A stretch of 64,000 nt of DNA from Candidatus Poribacteria bacterium (GTDB lineage Bacteria; Poribacteria; WGA-4E; PCPOR2b): contig OZ242351.1 in NCBI GenBank assembly GCA_965208675.1, forward strand, positions 4,384,001 through 4,448,000, in the 5' to 3' direction. A model generated the notes under the pieces. It was given only the letters and a program-made list of their open reading frames with translations. It was not told where the DNA came from and ran no database searches. A program made the position numbers and the translations under genes. Shown here piece after piece: positions 1-64,000 of this stretch (within the stretch, counting starts at the first letter, position 1; every line of letters starts with the position of its first letter).

Positions 1-465
1 GAGGGCGATAGTCTTTTCTTCTCCCGTCTTCGGGTACTCCGTGAATCGGGTTTTGTATATCGTTAGGTTTCCCAGAGCGCAACGTGAATTTGTACGTCAT
101 TTGGTGGAAACCGCTCAACCCAACCTACAAGAACTACAAGAGTTACTATGTCGCGGCTGGAAGCCGCTCCCACAGGTGGTGGTTGAGGTGAAGACGGCAG
201 TAACCCCCCTCAGTCCCCCCTTGGTAAGGGGGGAGGTGAAAGAGATGCCCTCCTTGGTAGGTAAGGGTTAGGTTGTGGTCTCCTAATTCCCCCCCCCTTA
301 CCAAGGGGGGGCGAGGGGGGGGTTAGATTCCGGGCGTATTGAGGTTTGGGAGTTTCTGTCCCGGTTGGTTACCGGAGTGTACCTACTACTTTATCGCGGC
401 TGGAAGCCGCTCCCACAGCGGCTCCAACTCTAACGGTAGGCGCGGTTTCCTAACCGCGCTTGGCG

Positions 466-1497
466 TTATTCGTACGTGATTGGAACCGACCTGCCAATCC
501 GAGCCGACTCGTAGATGGCGTCGAAAATTTTGGTGGTGAGCAGCACCTCTTCCGCCGGCACCGGCGACGGCAATCCTTCGCGGATGGCTTTGTGAAAAGA
601 TTCGAATTCGCCGGGCGTGTCGGGAGCGAATTCGGGTTTGTATTCGACCAGGTGTCCGTCTTTGTCGGTATAGATGCACAATGGGCGGTAGGTCGCGCCT
701 GCTAGGTCGCCCATGAAGAATGTCGTACCGGTATTTTCGATGTGAGCCGCCCACGCGGATTCCAATGTCACGGTTAACCCGTCTTCGAATCGGATGGTGC
801 CCATGGCGAAATCTTCGACATCGTATTTGGCGCGGTCCCAATCGACGGGGTTTACGATATCGTGCCGGTGCCCGAATCGCTGGGCGACCGATCCAAAGAC
901 TTCAACCGGCTTGGGGCAGCCGATCATCCACAACAGCACATCAAGTTCGTGCACACCGATGTCGATGAGCGGCCCGCCCCCGGAAATGGACTTCACCATG
1001 AACGTCGGCGAAAGGCCCATGCCGCGGCGGCGCATGGTGACGGCGCGGGCGTAATAGACATCGCCGAAAAGCCCCTCCTCCCACAGTTTGCGCAGGGTTC
1101 TGGCGCCCTTCCCGAAACGGGATTGCAGCCCAATCTGCAGGATTTTGCCCGATGCGCGTGCGGCGTTGACCATGGCTTGTCCATCTTCAGCATTGCCGGC
1201 GAGCGGCTTCTCGCAAATTACATGTTTGCCTGCGTTCAGCGCGGCGATAGTCGGCGCGGCGTGAAAGTTGTTCGGGGTGCAAACGCTGACTGCATCAATT
1301 TCAGGCATCGCAATCAGTTGATGGTAGTCTGTGAAAACATGTTCAATGTCGTAATCATGGGCGCAATACCTCGCCCGCTCTTCATCTGTGTCGCATACTG
1401 CGATGACGGAAACGCCTTCGACTTCTCGGTGGCTCACCAGATGTTTCGCTTTCCCGATGCTGCCGACGCCAACGATGCCAACGTTAATTTTTTGCAT
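466..1497 (-). CDS. Gfo/Idh/MocA family NAD(P)-dependent oxidoreductase
   Basis: N-terminal GIVGVGSIG Rossmann motif, HVICEKP motif, GGGPLIDIGVH motif; 343 aa. Confidence 0.93.
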   Translation of the reverse strand: MQKINVGIVGVGSIGKAKHLVSHREVEGVSVIAVCDTDEERARYCAHDYDIEHVFTDYHQLIAMPEIDAVSVCTPNNFHAAPTIAALNAGKHVICEKPLAGNAEDGQAMVNAARASGKILQIGLQSRFGKGARTLRKLWEEGLFGDVYYARAVTMRRRGMGLSPTFMVKSISGGGPLIDIGVHELDVLLWMIGCPKPVEVFGSVAQRFGHRHDIVNPVDWDRAKYDVEDFAMGTIRFEDGLTVTLESAWAAHIENTGTTFFMGDLAGATYRPLCIYTDKDGHLVEYKPEFAPDTPGEFESFHKAIREGLPSPVPAEEVLLTTKIFDAIYESARIGRSVPITYE

Positions 1498-1632
1498 GGT
1501 ATTTCTCTGCTCCTTCCGGCTATGGTGCGTCCAGATTGCCTGTGCAATTCTTTGTGGATAATTTGTGGATAACTCGCCAAGTGGGTGTGATTAACGCCGC
1601 GGCGCGTTAACGCCTGTTGCCCCCATTATACC

Positions 1633-2622
1633 TCAAATGTGCTGAATTGGAATACCGATTTTTCCGACGGACGCGCCGGTGGCGACCATCGGGTAGCCCG
1701 GGTGCGACCAGAAGATGCCGCTCTCCGGCGCGCGGATAGTCTCTTGCGGATGACCGAAGGCGTCGCAAATTTCGGCGATGGGCTGGTATGCCTCGACGCA
1801 GTCGTATAGGTTGGCTTTATAGTGGACGAATCCGCCGCAGTTGCTCAGGAGGGTGACGAACCGGTCGATGACCACCTGCTGATCAGGAATTTCGGGGTCG
1901 CCGTCGACGAACCCGAAATGTTTGAGAACATTGAGCACGCCGCGCACGCCTTTTGCGATGCTCGCCGGGTTCCATCCGCGGCAGCCGCCGAGTTCGGGAT
2001 CGATGGTTGGGATACCGACCTCCGGCGCGGCTTGCGCCAGTTGCCCCTTGGGTCCTTTTTTATCGAAGATGTAGCCGATGCCGAAGATTCGAGCCAGTGC
2101 CAGACAAGCATCGTGCTGCGGGTGGTTCCGCGAAACGCGGACGCGGACTTCGTCAATCATGGGGTCGATCCCGCCTTGGTGGAGGTCGATGCAGTAGTCC
2201 GATTGTTGGACGAGTCCGTTAAAGAGACGGTGGGCGATGCGTTCGCTCGACGTGCCGTCAGATTTGCCGGGGAAGCACCGGTTCATTTTCATCTGATCGA
2301 CGGGGCTGTGGGCTTGTTGGGCGTGGAATGCGTGGAAATTGACGATGGGCACAGCGATAATGCGGCCCCGCAAATGCGCTGGGGAAATTTTGCGGATAAC
2401 CTCGTGGATAACTGCGATGCCGTTGAGTTCGTCGCCGTCGCTTATGGATTGGAGATAGAGCGTTTTAGCCCCCTGTTTTCCGTTGATGAGCACGACGGGC
2501 AGCCGCACGGGCGTGCCGTCCGGCAGCGATCCGACGGTGATGTAGTCTTCAACGCGTTCGCCCGGTTTTGCGGTGATGGAGCCTACGGAGAGGCGGTTAT
2601 TAGTTATCCACATTTTATCCAC
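1633..2622 (-). CDS. Succinylglutamate desuccinylase/aspartoacylase (M14-like) family hydrolase
   Basis: DGDELNG, MNRCFPG and IDLH motifs; C-terminal hairpin domain (IRAPESG). Confidence 0.88.
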   Translation of the reverse strand: MDKMWITNNRLSVGSITAKPGERVEDYITVGSLPDGTPVRLPVVLINGKQGAKTLYLQSISDGDELNGIAVIHEVIRKISPAHLRGRIIAVPIVNFHAFHAQQAHSPVDQMKMNRCFPGKSDGTSSERIAHRLFNGLVQQSDYCIDLHQGGIDPMIDEVRVRVSRNHPQHDACLALARIFGIGYIFDKKGPKGQLAQAAPEVGIPTIDPELGGCRGWNPASIAKGVRGVLNVLKHFGFVDGDPEIPDQQVVIDRFVTLLSNCGGFVHYKANLYDCVEAYQPIAEICDAFGHPQETIRAPESGIFWSHPGYPMVATGASVGKIGIPIQHI

Positions 2623-2768
2623 AATTGGGTTACAATTTTTTGGGGGTGGCGGCGTAAATCAAGCTGCCTGGACTGTGATTTTTGTGATTGAATGATGGGT
2701 TGTGATTATAGAGAACACATCTCGCTGTAGGAGCGATCTCCGAATCGCGACACACGTCCTGTGGGAGC

Positions 2769-2825
2769 GATCAACTGAGCGAATAGCGAAGGATCAACCG
2801 ACCGAATAGGGAGGGCGATAGTCTT
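2769..2825 (+). repeat. GATCAA-N6-GAATAG...GCGATAGTCTT module (tandem form)
   Basis: Further copies at 1-15 (partial), 3750-3806, 5032-5088, 6577-6610, 8987-9043 (+) and 32665-32698, 44711-44744, 50698-50746, 57190-57238 (-). Confidence 0.9.
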
Positions 2826-2959
2826 TCCTAGTCTTCTCCTTTCCAGTCTTTTCTTGTCTTTTCCGAAACCCAACGATTGTGTAATATCGAGGCTAGGAAG
2901 CCTCTCCCACAGGGGAGGGTCGTGATTCGGAGATTGGTCCTAAGGGGTAAGCGATTGCG

Positions 2960-3151
2960 ATTCCCGGCGATGGTTTCGACCACTGCCGTTTACTTACGGC
3001 GTTCGGCTTCCTTCCGACTGATGAACCTGCCAGTTTATGCATCGCGACCGCCCGGCTTGCTGCCAACAACCTTTTCTACAGCCCGTTGAGCTTGTCTTTT
3101 TGTGAGTTTGCCGCGTTTGGGCGGGTTCTTAACGGTTCTTTCTCGTCCCAC
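2960..3151 (-). pseudogene. Degenerate paralog of the small basic protein at 3305..3556
   Basis: Manual translation from GTG 3151 (SD AGGTG): MGRERTVKNPPKRGKLTKRQAQRAVEKVVGSKPGGRDA*TGRFISRKEAERRK*TAVVETI, with in-frame TAA at 3035-3037 and 2990-2992. Confidence 0.8.
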
Positions 3152-3304
3152 TATTATCACCTTTTTGAATTATGTTTTAAACAACCGACGGTTGGGCTCA
3201 ATGGGGGTAAAATATGTCCGTTTGCCGTAAGATGGATTTCGGGGAAGACTAACGCCATCGCTATGGACTCCGATGACCCCGCTCCACCCAACTTACAAGG
3301 GCTG

Positions 3305-3556
3305 CTATCCTCGTTTATTCGGCCTCGTGATGGTCTCAACCACCGCCGTATCCTTCCGGCGTTCGGCTTCCTGACAACTGATAAACCTGCCCGTTGCTGC
3401 GTCGCGACCGACCTTAATGGTCGTTACATCATGATTCGCCGAAGACTTGCCGCCGCCGTTTTTGCCGAAAACGACCTCCCGTACGGCTCGTTTGATTTCG
3501 CTTCTTTTGAGCTTACCTTTTTTGGGTGGATACTTGACGATTCTTGGTCTTGCCAC
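3305..3556 (-). CDS. Small basic hypothetical protein with GRDAxTGRFI...TAVVETI motif
   Basis: Strong SD (AAGGAGGT) before GTG; protein-level similarity to the adjacent pseudogene paralog. Confidence 0.75.
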   Translation of the reverse strand: MARPRIVKYPPKKGKLKRSEIKRAVREVVFGKNGGGKSSANHDVTTIKVGRDAATGRFISCQEAERRKDTAVVETITRPNKRG

Positions 3557-3564
3557 GTAATCAC

Positions 3565-3633
3565 CTCCTTGAATTGTGAATCAAAGGGACAATTTAGAAA
3601 GACATTATCATTATAGTTTTTGGGTAAGCTCAT
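3565..3633 (-). pseudogene. Probable N-terminal remnant of a 'VFxNCPFD' hypothetical (TIR/Rossmann-like) gene
   Basis: MSLPKNYNDNVFLNCPFDSQFK resembles a conserved N-terminus (from recall), then runs into the SD of the next gene. Confidence 0.4.
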
Positions 3634-3916
3634 GATTTGCTCAGTTTATCTGTTAAATCCCTTTGGTCATAAAATTCAGGATAATATTATGCCATATTTG
3701 AAGGACATACATCAACGAAAACCAATTGCGAAAAAGCCGGCAATCAGGAGATCAACTGAGCGAACAGCGAAGGATCAACCGACCGAATAGGGAGGGCGAT
3801 AGTCTTTTCTTCTCCCGTCTTCGGGTTCTCCGTGGATTGGGATTTGTACGTCGTTTAGGTTTCTCAGAACGCGGCGTAAAATCGAAGGTCACTCGGTGAA
3901 AACCGCTCTACCCAAC

Positions 3917-4594
3917 CTACAAGAACTTACGGGCGACGACGACGGCGATGGGGCCTCGGCGCCAAACGCATTCGGCGTCGAATCCGGCGGTGCGGACGGC
4001 GTCGAGTTCAGCCTCCAGCGGGAAATAGGTGTCCTCCTCCGCCCATTGTGCGAAATATTCGCGCGCCCGCGGCTCCGCAATGCCGGAAGCTGCCATGTGA
4101 TCCATCCAGCTTCGCCAAGTCGCCTCGCGTTCCGGGGGCGCGGCTGGCATCGTCGCGTCGGCGTTGACGAAGACGCCGCCGGCTCGGAGCGCACCGTAAA
4201 TCCGCCGGTACAGGGCGCGCTTCTCGCCGATTGCCGGTATATGGTGGAGCGCCAACGACGCTGCGGCGGCATCGCAGGGCGGCAACGGCGCATGGAACGA
4301 CGACTCGGTGAATCGGGCGCGCCCGTCGAATCGCGCGAGCCGCGACCGGGCTTGCGCCAGCATGCCACCGTCGATGTCGATGAGTTCCACCGTCCCGGAA
4401 GCGTTCGCCGAGAGAATCGCCTCCGACAAGGCGCCGGTGCCCCCGCCGAGGTCGAGCGTCAAGCCCGGTTTTGCGCGGACAATTTCACGCGCGGCGACGG
4501 CGATCATCGTCTCGTAACCCGGAATGAAGCGGCGAATACTTTCGTCGTAAGTGCGGATTTCAATGCCGAGGTGGCGGTGTACGGAGTGGTTCAT
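3917..4594 (-). CDS. Class I SAM-dependent methyltransferase
   Basis: LDLGGGTG motif I, ASLALHH and GGVFVNAD motifs; start moved to ATG 4594 because the longer ORF overlaps the divergent promoter; visibly GC-richer than its flanks. Confidence 0.88.
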   Translation of the reverse strand: MNHSVHRHLGIEIRTYDESIRRFIPGYETMIAVAAREIVRAKPGLTLDLGGGTGALSEAILSANASGTVELIDIDGGMLAQARSRLARFDGRARFTESSFHAPLPPCDAAAASLALHHIPAIGEKRALYRRIYGALRAGGVFVNADATMPAAPPEREATWRSWMDHMAASGIAEPRAREYFAQWAEEDTYFPLEAELDAVRTAGFDAECVWRRGPIAVVVARKFL

Positions 4595-4631
4595 TGGCGT
4601 TTGAAGAAGGATGTGAGGTTTGGGGTTTGAG

Positions 4632-4661
4632 TTGACATTGTAACAAATCCAGTGGTATAAT
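4632..4661 (+). promoter_or_regulatory. sigma70-type promoter, cassette 1
   Basis: TTGACA-18 bp-TATAAT with extended TG; conserved in two other copies. Confidence 0.8.
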
Positions 4662-4715
4662 CGCAACCATTAGGGGAGTTGCAGTAGGGCCGCTTTTGGT
4701 TTGGAGGAGTGAAAA

Positions 4716-4904
4716 ATGGAGGTTTTTGCCAGCTACATACCCGTCGTTCTTATCGTGCTAGCCATAATTGCCAGTTATTGGCGAACGAGCACACAGTTGA
4801 GAGTAATAATGATGAATATGGTGACTAAAGACGACATTAGGGATCTGAAAGATGAATTCAGGGATTTAAGAAATGAGATGAAGGACATGAAAAATGACAT
4901 CTAG
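4716..4904 (+). pseudogene. Internally deleted, frameshifted paralog of the MEVFASY TM coiled-coil protein
   Basis: Same N-terminus as 5421 and 7018; the C-terminus HLVTEDNVEPAQPS* survives out of frame at 4898-4942. Confidence 0.75.
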
Positions 4905-4979
4905 TAACTGAGGACAATGTAGAACCCGCGCAGCCGAGTTAATCAGCCGTTACCGTTACATGGAATGACCTCTATTGAA

Positions 4980-5014
4980 CCGCCAGCCGTTGGTATATGC
5001 CAGCGGCTTTTTTT
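4980..5014 (+). terminator. Rho-independent terminator, cassette 1
   Basis: AGCCGTTGG-tatatg-CCAGCGGCT followed by a T-run. Confidence 0.8.
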
Positions 5015-5101
5015 GTGGATTGGATAGGAGGGATCAACTGAGCGAATAGCGAAGGATCAACCGACCGAATAGGGAGGGCGATAGTCTTCCATCTTGTATT
5101 T

Positions 5102-5132
5102 GAAACCGAGTTTTTCTTCAAAACTCGGTTTC
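5102..5132. repeat. Palindromic repeat GAAACCGAGTTTT-N5/6-AAAACTCGGTTTC
   Basis: Further copies near 6066, 7450, 7701, 9265 and 50823; half copy near 6622. Confidence 0.85.
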
Positions 5133-5338
5133 TTTAACGCAACGGTTGTTTGCCGGAATATGCCTGCTACTTTATCGCGGCTGGAAGCCGCTCCCACAAG
5201 GAATGGCTCGCGATTCGGAAATCGCTCCTACAGAGAAGTTTGCCTCTTAATCATAGCCCATCATTTAATCATACAAATCACAGTTCAGACACTAAGAATT
5301 CCCCTCAACCCAACCTACAAACAATATTGGAATTTGAG

Positions 5339-5368
5339 TTGACATGGTATCAAATCGAATGGTATAAT
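5339..5368 (+). promoter_or_regulatory. sigma70-type promoter, cassette 2
   Basis: TTGACA-18 bp-TATAAT. Confidence 0.8.
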
Positions 5369-5420
5369 CGCGTCCACAAGTCGAGGGGCAGAAGGATTCT
5401 TCGGATTGGAGGAGTGACAA

Positions 5421-5960
5421 ATGGAAGTTTTTGCCAGCTACATACCCGTCGTTCTTATCGTGCTAGCCATAATTGCCGGTTATTGGCGAACAAACATCCA
5501 AATTGGCGGTATGAACATGCAAATTGGCGGTATGATGGCAAATATGGCGACGCAAGAAGACATTAGGGATCTGAAAAATATAGTGGCGAATATGGCGACA
5601 AAAGAAGACATTCGGAATCTGAATAATATAGTGGCGAATATGGCGACAAAAGAAGACATTCGGAATCTGAATAATATAGTGGCGAACATGGCGACAAAAG
5701 AAGAACTTCGGGATATAAAAGAAGACATTCGGGAGATAAAAGAGGAATTCAGGTACATGAGAGATGAAATGAAGGACATAAGAAATGACATCAGGGCGCT
5801 GGACGACCGAATGAATCGTTTTGAAACGCATGTGACTCAACAGTTCGCCGAGATTAAGGGGGAAATCAGCGATTTGAAACGGGATGTCAATACGCTTCAA
5901 CAATCGTATGTAAATCACCTAATTACAGAGCATAACATCAAACCCGCACAGCCGAGTTAA
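5421..5960 (+). CDS. N-terminally membrane-anchored coiled-coil protein with 16-aa NMATKEDI repeats
   Basis: SD GGAGGAG; hydrophobic residues 8-20; four NMAT(K/Q)E(D/E) motifs at 16-aa spacing; heptad stalk; C-terminal HLITEH. Confidence 0.88.
   Translation: MEVFASYIPVVLIVLAIIAGYWRTNIQIGGMNMQIGGMMANMATQEDIRDLKNIVANMATKEDIRNLNNIVANMATKEDIRNLNNIVANMATKEELRDIKEDIREIKEEFRYMRDEMKDIRNDIRALDDRMNRFETHVTQQFAEIKGEISDLKRDVNTLQQSYVNHLITEHNIKPAQPS
5538..5705 (+). repeat. 48-bp intragenic tandem repeat (3.5 units)
   Basis: Units start at 5538, 5586, 5634 and 5682; units 2 and 3 are identical. Confidence 0.92.
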
Positions 5961-5997
5961 TCAGCCGTTACCGTTACATGGAATGACCTCTATTGAA

Positions 5998-6033
5998 CCG
6001 CCAGCCGTTGGTAATATGCCAGCGGCTTTTTTT
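5998..6033 (+). terminator. Rho-independent terminator, cassette 2
   Basis: Same hairpin and T-run as at 4980. Confidence 0.8.
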
Positions 6034-6137
6034 GTGGATTGGGATCAACCGACCGAATGCATTTGAAACCGAGTTTTTTCTTCAAAACTCAGTTTCTTTA
6101 ACGCACCGCCAAAACTCCGGTAACGCCGCACGCTGAC

Positions 6138-6166
6138 TTGAAAACTGTTGAATTTTATGGTATAAT
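6138..6166 (+). promoter_or_regulatory. sigma70-type promoter with no convincing downstream gene
   Basis: TTGAAA-17 bp-TATAAT with TGG extension. Confidence 0.6.
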
Positions 6167-6172
6167 TTTATC

Positions 6173-6355
6173 ATCATATGCGGCGCCCCGACGCCCTTCA
6201 AAGCGCGGTCGAGTTGCCCATTACCCGCGTCCCCGCCGAACGGCTTCCGAACGGAATGCCGGCAAGGCGCGGGCGAGGTTGACGCCGGTCCCATGCTCCA
6301 CGGTGTACGGAGCTACCTAGGATGGCGGAATCAACACACCCGGCATCCGCTTCAA
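6173..6355 (+). ncRNA. Candidate structured non-coding RNA
   Basis: GC-rich, several hairpins visible by eye, begins just after a promoter, no SD-led ORF. Confidence 0.35.
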
Positions 6356-6934
6356 AAATGAGCATTCTCAACTTATTTTTTTAAATGCTCACAAATGCTC
6401 AACCCCGCAAACCCGCGCCCTGACTAGCCTAAAGCCCATTTTCGCTTATTTTCGCATGTTTCAAATGCTCACATAATGCTCAAAACCAAAACCCAAATTT
6501 ACTATCCCTCAACCCGACCTACAAGAGCCCCACCGACCTACAAGAGCCTCAAAAAATCCTCCCCCTTTCCAAGGGGGATCAAGCGACTGAATAGGGAGCG
6601 CGATAGTCTTAACTAGTCTTCAAAACTCGGTTTCTTTTAACGCTTTGCTACACCCTGCGGTCGCGTAGGTTTGGGTGAGGGATTGGGTCGAGTACGCGAC
6701 GGGAGAGTTGCGATTCGGAGATCGCTCCTACAGGGGTGGAGGAGGACAACACATACCGCAAAAATTTCCCCCTTTTTTTATGGACTGTAAAAACTGTAAT
6801 TTTCCTTGAAAATTGTGCGATTGAATGCCGCGCTGTTGATATTCGCCGCTCGCCGCCCTGAACCCTTATAGTTATTGAAAGTTGAATTGCGCGAATCCGC
6901 TCTACCCAACCTACAAACAATACTGGAAATTGAG

Positions 6935-6964
6935 TTGACATTGTATTAAATCGAATGGTATAAT
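6935..6964 (+). promoter_or_regulatory. sigma70-type promoter, cassette 3
   Basis: TTGACA-18 bp-TATAAT. Confidence 0.8.
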
Positions 6965-7017
6965 CGCGTCCACAAAGTCGAGGGGCAGAAGGATTTCTCG
7001 GAGTGGAGGAGTGACAA

Positions 7018-7350
7018 TTGGAAGTTTTTGCCAGCTACATACCCGTCGTTCTAATAGTGCTAGCCATATTTGCGGCTAATTGGCGAACGACCGTACAGTT
7101 TGGACATATAACGATGAATATGGCGACTCGAGAAGATATTAAGGATTTGAGAGATGAAATCAAGGACATGAGAAGCGACATTAAAGCTCTGGACGCCCGC
7201 ATGAATCGTTTTGAAAACCATGTGACTCAACAATTCGCCGAAATTAGAGGTGAAATCAGCGATTTGAAACGGGATGTCAATACGCTTCAACAATCGTATA
7301 TAAACCACCTAATAACAGAGCACAACGTGAAACCCGTGAAACCGAGTTAA
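7018..7350 (+). CDS. MEVFASY TM coiled-coil paralog with one NMATREDI motif (TTG start)
   Basis: N- and C-termini near-identical to 5421..5960; purine-rich SD GGAGAG. Confidence 0.85.
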   Translation: MEVFASYIPVVLIVLAIFAANWRTTVQFGHITMNMATREDIKDLRDEIKDMRSDIKALDARMNRFENHVTQQFAEIRGEISDLKRDVNTLQQSYINHLITEHNVKPVKPS

Positions 7351-7381
7351 TCCGCTTGTGCAAGAAATGCCCTGTATCGCA

Positions 7382-7418
7382 CCGCCAGCCGTTGGTATAT
7401 GCCAACGGCTTTTTTTTG
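7382..7418 (+). terminator. Rho-independent terminator, cassette 3
   Basis: AGCCGTTGG-tatatg-CCAACGGCT followed by a T-run. Confidence 0.8.
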
Positions 7419-7938
7419 TGGATTGAGAGCGGCCGACCGAATTCATTTGAAACCGAGTTTTTCTTCAAAACTCGGTTTCTTTAATGCGACGGTTGTTTGC
7501 CGGAGAATGCCTACTACTTTATCGCGGCTAGGAAGCCGCTCCCACAGGTATACGAGTTGTGGGTCGCGATTCGGAGATCGCTCCTACAGGGGTGGCGCAG
7601 GACAACACATTCCGCAAAAATTTCCCCCTTTTTTTATGGACTGTAAAAACTGTAATTTTGGCATTTTTTGTAGGTTGGAATCAGCCGACCGAATTCATTT
7701 GAAACCGAGTTTTTCTTCAAAACTCGGCTTCCATCGCCGAGGTTTGTGCCATGTTGATGCTCATGGCAACCTCCATAGCCTGTCCCTCGCTGCCAAAAGC
7801 GAGAACCTCAAACGCAATGATAGATAATTAACTTGCTACCCGCTGTTTTGTCTTGATTTCTTGTTTACATAGCAAGTATAATTTAGCAATTCTGGTAAAT
7901 CGCGAAACTTTCCTCCTAGCCAAAAGAGGTCTCATACA

Positions 7939-8208
7939 ATGGAAGTCCTTGAAACTATTCGACCTTGGGTTGTACCTATCATTGCTATTGTCTCATTTGG
8001 CATAGCATTTGTTCCGAAATTTAATACGCGGTTTCGGGTCTGGGTAACGGGCCCGTTGGAAACTAAAGTTGATTTGTTGTCTGAAAAAGTCGACAATCTA
8101 TCAGAACAAATGAAAGAGATGCGTTCTGACATGAAAAACGAACATGCCATGTTGCTGAAGGCTTTTACTGACCATCTTATTCACCAGCATGGGCACAAGC
8201 CTGAGTAG
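7939..8208 (+). CDS. Small TM coiled-coil protein with His-rich C-terminus (distant relative of the cassette proteins)
   Basis: SD GAGG; N-terminal TM segment; heptads; ends DHLIHQHGHKPE; own terminator at 8233-8261. Confidence 0.75.
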   Translation: MEVLETIRPWVVPIIAIVSFGIAFVPKFNTRFRVWVTGPLETKVDLLSEKVDNLSEQMKEMRSDMKNEHAMLLKAFTDHLIHQHGHKPE

Positions 8209-8485
8209 CCAAACGGATTTTCATATCGAATTAAGCCGGGGGCAATGTTCCCGGCTTTTTTGTTGACGCAAAGATTCCCGTTTGTTGCGAGGTAGCCCGC
8301 CGCCAAGGCATGTCACTATCCGATATAATTCCCCAAAATGTACCACCCCTCAACCCAACCTACAAGAGCCCCAAAAAATCCTCCCCCTTTTTTTTATGGA
8401 CTGTAAAAACTGTAATTTTGCTTGAAATGTGCGGGTTTGATTTTCGTTCTGGTGATAATAGCCTCTCGACGCCGTGAGCACTCCT

Positions 8486-8761
8486 AGCTTTTGTAGGTTG
8501 GGTTAAGCGGAATAAATGAGAGACGCGAAAGATGCCGAATGGATATCGGTATTTGAACATGTGCGGTAATTGTTAGGGGTAGCGAACCCAACGCTTTTCG
8601 TTAATTGGGTGGTGTTCTGGTCATCGGGCGACGTTCGTAATTATGAAAAGCGTTGGGTTACGCTCCGTGGATCGGATATTGGATGTCGTTAGGTTTCCCA
8701 GAGCGTCACGTGGACTTGTACATCATTCGGTGAAATCCGCTCAACCCAACCTACAAAAGCT
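8486..8761. repeat. REPIN/MITE-like long inverted element (GTAGGTTGGGT family)
   Basis: Outer IR AGCTTTTGTAGGTTGGGTTAAGCGGA / TCCGCTCAACCCAACCTACAAAAGCT; inner IR AACCCAACGCTTTTC / GAAAAGCGTTGGGTT; homolog at 29014..29278 and many half-copies. Confidence 0.85.
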
Positions 8762-9356
8762 GTCCGTGGTCGTAGGGGCGGGGTTCCCCCGCCCATTGAG
8801 CGGCTGGAGGCGGCGAATTCCCGACCATACACATTTAATATGGGAACAAAGGGTTGGGGAACCCAACCCCTACGAATAATCGAATATTGGATGTCGTAAG
8901 GTTTCCCAGCGCGCCACGTGAAATTGTACATCATTCGATGAAATCCGCTCTACACCAACCTACAAAAGCTGTCCGTGGTCGTAGGGGATCAACCGACCGA
9001 ATAGGGAGGGATCAACTGAGCGAATAGCGAAGGCGATAGTCTTGTCTTCTCCGACACCCATCGATTGTATAGTATCGCGGCTGGGAAGCCGCTCCTACAA
9101 GAACTGGGAAAGTCGAATCGCGGCTGGAAGCCCCTCCCACAGGAGCGGGATTGCGATGCCCGGCGCAACGACAACAATAAATCCACATTTTTATGAAACC
9201 GCGATTTGGGGCAAAGCGTATTTTATTTGTACAATGTCAGGTTCAAGATCTAACTGAATAAAATGAAACCGAGTTTATTCTTCAAAACTCGGTTTCTAGC
9301 AGCCAAAACTCGGATTTTGGCATTACTGATATCCTGCGGAACTTGGCAGAAAAGTA

Positions 9357-9500
9357 TTGACAGATGTTAAAATCTGTTGTACTATGTAGCAGATTCTGAA
9401 GGCATGTGTCGGGGCGGTTTCGGCTGGGGCAAAAAGGGGCGAAAAACACCAAAAAAGTCCCAAGAAAAGTCTTGACAACTTGCGGGATCTGTTATATTAT
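9357..9500 (+). promoter_or_regulatory. Tandem sigma70-type promoters upstream of the first giant gene
   Basis: TTGACA-17-TACTAT (9357-9385) overlapping palindrome ACAGAT-N6-ATCTGT; TTGACA-17-TATTAT (9472-9500). Confidence 0.65.
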
Positions 9501-9864
9501 AGTTATGTGTTGCGTCAGGGCTGCGCGGCGAGTTTGCCGAGTGCCCGGGAGCGGCACGAGAATTACGGGCTTCATTCTAGACAGCTACTCTCTAGAGGAT
9601 CAACAAGCGGCACCCTCCGGAGACACGTTTTGAGTGAGGACAACATTTCAGTCAGTGTGTGGAGGGTGTTTCAACCCTCATGAGTGAGTCCCGAAAACCG
9701 GACGTGCGGGTTTCGGGGTTTTGTTGATTCTGTTGTTATGATTTATTGGAAAGGGAGACTAACCGATTATGGATAGTTCAACTAGGGCTTGCGAATCCAG
9801 CAAGCGAAACAGACTAAAATTCAATTCTTCAACATACAAACAAGCAAGGAGGAAACATAAAGTC

Positions 9865-12800
9865 ATGTTGAGTAGAATTTCGAAAATGAGTGTTTTCGGT
9901 ATCGTTGCGCTCATGCTCGTGCTCGGGCTGACGGCGGACGATGCGTTGGCACAAGAGGCTCCGGCTGCTGGAACTTATGCGATAAGCGTGGCATATGATC
10001 TAGACGGAACAGCGATCACAAATCTGCGCGCAGCGGGCACAGCTACGGTAACGTTTACCCTCACTGTCGCCGGTCGCGAAAATAAGGATGAGGGCGGCAC
10101 CAATCGGCCCAAAACTCCTACGGCGGCGCGGACGGTCCAGATTGACATTCCGGCAAATTGGTCCCCGCCTGCAAAAGCGTTATCCGGCGCTGATGCAGAT
10201 GAAGCGGGCGAGGTGAGGTTCCAAAAGGGTGGCACTACTATTACCAACAATGCCGACGCGTGGATTTCCAATGGCGGACGAACCTTGAATATCAAAATTG
10301 CCGAGGGAAACGCCGGTAACGGAGAATATACCGCCGAATACGCAAATGCGACTATACCTACCCGCAGGGGCAACCAGTACAGATTTTTCGTCAGAAACGC
10401 AGATGTCACCGAGTTGCCGTATGTCGTTGATTACGCAGTGAGCGGGTCGGGTAGAGTCTCGATGGGGCCGTTCAGCCCGTTGTCAGTCAAGGTTGGCGAT
10501 CCGGCAGCTGATCACGCCTATAACGGCGCGTACGTTTTCAAAAGCAAAGATCCAATAAGTCCGTTGAGGTTTACTTACACGGCGGCGGGTTCTTTGCCAG
10601 AGAATGCATACATTACCATAGCTATGGCTAATGGATTCACGCTTCGAGATAAACCAAAGTCGGTAGTGTCCGTGACCGGATCCGGTTCGCCGGAAATTTC
10701 ATTTCCGGATGAAGCCACTTTAGTTACTGAGACTGCGACCACGTTGCGCGCCACGGTAAAATCAAAAGGCGGACTGGGACCCAACCAGTCGTTTACCGTA
10801 ACCATTACAGGGCTTGCGGCACCGGAGGTTACTACGGCGCTAGATATTGACAATACCATTACGGTAAGTTCCGTGTCAGGTAATACGACTGCAGATTCTG
10901 CTCGTACTGCGGTTGTGCTTGAAACTCCTGCTGTGAATGTCCTCAAGACAGGGCAAGCAGCAGATGCGGCAGACGCAGTTAGAGGGAGATTCGACTTCTT
11001 TACGACCGCAGTCCCCGGCACCGGCGAACTCGCAATTATGCAAGGTACGGACGCCCGTCAAAACACGCGCGTCGAGGAAGGGTTTGATTTAGGCACGTTG
11101 CGGTTTGACATAACCGGCACGACCGGTATGGGACCGAATGCCAAATTTCAAATTGTGGTTCCGGGCGCGCCTTGGCCCGCGCCGATTAAAGCGCCTGACA
11201 AGATTGGTGTCCCCGGCAGCGCGGATACCGCTGGACACGTTATCAACGGCGATGTTAACACCGGGGCTCGCACAATCAGCGGAAGCCTTACAACAAACGC
11301 AAATCCTCCCGTGGCTAATACAGAATTGACCAATGCTGGGGGTGGGATTACCTACCGAGTCGGGGCAATATCGGAACATGGCAAGCATGAGTTCAGGCTT
11401 TTGACAAGTTCCGGCCACCCAAGCGCCGACGGCGGTTCCTTGGTAGAGAGAACCGGTGGCGGTTACCGCCGGTATATTGAAGTCACGGCGAAGCACGGCA
11501 GCGGTACGTTTGCTGTTTTGGAGAATGGCGTGCCGTTAGCGCAGTCAAAACCGGCAGCCGAGCATACCCTCCAGTTAGTCTACACCGCCTCTGGCCGCAT
11601 GCCTCAAGGAACGGTTCAGTTTGTGGTTCCGGCGAATTCGGATCCGGTGAGTGACCCGGCGCTGCCGTGGAAACTGCCGCGCCGCGACAACGGCGTTGCC
11701 CCGTTTGAAGAAGGCGAGGTGACGTTTAGCAATAACGCGACGTTTACTGTCGGTACCGACGGGGTTATCACCGCGACAGGATCGTGGGGACCAGGCGCCC
11801 AAATAATAGTTACATACAGGGGCAAGGTGCCGGGCGCTGGGGACTCTACTCCGCAGACATACAAGTTTAGGGCGAGAGCATCGTCGTTTAATTCGGGCGA
11901 TCCTGCCGTGCCTAACTGGCCACAGAATGACGCTAATGAAGATGTCTATCTTGAGCATACGATTGGTCCCAATCGCGCGGCAGACGGCAGCGGTACGCTC
12001 GCAATTGAGCCGCGGACAGCGAATGCCAGCGAGACGATTGATTTGAAGATAACTTACAAAGCCGCGGGCACGATGGATGACGGATCAATTGTTGAGGTTA
12101 CCGTTCCCAATGGTTGGCCCGATCTCGTTGCGTCATCGGTCGGAGTTGGCGTCGAAGGCATCGCGGCAACCTTAAGTGTAGGGACGAGGGCGATTACCGC
12201 TACCACCGCTGATCAGATGAATGCGGATTCCATACTCGTGCTCAACGTGGCGGGAGTTGTGGCGCCGGCTGTCGGCGGGGGTTACCAGTTCACGGCGCAA
12301 TCAAAATCTCACGGAGGGCTGCAGTCTCTTACCGCTGCGCAGATTACCGACGCAGTCGTCACTGTTAGCGAACGGGCTTCCGGTTCCGCCGTGCTTACGC
12401 TGTTGAGGGATGACGGTTCGACAGCGGATTCTGTCGAACCCATGGATTCGTTTGAATCTGCCAAAATCGTTTTCACGGCTGGCGTGGCGATGCAACCCGG
12501 TGCGGAAGTTAAGGTCACGATTCCGGATGGCTGGATGCAAAGGCCTTTCGAGGACAACGGTATGCCGCGCACGAGCGGCGAGGTTACGCTTGAAGGGAAG
12601 GCTGATCTTGATGTCCAAGGCGACGTGCTAGTCGCTAAGGCGAACGCTCAGATTAACGCTGGCGAAACCGTGACGTTCACCTACCATATGCCGATGGCGC
12701 CTGCAGACCCAACAACATCGAATTTCGAAACCGTGGCGTCAATTGTCGAAGGCGGGGGATTACTCTCGGTTGCAAATCAGCAAACGAGCGTGGTCGTCAG

Positions 12801-15800
12801 AAGTAAGGTTGCCGCATTGACGCTTACCGCCGATTCGGCGACGAGCGTATTCGTGGGCGAGTCTGTCACACTCACAGTAATGTCAGATGCGCGCGCTCCC
12901 GTTGGCGGCCTTTCGGTATCGTTAGCGACCGATCCGGCTGATACAGGGATGTTCTCCCTGACCGAAGACGGGGCAGCCGCCACTTCGGTGATGATTGCGG
13001 ATTCGCCGGATTCGATGTCCACCACGTTTTATTACATAGCCCCAAGCTCCATTGACATGGAATCTGTCGATGTCATGCTGACGGCGACGGCTATGGTGGA
13101 TGGCGAAGCCGTTGCATCTGAACCCGTGGCTGTTGAGGTCAGATCCAAGATTAGCATGCTGCAGGTTAACGGCATGGATGATCCCGATCCGGTGGAGGTT
13201 GGCGCCACGATTACGGTGACAGCTATCGGTGAAGATGCAGATGGATCCGTTACGGTGACCGACGCTGACGGCGCGGAAGTCGAAGGTCTAGTAGATCTTG
13301 GACTCGATCCCGACGCCAGTGCTACTGACGTACCGGCAGGAAACGTAGGTCACATGCGTGAAATTAATTTGCCGGACGATCTTCCCGAAGGCATGTACAC
13401 TATTACTTTGACCATTGCCGGCGAGTCACAGTCAATCGATATCAATGTCGTGGCTGCGAGAGCAGCGGTTACCGAATTGACGCTCACCACGTCCGAAATG
13501 AGTTTCTTCGCGGGCGGGTCAATCACTGTCACGGTTGCAGCGGATGCTCGCGCACCGGTTGGCGGTCTTGAGGTGACATTGTCGACCGATCCCGCAGATT
13601 CGGGTATGTTCTCCATGACCGAAGGCGGCGACGCCGTCACAATGGTGATGATTCCGGATTCCGCGGAAACAATGTCTGCAATGGTTTATTACACCAACGC
13701 TGCGTCAGGCGCTGTTACCCTGATGGCTGCGGCGGGCGACGACCTTTCGGCTTCTGTTGAGGTTATGGTCAATCCCACGATTACCGTTCAGGTTAACGGC
13801 ATGGACGCCCCGGAGGGCGTGCAGGCTGGTGACACGCTTGCTGTGACGGCGATGGGTAAAGCCGGCGGCGGTACCGTAATGGTTACCGACGCTGCAGGCG
13901 ACGTAGTCGGGTCTCTAACCGGGCTTGGGCTTAATGTCGATGCCGATGCCGAGGACGTTCCCGAAGGCAGCGTTGCTTACATGCGTGACGTTGAGTTGCC
14001 GGCTGATCTGGCTGACGGCACCTACATGATTACCGTGACCATCGGCAGCGAATCGGCTACAGTTTATTTCAGTATTGAAACCCCGCCAGCGGAGGTTGAT
14101 GCCATCGCTATTTCGGCTGATCCCACTAGCGTGTTTGTCGGCGAAGAGGTTAGCCTAAATATAACGTTGTGGAGCGGCGCCGATGCCGCGAACGCCGTGG
14201 GCGATATGGTTGTGATGCTGACAAGTTCGTCCGATACCAGCGTCCTTGCCGATTCGGTCACGATTGCCGATGGCGAGAACGGGGTAATGACGACCTTCAG
14301 CGATACGTCGGGTGGCATGGTGACAATCACTGCCACATCTGGTGATTTAAGCGCTGAGGTCATCGTCGAGGTCAAACCCACGATTTTCAATTATCAGATT
14401 AACGGCATGGACGATCCAGGCCCGTTGACGGCTGGCGTAACGTTAACTATAACCGCCACCGGTAAAGAGGGCAAAGCCACCGTAATGGTAACTAATTCGG
14501 ATGGTGATGCGGAGGTGCCGGCGAAAGGGCTTACGGGACTCGATGAAGAGCCCGACGAAGACGGCAACATCGCCTACACGCGCGACATTGACCTGCCGGC
14601 TGATCTTGTCGACGGCATGTACACAGTTACGGTTGCCATTGCCGGCTCGACGGCTGACATTGAAATCGAAGTCATAAACGACCAATCGCCGCCGGCGTTG
14701 AGCAACCAGAAGGTATTGCCCGACGTGGTTGCGAGCGGCAGCGTGTTGACGCTTAGCGTTGACGTGAGTTCGAATGTGCCTAATCCCACGTTGTCGGTGA
14801 TGGCGGATGTCAGCGAGATTGACGCCGATGCGGCTGCAGTTCAACTGATGAAACTGCCCGCGTCGGAGAGCACCTATGCCAGCATCTACGTGGTCCAAAA
14901 CAGCGACCCTGCGGACGACGGCATGAAGACCATCACGTTCAAGGCAACTGACAGGATTGGCGGCATGAGCGAAATGACGGCGACCACGTCGTTGAAGAAC
15001 GACGTTACACCGCCGGTGTTAAGCGACGCGGCTGCAATGCCTTCACCAGTTGTGAACGGTATGGACGTTACTATCTCCGTTAATGGCGGCGAATCCGGAC
15101 TTACGGTCACGGCAGATGCTTCCGCAATCGGCGGCGACGCCGCAGCGGACCTGACCGAGGGCATGGACGAAAATATGGCTGGCACGGGCATGTATAGCAG
15201 CATGCCAATTACGGTTTCCGTTAGCGCAGGCGGCGATTATACCGTCTCCATCAAAGCCGTTGACGGCTCCGGCAATGACGCCTCCATGGACGTAACCGTT
15301 ACGGTCGAGGTGCACGAGGTGACAAGCGTGACCTTCGCGCCGGCTAAAGTTAGCACGGGCGAAGATGTTACGGTCACCGCGATGGGCTCGGCTGGTTTGA
15401 CGGCTATGTTCAACGTGTTCGATGCCGACGGTATGAAAATCGTCGATGGGAAATCCATGGACGAGTCCGATGTTGACGGCAGCTATATGGGCAGTTTCAC
15501 GGTTGTTGTTGATATGCATCCCGCCGGTGAGTATTGGGTGTCTGCCAGCATAGGCACAGCCGATGCTATGACGGCTGACGGTTCGCTCACCATCGACCAC
15601 GAGAAACATTTCACCCTGTCAATCGGTGCGGGTACGCATGCGATTCATATTCCGTTGGATGTTGACGGGATTGACACGGTCGGCGATGTCTACGACATGC
15701 TCGGCGACTCGGTCAACTTCATCATCACGTTCATCGACGGCAACCCCGTAAGTTACCTCGGCGACGAGAGCGCGGGCAGCATGGCGGACGCGGCTATCGG

Positions 15801-16806
15801 CGACGATACCGGTCTAATTGCCGTGATGAAGAGCGCTGCGACGCTAGAATTAACGGGTCAAGCGTTAGGTACCGGCGGCACTTCCAGCATTAGCATTGCT
15901 GTCGGGAACAACCTCGTCGGCGTCCCGCTGGATCCGGCCGTCGACATGATGATTAGCGACGCGATAATACCAGGTGTCGAGGCAATCGCTGTCTCCAACG
16001 CCGCTGGCGATGATTTCCACACGATTTACGCAGCCGGCGACGAAGGCGACGGACCGCTCATGGGCGGCGTCGGATACATCGTTGTCGCAAGCGCGGCGGG
16101 AAGTATCCCGATTGTCGGTACAGCGTGGGAGAACGATGGCGCTCCAATGGCGGCGCCGGGAATCGCTTTCAGCGGTTCGCAGACGCCTGTGCTGCATGTT
16201 AGCGGCGGTCTGATAGATGAGTTCGACATGTTGTCACAGATTCCCGAAATCAGTGTCACCGTGAAGAATCTGTCCACAGGCGCATCGCTCGACACGGTTC
16301 TCGGAACGGAAGAGTCGGCGGCAGCGTACAGCGGTACGTTTGTCGAATTCAGCCGCCACGCAGCGAAGGCTGGGGATGTGCTGGAAATCGTAGCGCACTC
16401 GCCAAGCCCGTTCGTCGGCGTACGGCCGGTACCGCAGATTGTCGTTAGCGCGGAAGAGGTGTTGACCAGCCGTATCAGCCTCCCCGATCTGGAACTCTAT
16501 GAGATTCCGTCGGAGACCGAGCTGTTGGCTAACTACCCGAATCCGTTTAACCCTGAAACCTGGATTCCGTACCGGTTAGCGAAAGCTGCCGAAGTGACGT
16601 TGAGTATCTATGACACCAACGGCGCCTTGGTACGGTCCATAGATGTCGGCTTCAAACCAGCCGCTGTGTACGAATCTCGTGCATCGGCGATATACTGGGA
16701 TGGCCGCAACAACTACGGTGAACGCGTTGCCAGTGGCACGTACTTCTACCACTTGACGGCGGGCGAAGATTATGCTTCGACGCGCCGGATGGTGATTCTG
16801 AAGTAA
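9865..16806 (+). CDS. Giant secreted beta-sandwich repeat surface protein with C-terminal NYPNPF/FlgD-Ig (T9SS-CTD-like) domain
   Basis: Start reassigned to ATG 9865 (SD AGGAGG; signal peptide ending ALA|Q); repeated Ig-like modules; C-terminal ETELLANYPNPFNPETWIPY...YWDGRN...GTYFYHL...RRMVILK. Confidence 0.9.
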   Translation: MLSRISKMSVFGIVALMLVLGLTADDALAQEAPAAGTYAISVAYDLDGTAITNLRAAGTATVTFTLTVAGRENKDEGGTNRPKTPTAARTVQIDIPANWSPPAKALSGADADEAGEVRFQKGGTTITNNADAWISNGGRTLNIKIAEGNAGNGEYTAEYANATIPTRRGNQYRFFVRNADVTELPYVVDYAVSGSGRVSMGPFSPLSVKVGDPAADHAYNGAYVFKSKDPISPLRFTYTAAGSLPENAYITIAMANGFTLRDKPKSVVSVTGSGSPEISFPDEATLVTETATTLRATVKSKGGLGPNQSFTVTITGLAAPEVTTALDIDNTITVSSVSGNTTADSARTAVVLETPAVNVLKTGQAADAADAVRGRFDFFTTAVPGTGELAIMQGTDARQNTRVEEGFDLGTLRFDITGTTGMGPNAKFQIVVPGAPWPAPIKAPDKIGVPGSADTAGHVINGDVNTGARTISGSLTTNANPPVANTELTNAGGGITYRVGAISEHGKHEFRLLTSSGHPSADGGSLVERTGGGYRRYIEVTAKHGSGTFAVLENGVPLAQSKPAAEHTLQLVYTASGRMPQGTVQFVVPANSDPVSDPALPWKLPRRDNGVAPFEEGEVTFSNNATFTVGTDGVITATGSWGPGAQIIVTYRGKVPGAGDSTPQTYKFRARASSFNSGDPAVPNWPQNDANEDVYLEHTIGPNRAADGSGTLAIEPRTANASETIDLKITYKAAGTMDDGSIVEVTVPNGWPDLVASSVGVGVEGIAATLSVGTRAITATTADQMNADSILVLNVAGVVAPAVGGGYQFTAQSKSHGGLQSLTAAQITDAVVTVSERASGSAVLTLLRDDGSTADSVEPMDSFESAKIVFTAGVAMQPGAEVKVTIPDGWMQRPFEDNGMPRTSGEVTLEGKADLDVQGDVLVAKANAQINAGETVTFTYHMPMAPADPTTSNFETVASIVEGGGLLSVANQQTSVVVRSKVAALTLTADSATSVFVGESVTLTVMSDARAPVGGLSVSLATDPADTGMFSLTEDGAAATSVMIADSPDSMSTTFYYIAPSSIDMESVDVMLTATAMVDGEAVASEPVAVEVRSKISMLQVNGMDDPDPVEVGATITVTAIGEDADGSVTVTDADGAEVEGLVDLGLDPDASATDVPAGNVGHMREINLPDDLPEGMYTITLTIAGESQSIDINVVAARAAVTELTLTTSEMSFFAGGSITVTVAADARAPVGGLEVTLSTDPADSGMFSMTEGGDAVTMVMIPDSAETMSAMVYYTNAASGAVTLMAAAGDDLSASVEVMVNPTITVQVNGMDAPEGVQAGDTLAVTAMGKAGGGTVMVTDAAGDVVGSLTGLGLNVDADAEDVPEGSVAYMRDVELPADLADGTYMITVTIGSESATVYFSIETPPAEVDAIAISADPTSVFVGEEVSLNITLWSGADAANAVGDMVVMLTSSSDTSVLADSVTIADGENGVMTTFSDTSGGMVTITATSGDLSAEVIVEVKPTIFNYQINGMDDPGPLTAGVTLTITATGKEGKATVMVTNSDGDAEVPAKGLTGLDEEPDEDGNIAYTRDIDLPADLVDGMYTVTVAIAGSTADIEIEVINDQSPPALSNQKVLPDVVASGSVLTLSVDVSSNVPNPTLSVMADVSEIDADAAAVQLMKLPASESTYASIYVVQNSDPADDGMKTITFKATDRIGGMSEMTATTSLKNDVTPPVLSDAAAMPSPVVNGMDVTISVNGGESGLTVTADASAIGGDAAADLTEGMDENMAGTGMYSSMPITVSVSAGGDYTVSIKAVDGSGNDASMDVTVTVEVHEVTSVTFAPAKVSTGEDVTVTAMGSAGLTAMFNVFDADGMKIVDGKSMDESDVDGSYMGSFTVVVDMHPAGEYWVSASIGTADAMTADGSLTIDHEKHFTLSIGAGTHAIHIPLDVDGIDTVGDVYDMLGDSVNFIITFIDGNPVSYLGDESAGSMADAAIGDDTGLIAVMKSAATLELTGQALGTGGTSSISIAVGNNLVGVPLDPAVDMMISDAIIPGVEAIAVSNAAGDDFHTIYAAGDEGDGPLMGGVGYIVVASAAGSIPIVGTAWENDGAPMAAPGIAFSGSQTPVLHVSGGLIDEFDMLSQIPEISVTVKNLSTGASLDTVLGTEESAAAYSGTFVEFSRHAAKAGDVLEIVAHSPSPFVGVRPVPQIVVSAEEVLTSRISLPDLELYEIPSETELLANYPNPFNPETWIPYRLAKAAEVTLSIYDTNGALVRSIDVGFKPAAVYESRASAIYWDGRNNYGERVASGTYFYHLTAGEDYASTRRMVILK

Positions 16807-16828
16807 GTGTTCACCTCAGAATAACCCT

Positions 16829-16874
16829 ATTAGCTGCTAGGCGGGCTTGTGTGCCGCCTAGCAGCTAATTTTTT
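16829..16874 (+). terminator. Rho-independent terminator
   Basis: ATTAGCTGCTAGGCGG...CCGCCTAGCAGCTAAT followed by a T-run. Confidence 0.85.
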
Positions 16875-17222
16875 GTTTTAGTGTGAATTCCAAATTCGGT
16901 AGGCGCGGTTTCAAGGGAATTTTTGGTAGGCGCGGTTTCCCAACCGTGCTGACCGGTTCGGAATATCGCGGCTGGGAAGCCGCTCCTACGGGTGGTTAAT
17001 TTAATTGTATCACGGCTGGAAGCTGTTGCCACAGGTGGGAGAATTGAAAAGGCGGACGGCACACGGAGTGTGCCTGCTACTTTATCGCGGCTGGAATTTG
17101 TAACTACAAAAATCTATTGTTTGGCATCAAAAACGTGAAATTGGCGCCCCATACGGTAGGCACGGTTTCCTAACCGCGCAAATTAAATCGCCAAATTTTT
17201 CGTTAAAATCGAATAAACAACT

Positions 17223-17251
17223 TTGAAAACCGTTGTTGGCTGTGCTATAAT
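17223..17251 (+). promoter_or_regulatory. sigma70-type promoter of the second giant gene
   Basis: TTGAAA-17-TATAAT with TG extension. Confidence 0.6.
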
Positions 17252-17423
17252 AGATATGTTTCGACGGCTTTATAAAACATACATTCGATCTGGTGTATTT
17301 TAATGTTTGGAAATTTTGTTGTGTTTGATGAAGTGGTGTGGTTGGTCATGGGTCGGGCTCACTTTCCGAAGCCCGCATGTGAGCAGAATTTAGTGATGAG
17401 CGAAATTTTTGGGAGGTTGAATA

Positions 17424-20400
17424 GTGTTAAACATCATGAGTAGGGGAAGACTCGTATGGTATTTGTTTTTGGTTGCGCTCACAAGCGGATTGATGGTGGG
17501 CGTAGCAGGGTCGGTCGAAGCCCAGACGACGCGGACGTTTATCCTGCACGGTACGGTCACGGATAATGACGGCGGCGTGCTCGAAGGGTACACCGTGGAA
17601 GCGCCGAACGACGCTTCCGACCTTGCAACTGTGGCGAAAACGGACCCATCAGGGGAATACAGGATTGTATATAACGCCATCTTTGCTTCGGCGGTAATCG
17701 GCGTTGGCGACGCAATCGAGATAACGGTCAAAGACCCTGATGAGCAGGTTGTAGCGAGAAAATCGTATACCGTCACACTGGCGGATATAGATAGAGAGCC
17801 GCTCTCTGGCGTAGAAATTAATATCCAGTTGTCGGGCTTGAACGCTGAACTGGAGCCAAGCCAGTTGCCGGCGGATGGCGTTTCGACGACGACGATAACC
17901 GTTTCGGTTGACTCTGGCGGCGCGCCGGTGACGGACGACACAGTGACAATTACGGCGGAACAGGGCAGCGTCGGCGAGGTGACGAATAACGAGGACGGCA
18001 CGTATACGGCAGAATATACGGCGCCGGCGTTGGTGCTCACCGAGTCGGTAATGGACACGATTACGGTTACCTCGGGTACGACAGGCGACACGACGACGAC
18101 GGTGGTAACATTGGATGTGGTTCCAACGGTCATCTCGGTGTCGGTCGATCCGAATGTATTCATCGCCGGTGCCGGGGCGGCTGGCGCGGTTCAAATCACC
18201 GCCAATCGAGGAACGAACCCCGTAGCGGACGCGGACATTTCATTGGGTCTCAGACGCGCCGACGGCGGATCTGATACCGGAACAGTCACGGGCGTGACGA
18301 GGAACGGGGATGGCACATACAGCGCGACATACACGCCGCCGAATACCGCGGGGCAGATTAACATTACCGCGTCGGACGCGGTTTCCGGTGAGAGCGGGAT
18401 GGCGTCGGTTACCGTGAATGCGGGCGCAGCGGCGTCGGTTTCGGTGACTGCGGCGCCGATGACGGTTTCGAGCGGCGGCAGCGCTATGATTACCGCCATG
18501 GTCATGGATGCGTCGGGGAACGGCGTCGGCGGATTGGCTCCCAGCGGCTCGGCGGAGAGCGGCACGGTCGGCGAGTTCAGCGCCGGCGCTGCGTTCGGAA
18601 GCTACCGCGCAACGTATACTGCGGGCATGGTTGAAGCGGCTGGGGTGGATACTGTTACCGTTATCGTCGGCGATTTGTCCGGTCAGGTGTCGATTAGCCT
18701 CACACCGGAACCGCCGAAAGAGGTATCAATTCTTGCGGTCTCCGGCACGGTATACAAAAAAGACGGCACAGGACCTGTCAGCGGCGTGAACGTCGAGGTT
18801 ATGGTCGGCGATATGGCGCCGCAGACGTCGCGGTCGGGCAGCAACGGACACTACAGCGTCACTTTCGTTAATCCGGGCGGCGTTGCGGGACGCACCGGCG
18901 ATATGGTCTCGGTTGTTGTCACAGACGACGCCGGCATGGAACGCGGACGGAACGATTCGATGCCGTTGACGAGCGATGAACTCGGCGACGATACCTCCGC
19001 CAATGTCGTTCGAGATGTAACTACCGATATCTTGGCGCGAACCAACGCGTTGGTGGTCACCGGTTCGGTATTCCGCGAAGAAAGCGCGGTTCCGATTGAC
19101 GACGTGTTCGCGATTACGGTGATGAACACCACCCGCGGGACGGAAATGTCCGGCATGACGGACGCCAACGGTGCGTATAACTTGACCTTCTTCGGTACGT
19201 CGGTGGTTGCGGAAACGGGAGACGAATTAGTTGCGACGGCTTCGAGAGACGGAGGCGAATGGAGCAGCCCGGCGCATGCGCTGTCATCGGACGAGGTAGA
19301 AGCAGGCAGAGCCACCGTGAACGTGCCGACCGACATCAAGGCGTCGACGAACGCGCTGGTGGTGAGCGGTACGGTTTACTTTGAGGACGGAACAGTTGCA
19401 GTTGGCGCCGGCGTGACGGTCACATCAATGAATGCCGGGAAAGGGCAGGAAGCCACCGGCGAGACCGACGGGAACGGAAATTACAGCGTGACCTTCTTCA
19501 ACGCGGATGGACTGGTTGCAGAAACCGCAGATATTATAACGGTGACAGCAGTGCACGGCGACCTAGGAGACGGCACGGCGGAGCATTCCCTCACATCGGC
19601 TGAAGTGGACGCGCAGCGCGCTACGGTAAATGTAACGACCAGCGTGAAGGCGTACACGTCGACATTGGTGGTGACGGGTGCGGCGTACTACGAAGGCAGC
19701 ACGATTCCTGTCGGCGCCGGTAACACGGTCACGATAATGAACACCGCGAACGGCATGGAAATGTCCGGCATGACGGACGCGAGCGGGATGTATAACGTCA
19801 CGTTCTTCAGTGCGGAGGGTGCGGTCGCGGAAACCGGCGACATGCTGACCGTTACGGTGGATGCCGGCGAGGATGGCAGCGGCAGCGCCGACCATACGCT
19901 GACGGCAATGGAGATTGACGCACAGCGCGCTATAGTGAATGTGCCGACGAACATCAAGGCGACTTCGCCGACGTTCCTTGTGACGGGGGTCGTTTACTTG
20001 GAAGACGGCATGAGCGGCGCCCCGGCTGGATTGACCGTTAAAGTCGTGAACGAAACGCGGGGAATTAACGCCAGCGGAATCACAGTAGCGGGCGGCGGAT
20101 ACAATGTAACCTTCTTGGAGACCGAGGCGGCGGCGGTGAAGACCGCGGACGTGTTGGTGCTCGACGTGTACGTAATGGCTGCCGATGATACGTCAGTCGG
20201 TCAGACGACAATAACATTAACATCCGCCGACGTAGTTGGGAACAGAAGAGACGGCGTCGATATCACGACCAGCCTGACGGCTGACCCGACGAACGCATTT
20301 GTGGTAGACGGCATGGTCATGGATCCTTCCGGTAACGCTGTCGGCGCGGGTGTTAATGTGCGCTTAACTTTGAACGATCACCCAACGAAGGAATTGGAAA

Positions 20401-23400
20401 CCTACGCGAACGGTCGGTTTAGCGCCACATATTTTGACTCGGCAGGCCCCGTAGTGAGCGTATACGACGACGTGGTCATTCAGGCGGTCAACCGCAGCAA
20501 CGGCGATTCGGCGTATATGTCGATGCAATTGGCTTCGCACCACGTCATTGCGCAGCGCATCATGATTACCGTGAATCTGGTTCCGGACAACGAGAATCCG
20601 GTAGCGGTGGCGGACGTGAGCCAGCGGTTCCTTGACCCGGATGAGGTCTCGACCTTCGATGCCAGTAAATCGACGGACAGCCCGTTGGACAGCCAACTGA
20701 TTGACACCTACGTATGGGATTTCGGCGACGGCATGAGCGGCAGCGGTATGGTCACCACGCACGCCTATGCGAAACCCGGGCGCTATGTTGTGACGCTGAC
20801 GGTTACCGACCTTGCCGGCAACGCCGGCACGGCGGAGCGTGAAATCTTTGTGAGCACCGTACGGCTGGGCGGTATTTCGATAAACACGCGGCACGCACGG
20901 GAAGTGATTGACAAAATCCTCGGCATGGCAATCGCGGGTACCGATGTTGCGATAGCGAAGGGCGGCTCTGACGCGGTTCTGGATATGATACGCGGGAATC
21001 CTGCGCTTCAGGGGGCTGTGATGGCGGCGATTGGCGACGTGCTGCCGGAGGGCTTCATACCGGCGCAGTTGCTTGACGACGATTTGCCGCTGATATTTGA
21101 ACAGTACGAAAACACCGATTTGGAGAACTTCGGTAACGCCATAACGGCGCGGGTCGGCGCGGAAGGCGGCATCTTGGGGTCCGCGACTCCCGGATTCACC
21201 CGGGTCGTCACGGGCGACAAGTTGGATCTGTACCTCGCCACGCCGCGCGCGGATGTCGGCAGCGCGACCTTCAGGATTGACGGCGTTACGCGCGATGCGG
21301 AAGAGGTTATCGACAGCTTGACGCACACCTTCCAGTTAGAAGAGGAGCAAGCCATACTGCTGGTTCCCTCCTGGGCAGGATCGGGTTCCGACGGTGCGTT
21401 CGCGGCGGTGACGCTGATGTTGGCGTCTGAAGAACTTCCGCCGGCATACCACAATCTGATTTCGAGAAATGCGTGGTCTTACCGGGATACGAGCGATTAC
21501 CAACAGGCAGCCATGAGTCCGCGGATGATTAACGGCAAGCGGGTATGGGATGTCCAAGTGGATATCGAACCCGGAAAAATCTACTACTACTATTACGCTG
21601 TTGAACTGACTTATCCGGTACAAGCGCAATTGGGCGCAGATGGGGGCAGCGTTGACTTGATGCAGTACGCGATAGCTGATCCGCGCAACCTACAGATTCA
21701 GGATCGCGGTCTGGTCGAGGCGTTGTTCACGCCGGAACTTCAGGCAGCCATTGCACCATTGCTGAACCCTGTCATTGCGGGAATTTTGAGCGGGCAGCCT
21801 GCGACAATAGACGATGTGGTGGAGGGTCTTACGCCGGAGTCGCTGTTCGAAATTTTGGGGGCCATAATCAACGCAGCGGCGCCTTTGATTGAGCAGATTT
21901 CAGCGACGATGGATCCGCAGATGATTTCCGTGTTTACGGTTCCGTTGGTGAACGAAGCGCAGTCGCTCTGGCACACAAGTGTCGATTTGTCGGGTTACGC
22001 GGACGGCATGCACACGATTGATGCGAACGCGTTCGATTCTGAAGGGATTCAGATAGATAACCGCCCGGTTTTCGGCAAGACGTTCATGCTGGATAGGGCG
22101 GCGCCGGCTTACAGTGTGTCGGCTGCACCGGGTCAAAATTCGTCGATGTACATGACCAGCGACGGCGTGGCGGTTTCGACAGGCTTGCCGCCGGTCGGCG
22201 AGGGCAGCCCGATGGCGACGTTGATGTTATCGGCGAGCCCGAACGGCGACGTGAGCGATGTTGCGGACGGGCTGTACCAGATTATCAAGTACAGCGACGT
22301 CCCGGCTGTGCAGGGGTCGCAGACTTGGGTAAACATCCTTTCGAGCGACATGGCGCCGGTGTTCCAAGGGTTGACGCTCGACGATTTCACGGCGTTCCTG
22401 ACCATGTTCCCGAATCTGCTGTCGTTGAATGCACCCGCGATGAACGTCGGAGTTGCAGATATGATGGAGATGCTGATTCGCGGCGCGAACGGCGATCCGG
22501 CTTTGATTGTCGGTGAATACGGCGTGCGCGTTGTGGCGCGGGATACGGTGTTTAACATGTCGACGGACACGGCGCCGATACGGCTGAACATTGTGCCGCC
22601 GGATCCGGATCAGGCGATGGTGGTGCGGATATCGCTCGGCGATTGCAACGGCGACGGCGATACGGACGACCTGTATGAGACCGGCGCACCTGCGGACATG
22701 ATTCTGTTCTCGGATACGCCGAACGTGATGTTGACGGCGGAGGTGACGAAGCAGGTTCACCCCATAACGTCAATCATGTTCCAGTACAGGCAGGGCGAGG
22801 GCGAATGGCAAGATATCGGCATGCTTGAGGGCGAGATGGTGGCTGGCGCTGCCGAGGGTTCGCAGTACGATGTGGCGTGGAGCATAGACAACTTGGGCGC
22901 CATGATTCAGGCGGGTATGCCGGTCATGCTGCGCGCGGTCGTCACGAATGCGCTCACCATATCGGACGATGAAGCTGCGGAAGCGGCGCTGAATGTGAAA
23001 GACCATCCGTGCCCAATCGAGGCGGAGATTCATGCGCTTAACCACACGGTTAATGACCGCAACCCCGACAGCAACGCACCGCGCGGCATGATTTCGCTTA
23101 TGGCGGTAACGCGCGAACTGACATCGCCGCACACGGCGAGCGTGGTTTTTGAAGTGCGCCGGATGCAAAGCGAGGAGTGGCAGGCAGTCCGCGAAGTGGA
23201 AATAGCGGACAGCGTTGTCGAAGAAGCCATTCTTGAAGCCATAGAAGAGGCGTTAGAAGAGGTCGTCGAGGGCGAGGAGAGCGCGGTATTCGTACCGACT
23301 CGCCGTGTATGGTCGGTTGAATTGGACAGCAATGAACTGGACGATACGATAATGGTGGGCGACGCCGCTGAACGCGATATGACGTTGGATGAAAATCCGT

Positions 23401-26400
23401 ACGTGCTGCGCGCGGTGGCGGTAGACGACACTGGCGCCCGGTATGCATCGTCCGAAGACATGTCACAGAGTTTCTCGGTGGACAACATTGACGATGTGCC
23501 GCCGCTCACGGGTACCGCGATAGTCCAGATTTCGGATGCCGCGGGCGCGATTGAGATGATGGACGGCGTATTTACGGTTGGCGGTATCGTTGACGAGAGC
23601 GTTGACTCACCGTTCGCAATGGTGATGTCCATGCCGATAGCCGATCCGATTACGTATGACCGCGTCGATCTCCTGATTAACCGCCGCAATGAAGACGGCA
23701 GTCTAGGCGACATGGTCAGCGAGATGCAGGCGGAGATGGGAGAGGAGAATTACACCGCGACGGTTGATGTATCAGCCCTAGAGAACGGTATGTATTTCTT
23801 CCAAGCCTTGGCGATGGACGAAGTCGGGAATCAAGAGGTGCGAGACATCGCATTTGCGGCTATGATTGATGTAGCCAACTTCATACCGCCGCCGGTTATC
23901 GATCTGAGCGGGCAAATGCTGAGTCGGCAGCCGGTTGAGGAAAGTACGGTTGAGGCGGTTACTGAAGCATATCCGGGCGGATTTCCAATATCCGGGGATT
24001 ACGTATTCATGGCAGGCGGCATTGCGTTGAACGCCGGTGATATCGACGTCCTAGTTGATGGGGCTTCCGCGAATGCAATGGGGGCGCTCACGGTAACGGC
24101 GATTGAAGAGGGCGCGTCTAGCACGTTTATGTTGACGCTTGACACGACCATGTATGAGTTGGGTTATCACGAGTTGGCGTTACAGATTACGAAGCGGAAC
24201 GGCAGCATCAGCTTCCCGTTGGCGCCGCTGTTTATTGACAATGAAGCGCCGCAGTTGGCGGTTAATTCGCCGATTGCGAACGACGAGGTCAGTGCGTTGC
24301 CGACGACGCGCGCGGCGTATAATGACGGCGCAGGCGCGGGGATTGAACTGTCGTTCGTTACCATTAGCTTGATGAGGTTGACGCCGCCGGATATGATGCC
24401 GGTCGAAATCAACATGAGCGAGGTTCTGACAGACCTGACCGACCTTGTGTATACACGCCGCGCTGATATGCTGCCGGCTGGTGTATACCGCGTGATGGTC
24501 ACGGTGACTGATATCGTTGACAATACGAGCGAAGCATCGGCTGACTTTACGGTGGTGACGACGTTGCCGTCGGTGGCAATCCGATCGCCGAATTCGGGCG
24601 AAATCGTTGGCGTGTCACAGCCGCTCATCAGCGCGGAATTCTCGGGCATCGGCGCGAGTGTGACATCGTTCACGATTGACGCCGGCGAGGAAATCACAGA
24701 TGCGGCGATTAGCGGAAACCGGTTGGAATATACCCCCGACGTTTTACCGGACGGCGACCACACGGTTGCGATTATGGTTACGGATGGCGAAGGCAATACG
24801 GCTGACGACAGCGTGACGTTCACGGTCAAGACTGCGGATACGACGCCGCCGTTGATAACGGAAGCGAGTCCGCAAGGCGTTGTGAAGTCTGCGTCCGCTA
24901 TGTTGTCGGTTGCAGCCTCCGACCCGGAATCCGGAATTGCCAACGTATCATACGCCATTGACGGCGGCGACGCCGTTGACGGCATGACCCGCGAGGTTAG
25001 CGGCTTGGAATCTGGGACGCACACGGTTATGGCGGTTGCCACGAACGGCGCCGGTCTGCAAAGCACGTTCAGTTGGACGTTCACAGTCGAATTGGATACG
25101 ACACCGCCGGTAATTTCCGAAGTTGCGCCGCAGGGCATTGTTAAATCTGCCGAAGCGACCTTGTCGGCGACGGTGACCGACGAACAGTCGGATGTCTCAA
25201 ACGTGACGATTGCGCTTGACGGCGGCAGTGCGGAGTCTGTCCCAGTTGACGGCGGCGGTGTGAGCCGCAGCGTCAGCGGACTGACGCCGGGCACGCATTC
25301 GGTGACGGTCGTCGCAACGAGCGGCGGCGGTTCTTCGACGCATACGTGGACGTTCACGGTCGAGTTGGATACGACACCGCCGGTCATTTCCGAGGTAGCG
25401 CCGCAGGGCGTCATCAAAGAGGCGTCTACGACGATTTCGGTGGCAGTCGGCGATGAACAGTCACCCGTCACGCGTGTCAACATTGACGTAGACGGCACCG
25501 GCGCTAGGGCTGTTTCAGTACGAGAAGGCCGTGCGAGCCGCGTGGTGAGCGGGCTTACTCCGGGAACGCACACTGTGACGGTTACGGCAGAGAGCGCTGG
25601 CGGCACGTCGAGGCACACGTGGAAATTCACGGTTGAACTGGATACGACACCGCCCGTTATCTCGGCGGTTTCTCCGCAAGGGATTATTCGAGTGGATTCG
25701 GCGCGGATTTCAGCCGCAATCGGCGATGAGCAGTCGGATATCACGAACGCCACGATTGCGATTGACGACGGTTCCGCTGGAACCGTGACGGTGAAGGAAG
25801 GGCGTGCGAGCCGCACAGCCAGAGGCCTGGAATCGGGTACGCATACTGTGACGGTGACGGCGACGAGCGCCGGCGGTACTTCGACGCATAGCTGGGCGTT
25901 TACGGTTGATTTGGACACCACACCGCCTGAAGTTTCGGCGACATCTCCGCACGGCACAGTGCTTGTCGAGATGCCGGAGATTTCAGTTGCGGCGAGCGAT
26001 AACCGCGGCGGACCGCTAACGATTCGGATTTCCGTCGAAGACAGCGCAGGGGTTCAGGTCGGCGGCAATGCCGAGGCGAGCGATGACGGAAGGTCATCGA
26101 CCTTTGTCCCGTCGGCAGGGCTATCCACCGGGACGTACTCCGTCAATGCGACCGTCAAAGACGAGAGCGGGAACGAGTCTTCCGCGAACTGGAGTTTCTC
26201 GGTACTTATCGATACGACGCCGCCGAGCGTCACGGGTGTAACGCCTGAGGGCGAAGCGCGGGTATCCGAAGAACGCAGACCGATGATTACAGCGAGCTAC
26301 ACCGACAGCGGGGCGGGGATTGATATGAGTTCCGTGGTGATGATGCTTAACGGGAACCCAATCGTCCCAACTTCAGTATCGACGACTCAGGCGGTTTACA

Positions 26401-26819
26401 TGCCGCCGGCGGACCTCGATTTCGGTCGGCACACGGTTCGGTTGGAAGTCTCCGACATTGCACAGCCGTCCGCAAACACGGCGGTGCACGAATGGAATTT
26501 CGTGCTTGAGGACGGCAAGGGGCCAATCTTCCGCGGCGTGCTGCGGAATTACCCGAATCCGTTCAAGGATAGTACGACCGTTTCCTTCACACTGGCGCGT
26601 GAAGCGACACTGACGATTGAAGTTTACGATATCACGGGGCGGCTAGTTCGAGTCTTGGCGCAAGACGAGGTTCGGGAAGCCGGTCATAATGAATTCCCGT
26701 GGGATGGTAAGACATCGGCAGGCGACGTGCTGGCACGCGGTGTGTACTTCGCTCAGATTATGGTGACAAGCGAACCGGAGCCAGAGGTAATTGTCCTGAG
26801 AATGGCGCTGTTGCGCTAG
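17424..26819 (+). CDS. Giant secreted adhesin-like protein (invasin/Big-type Ig, prealbumin-like repeats, PKD, DTTPP Ig repeats, C-terminal NYPNPF/FlgD-Ig domain)
   Basis: SD GGAGG; signal peptide ending VEA|Q; NNEDGTYTAEYTAP invasin-type repeats; PKD motif YVWDFGDG; DTTPP repeats; LRNYPNPF...WDGK...GVYFAQI terminus. Confidence 0.92.
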   Translation: MLNIMSRGRLVWYLFLVALTSGLMVGVAGSVEAQTTRTFILHGTVTDNDGGVLEGYTVEAPNDASDLATVAKTDPSGEYRIVYNAIFASAVIGVGDAIEITVKDPDEQVVARKSYTVTLADIDREPLSGVEINIQLSGLNAELEPSQLPADGVSTTTITVSVDSGGAPVTDDTVTITAEQGSVGEVTNNEDGTYTAEYTAPALVLTESVMDTITVTSGTTGDTTTTVVTLDVVPTVISVSVDPNVFIAGAGAAGAVQITANRGTNPVADADISLGLRRADGGSDTGTVTGVTRNGDGTYSATYTPPNTAGQINITASDAVSGESGMASVTVNAGAAASVSVTAAPMTVSSGGSAMITAMVMDASGNGVGGLAPSGSAESGTVGEFSAGAAFGSYRATYTAGMVEAAGVDTVTVIVGDLSGQVSISLTPEPPKEVSILAVSGTVYKKDGTGPVSGVNVEVMVGDMAPQTSRSGSNGHYSVTFVNPGGVAGRTGDMVSVVVTDDAGMERGRNDSMPLTSDELGDDTSANVVRDVTTDILARTNALVVTGSVFREESAVPIDDVFAITVMNTTRGTEMSGMTDANGAYNLTFFGTSVVAETGDELVATASRDGGEWSSPAHALSSDEVEAGRATVNVPTDIKASTNALVVSGTVYFEDGTVAVGAGVTVTSMNAGKGQEATGETDGNGNYSVTFFNADGLVAETADIITVTAVHGDLGDGTAEHSLTSAEVDAQRATVNVTTSVKAYTSTLVVTGAAYYEGSTIPVGAGNTVTIMNTANGMEMSGMTDASGMYNVTFFSAEGAVAETGDMLTVTVDAGEDGSGSADHTLTAMEIDAQRAIVNVPTNIKATSPTFLVTGVVYLEDGMSGAPAGLTVKVVNETRGINASGITVAGGGYNVTFLETEAAAVKTADVLVLDVYVMAADDTSVGQTTITLTSADVVGNRRDGVDITTSLTADPTNAFVVDGMVMDPSGNAVGAGVNVRLTLNDHPTKELETYANGRFSATYFDSAGPVVSVYDDVVIQAVNRSNGDSAYMSMQLASHHVIAQRIMITVNLVPDNENPVAVADVSQRFLDPDEVSTFDASKSTDSPLDSQLIDTYVWDFGDGMSGSGMVTTHAYAKPGRYVVTLTVTDLAGNAGTAEREIFVSTVRLGGISINTRHAREVIDKILGMAIAGTDVAIAKGGSDAVLDMIRGNPALQGAVMAAIGDVLPEGFIPAQLLDDDLPLIFEQYENTDLENFGNAITARVGAEGGILGSATPGFTRVVTGDKLDLYLATPRADVGSATFRIDGVTRDAEEVIDSLTHTFQLEEEQAILLVPSWAGSGSDGAFAAVTLMLASEELPPAYHNLISRNAWSYRDTSDYQQAAMSPRMINGKRVWDVQVDIEPGKIYYYYYAVELTYPVQAQLGADGGSVDLMQYAIADPRNLQIQDRGLVEALFTPELQAAIAPLLNPVIAGILSGQPATIDDVVEGLTPESLFEILGAIINAAAPLIEQISATMDPQMISVFTVPLVNEAQSLWHTSVDLSGYADGMHTIDANAFDSEGIQIDNRPVFGKTFMLDRAAPAYSVSAAPGQNSSMYMTSDGVAVSTGLPPVGEGSPMATLMLSASPNGDVSDVADGLYQIIKYSDVPAVQGSQTWVNILSSDMAPVFQGLTLDDFTAFLTMFPNLLSLNAPAMNVGVADMMEMLIRGANGDPALIVGEYGVRVVARDTVFNMSTDTAPIRLNIVPPDPDQAMVVRISLGDCNGDGDTDDLYETGAPADMILFSDTPNVMLTAEVTKQVHPITSIMFQYRQGEGEWQDIGMLEGEMVAGAAEGSQYDVAWSIDNLGAMIQAGMPVMLRAVVTNALTISDDEAAEAALNVKDHPCPIEAEIHALNHTVNDRNPDSNAPRGMISLMAVTRELTSPHTASVVFEVRRMQSEEWQAVREVEIADSVVEEAILEAIEEALEEVVEGEESAVFVPTRRVWSVELDSNELDDTIMVGDAAERDMTLDENPYVLRAVAVDDTGARYASSEDMSQSFSVDNIDDVPPLTGTAIVQISDAAGAIEMMDGVFTVGGIVDESVDSPFAMVMSMPIADPITYDRVDLLINRRNEDGSLGDMVSEMQAEMGEENYTATVDVSALENGMYFFQALAMDEVGNQEVRDIAFAAMIDVANFIPPPVIDLSGQMLSRQPVEESTVEAVTEAYPGGFPISGDYVFMAGGIALNAGDIDVLVDGASANAMGALTVTAIEEGASSTFMLTLDTTMYELGYHELALQITKRNGSISFPLAPLFIDNEAPQLAVNSPIANDEVSALPTTRAAYNDGAGAGIELSFVTISLMRLTPPDMMPVEINMSEVLTDLTDLVYTRRADMLPAGVYRVMVTVTDIVDNTSEASADFTVVTTLPSVAIRSPNSGEIVGVSQPLISAEFSGIGASVTSFTIDAGEEITDAAISGNRLEYTPDVLPDGDHTVAIMVTDGEGNTADDSVTFTVKTADTTPPLITEASPQGVVKSASAMLSVAASDPESGIANVSYAIDGGDAVDGMTREVSGLESGTHTVMAVATNGAGLQSTFSWTFTVELDTTPPVISEVAPQGIVKSAEATLSATVTDEQSDVSNVTIALDGGSAESVPVDGGGVSRSVSGLTPGTHSVTVVATSGGGSSTHTWTFTVELDTTPPVISEVAPQGVIKEASTTISVAVGDEQSPVTRVNIDVDGTGARAVSVREGRASRVVSGLTPGTHTVTVTAESAGGTSRHTWKFTVELDTTPPVISAVSPQGIIRVDSARISAAIGDEQSDITNATIAIDDGSAGTVTVKEGRASRTARGLESGTHTVTVTATSAGGTSTHSWAFTVDLDTTPPEVSATSPHGTVLVEMPEISVAASDNRGGPLTIRISVEDSAGVQVGGNAEASDDGRSSTFVPSAGLSTGTYSVNATVKDESGNESSANWSFSVLIDTTPPSVTGVTPEGEARVSEERRPMITASYTDSGAGIDMSSVVMMLNGNPIVPTSVSTTQAVYMPPADLDFGRHTVRLEVSDIAQPSANTAVHEWNFVLEDGKGPIFRGVLRNYPNPFKDSTTVSFTLAREATLTIEVYDITGRLVRVLAQDEVREAGHNEFPWDGKTSAGDVLARGVYFAQIMVTSEPEPEVIVLRMALLR
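25095..25930 (+). repeat. 273-bp (91-aa) tandem Ig-domain repeats
   Basis: DTTPP codons start at 25095, 25368, 25641 and 25914, an exact 273-bp period. Confidence 0.85.
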
Positions 26820-26920
26820 TGATCCGAAAGGATTCCTTTGTGATTGCGGGAGCGGGTTGAACCTCGCTCCTGCAATTGCAATCATGAAAAGTAGATACGC
26901 AATACGTTAAGGAGGAAAAC

Positions 26921-27859
26921 ATGTTTCAAATGAAGCAGAAGTTGATTATTAGCGCAGTAGGGTCTATGGCGCTCTTACTCGCCTTGGCACCGATTTGTCT
27001 TGCGAGCGGCAATGCTGCCCCGTATCTTCGGGACGGCGTCGGCGCACGGTCAATCGGGCTGGGCGGCGCGTTCACAGCCATCGCCGACGACGCCACCTCC
27101 ACAATTTGGAATCCTGCGGGCTTGCCGGCGACTGAGACGCTCGATTTTACGTTGTCCCGTGTACCGATGGCGTTCGATAGCACAAAGAACTTCATGGCAA
27201 TCGTAAAAGGGCTGGGCGAGAACAGCTCAATCGGTTTTTCGTGGATGAATGTCGGCGTTGACGATATCATGGAAGTCAGCGCGAACAACGAAATTACCGG
27301 GAATCGCTTTAACTACGATTCGAATGCCCTCGCGTTGTCGTTCGGGCATGCGTTGGAGAGTTTTAATCTCGGCGCGAGCGTGCGCGTACTTTCCGATGCG
27401 GTCGGTCTTGATGCGTTCGACGGCGTCACGAGTTTCGGGGGTGTTGATGTGGGTATGTTGGCGCGCCCCGGCACGTCGTTCAGCTACGGCTTGGCAATTC
27501 GGAACTTGGGCGGAGTGGTCGGAGACGAGAGTGTGCCAATACTCGTTGGCGGCGGCGTAGCCTTCCATATACTGGAAGGGCACCGTGCGACGTTCGCATG
27601 CGATGTGGAGCACGAAATCGGCATTTTGGACGAAAGCCCGACAAGCGTTCGAATGGGTACGGAATACCGCATAGCGCGGACCTTCGCGGTACGCGGCGGT
27701 ACACAGGCGTCCAAAGACCGTCAAGCGCTCTTTGTCGGGTTTGGCGTTGACGTAGGCGGGCTCCAACTCGATTATGCACTGAAAGCTCTGGAGCGCGCGA
27801 GCCGCAGTTTGCAAGACGCTGGCGAAACCCATTACGTTTCACTGTCTTACGGTTATTAA
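26921..27859 (+). CDS. PorV/PorQ-like (FadL-fold) outer-membrane beta-barrel
   Basis: Signal peptide; GVGARSIGLGGAFTAIADDATSTIWNPAGL motif; amphipathic strands; aromatic C-terminus (YVSLSYGY). Confidence 0.82.
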   Translation: MFQMKQKLIISAVGSMALLLALAPICLASGNAAPYLRDGVGARSIGLGGAFTAIADDATSTIWNPAGLPATETLDFTLSRVPMAFDSTKNFMAIVKGLGENSSIGFSWMNVGVDDIMEVSANNEITGNRFNYDSNALALSFGHALESFNLGASVRVLSDAVGLDAFDGVTSFGGVDVGMLARPGTSFSYGLAIRNLGGVVGDESVPILVGGGVAFHILEGHRATFACDVEHEIGILDESPTSVRMGTEYRIARTFAVRGGTQASKDRQALFVGFGVDVGGLQLDYALKALERASRSLQDAGETHYVSLSYGY

Positions 27860-27959
27860 ATTATACTTAGACGCAAGCGAATTTCATCGCAACTCGGCGT
27901 GAAAGGTGTGCTTACGTTCTTATACCGATACAATTTTAACGTACAAAGGAGAATGCCCG

Positions 27960-28838
27960 ATGAAGATGATGAAATCCACCTTTAGCTTGGCGATTATTCT
28001 TTATCTTTGTGTCTATCTGACGGGTGCGCCGTTCGTACTCACTGCTTCCGCAAAGATTACGCCGATAGATGTGGATGAACCGACACACTTTTACGAGATT
28101 CAGAAGGGCGATACGCTCTGGCATCTCGCGAAAAAATACCGAAAAGATGCGCTGTTGTGGATGGAGTTTAAGAAATATAATATCTTTACGAACCCGAATC
28201 TGATTTATCCGAAGGAAATGCTGCAGGTCAAAAACGGTTGGGGATTCCCCGGCGATGAGCCGGTAATGATGGAAGAGCCGCCAATGATGGAAGAAGGCCC
28301 GTCCGAGATGGACATGCTCAAGATGAGCATGGATGAGAAATTGGATGCTGTGTCGAAGGCGATAATGAAGCTCAAACACAAGGCGGGGGAATTCGACGAA
28401 CATCACAAGAAGCTTAGCGGCGATGTCGGCAAAATCAAGGGTATGCTTAAAGCGCACGACAAAGCGTTAGAGGGGCTCAGTAAAGCCGCCATGTCGCACG
28501 CTGAAGAGACCAAGAAGGGGTTGTCGAAGGTTAAGGGCAAGATTAAAGACTTGAATAACGACCTGAACGCAAAGGCTGAGAAGCTGGGCGAGAAGCAGGC
28601 AAAGACCATGAAGATGCTCGGCGAAACGACTGAAGCCATGAACAGCGAATTCGCCAAAAATGCGGAGCGGGTTGACAAGCTGCAAGCCGGCGTTGATGAG
28701 ATTCATTCGGAACTTCATCACTGGAGAGGTGAATACAGAGATTCGAACAACACGGAACGGAAATTGGGTAAACTAGCAATCTTGCTTGGCGGGATTGCTG
28801 TGTTTACGCTGAATTCGCTCGGTGAAAGTTTCGATTAA
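27960..28838 (+). CDS. Exported LysM-domain coiled-coil protein with C-terminal hydrophobic segment
   Basis: SD AAGGAG; signal peptide; YEIQKGDTLWHLAKKY...NPNLIYP LysM motif; Lys/Glu-rich helix; LAILLGGIAVFTL tail. Confidence 0.85.
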   Translation: MKMMKSTFSLAIILYLCVYLTGAPFVLTASAKITPIDVDEPTHFYEIQKGDTLWHLAKKYRKDALLWMEFKKYNIFTNPNLIYPKEMLQVKNGWGFPGDEPVMMEEPPMMEEGPSEMDMLKMSMDEKLDAVSKAIMKLKHKAGEFDEHHKKLSGDVGKIKGMLKAHDKALEGLSKAAMSHAEETKKGLSKVKGKIKDLNNDLNAKAEKLGEKQAKTMKMLGETTEAMNSEFAKNAERVDKLQAGVDEIHSELHHWRGEYRDSNNTERKLGKLAILLGGIAVFTLNSLGESFD

Positions 28839-28865
28839 GGCGAAGTATTACACCAGTAAAAATTT

Positions 28866-28924
28866 GCAGGGGCGGCGCCCGAGGCAACAGGATGTGCCCG
28901 GGTGCGTTGTCCCTGCTTTTTTTT
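28866..28924 (+). terminator. Rho-independent terminator
   Basis: GCAGGGGCGGCGCCCG...CGGGTGCGTTGTCCCTGC followed by a T-run. Confidence 0.7.
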
Positions 28925-29013
28925 ACCTGTTAACCGGAGACACCGCTACATGACGCAAGCGGGGCAAGATGCCCCGCCTACGGTGGGAGGCTGTTCGCCG
29001 GCGGAATTAGTAT

Positions 29014-29278
29014 TTGTAGGTTGGGTTAAGCGGAGTAAATGAGAGACGTGAAAAATGTCGAAGGAATATCGGTATTTGAATTCGTTTGGAATTGTTTTAG
29101 ATGTAGCGAACCCAACGCTTTTGAATATTGCTGGGCGTTTGGTTTATCGGAAACCGTTTGTAAATACAAAAAGCGTTGGGTTACGCTCCCCGAATCGGGT
29201 CTTGGACGTCGTTCGGCTCCGAGAGCGAAACGAAAAATTATACATCATTCCGTGAAATTCGCTCAACCCAACCTACAA
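29014..29278. repeat. REPIN/MITE-like element, homolog of 8486..8761
   Basis: Same outer and inner inverted repeats. Confidence 0.85.
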
Positions 29279-29443
29279 GAATCTTGACTTGTGGGTAATA
29301 GTAAGCCTGATAAGGGGCGCTAGGGGGGTTGCCGTCACGTTTTATTCGGATTAAAATGTATAATTTTTAGTTGTAGTGACTATAACGGTAGTCGTGGTTT
29401 CCAACCGCACGGAAGGCAGCGGACAGCTAGGTATTGGGACGGA

Positions 29444-30043
29444 ATGCATTCGGAAGGATTAGACTGTACAATCACAAAATTCATTGAACTTTACGGCGAC
29501 CGTACCGGGCAGAAGGGCGATGGCGTCCACGGCGGGGTGGCGTGGATAGGCGGCGAGAAATTCGTGCTGCTCGCATCCGGCAGGGAAGGCGCCGCCGATG
29601 CGGCGGATTGGCGGCGAATGTCTCGGCTGGCAGCGCTGGCGCAACACCTTCGGCGTCCGGTGCTTCTGTGGGATATGCCGCTGCAGGTCGTTGCGACCGC
29701 GTTGCAGAAGCAGCCGCTGGTGATTAACGAGGCGATTCAGGATTGTAAATTGGCGCTTTTAAGAATGCGTGTTCCGGTCATTAGCGTTTTCAAGGAACGC
29801 TTTCCGGTTGTGTTGACGCCGGAGATTGCCATGGTCGATGGCGCGGTGATTGTGTCGGATCATCCGGAGTTGCTCGCCTCAATAGGCGAAGATTTGCCGG
29901 CTATCACCATGGCTGGCAATGGGAAACATAACCTGACGCAGGAGATTTTGGCGCTTTTTGAAAGAGTATCGAAAATCTGCGGGGAGGAATTGGAGCGGCG
30001 GCGCGTCGAGCAGATTCGAAAAATCACGATGCAAAGAGATTGA
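29444..30043 (+). CDS. Degenerate acetyl-CoA carboxyltransferase alpha (AccA)-like protein
   Basis: FIELYGDR, RRMSRLAALAQHLRRPVLLWD, MRVPVISV and EELERRRVEQIRK are colinear with AccA motifs; no GEGGSGGA loop. Confidence 0.6.
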   Translation: MHSEGLDCTITKFIELYGDRTGQKGDGVHGGVAWIGGEKFVLLASGREGAADAADWRRMSRLAALAQHLRRPVLLWDMPLQVVATALQKQPLVINEAIQDCKLALLRMRVPVISVFKERFPVVLTPEIAMVDGAVIVSDHPELLASIGEDLPAITMAGNGKHNLTQEILALFERVSKICGEELERRRVEQIRKITMQRD

Positions 30044-30219
30044 ATTACGGGTGCGTTTGTGTTACCATAGGTGGCGCGGCTAGGGTGTCAAAGAGGGCTG
30101 CCCCTACAACCGCGGGGAGCCGAAGCGGACTGCGGCAAGCGTGCGCAACGGCTTGTGGTAATCCAACGATTCACAGCCGTATTTCCGTGTTCCACCGGGG
30201 AAAGTGTTAGATTCCTCTC

Positions 30220-30846
30220 ATGCTAGAACGTATATTCCGAGGCAAAATCAGCGTGTTTCTTTCGCTCGTTGCGAGGAAGTTGGTATCAATCGGCGTGACG
30301 GCGAACATGATTACCTTGATCGGCTTCTGCGTTAATGTACTTGCGGCATTCTTTCTGGCGACCGGGCGGTTGGTGCTTGCGGGTGTATTGATATTGTTCG
30401 GCGGCACTTTCGATATGTTGGATGGCGCGGCGGCTCGCGCGGCGCCCAAGTCCAGCGATTCGGGGGCGTTGTTGGATTCGGTGGTTGACCGGTATTCGGA
30501 GGGGGCGGTCTTTCTCGGAGCGCTCATCTATTTCTACCTTAACGACAAACTTTACGGAGTAATCCTGGTTTTCGCCGCAATGATAGGATCTATCCTTGTG
30601 AGCTACGTCCGCGCACGAGCGGAAGGGCTGCGAATCGAATGCAAGGTTGGATTTATGCAACGTCCGGAACGAATCGCGGTTTTGGCGTTCGGTACGTTGA
30701 TACAGGGGATTGTTGGAAACCACTTCGAAGTCGTCCAGTCAAGCGGGCTGATTCTCATCGCTGTAATTGCAATTCTCGCCGTTACCTCCCACATCACTGC
30801 CGTCCATCGGCTTGTTTTTTCTCTTTGTGAATTAAGTGATCGATGA
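30220..30846 (+). CDS. CDP-alcohol phosphatidyltransferase (PIP-synthase-like)
   Basis: DMLDGAAAR...GALLDSVVD signature; SYVRARAE motif; multiple TM helices. Confidence 0.9.
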   Translation: MLERIFRGKISVFLSLVARKLVSIGVTANMITLIGFCVNVLAAFFLATGRLVLAGVLILFGGTFDMLDGAAARAAPKSSDSGALLDSVVDRYSEGAVFLGALIYFYLNDKLYGVILVFAAMIGSILVSYVRARAEGLRIECKVGFMQRPERIAVLAFGTLIQGIVGNHFEVVQSSGLILIAVIAILAVTSHITAVHRLVFSLCELSDR

Positions 30847-31277
30847 ATTGATGCGATGTCCGGGATGAGTGATTCGCGATTCGGAGATCAATCCTATCCA
30901 ACCCTCAGAGACTGTCTGAACTGTGATTTATATGATTAAATGATGGGCTATGATTAGGGGGTGCATGGTTATTTGGTTAATCGGAAGGCATTTGGGTTAT
31001 CGGAAGCGGTACAGATATATGAAAAGCGTTGGGTTCGCTGCTGTAAACACGTGATGAGCGTTGCCGAAAATCTGGAAAGTGATTTTTCGCATGGTACGTA
31101 TTAGCAGTTACCCGCTTAACCCAACCTACAAGCGCTATCGTATCATTCCCCTCCTTACGAAGGAGGGGTTAGGGGAGGTTGAGGATGGTGTTGCGATTCG
31201 GAGATTGGTCGTTGGCAGTGTTGATTGATTTGGCTAAGCAAGGGAGCGGGGTTGTTTTTTTGGCGGGGCTGAAGGTG

Positions 31278-32168
31278 TTAACCGCTTAATGTGTGTATTT
31301 CCGGGTCGTTGATGTGATCCGAAATTTTCTGGTCAATTACATTCACCTGTTCGGCGAGTTTACGGTGTGCCGCACTCATTTCTTCGCGTAGGTCGTTTAT
31401 CCGACTGTCAATACCATCAATGCGTTTGTCAAGGAAATCTCGCATGACTGTCGACGCCGCATACATTTCTTCCTTGGTTGGCACATTCGCAAACTTCGCA
31501 TCAAGCAGCTTTTCAAATTGCTCGGATCTCGCAATTGATGATTTATCGAGTTGTTCAACGCGATCAACTGAAGATTTTTCGAGCTGGGCAATGAGTTTGT
31601 TTGTCGCTTCTTCAGAGTGTGCAATCCGATCATTTAAGGATTTATCGAGATGCGCAATGAGATTGTTTGACGTTTCTTCATAGTGTTCAATGCGATCATT
31701 TATAGATTTGTCGAGTTGCTCGTAGCGGGCATTTAAGGAATTTACGAGCAGTTCAAAGCGATCATTTATGGATTTGTCGAAATGCTCGAAACGAGCATTT
31801 ATGGAAATTTCGAATATTTCCAAGCGATCATTTATAGATTTGTCGACATGCTCGAAACGAGCATTTATGGAATTTTCGAATATTTCAAGCCGATCATTTA
31901 TGGAGTTTTCGAATATTTCAAATCGCGCATTTAATGAATTTTCAAATATTTTCAAGCGATCATTTATAGATTTGTCAACATGCTCAAATCGAGCGTTTAT
32001 GGAGTTTTCGAATATTTCCAAGCGATCATTTAAGGAGTTTTCAAACTGTTCAAACCGTTTATCGAGGCGTCCGAAAAAGAAGTTTAGTACGCCGATAACC
32101 AACCCGCCGCCCGCAACAATCGGCACCGCAATTGCCGCGATGATTTTGACAACGTCGATCCAACTCAT
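31278..32168 (-). CDS. N-terminally anchored coiled-coil protein with 11-aa (hendecad) repeats
   Basis: Start probably ATG 32168 (SD GGAGG; TGTGG-TATAAT at 32192-32202); TM segment; about 16 FENSINDRLEI-type units; VPTKEEM motif; ends DHINDPEIH. Confidence 0.85.
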   Translation of the reverse strand: MSWIDVVKIIAAIAVPIVAGGGLVIGVLNFFFGRLDKRFEQFENSLNDRLEIFENSINARFEHVDKSINDRLKIFENSLNARFEIFENSINDRLEIFENSINARFEHVDKSINDRLEIFEISINARFEHFDKSINDRFELLVNSLNARYEQLDKSINDRIEHYEETSNNLIAHLDKSLNDRIAHSEEATNKLIAQLEKSSVDRVEQLDKSSIARSEQFEKLLDAKFANVPTKEEMYAASTVMRDFLDKRIDGIDSRINDLREEMSAAHRKLAEQVNVIDQKISDHINDPEIHTLSG

Positions 32169-32826
32169 CCCGATAACCTCCATTTCATGATATTATACCA
32201 CAATGCCGCCCAAAATGTCGAGTTTTCGTATGTTGGGCTGAGGGATTGACGGAGTACGTGTGGAGGGCGTCGCGATTCGCAGATCGCTCCTACACGGGGT
32301 TGACGGTAAAGGGAGGAGTGTGTGCGCGGTATCGAATCACTCCCCTCCTTCGAAGGAGGGGTTAGGGGAGGTTAAAGATGGTGTGGTGGGAGAATTGAAC
32401 GGGTTAGGTTTTATGGTTGGTGCAGCGTTACCCGACGGTTTTGGTTAATCTGAAGGCATTTAGGTTATCGGAAGCGGTACGAACATATGAAAAGCGTTGG
32501 GTTTGCTGCGGCAAATATATTATGTGTATTACCGCAAATCTGGCAGGTGCTTTTCGCATGGAGCGTAGTAGCAGGTACCCGCTTAACCCAACCTACAGGA
32601 ACTGGGTTTCAAATAAAGATCGCGATTCGGAGGTTGGTCATACAGATGCAGGTGATTGATAGTGAAGACTATCGCCTTCGCTATTCGCTCAGTTGATCCC
32701 CCTCAGTCCCCCCTTGGTAAGGGGGGAGGATTATGTGAGTGGCTTGGTAAAGGGGGAGGAGTGTGTGCGCGGTATCGTATCATTCCCCTCCTTACGAAGG
32801 AGGGGTTAGGGGAGGTTGGCGATGCT

Positions 32827-33174
32827 GTCTGAACGGTGATCTGTGTGATTAAATGGTGGGCTGTGATTGAGGGAATTAATTGGTGCTGGCGGCAGTGTGG
32901 GTATTTGGGAGTCAATTGGGATGGGCGAGGTTTTAAAAGAGTTGGGTTTCGCTCGATTCATCGGGTTTTGTACGCGGTTAGATTGAACGGGGCGGTTCGT
33001 TTTATTGTGCGGTTTTTGGGTGAATCCGCTCTACCCAACCTACAAGAGCTACTGCTACTTTGCAGACCGGAGTGTGCTTACTACGATATCGCGGCTGGAA
33101 GCCGCTCCCACAAGGGATTGTCATTGGAACGTAGGAAAGAAATGCGAATTTCGATGCAACCCAACCTACAAGAG
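32827..33174 (+). repeat. Composite intergenic direct repeat (copy 1 of 3)
   Basis: Shared block TTGGGATGGG...AAAAGAGTTGGGTTTCGCTCGATTCATCGGG...CGCTCTACCCAACCTACA also at about 35348-35663 and 36891-37115. Confidence 0.85.
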
Positions 33175-33375
33175 CTAACCCCCCTCAGTCCCCCCTTGGT
33201 AAGGGGGGAGGATTATGTGAGTGGCTTGGTAAAGGGGGAGGAGTGTGCGCGGCATCGAATCATTCCCCTCCTTACGAAGGAGGGGTTAGGGGAGGTTAAA
33301 GATGGTGTGTTGTGATTCGGAGATCACTCCTACAGGGAGGGATGGGTTTGCAGTTGCCGAAACGAGGTATGATTT

Positions 33376-35313
33376 TTGAGTAAGTTCACTCCAATCGAAA
33401 AGCAGAAGTCGAACGACATTCCACTCCGAATCTTGGTGATTGGCATCTTCTTCGCTCTGGTTAATGCGTATTGGGTTTCGACAAATGATTTGCTGATTGG
33501 CCTCGTTCACAACTATATGTCGCTGTTCAGCAACGCGGTTTTTACGCTGTTTCTACTGGTGTTGCTGAATGCCCTTCTAAAGAAGTACCTTCCGAGGCTT
33601 GCATTTAGAGCCGCCGACCTACTAGTGATTTATGTGATGACCGTAATGGTTACGACCTTTGCGGGGAATCGGATGAACCGGTTTGTCGGACTGCTCTCCC
33701 ACCCTTACTGGTTTGCCACGCCCGAAAATGACTGGCGAAACCTGTTCTGGCGATATATCCCGCCTTGGTTTACGGTCAAGGATGAGCACGCGCTGAGCGC
33801 CCTTTATCACGGCGACACGACGTTTTTTAGCCGCGCAAACTTTATGCCTTGGTTGGGGCCGATTGTCTATTGGTCGGCGTTTCTGATTGTGTTGTACGTC
33901 GTCCTGATCTGCATCAATACGCTGATACGCAAGCAATTTACGGAACATGAAAGGCTGACCTACCCCGTTACGTGGCTGCCGCTGGAGATGGCGAAGGACA
34001 TAACGTTTTTCCTGAAGAATAGGCTAATGTGGGCGGGTTTCGGCATTGCGGCGGCAATTGGCATTCTGAATGGACTGAGCGTGTTAATTCCGTCACTGCC
34101 GGATATTCCGGTCGGGTGGACATCGATTCACTTCCGGGAGAAACCGTGGAGCTATATGGGCGGCACCCGAATTTCGTTCCAGCCGTTTGTGATTGGTCTT
34201 TCGTATTTCATGCCGCTGGACCTCGCTTTCTCTGCCTGGTTTTTCTACTTCTTGAAGAAATTTACTCAGTTGACTCTTGGGGCGACCATGGGTTGGCGCA
34301 ACCTTTACTTCCCCGAACAGGCTCAAGGCGCATGGAGCGGGTTGGGGATTTTGGCGCTGTGGGTCGGACGCAGGCACCTAAAGCGGGTTTTCACACAAGT
34401 ATTCACGCGAAAGCGGGTTATTGACGACGCTAAAGAACCGATGTCGTATCGGACCGCGGTATTTGGCATCGTCGCCGGCATAATTTTTCTCCTGTTTTTC
34501 GCATACAAAGCCGGGCTTTCGTTGTGGATTATTTTGGTGTTTTTTGTAATTTATGTATGCAGCGCCCTTGGTGTGAACAAGATTAGAGCCGGGCTTGGTG
34601 TAGCGGTGCATGAGTTGCTGTGGGTCGACCCAGGTGAGACGATGGTGAGCTCGATGGGAACCCGGACGTTTGGCGCACGAAATCTGACGGTGCTTTCATT
34701 TCTATTTGTGCTGAATCGGGATCAGCCGGGCCACCCGATGCCGAACCAACTGGAAGCGTTTCGGATCGGCGAGCAGGCGAACATCCATCCGAGAAAACTG
34801 GCCTGGGCAATAATTTTGACGTGCGCCATCGGGATACCGGTGACCTTTATGATATTTTTCAACCATCTGTATCAACAGGGGGCTGAAAATTCGACGGGTA
34901 CGATTTTCATGCCCATAGGGAGAGAGGGGTTTACCCAGCGGCTGCAGATTTGGCTAACGAATCCGACGGGGCATGATTATGCAGCGGCGGGTTTCATGGG
35001 GTTTGGCTTCGCTATGACGGGGATTCTGTTAGTCATGAAGATGCGGTTTCTGTGGTGGCCGTTTCACCCCGTGGGTTATGTGTTGGGATCGAGCCCGGCG
35101 GAGATGATATATATCTGGGTACCGGTGCTGATTAGTTGGTGCCTGAAGTTTGCCATCCTTCGGTACGGCGGGCTGCGGGCGTATCGCAGCGCATTGCCGT
35201 TTTTTGTGGGTTTGATATTGGGGGATTATACATTGGGATGCTTTTGGAGTATTGTCGGAGCGGTGTTCAGGGTTCCGGTGTATAATATGGGCTGGCATCC
35301 GGTGACGTCGTGA
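33376..35313 (+). CDS. Polytopic membrane protein, probably DUF6785/DUF6784 (OPT-like) family
   Basis: More than 12 hydrophobic helices; HERLTYP and WWPFHPVGY motifs; family name from recall. Confidence 0.7.
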   Translation: MSKFTPIEKQKSNDIPLRILVIGIFFALVNAYWVSTNDLLIGLVHNYMSLFSNAVFTLFLLVLLNALLKKYLPRLAFRAADLLVIYVMTVMVTTFAGNRMNRFVGLLSHPYWFATPENDWRNLFWRYIPPWFTVKDEHALSALYHGDTTFFSRANFMPWLGPIVYWSAFLIVLYVVLICINTLIRKQFTEHERLTYPVTWLPLEMAKDITFFLKNRLMWAGFGIAAAIGILNGLSVLIPSLPDIPVGWTSIHFREKPWSYMGGTRISFQPFVIGLSYFMPLDLAFSAWFFYFLKKFTQLTLGATMGWRNLYFPEQAQGAWSGLGILALWVGRRHLKRVFTQVFTRKRVIDDAKEPMSYRTAVFGIVAGIIFLLFFAYKAGLSLWIILVFFVIYVCSALGVNKIRAGLGVAVHELLWVDPGETMVSSMGTRTFGARNLTVLSFLFVLNRDQPGHPMPNQLEAFRIGEQANIHPRKLAWAIILTCAIGIPVTFMIFFNHLYQQGAENSTGTIFMPIGREGFTQRLQIWLTNPTGHDYAAAGFMGFGFAMTGILLVMKMRFLWWPFHPVGYVLGSSPAEMIYIWVPVLISWCLKFAILRYGGLRAYRSALPFFVGLILGDYTLGCFWSIVGAVFRVPVYNMGWHPVTS

Positions 35314-35761
35314 TAGGGTTGGTAGGTTTGGAATGGGTTGGGTTACGGTCTGAAATGTGGTTTGTGTGATTAAATGATGGGCTGTGTTTGAGGGGAGTCA
35401 ATTGGGATGGGAGAGGTTTTAAAAGAGTTGGGTTTCGCTCGATTCATCGGGTTTTGTGCGCGGTTAGATTGACCGGGGCGGTTCGTTTTATTGTGCGGTT
35501 TTTGGGTGAATCCGCTCTACCCAACCTACAAGAGCTGCTGTTACTTTACAGACCGCAGTCTGCCTGCTACTTTATCGCGGCTGGAAGCCGCTCCCAGAAG
35601 AGATGGTTATTGGAAGGTAGGAAGGAAATGCGATTTTCGATGCAACCCAACATACAGGAGCTACAGAAGGAACGAAAATGATTTTGGATGCGGTAAACTC
35701 TGCTGGAATTTCTCACGTTTTACGGGTTTGAGAATCTGAAAGTAATGAGGAGAACGACGTA

Positions 35762-36856
35762 ATGAAACGGATCAAACAACTTGTTTACGCAGGAGTCAGC
35801 TTGTGCATGGCAGCAGTATTGTGCTCGCCTGTGTTCGCCGGGGCTGGGCGAACCGGCGCGCAAATTCTCGACCTTGGCGGCGGAACGCGTGCGGCGGCGC
35901 TGGGCGACGCATTTTCTGCGGTTGACGGCGATGTCACCGCAGCGTTTTGGAATCCGAGCGGGTTGGGAATCATTCAAGACACACAGGCTGCGATTTCGTA
36001 TATGGACTACAGTCAACTTTTTGGTGAAGCGAGTGAGGGGTTATACTACGCTTTTTTCGCCGGTGCAATGCCGCTCGGTGCGTCGGGTACGCTCGGTACA
36101 ACGCTTCAAATACAGGGGCAAGGCGAGGTTGCAATTACGACGGATTCGCCGCTAATAGAGCGGTATGAGAACCTTGGAACGAATTGGGCATGGACAGTGT
36201 CGTACGCGGACATGTTGGCAAACGGATTGTCGGCGGGCATCAGCGGCAAGATTATTCAGATGAAATTAGGACGTTACGCTGGGCGCGCTTACGCCATTGA
36301 CTTCGGCGCACAGTACAATCTCCAGCTTCCCGATTTTATGCCGCCGGTGCGAATTGGCGCCGCTGTTCAGAATTGGGGCACCGAGATTGCGTTCATCGAC
36401 GCCAATCAGAGCGACCCGCTGCCTCGAAAGTTCCGGCTGGGAACGGCAGTGACACTCTATGGAGCGGGGTACCATGACCTACGGCTCATCGGGGATCTGA
36501 CCGCGTTTATCGATAAACTGAAAGAGGACGACGAGGAGGGGGTAGAGGCGTTTCTTGAGGCGAACCCGGAGGTCACACGCGATCAGCTTCTCGCCGACCG
36601 CGGCGTTGGCAGGCATGCGTTTGAGTGGCGGCACATGCAGAAGAGCATCGGTATCGAATATTGGTTGAGTAACCTGCTTGCGCTGCGAGTCGGTTACAAA
36701 ACGGAACCCGGCATAAACCGCCCGGATTTCTCAGATCATATCACGTACGGCTTGGGGGTGCGTTTGTTGAATTATCAGTTTGATTATGCCCGCGTGCCCG
36801 GCGGGGGGCCGAACAATCAGCGCCTCAATGTGTTCGCGTTGGTATTGCGGTTTTAG
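35762..36856 (+). CDS. PorV-like outer-membrane beta-barrel
   Basis: SD GAGGAG; signal peptide; LGGGTRAAALGDAFSAVDGDVTAAFWNPSGL; IAFIDANQSDPLPRKFRLG; C-terminal Phe. Confidence 0.85.
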   Translation: MKRIKQLVYAGVSLCMAAVLCSPVFAGAGRTGAQILDLGGGTRAAALGDAFSAVDGDVTAAFWNPSGLGIIQDTQAAISYMDYSQLFGEASEGLYYAFFAGAMPLGASGTLGTTLQIQGQGEVAITTDSPLIERYENLGTNWAWTVSYADMLANGLSAGISGKIIQMKLGRYAGRAYAIDFGAQYNLQLPDFMPPVRIGAAVQNWGTEIAFIDANQSDPLPRKFRLGTAVTLYGAGYHDLRLIGDLTAFIDKLKEDDEEGVEAFLEANPEVTRDQLLADRGVGRHAFEWRHMQKSIGIEYWLSNLLALRVGYKTEPGINRPDFSDHITYGLGVRLLNYQFDYARVPGGGPNNQRLNVFALVLRF

Positions 36857-37436
36857 GGATTGTAGTTTATCTTTGGGTTTCGGAGAAGACTGTCTGAACT
36901 GTGATTTTTGTGATTAAATGATGGGGTATGATTGAGGGAGGCATTTGGTGTTGGCGGCGGTGTGGGTGTTTGGTAGTCATTTGGGATGGGAGAGGTTTCA
37001 AAAGAGTTGGGTTTCGCTCGATTCATCGGGATTTGTGCGCGGTTAGGTTGACGGTGGCGTTTCGTTTTATTGCGCGGTTTTTGGGTGAATTCGCTCTACC
37101 CAACCTACAGGAGCTGCGGTTAACTCGTGATGCGCGTTGTGGTAAATCTGGCACGTAATTTTCGCACGGTAGTTATTAGCAGTTACCCGCTTAACCCAAC
37201 CTACAAGAACTGAAATCAGGAAAGGCGACGGAGCGGGTTGAGATTTGGGACCATTCAAAATTTTCAATGGTTGTTTTGAATGCGGGAGGTCTTAAAAGCG
37301 TTGGGTTTCGCTACATGGATTTTACGAATGCGGCATGCCGGAGTTTTAACGTTGCGTGGGTGTAGTAACGGCATTAGGGTTATCCGCTCTACCCAACCTA
37401 CAGAAGCTAAAAGAACTTTTGTGATAAGGATTAGAC

Positions 37437-38282
37437 TTGAAAAAGATAGGTGAAATTATTCTATTGTTTAACTTGATTGGGTTGGTTGTCTTGCCTGTGA
37501 ATGCTAACTCGGTAGACACAACCGCTAGTGACTCGGGAGAAAATGGAGGTGTGTCGTTTCGGTTTGTGTCGGCGTTGGGGGCGAGGCACCTAGATGTTGA
37601 ACAGATTGGCGGCATAACGGGTGATGAATGGACGACGACGTTGAAATCGCCGAACCGGGCGTTTTTGTCGTCACTGATTGTACCGGGCTCCGGCCAGTTG
37701 TATCTCGGCGCGAAACGGGGTTACTTATACATTCTGGCAGAAGTCGGCATGTTGGCGGCGTATTTCCTTACGCGCAGCGATGCGGAGAATACACGGGAGC
37801 AGTATAGAGAACATGTAAGGGAGCACGTGGCTTTCGAATGGCCATACCAGGCGGCGGAGCAATTTGAAAAGTGGGATCCAATCGAAGATTATGAGCATGC
37901 CACGCTGTTCGACAATTGGCGCAACGTTTATACGGAGCGGAACGGTGAACCGCTTGAAAGAGTCGGGGCGTGGTATTGGAAGGATCGGCAGGCATTCAAG
38001 GATGAGGAGCGGGGTGAGGGTAATCATGATTCTCCGCAGCGTGAAATTGCAAAAACGTTACGGTATGAAGCCAATGACAAATTTGAGCGGGCGCGCACCT
38101 TTTTGGGCGTTGTCATCTTGAACCATGTGGTTAGCGCAGTTGAAGCGCGAATTTCCGCATTACGGAGCAATCGACGGTACATGTCGGACGCCACGCCGCG
38201 GCGATCTTTTGAATTCGATGTGCGGACATCAGTCTCGCCACATGCTGCGGAAACTCAACTTGTCTTGAGCAAACGGTTTTAG
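37437..38282 (+). CDS. Exported/membrane protein with DUF5683-like motif
   Basis: Signal-like N-terminus; KSPNRAFLSSLIVPGSGQLY motif; C-terminal Phe. Confidence 0.7.
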   Translation: MKKIGEIILLFNLIGLVVLPVNANSVDTTASDSGENGGVSFRFVSALGARHLDVEQIGGITGDEWTTTLKSPNRAFLSSLIVPGSGQLYLGAKRGYLYILAEVGMLAAYFLTRSDAENTREQYREHVREHVAFEWPYQAAEQFEKWDPIEDYEHATLFDNWRNVYTERNGEPLERVGAWYWKDRQAFKDEERGEGNHDSPQREIAKTLRYEANDKFERARTFLGVVILNHVVSAVEARISALRSNRRYMSDATPRRSFEFDVRTSVSPHAAETQLVLSKRF

Positions 38283-38524
38283 CCGGGGCGCGTGCGGCGT
38301 TTATGTAAATTCCATTTTGTAAAACTGGTAGTCATTTTAACACGCCGGAAGGTTCGGCTTCCTAACCGAACCGGTATTTATTAAGTCTCGCAGGTGCGGT
38401 TGGAAACCGTACCTACCGCGCCTGTTGCGCCTACCGTACCTACCCACCTACCCACCTACCTAGACATCCGACAATACTAACGGAAATGACCGAGAGCCCG
38501 GGCTGATAGCGTAGGTAGATACAA

Positions 38525-38557
38525 AAAAAGGGGAATCGGGATATTCCCAATTCCCCT
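38525..38557 (-). terminator. Rho-independent terminator of the OmpA-domain gene
   Basis: A7 followed by GGGGAAT...ATTCCCC hairpin. Confidence 0.7.
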
Positions 38558-38578
38558 AGAAAGGTAGGCGATGATGGG

Positions 38579-39454
38579 TTACATCATCGGACTCGGTGGC
38601 GTAATGAAGACCTCGACGCGACGGTTTTTTGCAGCCCCGGCTTTTGTTCTCACTGATGCAATCGGGTCCGTGTGGGCACGTCCAACAGATTCGATGTCGT
38701 TTTGCACGCCCTGCGTTTTGAGATACTTCACAGCGGAATCCGCGCGTGCTTGAGAAAGGTGCCAGTTGCTGCGGTATTTTCCACTCAATACCGGTTTTCC
38801 GTCAGTGTGACCGATTACCTTGACCATCGAATCCGGGTGCGCCTCCATGATCGCTTTAACCGCATTATTGAGGTTTTGTTTCGCTTCCTGATTCAAACGG
38901 GTTCCGCCGCTGGGGAAGTGCACGGTTGCAATCAATGTCGGCTTTGCGGCAACCATGGCTTTTAGGGTTTTGGTCTCTGCTTTTACCTCGGCGATCGCCG
39001 CTTGCATTTCCATATGATCCGCCGCTTGTTCCTTGGACTTGTTGTCTAAGCTGCCGATCATCATGCGCAACTTTTCATCTTCGTCCATAGCAAAGGCTTG
39101 AGCCTTTTCACGCGCCATATTGACGGCGTTCGTGAGGTCTTCATGCAATTTGGCATGCTGCTCCTTTGCGAAACCCTTGGCGGCGCTGATTGTGTCCGCA
39201 TCGCCCTGTTCAGCGGCAGCGACAGCGTCATTCTTTGCCGTAGAGATTTCCGATCTTAAAGAATTCCCTTGCTCGTCAACCTTGCCGCCAATCATAGCGA
39301 CCTCTTCCCGCAACTTTGAATGTTCCGCTGCAGATTCCGCGTTGTATTTCTCCATCTCTGCATCAAACTCCATCTTGCTCAGTTTGCCGCACCCGCTGAG
39401 ACCGATACCCAGAGCAAAAATGGCGACACTAGCCACTAAGGCTAAGATTTTCAT
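38579..39454 (-). CDS. Lipoprotein with coiled coil and C-terminal OmpA/MotB-like peptidoglycan-binding domain
   Basis: Start ATG 39454 (SD GGAGG); lipobox LSGC; VIGHTD, NWHLSQARA and NRRVEV motifs. Confidence 0.9.
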   Translation of the reverse strand: MKILALVASVAIFALGIGLSGCGKLSKMEFDAEMEKYNAESAAEHSKLREEVAMIGGKVDEQGNSLRSEISTAKNDAVAAAEQGDADTISAAKGFAKEQHAKLHEDLTNAVNMAREKAQAFAMDEDEKLRMMIGSLDNKSKEQAADHMEMQAAIAEVKAETKTLKAMVAAKPTLIATVHFPSGGTRLNQEAKQNLNNAVKAIMEAHPDSMVKVIGHTDGKPVLSGKYRSNWHLSQARADSAVKYLKTQGVQNDIESVGRAHTDPIASVRTKAGAAKNRRVEVFITPPSPMM

Positions 39455-39702
39455 TGTTCCCTCCCAAGAATTAAATGCGTTAACATTAGGAATACAGACT
39501 TTGAGCATCTGATACGCGCATAAGTTTGTACGGTATTTTAGCACAAGTCACGTCTGAATACAAGAAAAATCGCTAAGCATATTTGGGTGGGCGTGCAGAT
39601 TTGTGAGTGATGCTAACCTATCCGGATTATGCTGGCTAACGCACGGACTTAGCGGCGGAGAATTATTGTTGTTTCAGATGATTCCGAGTGCAGCGGTGCG
39701 GG

Positions 39703-40785
39703 CTATTCCGGCTGTGCCGTCAGGTGGATGTTTCCGTTTGAACTGCGCAGCTTGACCGCTGTATCTCCGCCTTCGCCAATTTGGCCTTCAAGCCGATTGT
39801 ATTTTTTCTCGGTATGAGAGATTGGCAAATCGGATTTTACATTGCCATTACTAGTTTTGGCGTTCAATTGTCCGGCGAAATCTGCGGGAAGAGTCAAATG
39901 AATTGAACCGTTTGTCGTCTGTGCGTCGATTGGGGCGCCGCCGGCGGCAATCGTTACGTCAATCGACCCGTTGGTCGTCGAGAACTCCGCAGCGTCCGCG
40001 ATTTGCCCGATGGATGTCTCAATATTGCCGTTGGTGGTGTCGATGTCAATGGGACCGTTATCGCCTTGTACCTTTATTGTGCCGTTGACGGTTTTTGCGG
40101 CGATGGCGCCCTCGATTCCGCTGACTCGAATGGCACTGTTTACGGCGGCGAGATTAACGCCCATTTGGTGAGGGGTTTGAATTTCATAACTGACCGTCAC
40201 ATTGACGCCCTTTGGCGGATTGGGAAAGTCTCTGTAAATGCGAATTTCGCCGTCGTGCAGTTCGGCGTGGACTTGGACGTTTTGGGCAAACTCATCGGCT
40301 TCTTCAGCACTGGGTGCACGTACTTCTTTTAGGGCGGTGACAGCGACGTGATTGACGTCGGCGCCGTCAAGCGAAATTGAACCGTTTACGGTTTGCGCGG
40401 CGACGGTTGCAACGTCGGCACTATCAAACTGCCACTGAATTCTTTCTTCGAACTTTCGTTTGCCGCTGGTTTTCTCAATCGCATTGATTGCGTCTGAGAC
40501 TGACGTTTTCACCTGATCCACAACATCGCCGACAGCGCCGCCTACGACCTTCCCGACATCAGCCGTTCGATGCACGGATTCAACGGCTTTATTGACGCCT
40601 TGCTTAATCTCATGCCTAATCTCCTGAAATATTTCTGCGACCTCCTTGGATTTGCGGTGTTTTGCACTATGTTGAACGTCCGCTTTGGACGTATCGCTGA
40701 TGGTGCGGATGAGCATGTCCGCTTCGTCCGCGTTGATTGTGCCTTCTTCGAGCATTCTGAGAATTTCGCGCCTTTCATCGCTCAT
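39703..40785 (-). CDS. DUF4097 (Toastrack) beta-repeat protein with N-terminal SHOCT-like domain (YvlB/LiaX-like)
   Basis: ERREILRMLEEGTINADEA N-terminus; repeated T(V/T)NGSI motifs. Confidence 0.85.
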   Translation of the reverse strand: MSDERREILRMLEEGTINADEADMLIRTISDTSKADVQHSAKHRKSKEVAEIFQEIRHEIKQGVNKAVESVHRTADVGKVVGGAVGDVVDQVKTSVSDAINAIEKTSGKRKFEERIQWQFDSADVATVAAQTVNGSISLDGADVNHVAVTALKEVRAPSAEEADEFAQNVQVHAELHDGEIRIYRDFPNPPKGVNVTVSYEIQTPHQMGVNLAAVNSAIRVSGIEGAIAAKTVNGTIKVQGDNGPIDIDTTNGNIETSIGQIADAAEFSTTNGSIDVTIAAGGAPIDAQTTNGSIHLTLPADFAGQLNAKTSNGNVKSDLPISHTEKKYNRLEGQIGEGGDTAVKLRSSNGNIHLTAQPE

Positions 40786-40842
40786 GATTTTCCTCCCTAC
40801 TTAATCTAGGTGCCACTATTTTAACGACAGTCGAGTTAATGA

Positions 40843-41121
40843 TTACTCAGATTCTTTTCCAGGCTCTTGGTTTAGCACTGGATTCATCCGTTTCGACGTG
40901 CGTTCGGTATTGTAGTAATGGATATAGATATCCGTCACGTATTCCTGTATTTTCACAACGTGCTCTTTGAGTGCGCGGAGATCTGAATGGATTCGGACCA
41001 ACTCTTGATTTTGTTCTACGTGTTTACTGCCTGGACCGTATTTGAATTTTACAAATCTGCAACCCATAATTCCAATCGAAACGGCAAATATCACCAATGC
41101 GATTCCGTACAATTCACCCAT
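40843..41121 (-). CDS. Small single-TM coiled-coil protein
   Basis: SD AGGAG; N-terminal TM segment; in operon. Confidence 0.7.
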   Translation of the reverse strand: MGELYGIALVIFAVSIGIMGCRFVKFKYGPGSKHVEQNQELVRIHSDLRALKEHVVKIQEYVTDIYIHYYNTERTSKRMNPVLNQEPGKESE

Positions 41122-41228
41122 AGTCGTAACTCCTTTTTGATGTATTTGAATGTATCGGTAATGGAGAAAAACACAAGAATAACTACGATTTGCGGGAACG
41201 AGCCGCTAAGACCGAGAGTTGCTGCGTG

Positions 41229-41516
41229 CTAACGGTGAAAGAGCTGTTTGCACTCGCGGGCCGTTTCCCGGAAGTTTCGGTTGAGAATTCGCTTTTGTCC
41301 ACGCAGTAGCCGCTTTAAGTTCTTGAGACTGTCCCCTTTGGTGGCTTCTAGGCGCTTATGCATGGACTCGGTGAAGGCATTCAGAGCATCTCGGACCGGG
41401 AGTTGAGGCAGCCGCGCACGTGGGCCTTTGAGCGCTTGTAACAGCGGCTCCGCCGCTTTCACTGTGATTTTTACCTCAGATACCATTTTGAGGATTGCCG
41501 CATTTTGCTTTTTCAT
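41229..41516 (-). CDS. Small SHOCT-like domain protein
   Basis: ILKMVSEVKITVKAAEPLLQAL motif; SD AGGAG; in operon. Confidence 0.65.
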   Translation of the reverse strand: MKKQNAAILKMVSEVKITVKAAEPLLQALKGPRARLPQLPVRDALNAFTESMHKRLEATKGDSLKNLKRLLRGQKRILNRNFRETARECKQLFHR

Positions 41517-41527
41517 GATTGTCTCCT

Positions 41528-41917
41528 TTAGGTTATGTTAAGTTGGTGAATGAGTTCTGCGGCTTCCGCCGCTGAAATTTCGCCTGCATCGAGCCGCTTT
41601 AGGATTGCGCGTCGTTGTTCAGGAATGTCATCAGTCTGCTGCGCGCCGACCTCAAAGCCGAGTTCGGCGATGACCGCGTTCAGACGGCTTCGGACGGTCG
41701 GATAGGAGATTCCGAGTTCGCGTTCCATCTCTTTGACATTGCCGCGATTCCTGACGAAGTTTTCCAAAAACTCGAGGCTTTCCTTTGACAGCCGGCAGAA
41801 ACGGCAGGTTTCATACTGGCTTTCGATTTTAGTATCGCAGGTGAAGCATTGCAACTGTGTGATTGTTAATTCTCCACTGCACGTTGGACATTTTTCCAAT
41901 ATCTTTCGCAAGGTCAA
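41528..41917 (-). CDS. DUF2089 family Zn-ribbon/HTH protein
   Basis: CPTC...CFTC; RGNVKEMERELGISYPTVRSRL; SHOCT-like tail. Confidence 0.88.
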   Translation of the reverse strand: MTLRKILEKCPTCSGELTITQLQCFTCDTKIESQYETCRFCRLSKESLEFLENFVRNRGNVKEMERELGISYPTVRSRLNAVIAELGFEVGAQQTDDIPEQRRAILKRLDAGEISAAEAAELIHQLNIT

Positions 41918-41968
41918 TCCCCATTTCAGATTGGTGTGATTTTAGAATTAATGAATTAAGGTGATTAA

Positions 41969-41997
41969 AATATACCACAGTTATAAAAAAATGTCAA
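41969..41997 (-). promoter_or_regulatory. sigma70-type promoter of the DUF2089 operon
   Basis: TTGACA-17-TATATT with TGTGG extension. Confidence 0.65.
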
Positions 41998-42197
41998 GAA
42001 AAAATACAATATTTCGTGAAAACCGGTACAAATTTTAAAAATATGAGAAATAGAACATTTAAACAATAAACACATTGAAACAAAAAAAGCCATGAGTCTT
42101 TTGCAGCGACTCATGGCTCGGTTTTCATATCCTCGGAAAAGTTGGTGCTACCTCAAGCAACTAATTATTGCGTCGTAAACTAACAAACGTACCATTT

Positions 42198-42815
42198 TTA
42201 ATTGGGGGATATTTCTTCAAAAAGCAACTCCTGTTGAATCCATGTGATTATAGATTCCACGCGCATCCCGCGCCGCAGGTCTGTGAATACAAACGGTTTT
42301 TCGCCGCGCATACGTTTAGTGTCGCGTTCCATTATGCCGAGGTCGGCTCCGACGTGGGGCGCGAGATCGATTTTGTTGATGACGAGCAGATCGGAGCGGG
42401 TAATGCCTGGACCGCCTTTGCGGGGAATTTTGTCGCCGCCGGCGACGTCAATTACGTATATGGCGGCATCGACTAGCTCCGGACTAAAAAATGCCGCTAA
42501 ATTATCGCCGCCGCTTTCCAAGAACAAGATATCCAAATCGGGAAAGCGTTCAATCATCTGCTCAAGGGCTTCTAGGTTGCTGGAGATGTCCTCTCGAATA
42601 GCGGTGTGCGGGCAGCCGCCGGTCTCAACACCGAGGATTCGATTGGCGGGAAGCGCTTCGGCGCGGAGTAGAATCTCCGCATCTTCGCGCGTATAAATGT
42701 CGTTGGTGATGGCGGCGAGTTCATAGTCACGGCGCATTGCCTTGCACAAGCGTTCGATTAGCGCAGTTTTACCGGAGCCTACTGGACCGCCAATCCCGAT
42801 TTTCAAGAGTTTCAT
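42198..42815 (-). CDS. ureG: Urease accessory GTPase UreG
   Basis: [29 protein letters not shown] and NKID motifs. Confidence 0.97.
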
Positions 42816-42894
42816 GGCTGAAAATCCTTTCTCGATAAGGCAAAGATTTCGCCGTACGTATGCGAATGCCGTTATGTAACCCGATATTAACGGT

Positions 42895-43644
42895 TTAGGA
42901 GATGAAAAGCCTTGAATAGAGCCGTTCGTGCTGCATGCTCCGAATGTCTAGCCCCGGCGTAAAAGCCGCGAAATCGTCGAAGTTTGCGTTTTGAGCGAAT
43001 TCTGCAATTTCCGGGAGATGGGGATGGAGCGCGTGGATAGTCAGTAGTCCATCGGTCGCGCCGAGCGGGATAAGCCGCACGGCTGCGGAGACATGACCAA
43101 CGACGTAGGCGTGTAGAAAACCGAGCAATGCAATTGGCAATTCAATTGAAGCTGCGGCGGCAACCAATCCGAACGCTATTGCATGGTGACCGGCGCAATC
43201 CTTAGAGCGTATTCGCTTCTCGTAAGCGTCCAGCGTTGCGTGCGGCACAAGTTGCCGTGCGTTTCTAAGAAACTGTTTTCCAATGTGTACACTGCCGTTC
43301 CGAGATTCACGCGGCAGCTTGAGCGCGGTGAGACGCATGTCTAAGTCGGCGATTCGGCTGATGCTAGCGTCGGGCGCATTCGCGTAGGTTTGAGCAGATT
43401 TGTACGCCAACGCCAGCGCAATGGCATCAGTGTTCCGTATCCCTTCCAGTAAGGCGTTCCGCAATAATTCCTCACAGGAGGGCTGATCCGCAACCAATCC
43501 GATTTGAACGTAGGTTTCTAGCCCATAGGAGTGCGCGAATGCACCCGTCGGGAAGAAGCTATCTACAAGTTGAAGCAGTGTGAGCAGCGCACTATGGTTG
43601 TGATTATTGGTTTGCATTTGGTGCGGCTTCTGCGGTAAAGTCAT
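42895..43644 (-). CDS. ureF: Urease accessory protein UreF
   Basis: [16 protein letters not shown]; C-terminal [11 protein letters not shown]. Confidence 0.95.
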
Positions 43645-43656
43645 GGTACAGTATTC

Positions 43657-44088
43657 TTAATGGCAACGCGCAGCGGCGTGAGTGAATACCAGTTCTTCAA
43701 TCGAATATTGGAATCCGAGCCGATCCAGTTGATTTTCCAAAACCGGTTCGTATGGAATGAGTATTGCGCCCCCGTGAAATCCTATGGGACGATGGAGGTT
43801 GCCGATCTGATAGCACGCTATGCCAAACGCCCTGCTGGTCTGTGGACGTAAAACGAGTACCGTTTCCGGTATGCCTTCAACGACAATTTCAAATTGTCCA
43901 TTGCGATAGAGGACATCGCCCGGATGCAGGATTGTCCCCGTGGGGAGCGCCAAGCCGATTTCCCGCCCTTCCGTGGTCGTCACACGCTTCCTGCATTTGC
44001 GGCGCCCTTCCCAAGTCAGCCGCACAGCGTCTTTCGCCAAGACTTTATCATCTAACTCTTCCGAAATGATGTTCTCTACGATTATCAT
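43657..44088 (-). CDS. ureE: Urease accessory protein UreE
   Basis: GREIGLALP and YQIGNLH motifs; adjacent to ureF. Confidence 0.9.
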   Translation of the reverse strand: MIIVENIISEELDDKVLAKDAVRLTWEGRRKCRKRVTTTEGREIGLALPTGTILHPGDVLYRNGQFEIVVEGIPETVLVLRPQTSRAFGIACYQIGNLHRPIGFHGGAILIPYEPVLENQLDRLGFQYSIEELVFTHAAARCH

Positions 44089-44288
44089 CTGATGTTTCTC
44101 GTTGCCCGCCGCGGCATGCGACAGTTTAGACGCATGACGAAATACAGTGAAATCCGAATCCTGATTGCCTTTACATCGCCGCGTGGGATATCGTATACTT
44201 TAACAGATAGTCCCAACTCGCGCAACGCCAAATTCATGCGTGTATGCCCACATAAAGCCCATGAATCTACTCATGACCGGAGGATAAC

Positions 44289-44678
44289 ATGGAAACAAAA
44301 GCAGTCTTCAAAAGCGTTAGTCCTTATTTGGACGATGAGATGAATTTACCCGTCGAGAATGTGGATGAGGCAATACCGTTCTATGAGACGATCATGGGGT
44401 TCGAGGTCATATCCAAAAGTGAAACTCCTCATGAGTCGGTTGTATTATCTAGAGACAGAATTCAGATAGGATTGGCTGAGAACGGCGGGGATCCGTCGCA
44501 AGACGGGTGCTTCTTTGAAGTGGATAATGCCGAAGCGGCTTTTAATGAGTTGAAAACGAACGGCTTCGACAAGGAGGATCCGGAGTATCGGGTAGACAAG
44601 CACGGTGCCAAATCGTTCAAGTTGTTCTTTGTGATTGCTCCGGATGGGCTCTGTTACTGTATCGGGGAGCAGGTGTGA
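44289..44678 (+). CDS. VOC/glyoxalase family protein
   Basis: NLPVENVDEAIPFYETIMGF and APDGLCYCIGE motifs; SD GGAGG. Confidence 0.85.
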   Translation: METKAVFKSVSPYLDDEMNLPVENVDEAIPFYETIMGFEVISKSETPHESVVLSRDRIQIGLAENGGDPSQDGCFFEVDNAEAAFNELKTNGFDKEDPEYRVDKHGAKSFKLFFVIAPDGLCYCIGEQV

Positions 44679-44811
44679 TACGGTTAGGCGGCAGATCGGG
44701 ACTGAAAGTCAAAACTATCGCCTTCCCTAATCAGTCAGTTTATCCTCCTTGGCAAGGGGGAGGATTCACTGCGCAATCCGTTCTGGTTGAACTCCGCGTT
44801 TCTGGCGGCGA

Positions 44812-44840
44812 TTGACAATTATTATGCAATCTGATATAAT
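44812..44840 (+). promoter_or_regulatory. Consensus sigma70 promoter
   Basis: TTGACA-17-TATAAT with TG extension. Confidence 0.8.
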
Positions 44841-44882
44841 CTGAAAATATAATGTAATTTTTAATCTGGCAAATTTGAGAAT

Positions 44883-45911
44883 ATGGAGTGTGTCATGGCA
44901 AGACTCCTTCCCACTGAACTAGTGGGCAGCTATGCGCTCCCGAGTTGGCTGCATATTGCAATAGAGCGTATAGAGCACCAAGGCGATCTTGGGGAAACTG
45001 ATATTAACGAGACACTGGACGATTCGGTGAGTCTCGCCGTGTTAGACCAGGAGCGCGCCGGGTTGGATGTAATCACGGATGGCGAGATGCGGCGTCGGGA
45101 CTTTATTCAAAATTTTTACGGCCTCATGACAGGCTTGAAGGAAATCGCGCCTGCCCGGCGCTTCGGGGCGGCGGGATACGATCAGAACCCGCGATATGAG
45201 GTGAATGGCGAAGTCACGGCGCCTAATGGGCTGGGCATTTTGCCGGAGGTTGAGTATCTCAGGCGCATTACTTCCAAGCCGATTAAAGTTTGTGTTCCCG
45301 GTCCTATGACGCTCGCGCTGCCCTTGATTATTAAGGGGGGCGTTACGTCCAAGGAAAGTTTGATTGAAGCCATGGTGACTATCATCAATACGGAGATGAA
45401 GGCGTTGGTTGCAGCCGGGGTTGAAAATCTGCAAGTTGACGAGCCGCGCTACGCAACTTCTCAAAAAGATGCGCAGCGGTTGGTAGAGCTTTTTAATGCG
45501 ACCCGCGAGGGTGTTTCCGCGCGAGTTGGACTGCACCTCTGCTTTGGGAATTTCAAGGGTAGATCCCGCGATCGGCGTGACTACGCTGCCCTGTTTCCTG
45601 CGTTGCTAGAGGCGCGTTGCGACCAGTTTAATCTTGAATTCGCCAACCGGGAGTTTGCACAAATCGAGTTGCTGTCCCACTTCCGTTCCGACCAACAGAT
45701 TGGCATAGGCGTAATCGACATCAAATCGTACTTCGTGGAGACCCCTGACGAAGTGGCTGCGTCGATACGTACCGCATTAGAACACACCGCCGCGGAGAAT
45801 CTTGTCATCATCCCGGACTGCGGCTTCAACCATTGCCCTCGCCACATTGCCTATCGCAAAATTCAAGCGATGGTGAAAGGGGCAGCAATCGTACGGCAGG
45901 AATTGGGTTGA
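44883..45911 (+). CDS. Cobalamin-independent methionine synthase II family (C-terminal/core MetE-like)
   Basis: VGSY, DVITDGE and QVDEP motifs; Zn ligands HLCFGN and PDCG; start may be ATG 44895. Confidence 0.88.
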   Translation: MECVMARLLPTELVGSYALPSWLHIAIERIEHQGDLGETDINETLDDSVSLAVLDQERAGLDVITDGEMRRRDFIQNFYGLMTGLKEIAPARRFGAAGYDQNPRYEVNGEVTAPNGLGILPEVEYLRRITSKPIKVCVPGPMTLALPLIIKGGVTSKESLIEAMVTIINTEMKALVAAGVENLQVDEPRYATSQKDAQRLVELFNATREGVSARVGLHLCFGNFKGRSRDRRDYAALFPALLEARCDQFNLEFANREFAQIELLSHFRSDQQIGIGVIDIKSYFVETPDEVAASIRTALEHTAAENLVIIPDCGFNHCPRHIAYRKIQAMVKGAAIVRQELG

Positions 45912-46034
45912 GCACGCGAAATTAGGAAACACCGATTTAAACCTCCATAGTAAGCCGTAAGCCAGGCTCATTGGAAATCCCGTTATCCTTGAAGCAGCAA
46001 GCGTTAAATTCTTGAATCTCTGACAGAGGAATTC

Positions 46035-47984
46035 ATGGTAAACCCGTTTCGATTAAGGCGATTGGCCATTGTGGTACTGTTGGTTTCATGCACAGCCGGG
46101 GCTTACAGCCAGGAGTACGCCTCAATTTACCTGAAGAGCGGAGACCGCATTACAGGACGCTGGCTGGGCGCAAATGACCAATCCGCTCGGCTTATTTTTC
46201 AAGCCCAAGAGTTATCCATCCCGCTTAACGACGTGAACTCTATTCGGTTTGGGGACGATCTCCGCCTCATCCCAGATGAGGTTGCCGAAAAACACTTCAG
46301 CAATGGTCAGGCTTTATTGGATTTAGGGCTGCGCGAAGAGGCGAAACAGAAGTTTCGAGCGGCGATTGAGGCGTTTCCGAGATTTGCCGATGCGCACTAT
46401 AAGCTCGGTATGCTTCTACAGGAAGACGGAGAAATCGATGAAGCCGTGAAATATTTCGGTTTTGTCGCAAAGATAAATCCCGATGCTTACAACTTGGCGA
46501 TGCAGCTAAAGGGTGCGGGCGATGCTTATCTTAAAACTGAAGCATATCGTAAGGCGAGCCGAGCGTATCTGTTGATTTTCAACCATTATCCGAGCCACAG
46601 CGATGGTGAATATGCGGGATATACGGCAGGATTTCTATTGGCAGAGAAGCTAGAATCCTATAAAGAAGCCTTGCACGTGCTACAGGAGGCGAAGAATCGT
46701 TATCCGGTTAGCCTTTACATGGAAAAGACAGATTACCTAATTGGGGTGCTGCACGCCAAGTTGAACCGATACGAAACGGCGATTGCCACACTAACCGAAT
46801 TCATTAGTAATTATGGAGAGAGCGAATGGCTTGATGACGCCTATCTGGCGCGGGGTGAGTCTTACCTGCTATTGAGGCAAAATCGCGCAGCCATTGCGGA
46901 CTTCGACCATGCGATTGAAATCGCACAGAATGGGAAACTTCGGCGAGATGCTCGGAAGCGGCGCGATGCGTGCGTATGGACGGTTTACAGGATTTCGGAT
47001 GGACTGCCGAGCAATCAGATTCAGGCGCTTGAAGTTGACGGAAATACATTGTGGATCGGTACGCCGAAAGGGGTGGCTCGCGCCGATGTCAGCACCAATG
47101 CGGGTGGGTGGCAGTTGATTTCGGAGAGAGTCGATAAAATCAACGACTTGTTCGATGAAGCCATCAACGTTCGGGCGATCGCGGCTGATGACGCGGACGT
47201 GTGGATTGGGACGTTGAATCACGGTGTGATTCGATACGATTTGTACAAAATATATCCAGAAATCTACGACGAAAGCACTGAAATTCCGCATAATCAGGTG
47301 AACGACATCAATATCCTCAAGGATGAGGTGTGGATTGCGACTTTCTCAGGTGTAGCGCGTTTCAATCGAACCAGCGGTGGGTGGGTGTTTTTCAATAAAA
47401 AAAATGACGGATTACCCGCGGATGATGTCACCGCCCTAGCGGCAACGCCGAAAGCTGTTTGGATAGGGACCTCTGGGCACGGTATCGCAAAATACAACCG
47501 GGGAATCAATTTCTGGCAGAGTATTGGGTCGAGTGATGGGCTGAATCTCAGTCAGGGGAGTACAATAACCAGCTTTGATGTGTGGCGAGATCGTCCTTTC
47601 GCCACGTGGTACAATGATGAGAACAACGGCTACGTCGAGATAGACCCGCAGGGATCGAACAGTTCTGTACAACCGGTGGATTCTGTAGGAGATTTGGTAT
47701 CGCTTCGAGATATCTACATTGCCGTGGGGGAAATTTCGGGCGAGAACACTGGGGAAATGAACAGACAGCCGCCGCTGTGGATTGCAAAGAATGATGTAGT
47801 GTACTTAAAAAGTGCGGGTAATTGGGAATGGTTTGAATATCCTGCCATTCAGCTTGGAGATCCGATTGTGAATTGCATTGCGGTCGGCGACGGCGTTGTC
47901 TGGATTGGTACATCTAACGGACTTGCCAAGCTGGACAGAAACAACCCCGTCATGGACAGGCAAATTCAGAACGAAGAAGAATAG
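46035..47984 (+). CDS. Exported TPR + beta-propeller protein
   Basis: Signal peptide; TPR repeats; repeated LWIGT/VWIGT and DGLP propeller blades. Confidence 0.85.
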   Translation: MVNPFRLRRLAIVVLLVSCTAGAYSQEYASIYLKSGDRITGRWLGANDQSARLIFQAQELSIPLNDVNSIRFGDDLRLIPDEVAEKHFSNGQALLDLGLREEAKQKFRAAIEAFPRFADAHYKLGMLLQEDGEIDEAVKYFGFVAKINPDAYNLAMQLKGAGDAYLKTEAYRKASRAYLLIFNHYPSHSDGEYAGYTAGFLLAEKLESYKEALHVLQEAKNRYPVSLYMEKTDYLIGVLHAKLNRYETAIATLTEFISNYGESEWLDDAYLARGESYLLLRQNRAAIADFDHAIEIAQNGKLRRDARKRRDACVWTVYRISDGLPSNQIQALEVDGNTLWIGTPKGVARADVSTNAGGWQLISERVDKINDLFDEAINVRAIAADDADVWIGTLNHGVIRYDLYKIYPEIYDESTEIPHNQVNDINILKDEVWIATFSGVARFNRTSGGWVFFNKKNDGLPADDVTALAATPKAVWIGTSGHGIAKYNRGINFWQSIGSSDGLNLSQGSTITSFDVWRDRPFATWYNDENNGYVEIDPQGSNSSVQPVDSVGDLVSLRDIYIAVGEISGENTGEMNRQPPLWIAKNDVVYLKSAGNWEWFEYPAIQLGDPIVNCIAVGDGVVWIGTSNGLAKLDRNNPVMDRQIQNEEE

Positions 47985-48066
47985 ACGTGCTCGAAAAACG
48001 AGTTGATTATCCCAACCTGAGACTCTTCTAGTCTGGATGGGTTGAACGTGACAATGACTCACGAGG

Positions 48067-48666
48067 TTGAAAATGTACGGTAGACGGTCCGGATTCTGCT
48101 TTGTTTTAGTGATGTGTATCGGGTTGCCGGGTTGCGTTTGGCTGTCAGCCTTGTCAACCCAGTGGAGCGAGAATTTTGCGCTCAAAAGTTTTGGTACGGA
48201 GGCAAACCATCCGTCCATCAATGATGGAAAACTCGACACGGTAGCGTCGGTAGGCGGCAGCAACAAACCGCGAATCTTTATGCTTAAATTTCCCGAAGCT
48301 AAGAAAGTGCGAAGAATTGTTATCCACAATGAAAATCTGTTTTGGTTTCATGTGGACTATTTAGATATGAAGACTTCAGAATGGGAAACGTGCTACTCGA
48401 TGCGCCAACGGAGGAATATTGGTACTGGACGAACACAAACGCAATATCTCGTCGATCGGTTGAATGTCGAAACAAACATGATTCGGATTGATGTGTCCCG
48501 CACAGTCGATGATGATATTGTTCCGAAACCGATCGCGGAACCGGGGGACAAGGTAGTGAATAGAAAGCTGACGGTGGGACGGCTCTATATTCCCCATTAC
48601 CGCGTTATCGACCAGGCGCCCGCGAAAATTCGAGAAGTCGAAGTGTATCAGCTTGCAGAGCGGTGA
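48067..48666 (+). CDS. Hypothetical exported protein/lipoprotein, discoidin-like
   Basis: Possible lipobox LPGC; NFAL...INDG...IREVEVY pattern of F5/8-type folds. Confidence 0.6.
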   Translation: MKMYGRRSGFCFVLVMCIGLPGCVWLSALSTQWSENFALKSFGTEANHPSINDGKLDTVASVGGSNKPRIFMLKFPEAKKVRRIVIHNENLFWFHVDYLDMKTSEWETCYSMRQRRNIGTGRTQTQYLVDRLNVETNMIRIDVSRTVDDDIVPKPIAEPGDKVVNRKLTVGRLYIPHYRVIDQAPAKIREVEVYQLAER

Positions 48667-48712
48667 CGAATATTGGCGGAGCCGCGCAGGGATTCCAAAT
48701 TGATTCGGCTGG

Positions 48713-50557
48713 TTACCAGATAACCGCTTTCGTGTCGGGGACGAAACGTGTTTTCTTAACTAGTTTTCCGGTTGGGGTGTTTTCATAGAGCGGGTATGCG
48801 ACACCTTTCGGATCGATGGACACGACATCCGAACCGCGAATAACCAATTTATAGGGGATTTCGCCAAGAACTCGATGTACAACGCGTTCTGGTACTGGGA
48901 ACTTGAGGGTAACTTGGTCGCCGCGATTCAACCAACCGACTTGTATATAGCGCCCATCTATGAGCGTTCGTCGTTCTTCGCCTCCGACGGCGGCGTGGAC
49001 ATCGTTTGGATTGCACCATTCGGGAATTCGCACGGCTACAGTAGGCGCATCCTTAATGTGCAGCACCACCTTCCCCTCTACAGGCAGGTAGCTATCCACA
49101 TCAAGCCACTGAGAGGCGCGGTTCAGCAGTAGATTGATTTTGACAAGCCCGTCCGTTTTTGTCACCATTTTGTCCCACACAGAGTAAAACGTGCGAGCGC
49201 CGTTAGCGGTGCAGCAGTGCATGATGCTTGATGCGTCTAATTTCGGGCCGTCGGGCGTCTGGTGGACTGTCAGCGCTTCGTTTGCGCGCATCCAACCAAA
49301 AAAGGAGCCGACGGAACGCTCGCGAATGTTATCGTCGTTCCGGTATTGGTGATTGTCGGGTTCGGCATTGTAGTAACTCTCCGGGATTCGATCGAACAGA
49401 CTCACATCGCAGAGTTGCCCGTTCGCATACACATTGCGTACCCACCGGTCTACATCGTCCCAATAATCGCCTAAACCTGCCTCGGTCAGGTAGAGCGCCA
49501 ACCAGACCATGTCCGCGACTTCGCATATTTCGACCGAGTTTCCGCGCCGGTCCAAATACCAATCTGTACCGGGTTGGGCTTCAGGGAAGAAACCGATGAG
49601 CGAATCTCCCATTTCGCGCGCGAAGCGATAACACGCATCTACACGTTCTAAAACCTCCCGATCGCCGGCGGCAACACCGTATTCACATACTGCCATCAAT
49701 GCGTAAAGCCCGTGGTGAAAGTGCCAGAATTTGTATTCACCGTCCGCACTGTTAAAGAGGCGAGCTAATGCCCACCGAGCTAATCCGCGCGATAATTCGA
49801 GCGCTGGTTCATATCCGGTTACGCGGTAGAAAAGCCCGGCGCCATGGCCTGTCGATCCTATGCAATAATATATGGTGAACAGATTGTCCTTACTGTATAA
49901 GCCGCCGCCTTCGCTACCCATCAAGCCAGGTTCATCTGCATCGGTTGGCGGCGATTGACCTGGTACGAATTGCGCTCTCCACAGGAATCGAAAATCACCT
50001 TTTTCCCGTGTGAGCGAAAGGAGGCGGTCGACTTTGCGTTTGCCAATCTCAATCCATCGCGGGTCGTCGTCAATTTGCGCGAGTGTCGATAGTGCGATGA
50101 GTTGCCTTCCTTCACCCCAAATCTCTGAGAACGGCGTCATTTCTCCACTTTCGGCCTCTGCGAAACTGGGGATTCCCATGGAAACGGTGTCGAAAATATC
50201 GGTTGGGCAGTAGGTCAGCCCATCCTCGCCGACGAAGCTCAGCTGTGCTCCAAGTACACCTTTATCGACTTCAAGGTTTTGTTTGTTGCCAGATGCTAGC
50301 CGGCACAACGCCAACGCTTCGATGAATTTTGGCGGTATATTCAGATAGACATCAATCAGGTGATTGACGAACAGGACGGCTGGTTTACGGGAGAAATCCA
50401 CGATAAACTTCAACCCCCATTTTGCTTGAGGGTCCCAAACGTTAGTCAATGCGGTAATGGCTAAGCCCATTCTGTCAGCTAGATCGAGTGTGTCCGGCAC
50501 CTCAACTTCGTAGCGTTCACCCAGCGTACATTTCGCCATTGGATTGTGATTGAGCAT
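48713..50557 (-). CDS. Glycoside hydrolase GH127-like (alpha/alpha)6 protein
   Basis: VEICEVADM, HCCTANG and VAVRIPEW motifs. Confidence 0.65.
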   Translation of the reverse strand: MLNHNPMAKCTLGERYEVEVPDTLDLADRMGLAITALTNVWDPQAKWGLKFIVDFSRKPAVLFVNHLIDVYLNIPPKFIEALALCRLASGNKQNLEVDKGVLGAQLSFVGEDGLTYCPTDIFDTVSMGIPSFAEAESGEMTPFSEIWGEGRQLIALSTLAQIDDDPRWIEIGKRKVDRLLSLTREKGDFRFLWRAQFVPGQSPPTDADEPGLMGSEGGGLYSKDNLFTIYYCIGSTGHGAGLFYRVTGYEPALELSRGLARWALARLFNSADGEYKFWHFHHGLYALMAVCEYGVAAGDREVLERVDACYRFAREMGDSLIGFFPEAQPGTDWYLDRRGNSVEICEVADMVWLALYLTEAGLGDYWDDVDRWVRNVYANGQLCDVSLFDRIPESYYNAEPDNHQYRNDDNIRERSVGSFFGWMRANEALTVHQTPDGPKLDASSIMHCCTANGARTFYSVWDKMVTKTDGLVKINLLLNRASQWLDVDSYLPVEGKVVLHIKDAPTVAVRIPEWCNPNDVHAAVGGEERRTLIDGRYIQVGWLNRGDQVTLKFPVPERVVHRVLGEIPYKLVIRGSDVVSIDPKGVAYPLYENTPTGKLVKKTRFVPDTKAVIW

Positions 50558-51207
50558 TTTATTTTATTCCCTTTCAGACAAAGAAATTTATGCGATTTAG
50601 AGGAGGTAATTTCAAGCTTGTTTGAAAAATGGGTGACAAAGCCATTCTTGTGCGTTTGAGTTCGTATAACCGGTGTAACATCTATCGCGCGGGATTTACT
50701 ATCGCCCTCGCTATTCGTTCGGTTGATTCTATTCAGTCGCTTGATCCCCGCCTATCGAGGGTAGTGGGGTAATATACGCCTGCCGCCACTCTTGGGCTTT
50801 GATGAATGCAGATACCATTAAAGAAACCGAGTTTTGAAGCTAAATACTCGGTTTCAAGTTTCATTATGCAAAATGTCAAGCAACTACTGGACCAGCCCAA
50901 ATATTTTATTCGTTTATTGTTTCTCGGTCAACAGAAATATTTCGAAGCGGGGTTTTGTTTCCGGGTTGAGAACACCGCCCTTATTGGCATTTTCAACGCA
51001 TATCTGGCGGCCATTCTACTTGATATGTTTGGCGTGGTGGTATATTATAGCTTCTGCGTTTGTGACTACGGATTTAGATGCCGCGATACGTAGAGGTCGC
51101 GATTCGGAGATTGTTCCTACGGCGCAAGGGCAGAGGCTGTAATAAGGAGATGTCTCCTACAATAGTTATTTTGACTGCAAAACAGTGAATATAATCCTCC
51201 TCTCGCA

Positions 51208-54078
51208 ATGATTCAGATTGATCATCCTCTCTTTTTCTTGTTCTTAGTTTCTGTTCCGCTAGTCTTAATTATCAACGGTTACACACGGGTTGAAGCCGCA
51301 CCATGGCGGCGATTTACGCTACTTGTGCTTCGAGTCGGAGGATTAGTGTGTCTGATTCTGGCAGCCGTCGGGTTACAACAGAAAAGCCGATCGGATATAC
51401 TTTCTGTGACGTTTCTCCTTGATGTATCTGGCAGCATCCCGTCTTCAAAACAGGCAGAGGGGATAGCTCGGATAAACGATGCCGTAAATGCGTTGAATCC
51501 CGAAGATGAGTTCAGTGTGATTCGTTTCGCAGCGCAAGCTACCATTGGTACACCAATGCAACGTCGATTGACTGCGCCGACTTTAACATCGGAATTTCTA
51601 TCGGACACAGGTATCGACGGTAACGCAACCGATATTGCCAGCGCTATTCAGTTGGGTATGGTAAACTTACCGGAGGCGCGGCAAACCCGATTTGTCTTGC
51701 TTAGCGACGGTTTACAGAATGTTAATGACGCAAATGAAATTTTGGATCTCGTGGAAGCAAGCGGGATAGAAATATTCACAATTCCTCTGAACGCTGAGCG
51801 GGAGAATGAAGTTTGGGTGCGAGATTTACAGGTGCCGCCGCGAGCCAAAGCCGATGCACACTTCCCAGTCCGTGCCATTGTCGAGAGCACGAGAGACACC
51901 CAGGCGACGGTGCGGCTGTATCATAACGACGTCCCCGTTTCAGCGGCGCATACGGTTCAACTTGAAGGCGGAAAACAGGTTATCGACAGTTTTTTACCAC
52001 AGCGAATCAGGGAAACGCGGAACCACGTGTATCGTGTCGACATCTCTTCGCCTATCGATCCAATTTCTGAAAACAACTCGGCTTACGGTTTAGTTGGTGT
52101 GTACGGGCGCCCGCGCATTTTGTATGTTGAAAGTAAAGCAGTACATGCCGCCAGGCTTAAAACGGTGCTTGAAAAAGACCATTTCAACGTTGACGTTACC
52201 GCGCCTTCCGGGTTTCCAACTGATTTGGCTCTCCTTCAAGGTTATGACGCAGTCATCCTGAGCAATGTCTCTGCGGATGAAATTCCACAACCGCAAATGG
52301 CTCTAATCGAAAGCTACGTCCGTGATATGGGCAAAGGGTTGGTGGTAATAGGCGGCGATCGCGCATTCGGCGTGGGCGGCTATCACGATACACCGCTGGA
52401 GCGCGTATTGCCTGTCGACATGACGCCAAAGCAGCGTAAAGAATCGGTCGCACTCATGCTCGTGGTTGATGCGTCTGGCAGCATGGAAGACTATGTGGGC
52501 GCCGACCAAAAGATTGAGTTGGCTATTGAAGGGGTTCGCGCCGCTGTTCGTGTGCTTGATGAAGAAGACCGCGTTGGGCTAATCGGGTTTGCGGAGAAAC
52601 CGCCGATTAAGACGTTCATCCCTCCCACGGATGAACACGAACGAATCAACCGAGGTGTTGGAAAGTTATACCCAAGCGGCGGTACGGAAATATATCCCGC
52701 GCTCGAAAGAGCACATGAAATTCTCAAGCAAATTGACGCGAAGCAGAAACACATCATCCTGTTGTCTGACGGTAAATCGGATGGTGCATTCACCCCTTTA
52801 GCGAGGCGGATAGCCGCCGATCAGATATCCGTAACAACAATCGCCATTGGCGACGCCGCCGGACAACAGTTAATGCAATCAATTGCTCGCGAGGGACAGG
52901 GGAATTACAAATACGTACGAAACGTGAGTCAACTACCGAAGGTGTTCGTGAACGCGGTGAGGCAGACTCAGAAGTACACGATCCAGCGATCGTTTCAACC
53001 AACCATCAGCGAGTTCGGCGGTCAAATTTTGGCGGAAATCGGCCGGCCTCCGAAGCTCTACGGGTATATTGCGACCTCGGGAAAGGAGCGTGCCCAGGTT
53101 TACATCCGCTCTCACGAAGAACACCCAATCTTGGCTGCATGGAATTACGGCTTGGGGAGAGCAGCCGCCTTTACTTCCGATTTGAAACCGGGTTGGGGCA
53201 GAGATTGGATTGAGTGGAAAAATTTTGGGAAGTTTTGGGGTCAAGTGGTCAGTTGGGTGTTGCCGCCCAACCATGGCGGCGGTGAGTTCGACCTCCACGT
53301 TTCCCACCGCGACGGCGAGGGAAAGGTTGTAGTTGATGACTTCGACGTGACGCGCTCGGTGCCGAATCATGAAAGAAGAGTTGGGGGCGTGTTAAGCAAC
53401 TCAGATGGGTTTGTCGGGCATGTTGCCCGACCGCGCGCCGGCGGAGAATCAATTGAGTTGCAACGCGTTTCGCCGACACGGTACGAAGGCAGTTTCACGA
53501 TTCGAGAACTCGGCGCATACCACGTTACCGTGCAGGAAAAGTTGAACGGCGCGCTCAAAAGTTCGCGGCGCGCAAATCTGATTGTTTCGTACCCGGCAGA
53601 ATTCGCTGAATTCAAGACCAATCGACAGTTGCTCGCTGAAATATCCGGGCGAACTGACGGAATTTTCGACCCGTCGCCAGACCAGATTCTGGAGCGTTCC
53701 GATAAAGGGATAGAACATCTGAAGCCGCTATCGGGCGTTTTGCTGGCGGCGAGCGTTGTGTTGTTTGTCGTTGAGATGATACTCCGCCGCTTGACAATTG
53801 CAAGCGGCTACTTATCTGAACTTCGGGCGCAGTTGCATGTGTTTCGCCGGCGAGACCGCGATTCGTTGTCACCAACACTCTCCCGTCTGAGTGAGACAAA
53901 GTCCGTTCTACGCCAGCCAACTAAAACGGGCGCATTTCAACAAGGGCAGGTTTCGGCAGATGTAGCTTTAACGCAACAGGCATCTGCAGGTGCGAGTGTT
54001 CACTCACGGGTTGAAGGCGGCGGGACGGGACGTTTGCTAGCGGCAAAACGACGTGCGAGGTCAGGCAGCGTGACGTAA
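51208..54078 (+). CDS. Membrane protein with two VWA domains and a class I GATase-like domain
   Basis: DVSGS and DASGS MIDAS motifs; LLSDG twice; GLVVIGG; YGLGRAAAFTSD. Confidence 0.88.
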   Translation: MIQIDHPLFFLFLVSVPLVLIINGYTRVEAAPWRRFTLLVLRVGGLVCLILAAVGLQQKSRSDILSVTFLLDVSGSIPSSKQAEGIARINDAVNALNPEDEFSVIRFAAQATIGTPMQRRLTAPTLTSEFLSDTGIDGNATDIASAIQLGMVNLPEARQTRFVLLSDGLQNVNDANEILDLVEASGIEIFTIPLNAERENEVWVRDLQVPPRAKADAHFPVRAIVESTRDTQATVRLYHNDVPVSAAHTVQLEGGKQVIDSFLPQRIRETRNHVYRVDISSPIDPISENNSAYGLVGVYGRPRILYVESKAVHAARLKTVLEKDHFNVDVTAPSGFPTDLALLQGYDAVILSNVSADEIPQPQMALIESYVRDMGKGLVVIGGDRAFGVGGYHDTPLERVLPVDMTPKQRKESVALMLVVDASGSMEDYVGADQKIELAIEGVRAAVRVLDEEDRVGLIGFAEKPPIKTFIPPTDEHERINRGVGKLYPSGGTEIYPALERAHEILKQIDAKQKHIILLSDGKSDGAFTPLARRIAADQISVTTIAIGDAAGQQLMQSIAREGQGNYKYVRNVSQLPKVFVNAVRQTQKYTIQRSFQPTISEFGGQILAEIGRPPKLYGYIATSGKERAQVYIRSHEEHPILAAWNYGLGRAAAFTSDLKPGWGRDWIEWKNFGKFWGQVVSWVLPPNHGGGEFDLHVSHRDGEGKVVVDDFDVTRSVPNHERRVGGVLSNSDGFVGHVARPRAGGESIELQRVSPTRYEGSFTIRELGAYHVTVQEKLNGALKSSRRANLIVSYPAEFAEFKTNRQLLAEISGRTDGIFDPSPDQILERSDKGIEHLKPLSGVLLAASVVLFVVEMILRRLTIASGYLSELRAQLHVFRRRDRDSLSPTLSRLSETKSVLRQPTKTGAFQQGQVSADVALTQQASAGASVHSRVEGGGTGRLLAAKRRARSGSVT

Positions 54079-54145
54079 CATGTTTGTCTACAAGTTAGGT
54101 GGCTTGGATTAGGTAACATAAAACCTCCGCATAAAAATACTTGTC

Positions 54146-55549
54146 ATGTCCGATTGTTTTGTTCAACGTGTAACCTGCTATATCCGAGAACATCAAATGA
54201 TTCAACCGGGGGAAATTGTATTGGTGGGCGTCTCCGGCGGCGTAGATTCGCTTTCACTGCTGTATTGCTTGCACGAATTACGGCATGAAATCAACTGTTT
54301 TCTCCACGTCGCACATTTAGACCACGGCATTCGTCCTGATTCGGCTGCGGACGCGGCGTTTGTTTGCAAACATGCGAATCGGCTGAATTTGGAAATTTCC
54401 GTCGAAAGCGTGGACGTGCCGCAAATGATGAGGCATCAAAAACTCTCAGTAGAGACGGCAGCTCGAAACGCACGGTTCAGTTTCTACGAAGGTGTTTCTG
54501 AACAGATTGGCGCGACGAAGGTTGCACTGGGGCATCATCGCGGCGATCAATCGGAAACTGTTCTAATGCGCTTATTGCGCGGCGCCGGTTCGATTGGCCT
54601 CAGAGGCATGCTTCCGGTTCGAGACGGAAAGTTCATCCGCCCGTTTCTCAATTTTTCGCGGGAAGAGATTGAAGCGTTCGCAGCGGAACTCGGCCTGCAA
54701 CCGCGGCGGGATTCGACAAACTATGATCCGAATAACCTTCGTAACCGCATCCGTTTAGAGTTGATTCCGTTGTTAGAACAGTCCTATAATCCGAATCTTC
54801 AAAACACGGTAAACCAAACTGCGGAGTTGCTGCGCGTTGAGTCAAACTACTTAGAGGGGATTGCTCGAGATGCTTTTCAAACGTGCCGCGAAAGCCCTGA
54901 TGTGACTGATGTTGTTGTGTTGAATCGCCAGACCTTCCTTAGATACCATCTCGCCGTGCGTCAACGCATCTTGCGCTGTGCTATCGGGGAAATTTCGGGT
55001 AATTTGAGGCGATTTTATTTTAATCACTTTGCGGCGATGTTAAAATTGATTGAGGGGGAATCGCCCAATGCTTCATTGGATTTACCCGGTAATCTGCGAC
55101 TGCAACGCGCATATAATCAGCTAATTTTTCAAAAATCAGTATATGCTCCTAACGAGTTTGAATATGAGGTGGCTGTGCCGGGTTCGACAGATTTGCCGCT
55201 GTTAAAGGCACGAATGATTGCTACCGTTGGGGCGTCCCAACCTGCGAAATTACCTGATGGCAAATTACGGGCGGTGTTCGATTCTCTCCAATCTCCGCTT
55301 AAACTACGCAACCGACGGGCAGGCGATCGATTTCAACCATTTGGTATGCAGGGCACCAAAAAGGTTAAGGATTTTCTTATTGATTCGAAAGTTCCCCGCC
55401 AAGAGCGATACCGAGTTCCAATTCTTGTGAGCGGCGAGGAAATCGCGTGGGTTGTGGGACATCGGACGAGTGAGCGGTTTAAGGTCGGAGATGGGACAAA
55501 GCGTTGCGTCTATCTAGCTTATACGCCGTACGATAAGTTGGCGGATTGA
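54146..55549 (+). CDS. tilS: tRNA(Ile)-lysidine synthetase
   Basis: SGGVDS PP-loop; HLDHG; GHHRGDQSET; RNRIR. Confidence 0.96.
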   Translation: MSDCFVQRVTCYIREHQMIQPGEIVLVGVSGGVDSLSLLYCLHELRHEINCFLHVAHLDHGIRPDSAADAAFVCKHANRLNLEISVESVDVPQMMRHQKLSVETAARNARFSFYEGVSEQIGATKVALGHHRGDQSETVLMRLLRGAGSIGLRGMLPVRDGKFIRPFLNFSREEIEAFAAELGLQPRRDSTNYDPNNLRNRIRLELIPLLEQSYNPNLQNTVNQTAELLRVESNYLEGIARDAFQTCRESPDVTDVVVLNRQTFLRYHLAVRQRILRCAIGEISGNLRRFYFNHFAAMLKLIEGESPNASLDLPGNLRLQRAYNQLIFQKSVYAPNEFEYEVAVPGSTDLPLLKARMIATVGASQPAKLPDGKLRAVFDSLQSPLKLRNRRAGDRFQPFGMQGTKKVKDFLIDSKVPRQERYRVPILVSGEEIAWVVGHRTSERFKVGDGTKRCVYLAYTPYDKLAD

Positions 55550-55553
55550 ACAA

Positions 55554-56135
55554 TTGCCGACCGAGATGTCTGCACAAATGTATGTCCGAACAAAAGAAAT
55601 GCCAACAGCAAAAAAATCTCAGACGCAATCAATTTTAATCACCGAATCACAAATTCGCGGACGAGTCCGTGAATTAGGGAGGGAAATTTCCGGCGATTAC
55701 GCCAATTGCGACCTTGTGCTTCTCGGCGTACTCAAAGGCGGCGTTGTGTTCTTTTCCGATCTCATGCGTGCCATTTCTATTCCCGTCCGGTGTGAATTTG
55801 TCCAAATTGAGAGTTACGGTGCTAACAGTGTTTCATCGGAGAATGTCCAAGTCATCCACAGCATTAAAGGAGATCTTCGCAAAGCAGATGTTCTCGTGGT
55901 GGAGGACATTGTTGATACCGGACATTCATTGAACTTTCTCATGAAATATGTCAGTACGCTGCAACCAGCGAGCATAAGGGTGTGTAGTTTGCTCGACAAG
56001 CCCGGGCGGCGGGTGGTTCCGGCTTCCATTGACTATGTGGGATTTGAAATTGATGATGTTTTTGTAATCGGTTACGGTTTGGATTATAATCAGCAGTACC
56101 GCAATCTTCCGTACGTTGCGGTGTGCGATGATTGA
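55554..56135 (+). CDS. hpt: Hypoxanthine phosphoribosyltransferase
   Basis: VLKGG, VLVVEDIVDTG and GYGLDY motifs; follows tilS; true start may be further downstream. Confidence 0.95.
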   Translation: MPTEMSAQMYVRTKEMPTAKKSQTQSILITESQIRGRVRELGREISGDYANCDLVLLGVLKGGVVFFSDLMRAISIPVRCEFVQIESYGANSVSSENVQVIHSIKGDLRKADVLVVEDIVDTGHSLNFLMKYVSTLQPASIRVCSLLDKPGRRVVPASIDYVGFEIDDVFVIGYGLDYNQQYRNLPYVAVCDD

Positions 56136-56297
56136 AAATAGTGCTCCGAGACTGCTCATTTACAACCATCTTGCCGGTGATTTCAGAATGGCTAATCAGC
56201 GGCAATCGGATTAGTTTTTCGTTGACAGCGCATAAACCTACTGATAATATACTGACCGTTATTTTGCATTCATAAACTTCCAAAATGTCAAGAGGAG

Positions 56298-57074
56298 ATG
56301 CTAATGCGTAATGTTAAAGGTGTTGTAATAGTTACAATCTTGATTCTCCCGCTCGTAGCGGTGGCAAGCGCGGAGATGTCCGAAAAAGCTCAAATGGGCC
56401 GTGAACTATTTTACGACCCCTCGTTCGGCGGCACACTCGAACCTCAAAAAGTTAGCGGCCTAGCTTGCGCACATTGCCACGCTGATTTTGATGAAGACGC
56501 GAACCCTGACGGAAAAATTCGGGCGGGACACAGCATAATAGGCGTGCCGCACCGCGGCGAGGCGAAAGGCGGGATGATTAAGGCGGATATATTCCGGCGC
56601 GCTGCGGGCGGCGGCGGGTTCTGCTATCAGCATTTCTTACAGCGGATTCCCGAAGATAAGGTCGATCCTATTGCCATCCCGGAGGAACAAGCAGAAGCCT
56701 TGATGGCTTATTTTGAACATGTTTCCGGGGATAACAAGGGGCCGGAATTCGAAATAAAGATGCTTGACAGAGAGGCTGCAGCCGAGGCGGCCGAGAAGAT
56801 TCTGGCGATGAAGGGTGACCCGAAGGAGGGTTGGAAACTCTTCAGCAGAGCTTGTAACGATTGCCATCCAACGGCTAAAAAAGCGGGCATCGGCACGCAG
56901 CTTGTGCGGAGAAGACCGCCTTCCAACATGAAAAAATGGAAGGTCAACATCGCTGCAAAGGTCCGCGGCGGCGGCTTTATTATGCCATTCTACGGTGAAG
57001 ATCGGTTGTCCGACCGAGACATCTCTGATATTGTGGCGTTTCTGGAAAAGTTAGTTACTGAAAAGAAGAGATAA
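56298..57074 (+). CDS. Periplasmic dihaem cytochrome c
   Basis: Signal peptide; CAHCH and CNDCH haem motifs; distal FC and MP candidate ligands. Confidence 0.9.
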   Translation: MLMRNVKGVVIVTILILPLVAVASAEMSEKAQMGRELFYDPSFGGTLEPQKVSGLACAHCHADFDEDANPDGKIRAGHSIIGVPHRGEAKGGMIKADIFRRAAGGGGFCYQHFLQRIPEDKVDPIAIPEEQAEALMAYFEHVSGDNKGPEFEIKMLDREAAAEAAEKILAMKGDPKEGWKLFSRACNDCHPTAKKAGIGTQLVRRRPPSNMKKWKVNIAAKVRGGGFIMPFYGEDRLSDRDISDIVAFLEKLVTEKKR

Positions 57075-57558
57075 ACGCATTAATACGCTGCTCTACTTAG
57101 AGCCTGTTTGAATAATAGGTAACAACGCCATTCTTGGGCGTTTCGGTTAGTTTCACTGGTGGAAATTCTATAACGCGAGCACGGGATTCACTATCGCCTT
57201 CGCTATTCGAAAAGTTGATCCTATTGGGGCGCTTGATTCCGCCAAATACCTTTCTCCAGCATTGGGCGGGGCAAGATGCCCCGCCTACGGAGGGTAGTGG
57301 CGTACTATACGCCTGCCGGCCCTCTGGTGCTGTATAAAATGAATTTTCAAACAAGTTTTTATTGTTGTGCGATTCGGGTTTCGCACAATCGGGGCGATGA
57401 TAGTAGTTCTCGGCTAAGCGCAACTGGAAATCTGTTAAATTACCACCTGCATTCCCTACGCCGCTACCTAAAATAGAAACGCCTGCCGCGGGCAGCATTA
57501 TGCCGCGGATTCCGCACCAGCTCAATGTGCTAAATACAGCGGCGCTGACCCCGCCCGT

Positions 57559-58485
57559 TCAATAACCGAGCAGACTGATGCCATCGCGGTAAGTTTGAGC
57601 GGATTTATGCAAAGCCTGAAGTTCGTCGTCAGTCAGTTTGATTTCGATGATTTCTTCAACGCCGCCAGCACCTAATTTAATTGGAACACCGATATACAGG
57701 TCGTTGATGCCGTACTGCCCGGTGAGATGAGCCGAGCAGGCTAAGATTCGCTTTTTGTCGCGCACAATCGCTTCTGCCATTTGAGCGAGGGAGGCGCCCG
57801 CGGCATAGTAACCGCTCGTTTTGAGGAGTTGGACTACTTCTGCACCGCCGTCACGCGTGCGTTGTGCAAGCGCTTCAATCCGATCAGCGGACATAAGCTG
57901 TGTTATTGGTATCCCCGCAACCGTTGTGTAACGCGGCAGGGGTACCATGGTATCGCCATGTCCACCCAGTACAAATCCGGAAATATCTTCGACAGAAACG
58001 CCGAGCTCGATCGCAATAAAATAGTGAAATCTTGCAGAGTCAAGCACGCCCGCTTGTCCAACGACACGGTCGGACGGAAAGCCGGAAACCTTCCACGCGT
58101 GATAAGTCATGATGTCCAGTGGGTTCGTTAAAATTACAATTGTGCAGTTGGGAGAATGCTTCACCGCGTTTTCAGTCGCTGTTTTAACGATGTTTGCGTT
58201 AATATGCAAAAGATCTTCGCGGCTCATGCCGGGCTTACGCGGCGAGCCGGAGGTAATGATGACTAGATCTGAACCCGCGGTCGGTTCGTAATCCAACGAC
58301 CCCGTTACGTTGGCGTCAAAATTTTCGACTGGCGAGGCTTCTGCCATGTCCAAGCCTTTTCCCTGGGGAAGGCCGTCAACGATATCAACCATGACGACAT
58401 CGCCGAGCTCCTTCTGGGCGATGAGAAATGCTGCCGTCGCTCCGACATTTCCTGCACCTATGACACTGATTTTTTTTCTAGACAT
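57559..58485 (-). CDS. mdh: Malate dehydrogenase (LDH-like)
   Basis: GAGNVG, PRKPGMSREDL, LDSAR and GGHGD motifs. Confidence 0.96.
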   Translation of the reverse strand: MSRKKISVIGAGNVGATAAFLIAQKELGDVVMVDIVDGLPQGKGLDMAEASPVENFDANVTGSLDYEPTAGSDLVIITSGSPRKPGMSREDLLHINANIVKTATENAVKHSPNCTIVILTNPLDIMTYHAWKVSGFPSDRVVGQAGVLDSARFHYFIAIELGVSVEDISGFVLGGHGDTMVPLPRYTTVAGIPITQLMSADRIEALAQRTRDGGAEVVQLLKTSGYYAAGASLAQMAEAIVRDKKRILACSAHLTGQYGINDLYIGVPIKLGAGGVEEIIEIKLTDDELQALHKSAQTYRDGISLLGY

Positions 58486-58582
58486 TTTTTACTCCTCTGT
58501 TCTGAAGCGTGCTTTCACCGATGGACTTCCTGTTGCGGCAAACGAGTCTAGGACGTGCTTTTGCCTGACAACGCCAATCGTC

Positions 58583-59833
58583 CTAATTTGAAAAATTCTC
58601 GATTATCGCAGATGCGAAGGCGGAGGTGCGAATTGATGTCGCGCTGTCCATTAAACGCGCGAGGTCATAAGTCACGCGCTTTTGGATGATTGTCTTTTCA
58701 ATTCCTTGAATAGCGAGATTTGCAGCTTCCTGCCATCCGATGTGCTCAAGCATCATCACCGCGGAGAGGATGAGTGAACTCGGATTTACGACATCTTTAT
58801 CCGTATATTTGGGGGCAGTACCGTGCGTCGCTTCAAAAAGCGCGGCGTCTGCACCGATATTGCCGCCCGGCGCCATTCCAATGCCGCCGACTTGGGCTGC
58901 ACAAGCATCTGAGAGGTAATCCCCATTCAGATTCGGTGTAGCGATGACATCGTACTCGTCGGTGCGCGTCAGAATCTGTTGCAGCATACTATCCGCAATT
59001 CGGTCTTTAATAACAACCTTTCCTTCGGGCGCGTGTCCGTTGTGTTGACTGTAGACCTCATCTTCCGTAATTGTCTCATCCGGAAACTCTTCGTTGGCCA
59101 CTTCATAGCCCCAATCTCGGAAAGCCCCTTCAGTGAATTTCATGATGTTACCTTTATGAACCAAAGTGACGTTGCGGCGGTTGTGTTGAATCGCGTATTG
59201 AATTGCCATTCGCACCAAACGCTTAGTTCCGAAAATACTGATTGGCTTAATGCCGATGCCTGAATCGGTGCGAACGTCTGTATCCATCTGCGATCGGAGA
59301 AATTCAATGACGTTGCCCGCCTCCGGCGTGCCTTGCGCCCACTCGATTCCAGCGTAGACATCTTCCGTGTTCTCACGAAAGATGACAACGTCCATTTTTT
59401 CAGGGTGAGTTACCGGTGCGGGCACGCCTTGAAAATAGCGTACGGGTCGCACGCAGGCATACAAATCCAACTTTTGGCGGAGCGTCACATTTAAGCTCCG
59501 AAAACCACCACCAACTGGTGTAGTCAGGGGACCTTTCAATGCAACGCGGAAATAATCTATAGCTTTAAAGGTATCCGCAGGTAACCATTCCCCATATTTC
59601 TCATTGGCGATTTCGCCGGCGTAAACATCAAACCATACAAACCTTCTATCACTCCCGTAAGATGCTTCTACGGCAGCATCAATGACCCGGCGTGTGGCTT
59701 TCATGATGTCGCGGCCAATGCCATCCCCTTCGATTACCGGAGTGATTGGATAATTTGGCACAACCAGCGCGCCATTTTCTTTTTCGATCCGCTCACCATT
59801 CGTCGGTGGTGTGAGATTATCAAATTCGATCAC
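58583..59833 (-). CDS. icd: Isocitrate dehydrogenase (NADP, dimeric type)
   Basis: [30 protein letters not shown] and EATHGTAP motifs. Confidence 0.97.
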
Positions 59834-59919
59834 TTGTCCTCCTCATTTTACGTGTTTATGGACTTGGAGAATTTTTGTTCAGGATAGTTTCGGTGTTCTC
59901 TTAAGAAAAGCGGCGTATA

Positions 59920-61497
59920 TCATTGCGGCGCGAACGCATCTCCGTGAGCGAGCCGGTCATGTATAGCGGCGACTACATCGGGCACCGTTGTGTCTTCGCC
60001 AGGTGCAGGAATAACGCTAGGATCGGGCGGAATGACGGGCCGTATAATTCTCTGCTGCAGTTGTTCTCTGGCGTCCATCATCCAGCCGAACCCCCTGAAT
60101 ATGTAAGTCAAGAGCGTTCTGTCTTCTTCCTCGATTCCCATACCTTCTTGGACAGACCAGCCGCCGAAATCGGTGTTTGGCGTTAGGCGGAGCGGCGGAC
60201 TGTCTTCTCTTCCTGGCTTAATTACGCCTTCAACGAAAGCGATTTGATAAATCCGTTGAATCATGTTGAGTCTTTCTCTCTGGTGTGCGTTCAGTACAAT
60301 CTGTCCGTTATCTATTGCATGGAAGAAGGATTCAAGGTATATTGCCGCACGTGGATCCTGTTGGATTTCGTTAGATCTTCCAGCGGCAGCAATTTCCGGG
60401 TGTCCGAACGTTGGCAGTCCACCGCCCAGCAACCTGGTCTTGATGAATTCTTCGCGTTCGTCCTCGGGCACATGTTCTAGTTCGTTAATGAAATGGGTCA
60501 TGTCGTGAATGGCGCCAAAGTGCCGGGCGCCGTCCAAAGTCATATGGGCTGCACTCAAGAAATCGGATACGTGCTCTGTATGCAGCGTTGCTGCGTATCG
60601 GGCAACCATGTTCGATCCGGCAGAGCCGTGGTGCGTTTGAATCAACCCCATCTTCTCCAAGATTGTGCTTTCAGTGTCGTTGGCATGATGACCGATGAGT
60701 AGGCTATAAGCCACCTGGAAAGCGGATTTTCCTGAATTTTCCTCTTGTGAAACAAAGTCGTCCACCTGTTGCGCGAGTGCTTGCGCAGCTAGTGTGGTGT
60801 TCTGCCTCAAGAGACGGCGCATGTAGACGGACATTGCCCCTATCGCAACATTCTCCATATGTGTGCTAATCATCTCGACTAGCAGCGTGCTGGGGTGCCG
60901 GTCATCGTCCACCCCGTGATCGGGCAATCGGTTTTTAGTGATATGTGCTTTTCTAAGCGTCGAAAAATATTGAATGACTACTTCGGGACCTGAAGTTGGA
61001 AATGTTTTCACAAATTCTGCGAGTTGATTGATTAACCGGCTTTGCCCCGATACACAATCTCGGACCACCCTTCTCGATCTGTAGAACTTCCGATCGATGA
61101 GTGTTTGAAGCATGGCTTCTTCGTCCAAACCGTCCTCAATGTTTTCGGGTTTTCGACCGAATAAGCCAACGAAAATCAGGTGAGCGGGGCTAATACGCCC
61201 GGCGACAATTTCTCCTTCCTGTAGGACGCCGCGAATTCCGAAACTTCGAATATTCAATATCATTTCCGCGCCATCGCAGTCAACGGGTGTTTGGTACAAG
61301 ACCGGATTTGCGAACACCATTGTTGATTGCGGCATTGAGCTAAAATTCCTTAGACTTCCGCCGATGCCTTTTTCGTCCAATTTTGCCGCTTTTTGAATCG
61401 CATCCGTCACAGGGCCGTACGCCGAGGACTTAGGGTTCTCTGAAAGCGTCCTCCGTATTGATGCTGCGGTTTCAGTCCATAATCTCTTTTCCGCCAT
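59920..61497 (-). CDS. Divergent citrate synthase-fold protein
   Basis: THHG, RHFGA, TFGHP, DPRA and PNTDF are in citrate-synthase motif order; upstream of icd-mdh; SD AGGAG. Confidence 0.65.
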   Translation of the reverse strand: MAEKRLWTETAASIRRTLSENPKSSAYGPVTDAIQKAAKLDEKGIGGSLRNFSSMPQSTMVFANPVLYQTPVDCDGAEMILNIRSFGIRGVLQEGEIVAGRISPAHLIFVGLFGRKPENIEDGLDEEAMLQTLIDRKFYRSRRVVRDCVSGQSRLINQLAEFVKTFPTSGPEVVIQYFSTLRKAHITKNRLPDHGVDDDRHPSTLLVEMISTHMENVAIGAMSVYMRRLLRQNTTLAAQALAQQVDDFVSQEENSGKSAFQVAYSLLIGHHANDTESTILEKMGLIQTHHGSAGSNMVARYAATLHTEHVSDFLSAAHMTLDGARHFGAIHDMTHFINELEHVPEDEREEFIKTRLLGGGLPTFGHPEIAAAGRSNEIQQDPRAAIYLESFFHAIDNGQIVLNAHQRERLNMIQRIYQIAFVEGVIKPGREDSPPLRLTPNTDFGGWSVQEGMGIEEEDRTLLTYIFRGFGWMMDAREQLQQRIIRPVIPPDPSVIPAPGEDTTVPDVVAAIHDRLAHGDAFAPQ

Positions 61498-61985
61498 TTA
61501 GCGTCTCCTTAAAACCTCATTCAATTTGAGTGGGTGTGCATTCTCGCCAATCTCCGATTTTGCAAAACCCGTCCTTGGTACAATTCGTAGAAAAACCGTC
61601 GTTCATATAAAGAATAATGTGATTTCTATAACTTTACTTTGTGTTATCCAAAATTCCATACCTGTTATGACACATTTCGGCGTTTAACCGTGGATTCGCT
61701 GCAAAAAGGATTCGAATTTTGGGAAAGGAAAAGGGCGAAAGGGGATAGTGAAAAAGGAAAACAACCGGAGGTCCTCCACTTTCCCCCACCCAATGGCGCA
61801 ATACGGGGCGAGTGCATATCGAAGGGAATCATACAAAAGATTGCGATTCGGAGTGTGGAACATTAAAAAAAATAGGGAAGAGAGGACCGGCGAAATCAGA
61901 TTGACCGCAATATCGGAACGCCAATCCTATATCTCAATGTAAACCCCAAAACCTGAGCGATTCCAGCGTCTTTAAAATCAGTTGT

Positions 61986-62014
61986 ATTTTAGCAAAGGCA
62001 TCATTGAAAGTCAA
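61986..62014 (-). promoter_or_regulatory. sigma70-type promoter about 480 nt upstream of the citrate-synthase-like gene
   Basis: TTGACT-17-TAAAAT with TG extension. Confidence 0.5.
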
Positions 62015-62267
62015 GGTAAAACAAGGAAGAAAAGGGATATCATCTTTTATCTGCCTTTGGGGGATTGGCGGTTCTACCGGAGCGAATTTGACTGTGTGGG
62101 TTTTCAACGGTTTCGATAGATATGGTGTGCAAGTCATACAGGGCGAATATAGTTGTGTATGCTGCCGATGCGGCGCGCCATGATTTAATCGGATTAGGTT
62201 GAATTCTAAATACATGGTATCACCACCTAACCGATTGCCGATTGATGTACTTCGTGTTGGTTTCATT

Positions 62268-62302
62268 AAAAAAAGCCGGCAACATCAATTGATTACCGGC
62301 TT
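62268..62302 (-). terminator. Rho-independent terminator after gltB
   Basis: A-run followed by AGCCGG...CCGGCT hairpin. Confidence 0.7.
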
Positions 62303-62368
62303 CAGCAAGACATCATGGGGCAGCGTTCACAACATCTCTGGCGGGTTTCGTACGGACATTTACGGTGG

Positions 62369-64000
62369 CTACAAGGGAGAAACCTTCCGAAAAATCGGCA
62401 AGTAATGATCCCAGTTAGATAAGATTTCTTTAGCCCGGCCGCTGCCGGTAAGTTCGGAGTGACGCTCAATTTCGGTCAATATCACCGTAATATCTCGGTT
62501 GTCAGTGACAGGTTCTAATTTCACGGATTGTGAATTATAATTTTTGGAGAGATTCTGCTTTTCGTCAAGGACATAAGCAGTTCCACCTGTCATTCCTGCT
62601 CCAAGGTTGCGGCCGGTCTCGCCGAGGATGACAACCATTCCCCCGGTCATGTATTCGCAGGCGTGGTCGCCAACACCCTCTACGACAGCGAAGCCGCCGC
62701 TGTTACGGACGCAGAACCGCTCGCCAGCACGACCGGCGGCATAGAGGTAGCCGCTTGTGGCGCCATACATTACGGTGTTTCCGATTATAACATTCTCATG
62801 GGAACGGAATTGGGCGTTTGCCGGAGGTTTAATGATGAGCTCGGCACCGGCCATGCCTTTACCGACATAGTCGTTGGCTTCACCAATTAGGACGAGGCGC
62901 ATGCCTTTGATGCAAAATGCGCCAAAACTCTGGCCTGCACTGCCTCGGAAATGGCACTCAATGGTCCCGTCGGGCAAGCCTTGATCGCCATACCGGAACG
63001 CAATTTCACCTGCCACCGTTGCCCCGACCGTCCGGTGGATGTTGCGTATCTCATAAGAGAGGTTAATGGGATTTTCCCCTGTCAAAGCGTCCTTGGCGTC
63101 CTGCAAGATTATATCGTCGAGATGTGAATCTTCTAGCCGATTATTGCGTTCCCTCAGGCGGCGGCGCGGTCGATTTCCGGTCGGATCGCATTGCGCTACA
63201 ATAGGGCTTAGGTTGAGGGAGGCTGCTTTCGGATGTTCGGACAAGTCTTCTTGCTCTAAGAGTTCCGGACAACCTGTCACATCGTTTAAGCTGCGGAATC
63301 CGAGTTGGGCAAGGATTTCGCGCACCTCTTGGGCGACACCAACCATAAAGTTAATCACCATCTCAGGTGTGCCGCGAAATTTTGCCCTGAGCGCAGGGTC
63401 TTGTGTAGCAACGCCTACTGGGCACGTGTTAAGGTGGCATTGACGTGCGACAATACACCCGGTTGCGACCATGGCTGTTGTGCCGAATCCGAACTCTTCA
63501 GCGCCGAGCATTGCCGCGACGACTACATCGCGTCCGGTACGGAACCCGCCGTCTACCCGGAGCACGACCCGGCCCCTAAGGTCGTTGCGCACGAGCGTTT
63601 CTTGTGTTTCTGCAAGTCCAAGTTCCCATGGGACTCCTGCGTTTTTAATTGAACTGAGCGGGGAAGCGCCCGTTCCTCCTTCGTGGCCGCTTATCTGTAT
63701 GACATCAGCGTATCCTTTGGCGACCCCGGCGGCAATTGTCCCCACACCGGCCTCCGACACAAGTTTTACGGCTATTTTGGCGCGCGGATTAGCGTGCTTG
63801 AGGTCGTAAATGAGTTGTGCGAGATCTTCTATCGAATAGATGTCGTGATGCGGCGGCGGAGAAATCAGGGGAATCCCCGGTGTAGAATGCCGAATTGCAG
63901 CGATTTCTGTCGTGACTTTGTGTCCAGGAATCTGACCGCCTTCACCGGGTTTGGACCCCTGCGCCATTTTAATCTCTAATTCTTTGGCTGAAGTTAGATA
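62369..64000 (-). CDS. gltB: Glutamate synthase large subunit, 3' part (5' end outside the window)
   Basis: IKMAQGSKPGEGG, SPPPHHD, CIVARQCHLNTCPVG and GXGXG domain; frame is open to base 64000. Confidence 0.97.
   Translation of the reverse strand, partial: YLTSAKELEIKMAQGSKPGEGGQIPGHKVTTEIAAIRHSTPGIPLISPPPHHDIYSIEDLAQLIYDLKHANPRAKIAVKLVSEAGVGTIAAGVAKGYADVIQISGHEGGTGASPLSSIKNAGVPWELGLAETQETLVRNDLRGRVVLRVDGGFRTGRDVVVAAMLGAEEFGFGTTAMVATGCIVARQCHLNTCPVGVATQDPALRAKFRGTPEMVINFMVGVAQEVREILAQLGFRSLNDVTGCPELLEQEDLSEHPKAASLNLSPIVAQCDPTGNRPRRRLRERNNRLEDSHLDDIILQDAKDALTGENPINLSYEIRNIHRTVGATVAGEIAFRYGDQGLPDGTIECHFRGSAGQSFGAFCIKGMRLVLIGEANDYVGKGMAGAELIIKPPANAQFRSHENVIIGNTVMYGATSGYLYAAGRAGERFCVRNSGGFAVVEGVGDHACEYMTGGMVVILGETGRNLGAGMTGGTAYVLDEKQNLSKNYNSQSVKLEPVTDNRDITVILTEIERHSELTGSGRAKEILSNWDHYLPIFRKVSPL

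Follow-up and report, generated by a model that had tools for sequence, protein, structure and literature searches.

The window analysed here is a 64,000-nucleotide stretch of a Candidatus Poribacteria genome (G000, 4.89 Mb), in which a 34-base word, GATCAA-N6-GAATAG with a short tail, recurs on both strands. What is this element, and how does it spread? A sequence-only reading had described it as a dispersed, non-palindromic micro-element unlike a REP, and had suggested either the scar or substrate of an enzyme encoded elsewhere or a bipartite protein-binding site.

The dispersed repeat is real. Allowing one mismatch, GATCAA-N6-GAATAG matches the window 13 times, against 0.28 expected, and GCGATAGTCTT 9 times, against 0.75 expected; none of 100 shuffles attained either count. 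The genome scan found 150 copies of the core. G000 has 23 copies of the 34-mer of the monomer at 32665; the sister species G001, G002, and G003 have 10, 15, and 9, respectively. The element is composed of two modules. M1 (23 nt) comprises the GATCAA leader and a 17-nt imperfect hairpin; M2 is a tail, GCGATAG followed by TCTT in the genus of G000 and by RATCCC in the other genus, and can itself be iterated. An array consists of one to three M1 modules and then M2. G000 has 262 modules in 221 arrays (183 single, 35 double, and 3 triple), 180 of which are terminated by GCGATAG. The features in the window are as follows.

1–15, + strand: M2 tail (GCGATAGTCTT at 5–15) of array no. 11, which starts before the window and crosses its start (motif match; genome copy at 4383855)
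2769–2825, + strand: array M1(A: CTGAG/CGAAG)-M1(B: CCGAC/GGAGG)-M2 (motif matches)
3750–3806, + strand: array M1(A, GAACAG variant)-M1(B)-M2 (motif matches)
5032–5088, + strand: array M1(A)-M1(B)-M2 (motif matches)
6043–6058, + strand: relic half module (GATCAACCGACCGAAT) joined to a terminator-like hairpin (family D17)
6577–6610, + strand: monomer M1(GCGAC/GGAGC)-M2, then a second TAGTCTT (motif matches)
8987–9043, + strand: array M1(B)-M1(A)-M2, downstream of ..GTCGTAGGG (motif matches)
32665–32698, - strand: monomer M1(A)-M2, downstream of the hairpin CCCCCCTTACCAAGGGGGG (motif matches)
44711–44744, - strand: degenerate monomer (GATAAA CTGAC T GATTAG GGAAG GCGATAGTTTT) (motif match)
50675–50746, - strand: self-nested long form with an 18-nt truncated M1, a full M1 (AATCAA leader), and GCGATAG-TAAATCCCGC-GCGATAG...
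57165–57238, - strand: self-nested long form with an 18-nt truncated M1 (AATCAAGCGCCCCAATAG), an M1 with a broken stem (CTTTT), and GCGATAG-TGAATCCCG...TATAG

These matches agree with the earlier positions of the three monomers (6577–6610, 32665–32698, and 44711–44744, the last one degenerate, GATAAA..GATTAG..GTTTT), with the doublet order (A-B at 2769, 3750, and 5032, B-A at 8987), and with an 18-nt truncated unit ahead of a full unit (50729–50746 and 57221–57238). The (G)TCTT stutter and the joins to other repeat families also proved real: the 2769 array comes after a REP truncated behind GTGGGAGC, and its M2 stutter (TAGTCTT, AGTCTT, GTCTT) extends to about 2861. Half modules more degenerate than that at 6043–6058 are located at about 7427 and 7679. 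As for read support of the junctions, contigs from the short-read run X1 (389–2794 and 2797–3795) run across three flank/element junctions (2769, 2825, and 3750) without a single difference, but this support is not independent because X1 may be the source sample. Contigs of other runs end within the element.

The description as non-palindromic does not hold. Covariation links the N6 spacer to the five bases 3' of GAATAG, giving a hairpin of the formula N1N2-GA-N5-Y [GAAUA] G-N5'-GA-N2'N1', in which two covarying pairs, a tandem G.A/A.G, a covarying pair, and a Y-G pair close a GAAUA loop. Among 98 distinct units, pairing was observed in 95.4% of the cells, against 65.5% in shuffles (0 of 500 attained it) and only 22–57% in slid controls, and both sides were changed in 152 cells against 34 expected. 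All three stem pairs are standard in 114 of the 150 exact cores in G000. On the opposite strand the pairing fell to 83.2%, and G.T combinations numbered 56 against 8 A.C. Paired changes maintain the hairpin on the GATCAA strand. The RNA minimum-energy fold reproduces the covarying hairpin and adds a helix outside it, ATC/GAT or GATC/GATC. Thermodynamically, the signal is weak (z of -0.4 to -2.2 as RNA and about 0 as DNA). The claimed lack of resemblance to REPs was also mistaken: the leader, the tail, and the covarying imperfect hairpin form the same architecture as the REPs flanking the local RAYT genes, and the tail GCGATAG resembles the REP tail GCGACAG/GCGATAG.

The insertion sites are the apices of REP-type hairpins, the centres of MITEs, and the element's own loop, and at least ten unrelated host repeats contain it. 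Its orientation relative to each host repeat is fixed (57 forward and 0 reverse in six host families). In the window, the long form at 57165–57238 is located at the apex of the host hairpin GGTATTTGGCGG/CCACCAGTGA, and that at 50675–50746 at a host-hairpin apex within a composite block of about 200 nt. In the second genus, one M1-M2 unit splits REPs that adjoin RAYT genes. A comparison of filled and empty sites, which had been proposed for defining the target, was possible for the 34 of 221 arrays with an empty paralogue; at the hairpin apices, own loop included, these pairs show 4–9 host nucleotides replaced, and none of the 34 has a target duplication. Overall, 2–9 host bases are replaced. 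Neither an excised circle nor an empty allele at identical flanks was seen. The earlier suggestions that this is a non-autonomous, gene-less unit that is copied and nested, and that it truncates other repeats, are supported. The replacement of host bases, as opposed to their simple interruption, is as compatible with repair or template switching as with transposition.

Copies of the element have been gained and lost between sister species. Among the nine loci wholly within the window, four (3750, 44711, 50698, and 57190) have orthologous copies in G002, and no copy was found at the orthologous place for five (2769, 5032, 6577, 8987, and 32665), the absence at the last four being judged from BLAST rows and not from a site alignment. 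The G002 site orthologous to 2769 is without the entire mosaic. At 3750, G002 has the B module alone, an exact 23-nt difference from G000 that slippage between two GATCAAC repeats could have produced by deletion. The 44711 monomer is present in G002 and absent from G001, the spacer of which has diverged. Both long forms are common to G002 and missing from G001 and G003, in which both tested sites are empty; one stem pair of the form at 50675–50746 is C-G in G000 and T-A in G002. Whole mosaics have also been exchanged at the same site between sister species. Gene identity among the four species is 75–94% (a difference of 6–25%), yet identical copies of the element persist. The carriers are 16 of 151 Poribacteria genomes (4 of 4 in genus g1, 9 of 9 in g11, 2 of 20 in g5, and 1 of 1 in g4), and high copy number is restricted to two genera.

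Which enzyme could be responsible? Of the candidates named by the sequence-only reading, a reverse transcriptase is not supported, as no RVT_1 match was found in G000, G002, G032, or G035, each with 64–263 element copies, and neither is an IS110-type transposase, which, like TnpB, was not found in G000. The proposal of an HUH enzyme held in part: 36 of 41 relatives, all searched carriers among them, have Y1_Tnp, but neither of the two RAYT types tested (P0001 and P0002) co-occurs specifically with the element. The P0001 clade (at least 82% identity) is also found in many element-free genomes. Neither type was found in G002, nor P0001 in G003, nor P0002 in G000, and these three genomes still have 76–95 element copies. 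The P0001 gene of G000 is flanked by AAAGCCCCAGCGGGGCGACAGG REPs, not by the 34-base element, and the flanks of P0002-type genes hold GTAGGTTGGGT long-loop REPs. Only in G001 is a RAYT gene enclosed by M1-M2 in inverted orientation, and not in G003 or genus g5. The predicted linkage of copies to one enzyme family was not borne out.

On balance, we favor, with modest confidence, an SDR/REP-like non-autonomous micro-element of Poribacteria, made of M1 modules and an M2 tail, that spreads among hairpin repeats. The hairpin would be the recognition signal for copying, and the element may move in single-stranded form, entering hairpin repeats through their exposed loops. Among possible agents, an HUH Y1 transposase of the RAYT type, acting in trans, would be the most plausible: no other candidate class was found in all searched carriers, and the element's hosts are substrates of RAYTs. 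The element is without the GTAG tag recognized by RAYTs, which counts against this candidate. We put forward only tentatively, as a doubtful possibility, that M1-M2 is a hyperparasite of REP elements, namely, a 23–37-nt single-stranded-DNA transposon recognized via its G.A hairpin, inserting into loops exposed by other hairpin repeats or by its own copies, and using the RAYTs of its hosts or another enzyme common to only two Poribacteria genera. If so, M1-M2 would be among the smallest mobile DNAs known.

The gene context admits another interpretation. Relative to gene calls from a crude home-made finder, 6 of the 221 arrays are inside a gene, 11 cross a gene edge, and 204 are clear. In gaps between co-directional genes, sense arrays outnumber antisense arrays by 110 to 39; the upstream stop is no more than 30 nt away for 16 of 105 sense copies and no more than 100 nt away for 38, against 2 and 3 of 39 antisense copies. 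The element is thus mostly intergenic, mainly sense, and soon after stop codons. Under the favored micro-element reading, the hairpin would be tolerated or used in 3' untranslated RNA, as for REPs. The same counts would also suit a hairpin that is mainly a functional RNA signal, either a protein site or an exonuclease block in 3' untranslated or intercistronic RNA, and is spread passively by carrier repeats; the strand-specific pairing with its many G.U pairs and the RNA fold described above also point this way. With its Y-G closing pair, the GAAUA loop is reminiscent of GNR(N)A pentaloops, for example, that of phage boxB. REPs are reported in PMC3733652 to be mostly downstream of genes and plausibly transcribed. 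We nevertheless regard this explanation as unlikely, given the rapid turnover of about 220 arrays among sister species, the self-nesting in its own loop that destroys the first hairpin, the 39 antisense copies, the limitation to two genera, and the lack of an Rfam family match. At the gathering score, Rfam gave 0 matches in the window, and at E up to 1 in the region 2600–9200 the one match was mir-642, outside the element.

A dedicated enzyme may also be superfluous. Host nucleases of the SbcCD type would break the hairpin tips of palindromic repeats, and paralogous repeats with the insert already in place would serve as templates for repair, by gene conversion or template switching. The insert would then spread as a palindrome breaker via biased repair. 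The replacement of 4–9 host bases at hairpin apices without target duplication, the exchange of entire mosaics, the tail stutters and half modules, and the lack of a co-occurring enzyme all suit this proposal, but it leaves unexplained the paired changes that keep the insert's own hairpin, the ten or more unrelated host repeats, the fixed orientation (57 of 57), and the absence of the element from other genera of Poribacteria in which the same REPs and RAYTs abound. We judge it quite improbable. The bipartite protein-binding site survives as a very improbable alternative, a double-stranded DNA site of the Dam/SeqA type (GATC) or for IHF. The IHF consensus is WATCAANNNNTTR, with ATCAA as its core, and IHF-binding BIMEs exist in E. 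coli. The invariant blocks GATCAA, GAATAG, and GCGATAG with variable bases between them would suit such a site; however, a duplex site does not need the one-strand covariation of those bases and leaves it unexplained, and the TTR of the consensus is missing (ATCAA is followed by CTGAGCG or CCGACCG). RNA-mediated copying by a reverse transcriptase stuttering at the tail, suggested by the tail tracts and the sense predominance, is hardly credible given that no RVT_1 match was found in G000, G002, G032, or G035.

Several known classes do not accommodate the element. It is not a MITE (its ends, GATCAA and GCGATAGTCTT, are not inverted repeats, and none of the 34 filled/empty pairs has a duplication), an IS200/IS605 element (units of 34–57 nt without coding capacity, with no TnpA between two end hairpins), or an intrinsic terminator (a stem of four standard and two G.A pairs, and the seven bases GCGATAG between stem and TCTT/TTTT). 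Nor is it an integron attC, as it has no RYYYAAC ... GTTRRRY cores. Separately, we note that a neighbouring long-loop REP reads GTTGGGT...ACCCAAC, the opposite order to attC cores.

REPs are closer. The element is likewise a short imperfect palindrome in high copy between genes, and PMC3116915 and PMC3733652 describe REPs, BIMEs, and REPINs as 20–40-nt imperfect palindromes with conserved flanks, in hundreds of intergenic copies, mostly gene-downstream, and in mosaic arrays with other motifs. PMC3733652 also mentions REPs inside other palindromes (section 7) and notes that transposase genes and repeat families are not correlated. In contrast to REPs, the element has no GTAG or CGTC tag (98 of 98 aligned units begin with GATCAA and end with GCGATAG(TCTT), and any upstream GTAG belongs to the host repeat). 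It forms direct tandems instead of the inverted doublets that replicate as REPINs, and inverted copies on either side of a cognate RAYT gene, as in a REPtron, are not the rule for it, G001 being the sole case; it sits as a guest inside REPs.

In IS200/IS605 elements, for example, IS608 and ISDra2, the ends are imperfect subterminal hairpins read on one strand as single-stranded DNA, and these elements have no inverted terminal repeats, no target duplication, and strand-specific insertion. The Poribacteria element is alike in all these respects, and its leader contains TCAA, the complement TTGAT resembling their cleavage or target words. It differs in having a single 23–37-nt hairpin, no transposase gene between ends, and replaced host bases.

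The nearest likeness in description is to the small dispersed repeats SDR1-8 reportedly found by Elhai and colleagues in 2008 (Genome Res 18:1484) in the cyanobacterium Nostoc punctiforme and its relatives. These are said to be units of about 21–27 nt with a small hairpin (the Poribacteria module has 23 nt), in high copy between genes, with no gene and no known enzyme, and to insert into other repeats and their own copies, as the filled and empty sites show in Poribacteria. The Poribacteria element differs from them in its tandem G.A hairpin, its separate iterated tail, its direct tandem arrays of modules, and its insertions, which are aimed at the apices of REP hairpins.

Matches to the core GATCAA-N6-GAATAG with at most one mismatch numbered 13 in the window, against 0.28 expected, and 13 matches were reached in 0 of 100 shuffles; the tail word GCGATAGTCTT gave 9 matches against 0.75 expected. 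Every coordinate of the sequence-only reading was confirmed. The micro-element is a small hairpin repeat made of a 23-nt module (M1; GATCAA leader plus hairpin) and a tail (M2; GCGATAG...). A modules have a CTGAG/CGAAG stem and B modules a CCGAC/GGAGG stem. The copies in the window are as follows.

2769, 3750, 5032: A-B doublets of M1
8987: B-A doublet of M1
6577, 32665, 44711: monomers, the copy at 44711 being degenerate
50729-50746, 57221-57238: truncated units of 18 nt, each ahead of a full unit
Window start: an additional array, which straddles it

The genome (G000) is a single contig of 4.89 Mb with 49% G+C; a genome-wide scan for exact matches found the core 150 times and the tail 112 times. 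Contigs from sequencing run X1, which may be the source sample, span the flank/micro-element junctions at 2769, 2825, and 3750 with 0 differences. The Logan contigs of runs X5-X7 end at repeats, and the joints listed for them are repeat-to-repeat jumps; no filled or empty alleles that could be used were obtained from these runs.

The micro-element had been described as non-palindromic, which is contradicted by the covariation of the N6 spacer with the five bases 3' of GAATAG (CTGAGC/CGAAG, CCGACC/GGAGG, GCGAAC/TGAGT, and GCGACT/GGAGC). M1 folds as N1N2-GA-N5-Y [GAAUA] G-N5'-GA-N2'N1', that is, with two outer pairs, tandem G.A/A.G, one more pair, a Y-G pair, and a 5-base loop. All three variable pairs are standard in 114 of the 150 exact cores of G000, and the G.A positions are conserved in 134 and 133 of them. 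In an alignment of 98 distinct units (94 from other Poribacteria and 4 from the window), 95.4% of the cells were paired, compared with 65.5% after shuffling (0 of 500 shuffles); both sides had changed in 152 cells against 34 expected, and slid controls were paired in 22-57%. The invariant columns of this alignment are so by construction, because the pattern itself served to select the units. Pairing was more complete on the GATCAA strand (95.4%) than on the opposite strand (83.2%), with 56 G.T against 8 A.C. RNA folding recovered the covarying hairpin as well as an outer helix, formed in monomers between ATC and the GAT of GCGATAG, and in tandems between GATC and the following GATC. The folding-energy z-scores were weak (-0.4 to -2.2 for RNA and about 0 for DNA); the evidence for the structure is covariation, not thermodynamics.

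One to three M1 modules are followed by the tail M2. By our own criteria, M1 is present 262 times in G000, distributed over 221 arrays of one (183), two (35), or three (3) modules, and GCGATAG closes 180 of the 221. In the genus of G000, M2 reads GCGATAG-TCTT/TTTT, often followed by partial tail repeats (TATAGTCTT, AGTCTT), which correspond to the TCTT "stutter" noticed earlier; in a second genus it reads GCGATAG-nRATCCC and is likewise iterated.

Filled and empty paralogues were available for 34 of the 221 arrays of G000. In these sets, the micro-element takes the place of 4-9 bases at host-hairpin apices, as in the following examples (replaced bases between slashes).

..CTGATAAGG/GGGGCTAG/GGGGG..: apex of a host hairpin
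..GTCGAG/GCAGG/GATGCC..: apex of a host hairpin
..AATCGAG/GCTAGGA/AGCCTC..: apex of a host hairpin
..GGGTAGAGC/CGAAG/GCGAAACCC..: apex of the long-loop GTAGGTTGGGT repeat in its short form
..CCCAAC/GCTTTTC/AAACCTC..: centre of the palindromic doublet of the long-loop repeat
..GAATAG/GGAGG/GCGATAG..: the micro-element's own hairpin

Because the micro-element nests in its own hairpin, 18-nt "truncated units" arise. No target duplication was found among the filled and empty paralogues of these 34 arrays. The 5' junctions had been read as cutting other repeat families short, and halves of other repeats are indeed the 5' neighbours of the micro-element. Its orientation relative to six host families of G000 was forward in 57 cases and reverse in 0, a count that shows only the absence of the inverse arrangement, as the host strands were picked after being seen upstream of the micro-element. 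In g11, a genus of another family, the REP adjoining the stop codon of a RAYT gene reads AAAGCCCCAGCGGG/M1-M2/CACAGGTG in 2 of 3 gene copies, and its intact counterparts read AAAGCCCCAGCGGGGCGACAGGTG. In further REP classes, the break follows GTAG, GTAGGGTGC, or GTAGGCGGG; the classical GTAG REP of g11 is interrupted immediately 3' of GTAG.

Other repeats are also present in the window. The classical GTAG REP (GTAGGAGCGATCTCCGAATCGCGAC) and the GTGG-tagged REP (GTGGGAGCGGCTTCCAGCCGCGAT) have many copies. The long-loop REP consists of CTT-GTAGGTTGGGTWRAGCG, about 70 nt, and then GCGAAACCCAAC; its terminal and central words occur 210 and 89 times genome-wide, and its copies often pair into palindromic doublets about 260 bp long. 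Half modules of the micro-element are fused to three copies of a terminator-like palindrome, AAACCGAGTTTTTCTTCAAAACTCGGTTT. Two genes contain coding tandem repeats.

2727-2755, 5207-5236, 6706-6736, 7562-7592, 32268-32298: GTAG- or GTGG-tagged REPs
37-135, 3829-3927, 8663-8761, 29185-29283, 32952-33050, 35438-35536, 37017-37115: long-loop REPs, found also genome-wide
5100-5133, 6064-6097, 7447-7480, 7699-7732, 9264-9297: terminator-like palindromes
25074-25961: 273-nt coding tandem repeats in a 3131-aa ORF (17424-26819, + strand)
31532-32088: 33-nt (11-aa) coding tandem repeats in an apolipoprotein-like gene (31278-32183, - strand)

Between G000 and its sister species G002, gene identity is 85-96%. 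The two differ at site 3750 by exactly one 23-nt module, although a slippage deletion between two GATCAAC words would also fit this difference. At 2769, G002 has an unrelated hairpin where G000 has a mosaic. For 5032, 6577, 8987, and 32665, BLAST searches of the syntenic 80-kb region in G002, with sites judged from the BLAST rows, found no copy at the orthologous place; the G002 block that matches the 32665 composite sits across the neighbouring gene, on its other side. The copies at 44711, 50698, and 57190 are common to both species. Those at 50698 and 57190 are embedded in composite blocks (about 200 nt) that the related genomes G001 and G003 lack. The second stem pair at 50698 is C-G in G000, whereas G002 has T-A. 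G001, G002, and G003 each have their own copies elsewhere in the syntenic 80 kb. The commonest 34-mer has 23 copies in G000, 10 in G001, 15 in G002, and 9 in G003. As the genes of these species differ by 6-25%, the uniformity of the family must be maintained by copying or conversion that is still going on.

Window 2700-9700 contains small ORFs of 110-250 aa on a single strand, some with weak DUF2730-like coiled-coil matches, with repeat mosaics between them; whole blocks differ in content between G000 and G002, and the syntenic region of G001 has a RAYT gene together with part of another copy. In G002, the region orthologous to window 44745 (about G002:4260140-4260690) contains, immediately beside the shared micro-element, an array of tandem repeats, about 500 bp long, that is absent from G000. 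Its unit of roughly 40 nt comprises GGGGCAAGATGCCCCGCCTAC and a spacer, a REP-like hairpin with a GTAG tag on the other strand.

A 30-nt pattern scan of one genome per species matched at least 128 stretches, and among the matches listed, 80 of 80 records were titled Candidatus Poribacteria. The pattern was found in 11 of 41 relatives. In a phylum sample, 16 of 151 Poribacteria genomes carried the micro-element: 4 of 4 in genus g1 (76-95 copies), 9 of 9 in g11 (64-263 copies), 2 of 20 in g5 (1 and 8 copies), 1 of 1 in g4 (1 copy), and 0 of 100 in family f2. The reversed-pattern control gave 0 matches in every genome of this sample. No Rfam family matches the micro-element. A viral vector was rejected, with 0 matches among viral contigs.

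Of the enzymes proposed in the sequence-only reading, a reverse transcriptase (RVT_1) was not found in G000 or in three other carriers (G002, G032, and G035), and an IS110-type transposase was not found in G000; neither was TnpB. A DDE transposase gave 11 matches, but inverted ends and target duplications are both lacking from the micro-element. The neighbouring GTTGGGT/ACCCAAC repeats were considered as integron attC sites, a reading rejected for their wrong polarity. Y1_Tnp was present in 36 of the 41 relatives, including every carrier, with 4 matches in G000, 3 of them above the cut-off. One Y1 transposase gene of G000, at 3522614-3523105, encodes 163 aa.

Two RAYT (HUH Y1) proteins were considered. 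P0001 (157 aa, G000 2029858-2030328) is flanked by its own REPs. Among the 41 relatives, homologues of 82-89% identity appeared limited to carriers, the closest seemingly in g11; this link was rejected, as many non-carrier genomes of family f2 in the 151-genome sample have equal homologues (82-87%). The sample contained no P0001 homologue in G002 or G003. Identity of 82-87% extends across families f1, f2, and f3, and the copy of G001, from the same genus, shows just 69%; P0001 is either unusually conserved or moving between lineages. P0002 (180 aa), encoded in the part of G001 that is syntenic to window 6-7 kb, has inverted M1-M2 on both sides. It was rejected as the partner, since long-loop REPs flank its homologues in G003 and g5, and no homologue was found in G000 or G002. 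Because long-loop REPs lie on both sides of it in g5, the P0002-type RAYT is probably the partner of that REP. The REP occurs in G000 with no such homologue there.

According to crude gene calls, 6 of the 221 arrays lie inside genes, 11 overlap a gene edge, and 204 are clear. In co-directional gene gaps of G000, 110 arrays were sense and 39 antisense. With a slightly stricter filter, 105 sense arrays lay a median of 154 nt past the upstream stop; the distance to this stop was at most 30 nt for 16 of them and at most 100 nt for 38, and 2 came within 30 nt of the start that follows. For antisense arrays, 2 of 39 and 3 of 39 were within 30 and 100 nt of a stop (the calls are crude, and the counts are not independent because arrays cluster). 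No replichore pattern was found for the 221 arrays (113 vs 108) or for gene strand, and the GC skew gave no clean replichores. A look-up of RNA records for window 1-10000 listed none.

A hairpin whose covariation is strand-specific and whose unpaired blocks are conserved, subfamilies that each have a stem of their own, nesting, and turnover combined with uniformity point to a unit that must fold to be copied, that is, a non-autonomous mobile element. The micro-element and the local REPs share a plan: a leader, a hairpin, and a GCGATAG tail in the former, and an A-rich leader, a hairpin, and a GCGACAG/GCGATAG..TATAG tail in the latter. Given this REP-like architecture and targets that are REP hairpins, which are RAYT substrates, the most likely mechanism is one in which a Y1 transposase acting in trans would transfer the micro-element as single-stranded DNA. 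There are two rival readings: a role at the RNA level, which would account for the bias towards sense copies after stops, and a spread without enzyme through repair of hairpin tips, which would account for the replacement of host bases. Both are compatible with mobility and could act jointly with it.

To our knowledge, gene-less mobile DNA of 23-37 nt with neither inverted ends nor target duplication is limited to very few cases (cyanobacterial SDRs), and we know of none with a known mechanism. Poribacteria would provide a second, independent system. With the covarying tandem-G.A hairpin signature, the REP-tip targets, sister species that have filled and empty sites, and the sharp contrast between genera with and without the micro-element, comparative genomics and simple oligonucleotide assays become practicable ways to look for the enzyme. 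The finding is also relevant to annotation, as about 17% of G000 lies outside the (crude) gene calls and is made of such mosaics.

The closest analogues are the Nostoc SDRs, which are cited in PMC3116915, together with REP/RAYT systems. Literature searches on Poribacteria repeats, REPs, and RAYTs (including PMC8546597) turned up no account of such repeats. Unlike REPs as defined, the micro-element has no GTAG tag, no REPtron arrangement, and no inverted doublets. PMC3733652 describes REPs inside other palindromes, a location mostly downstream of genes, some REP families to which no transposase is dedicated, and transposase genes that do not clearly correlate with the families of repeats; all four of these features agree with the Poribacteria micro-element.
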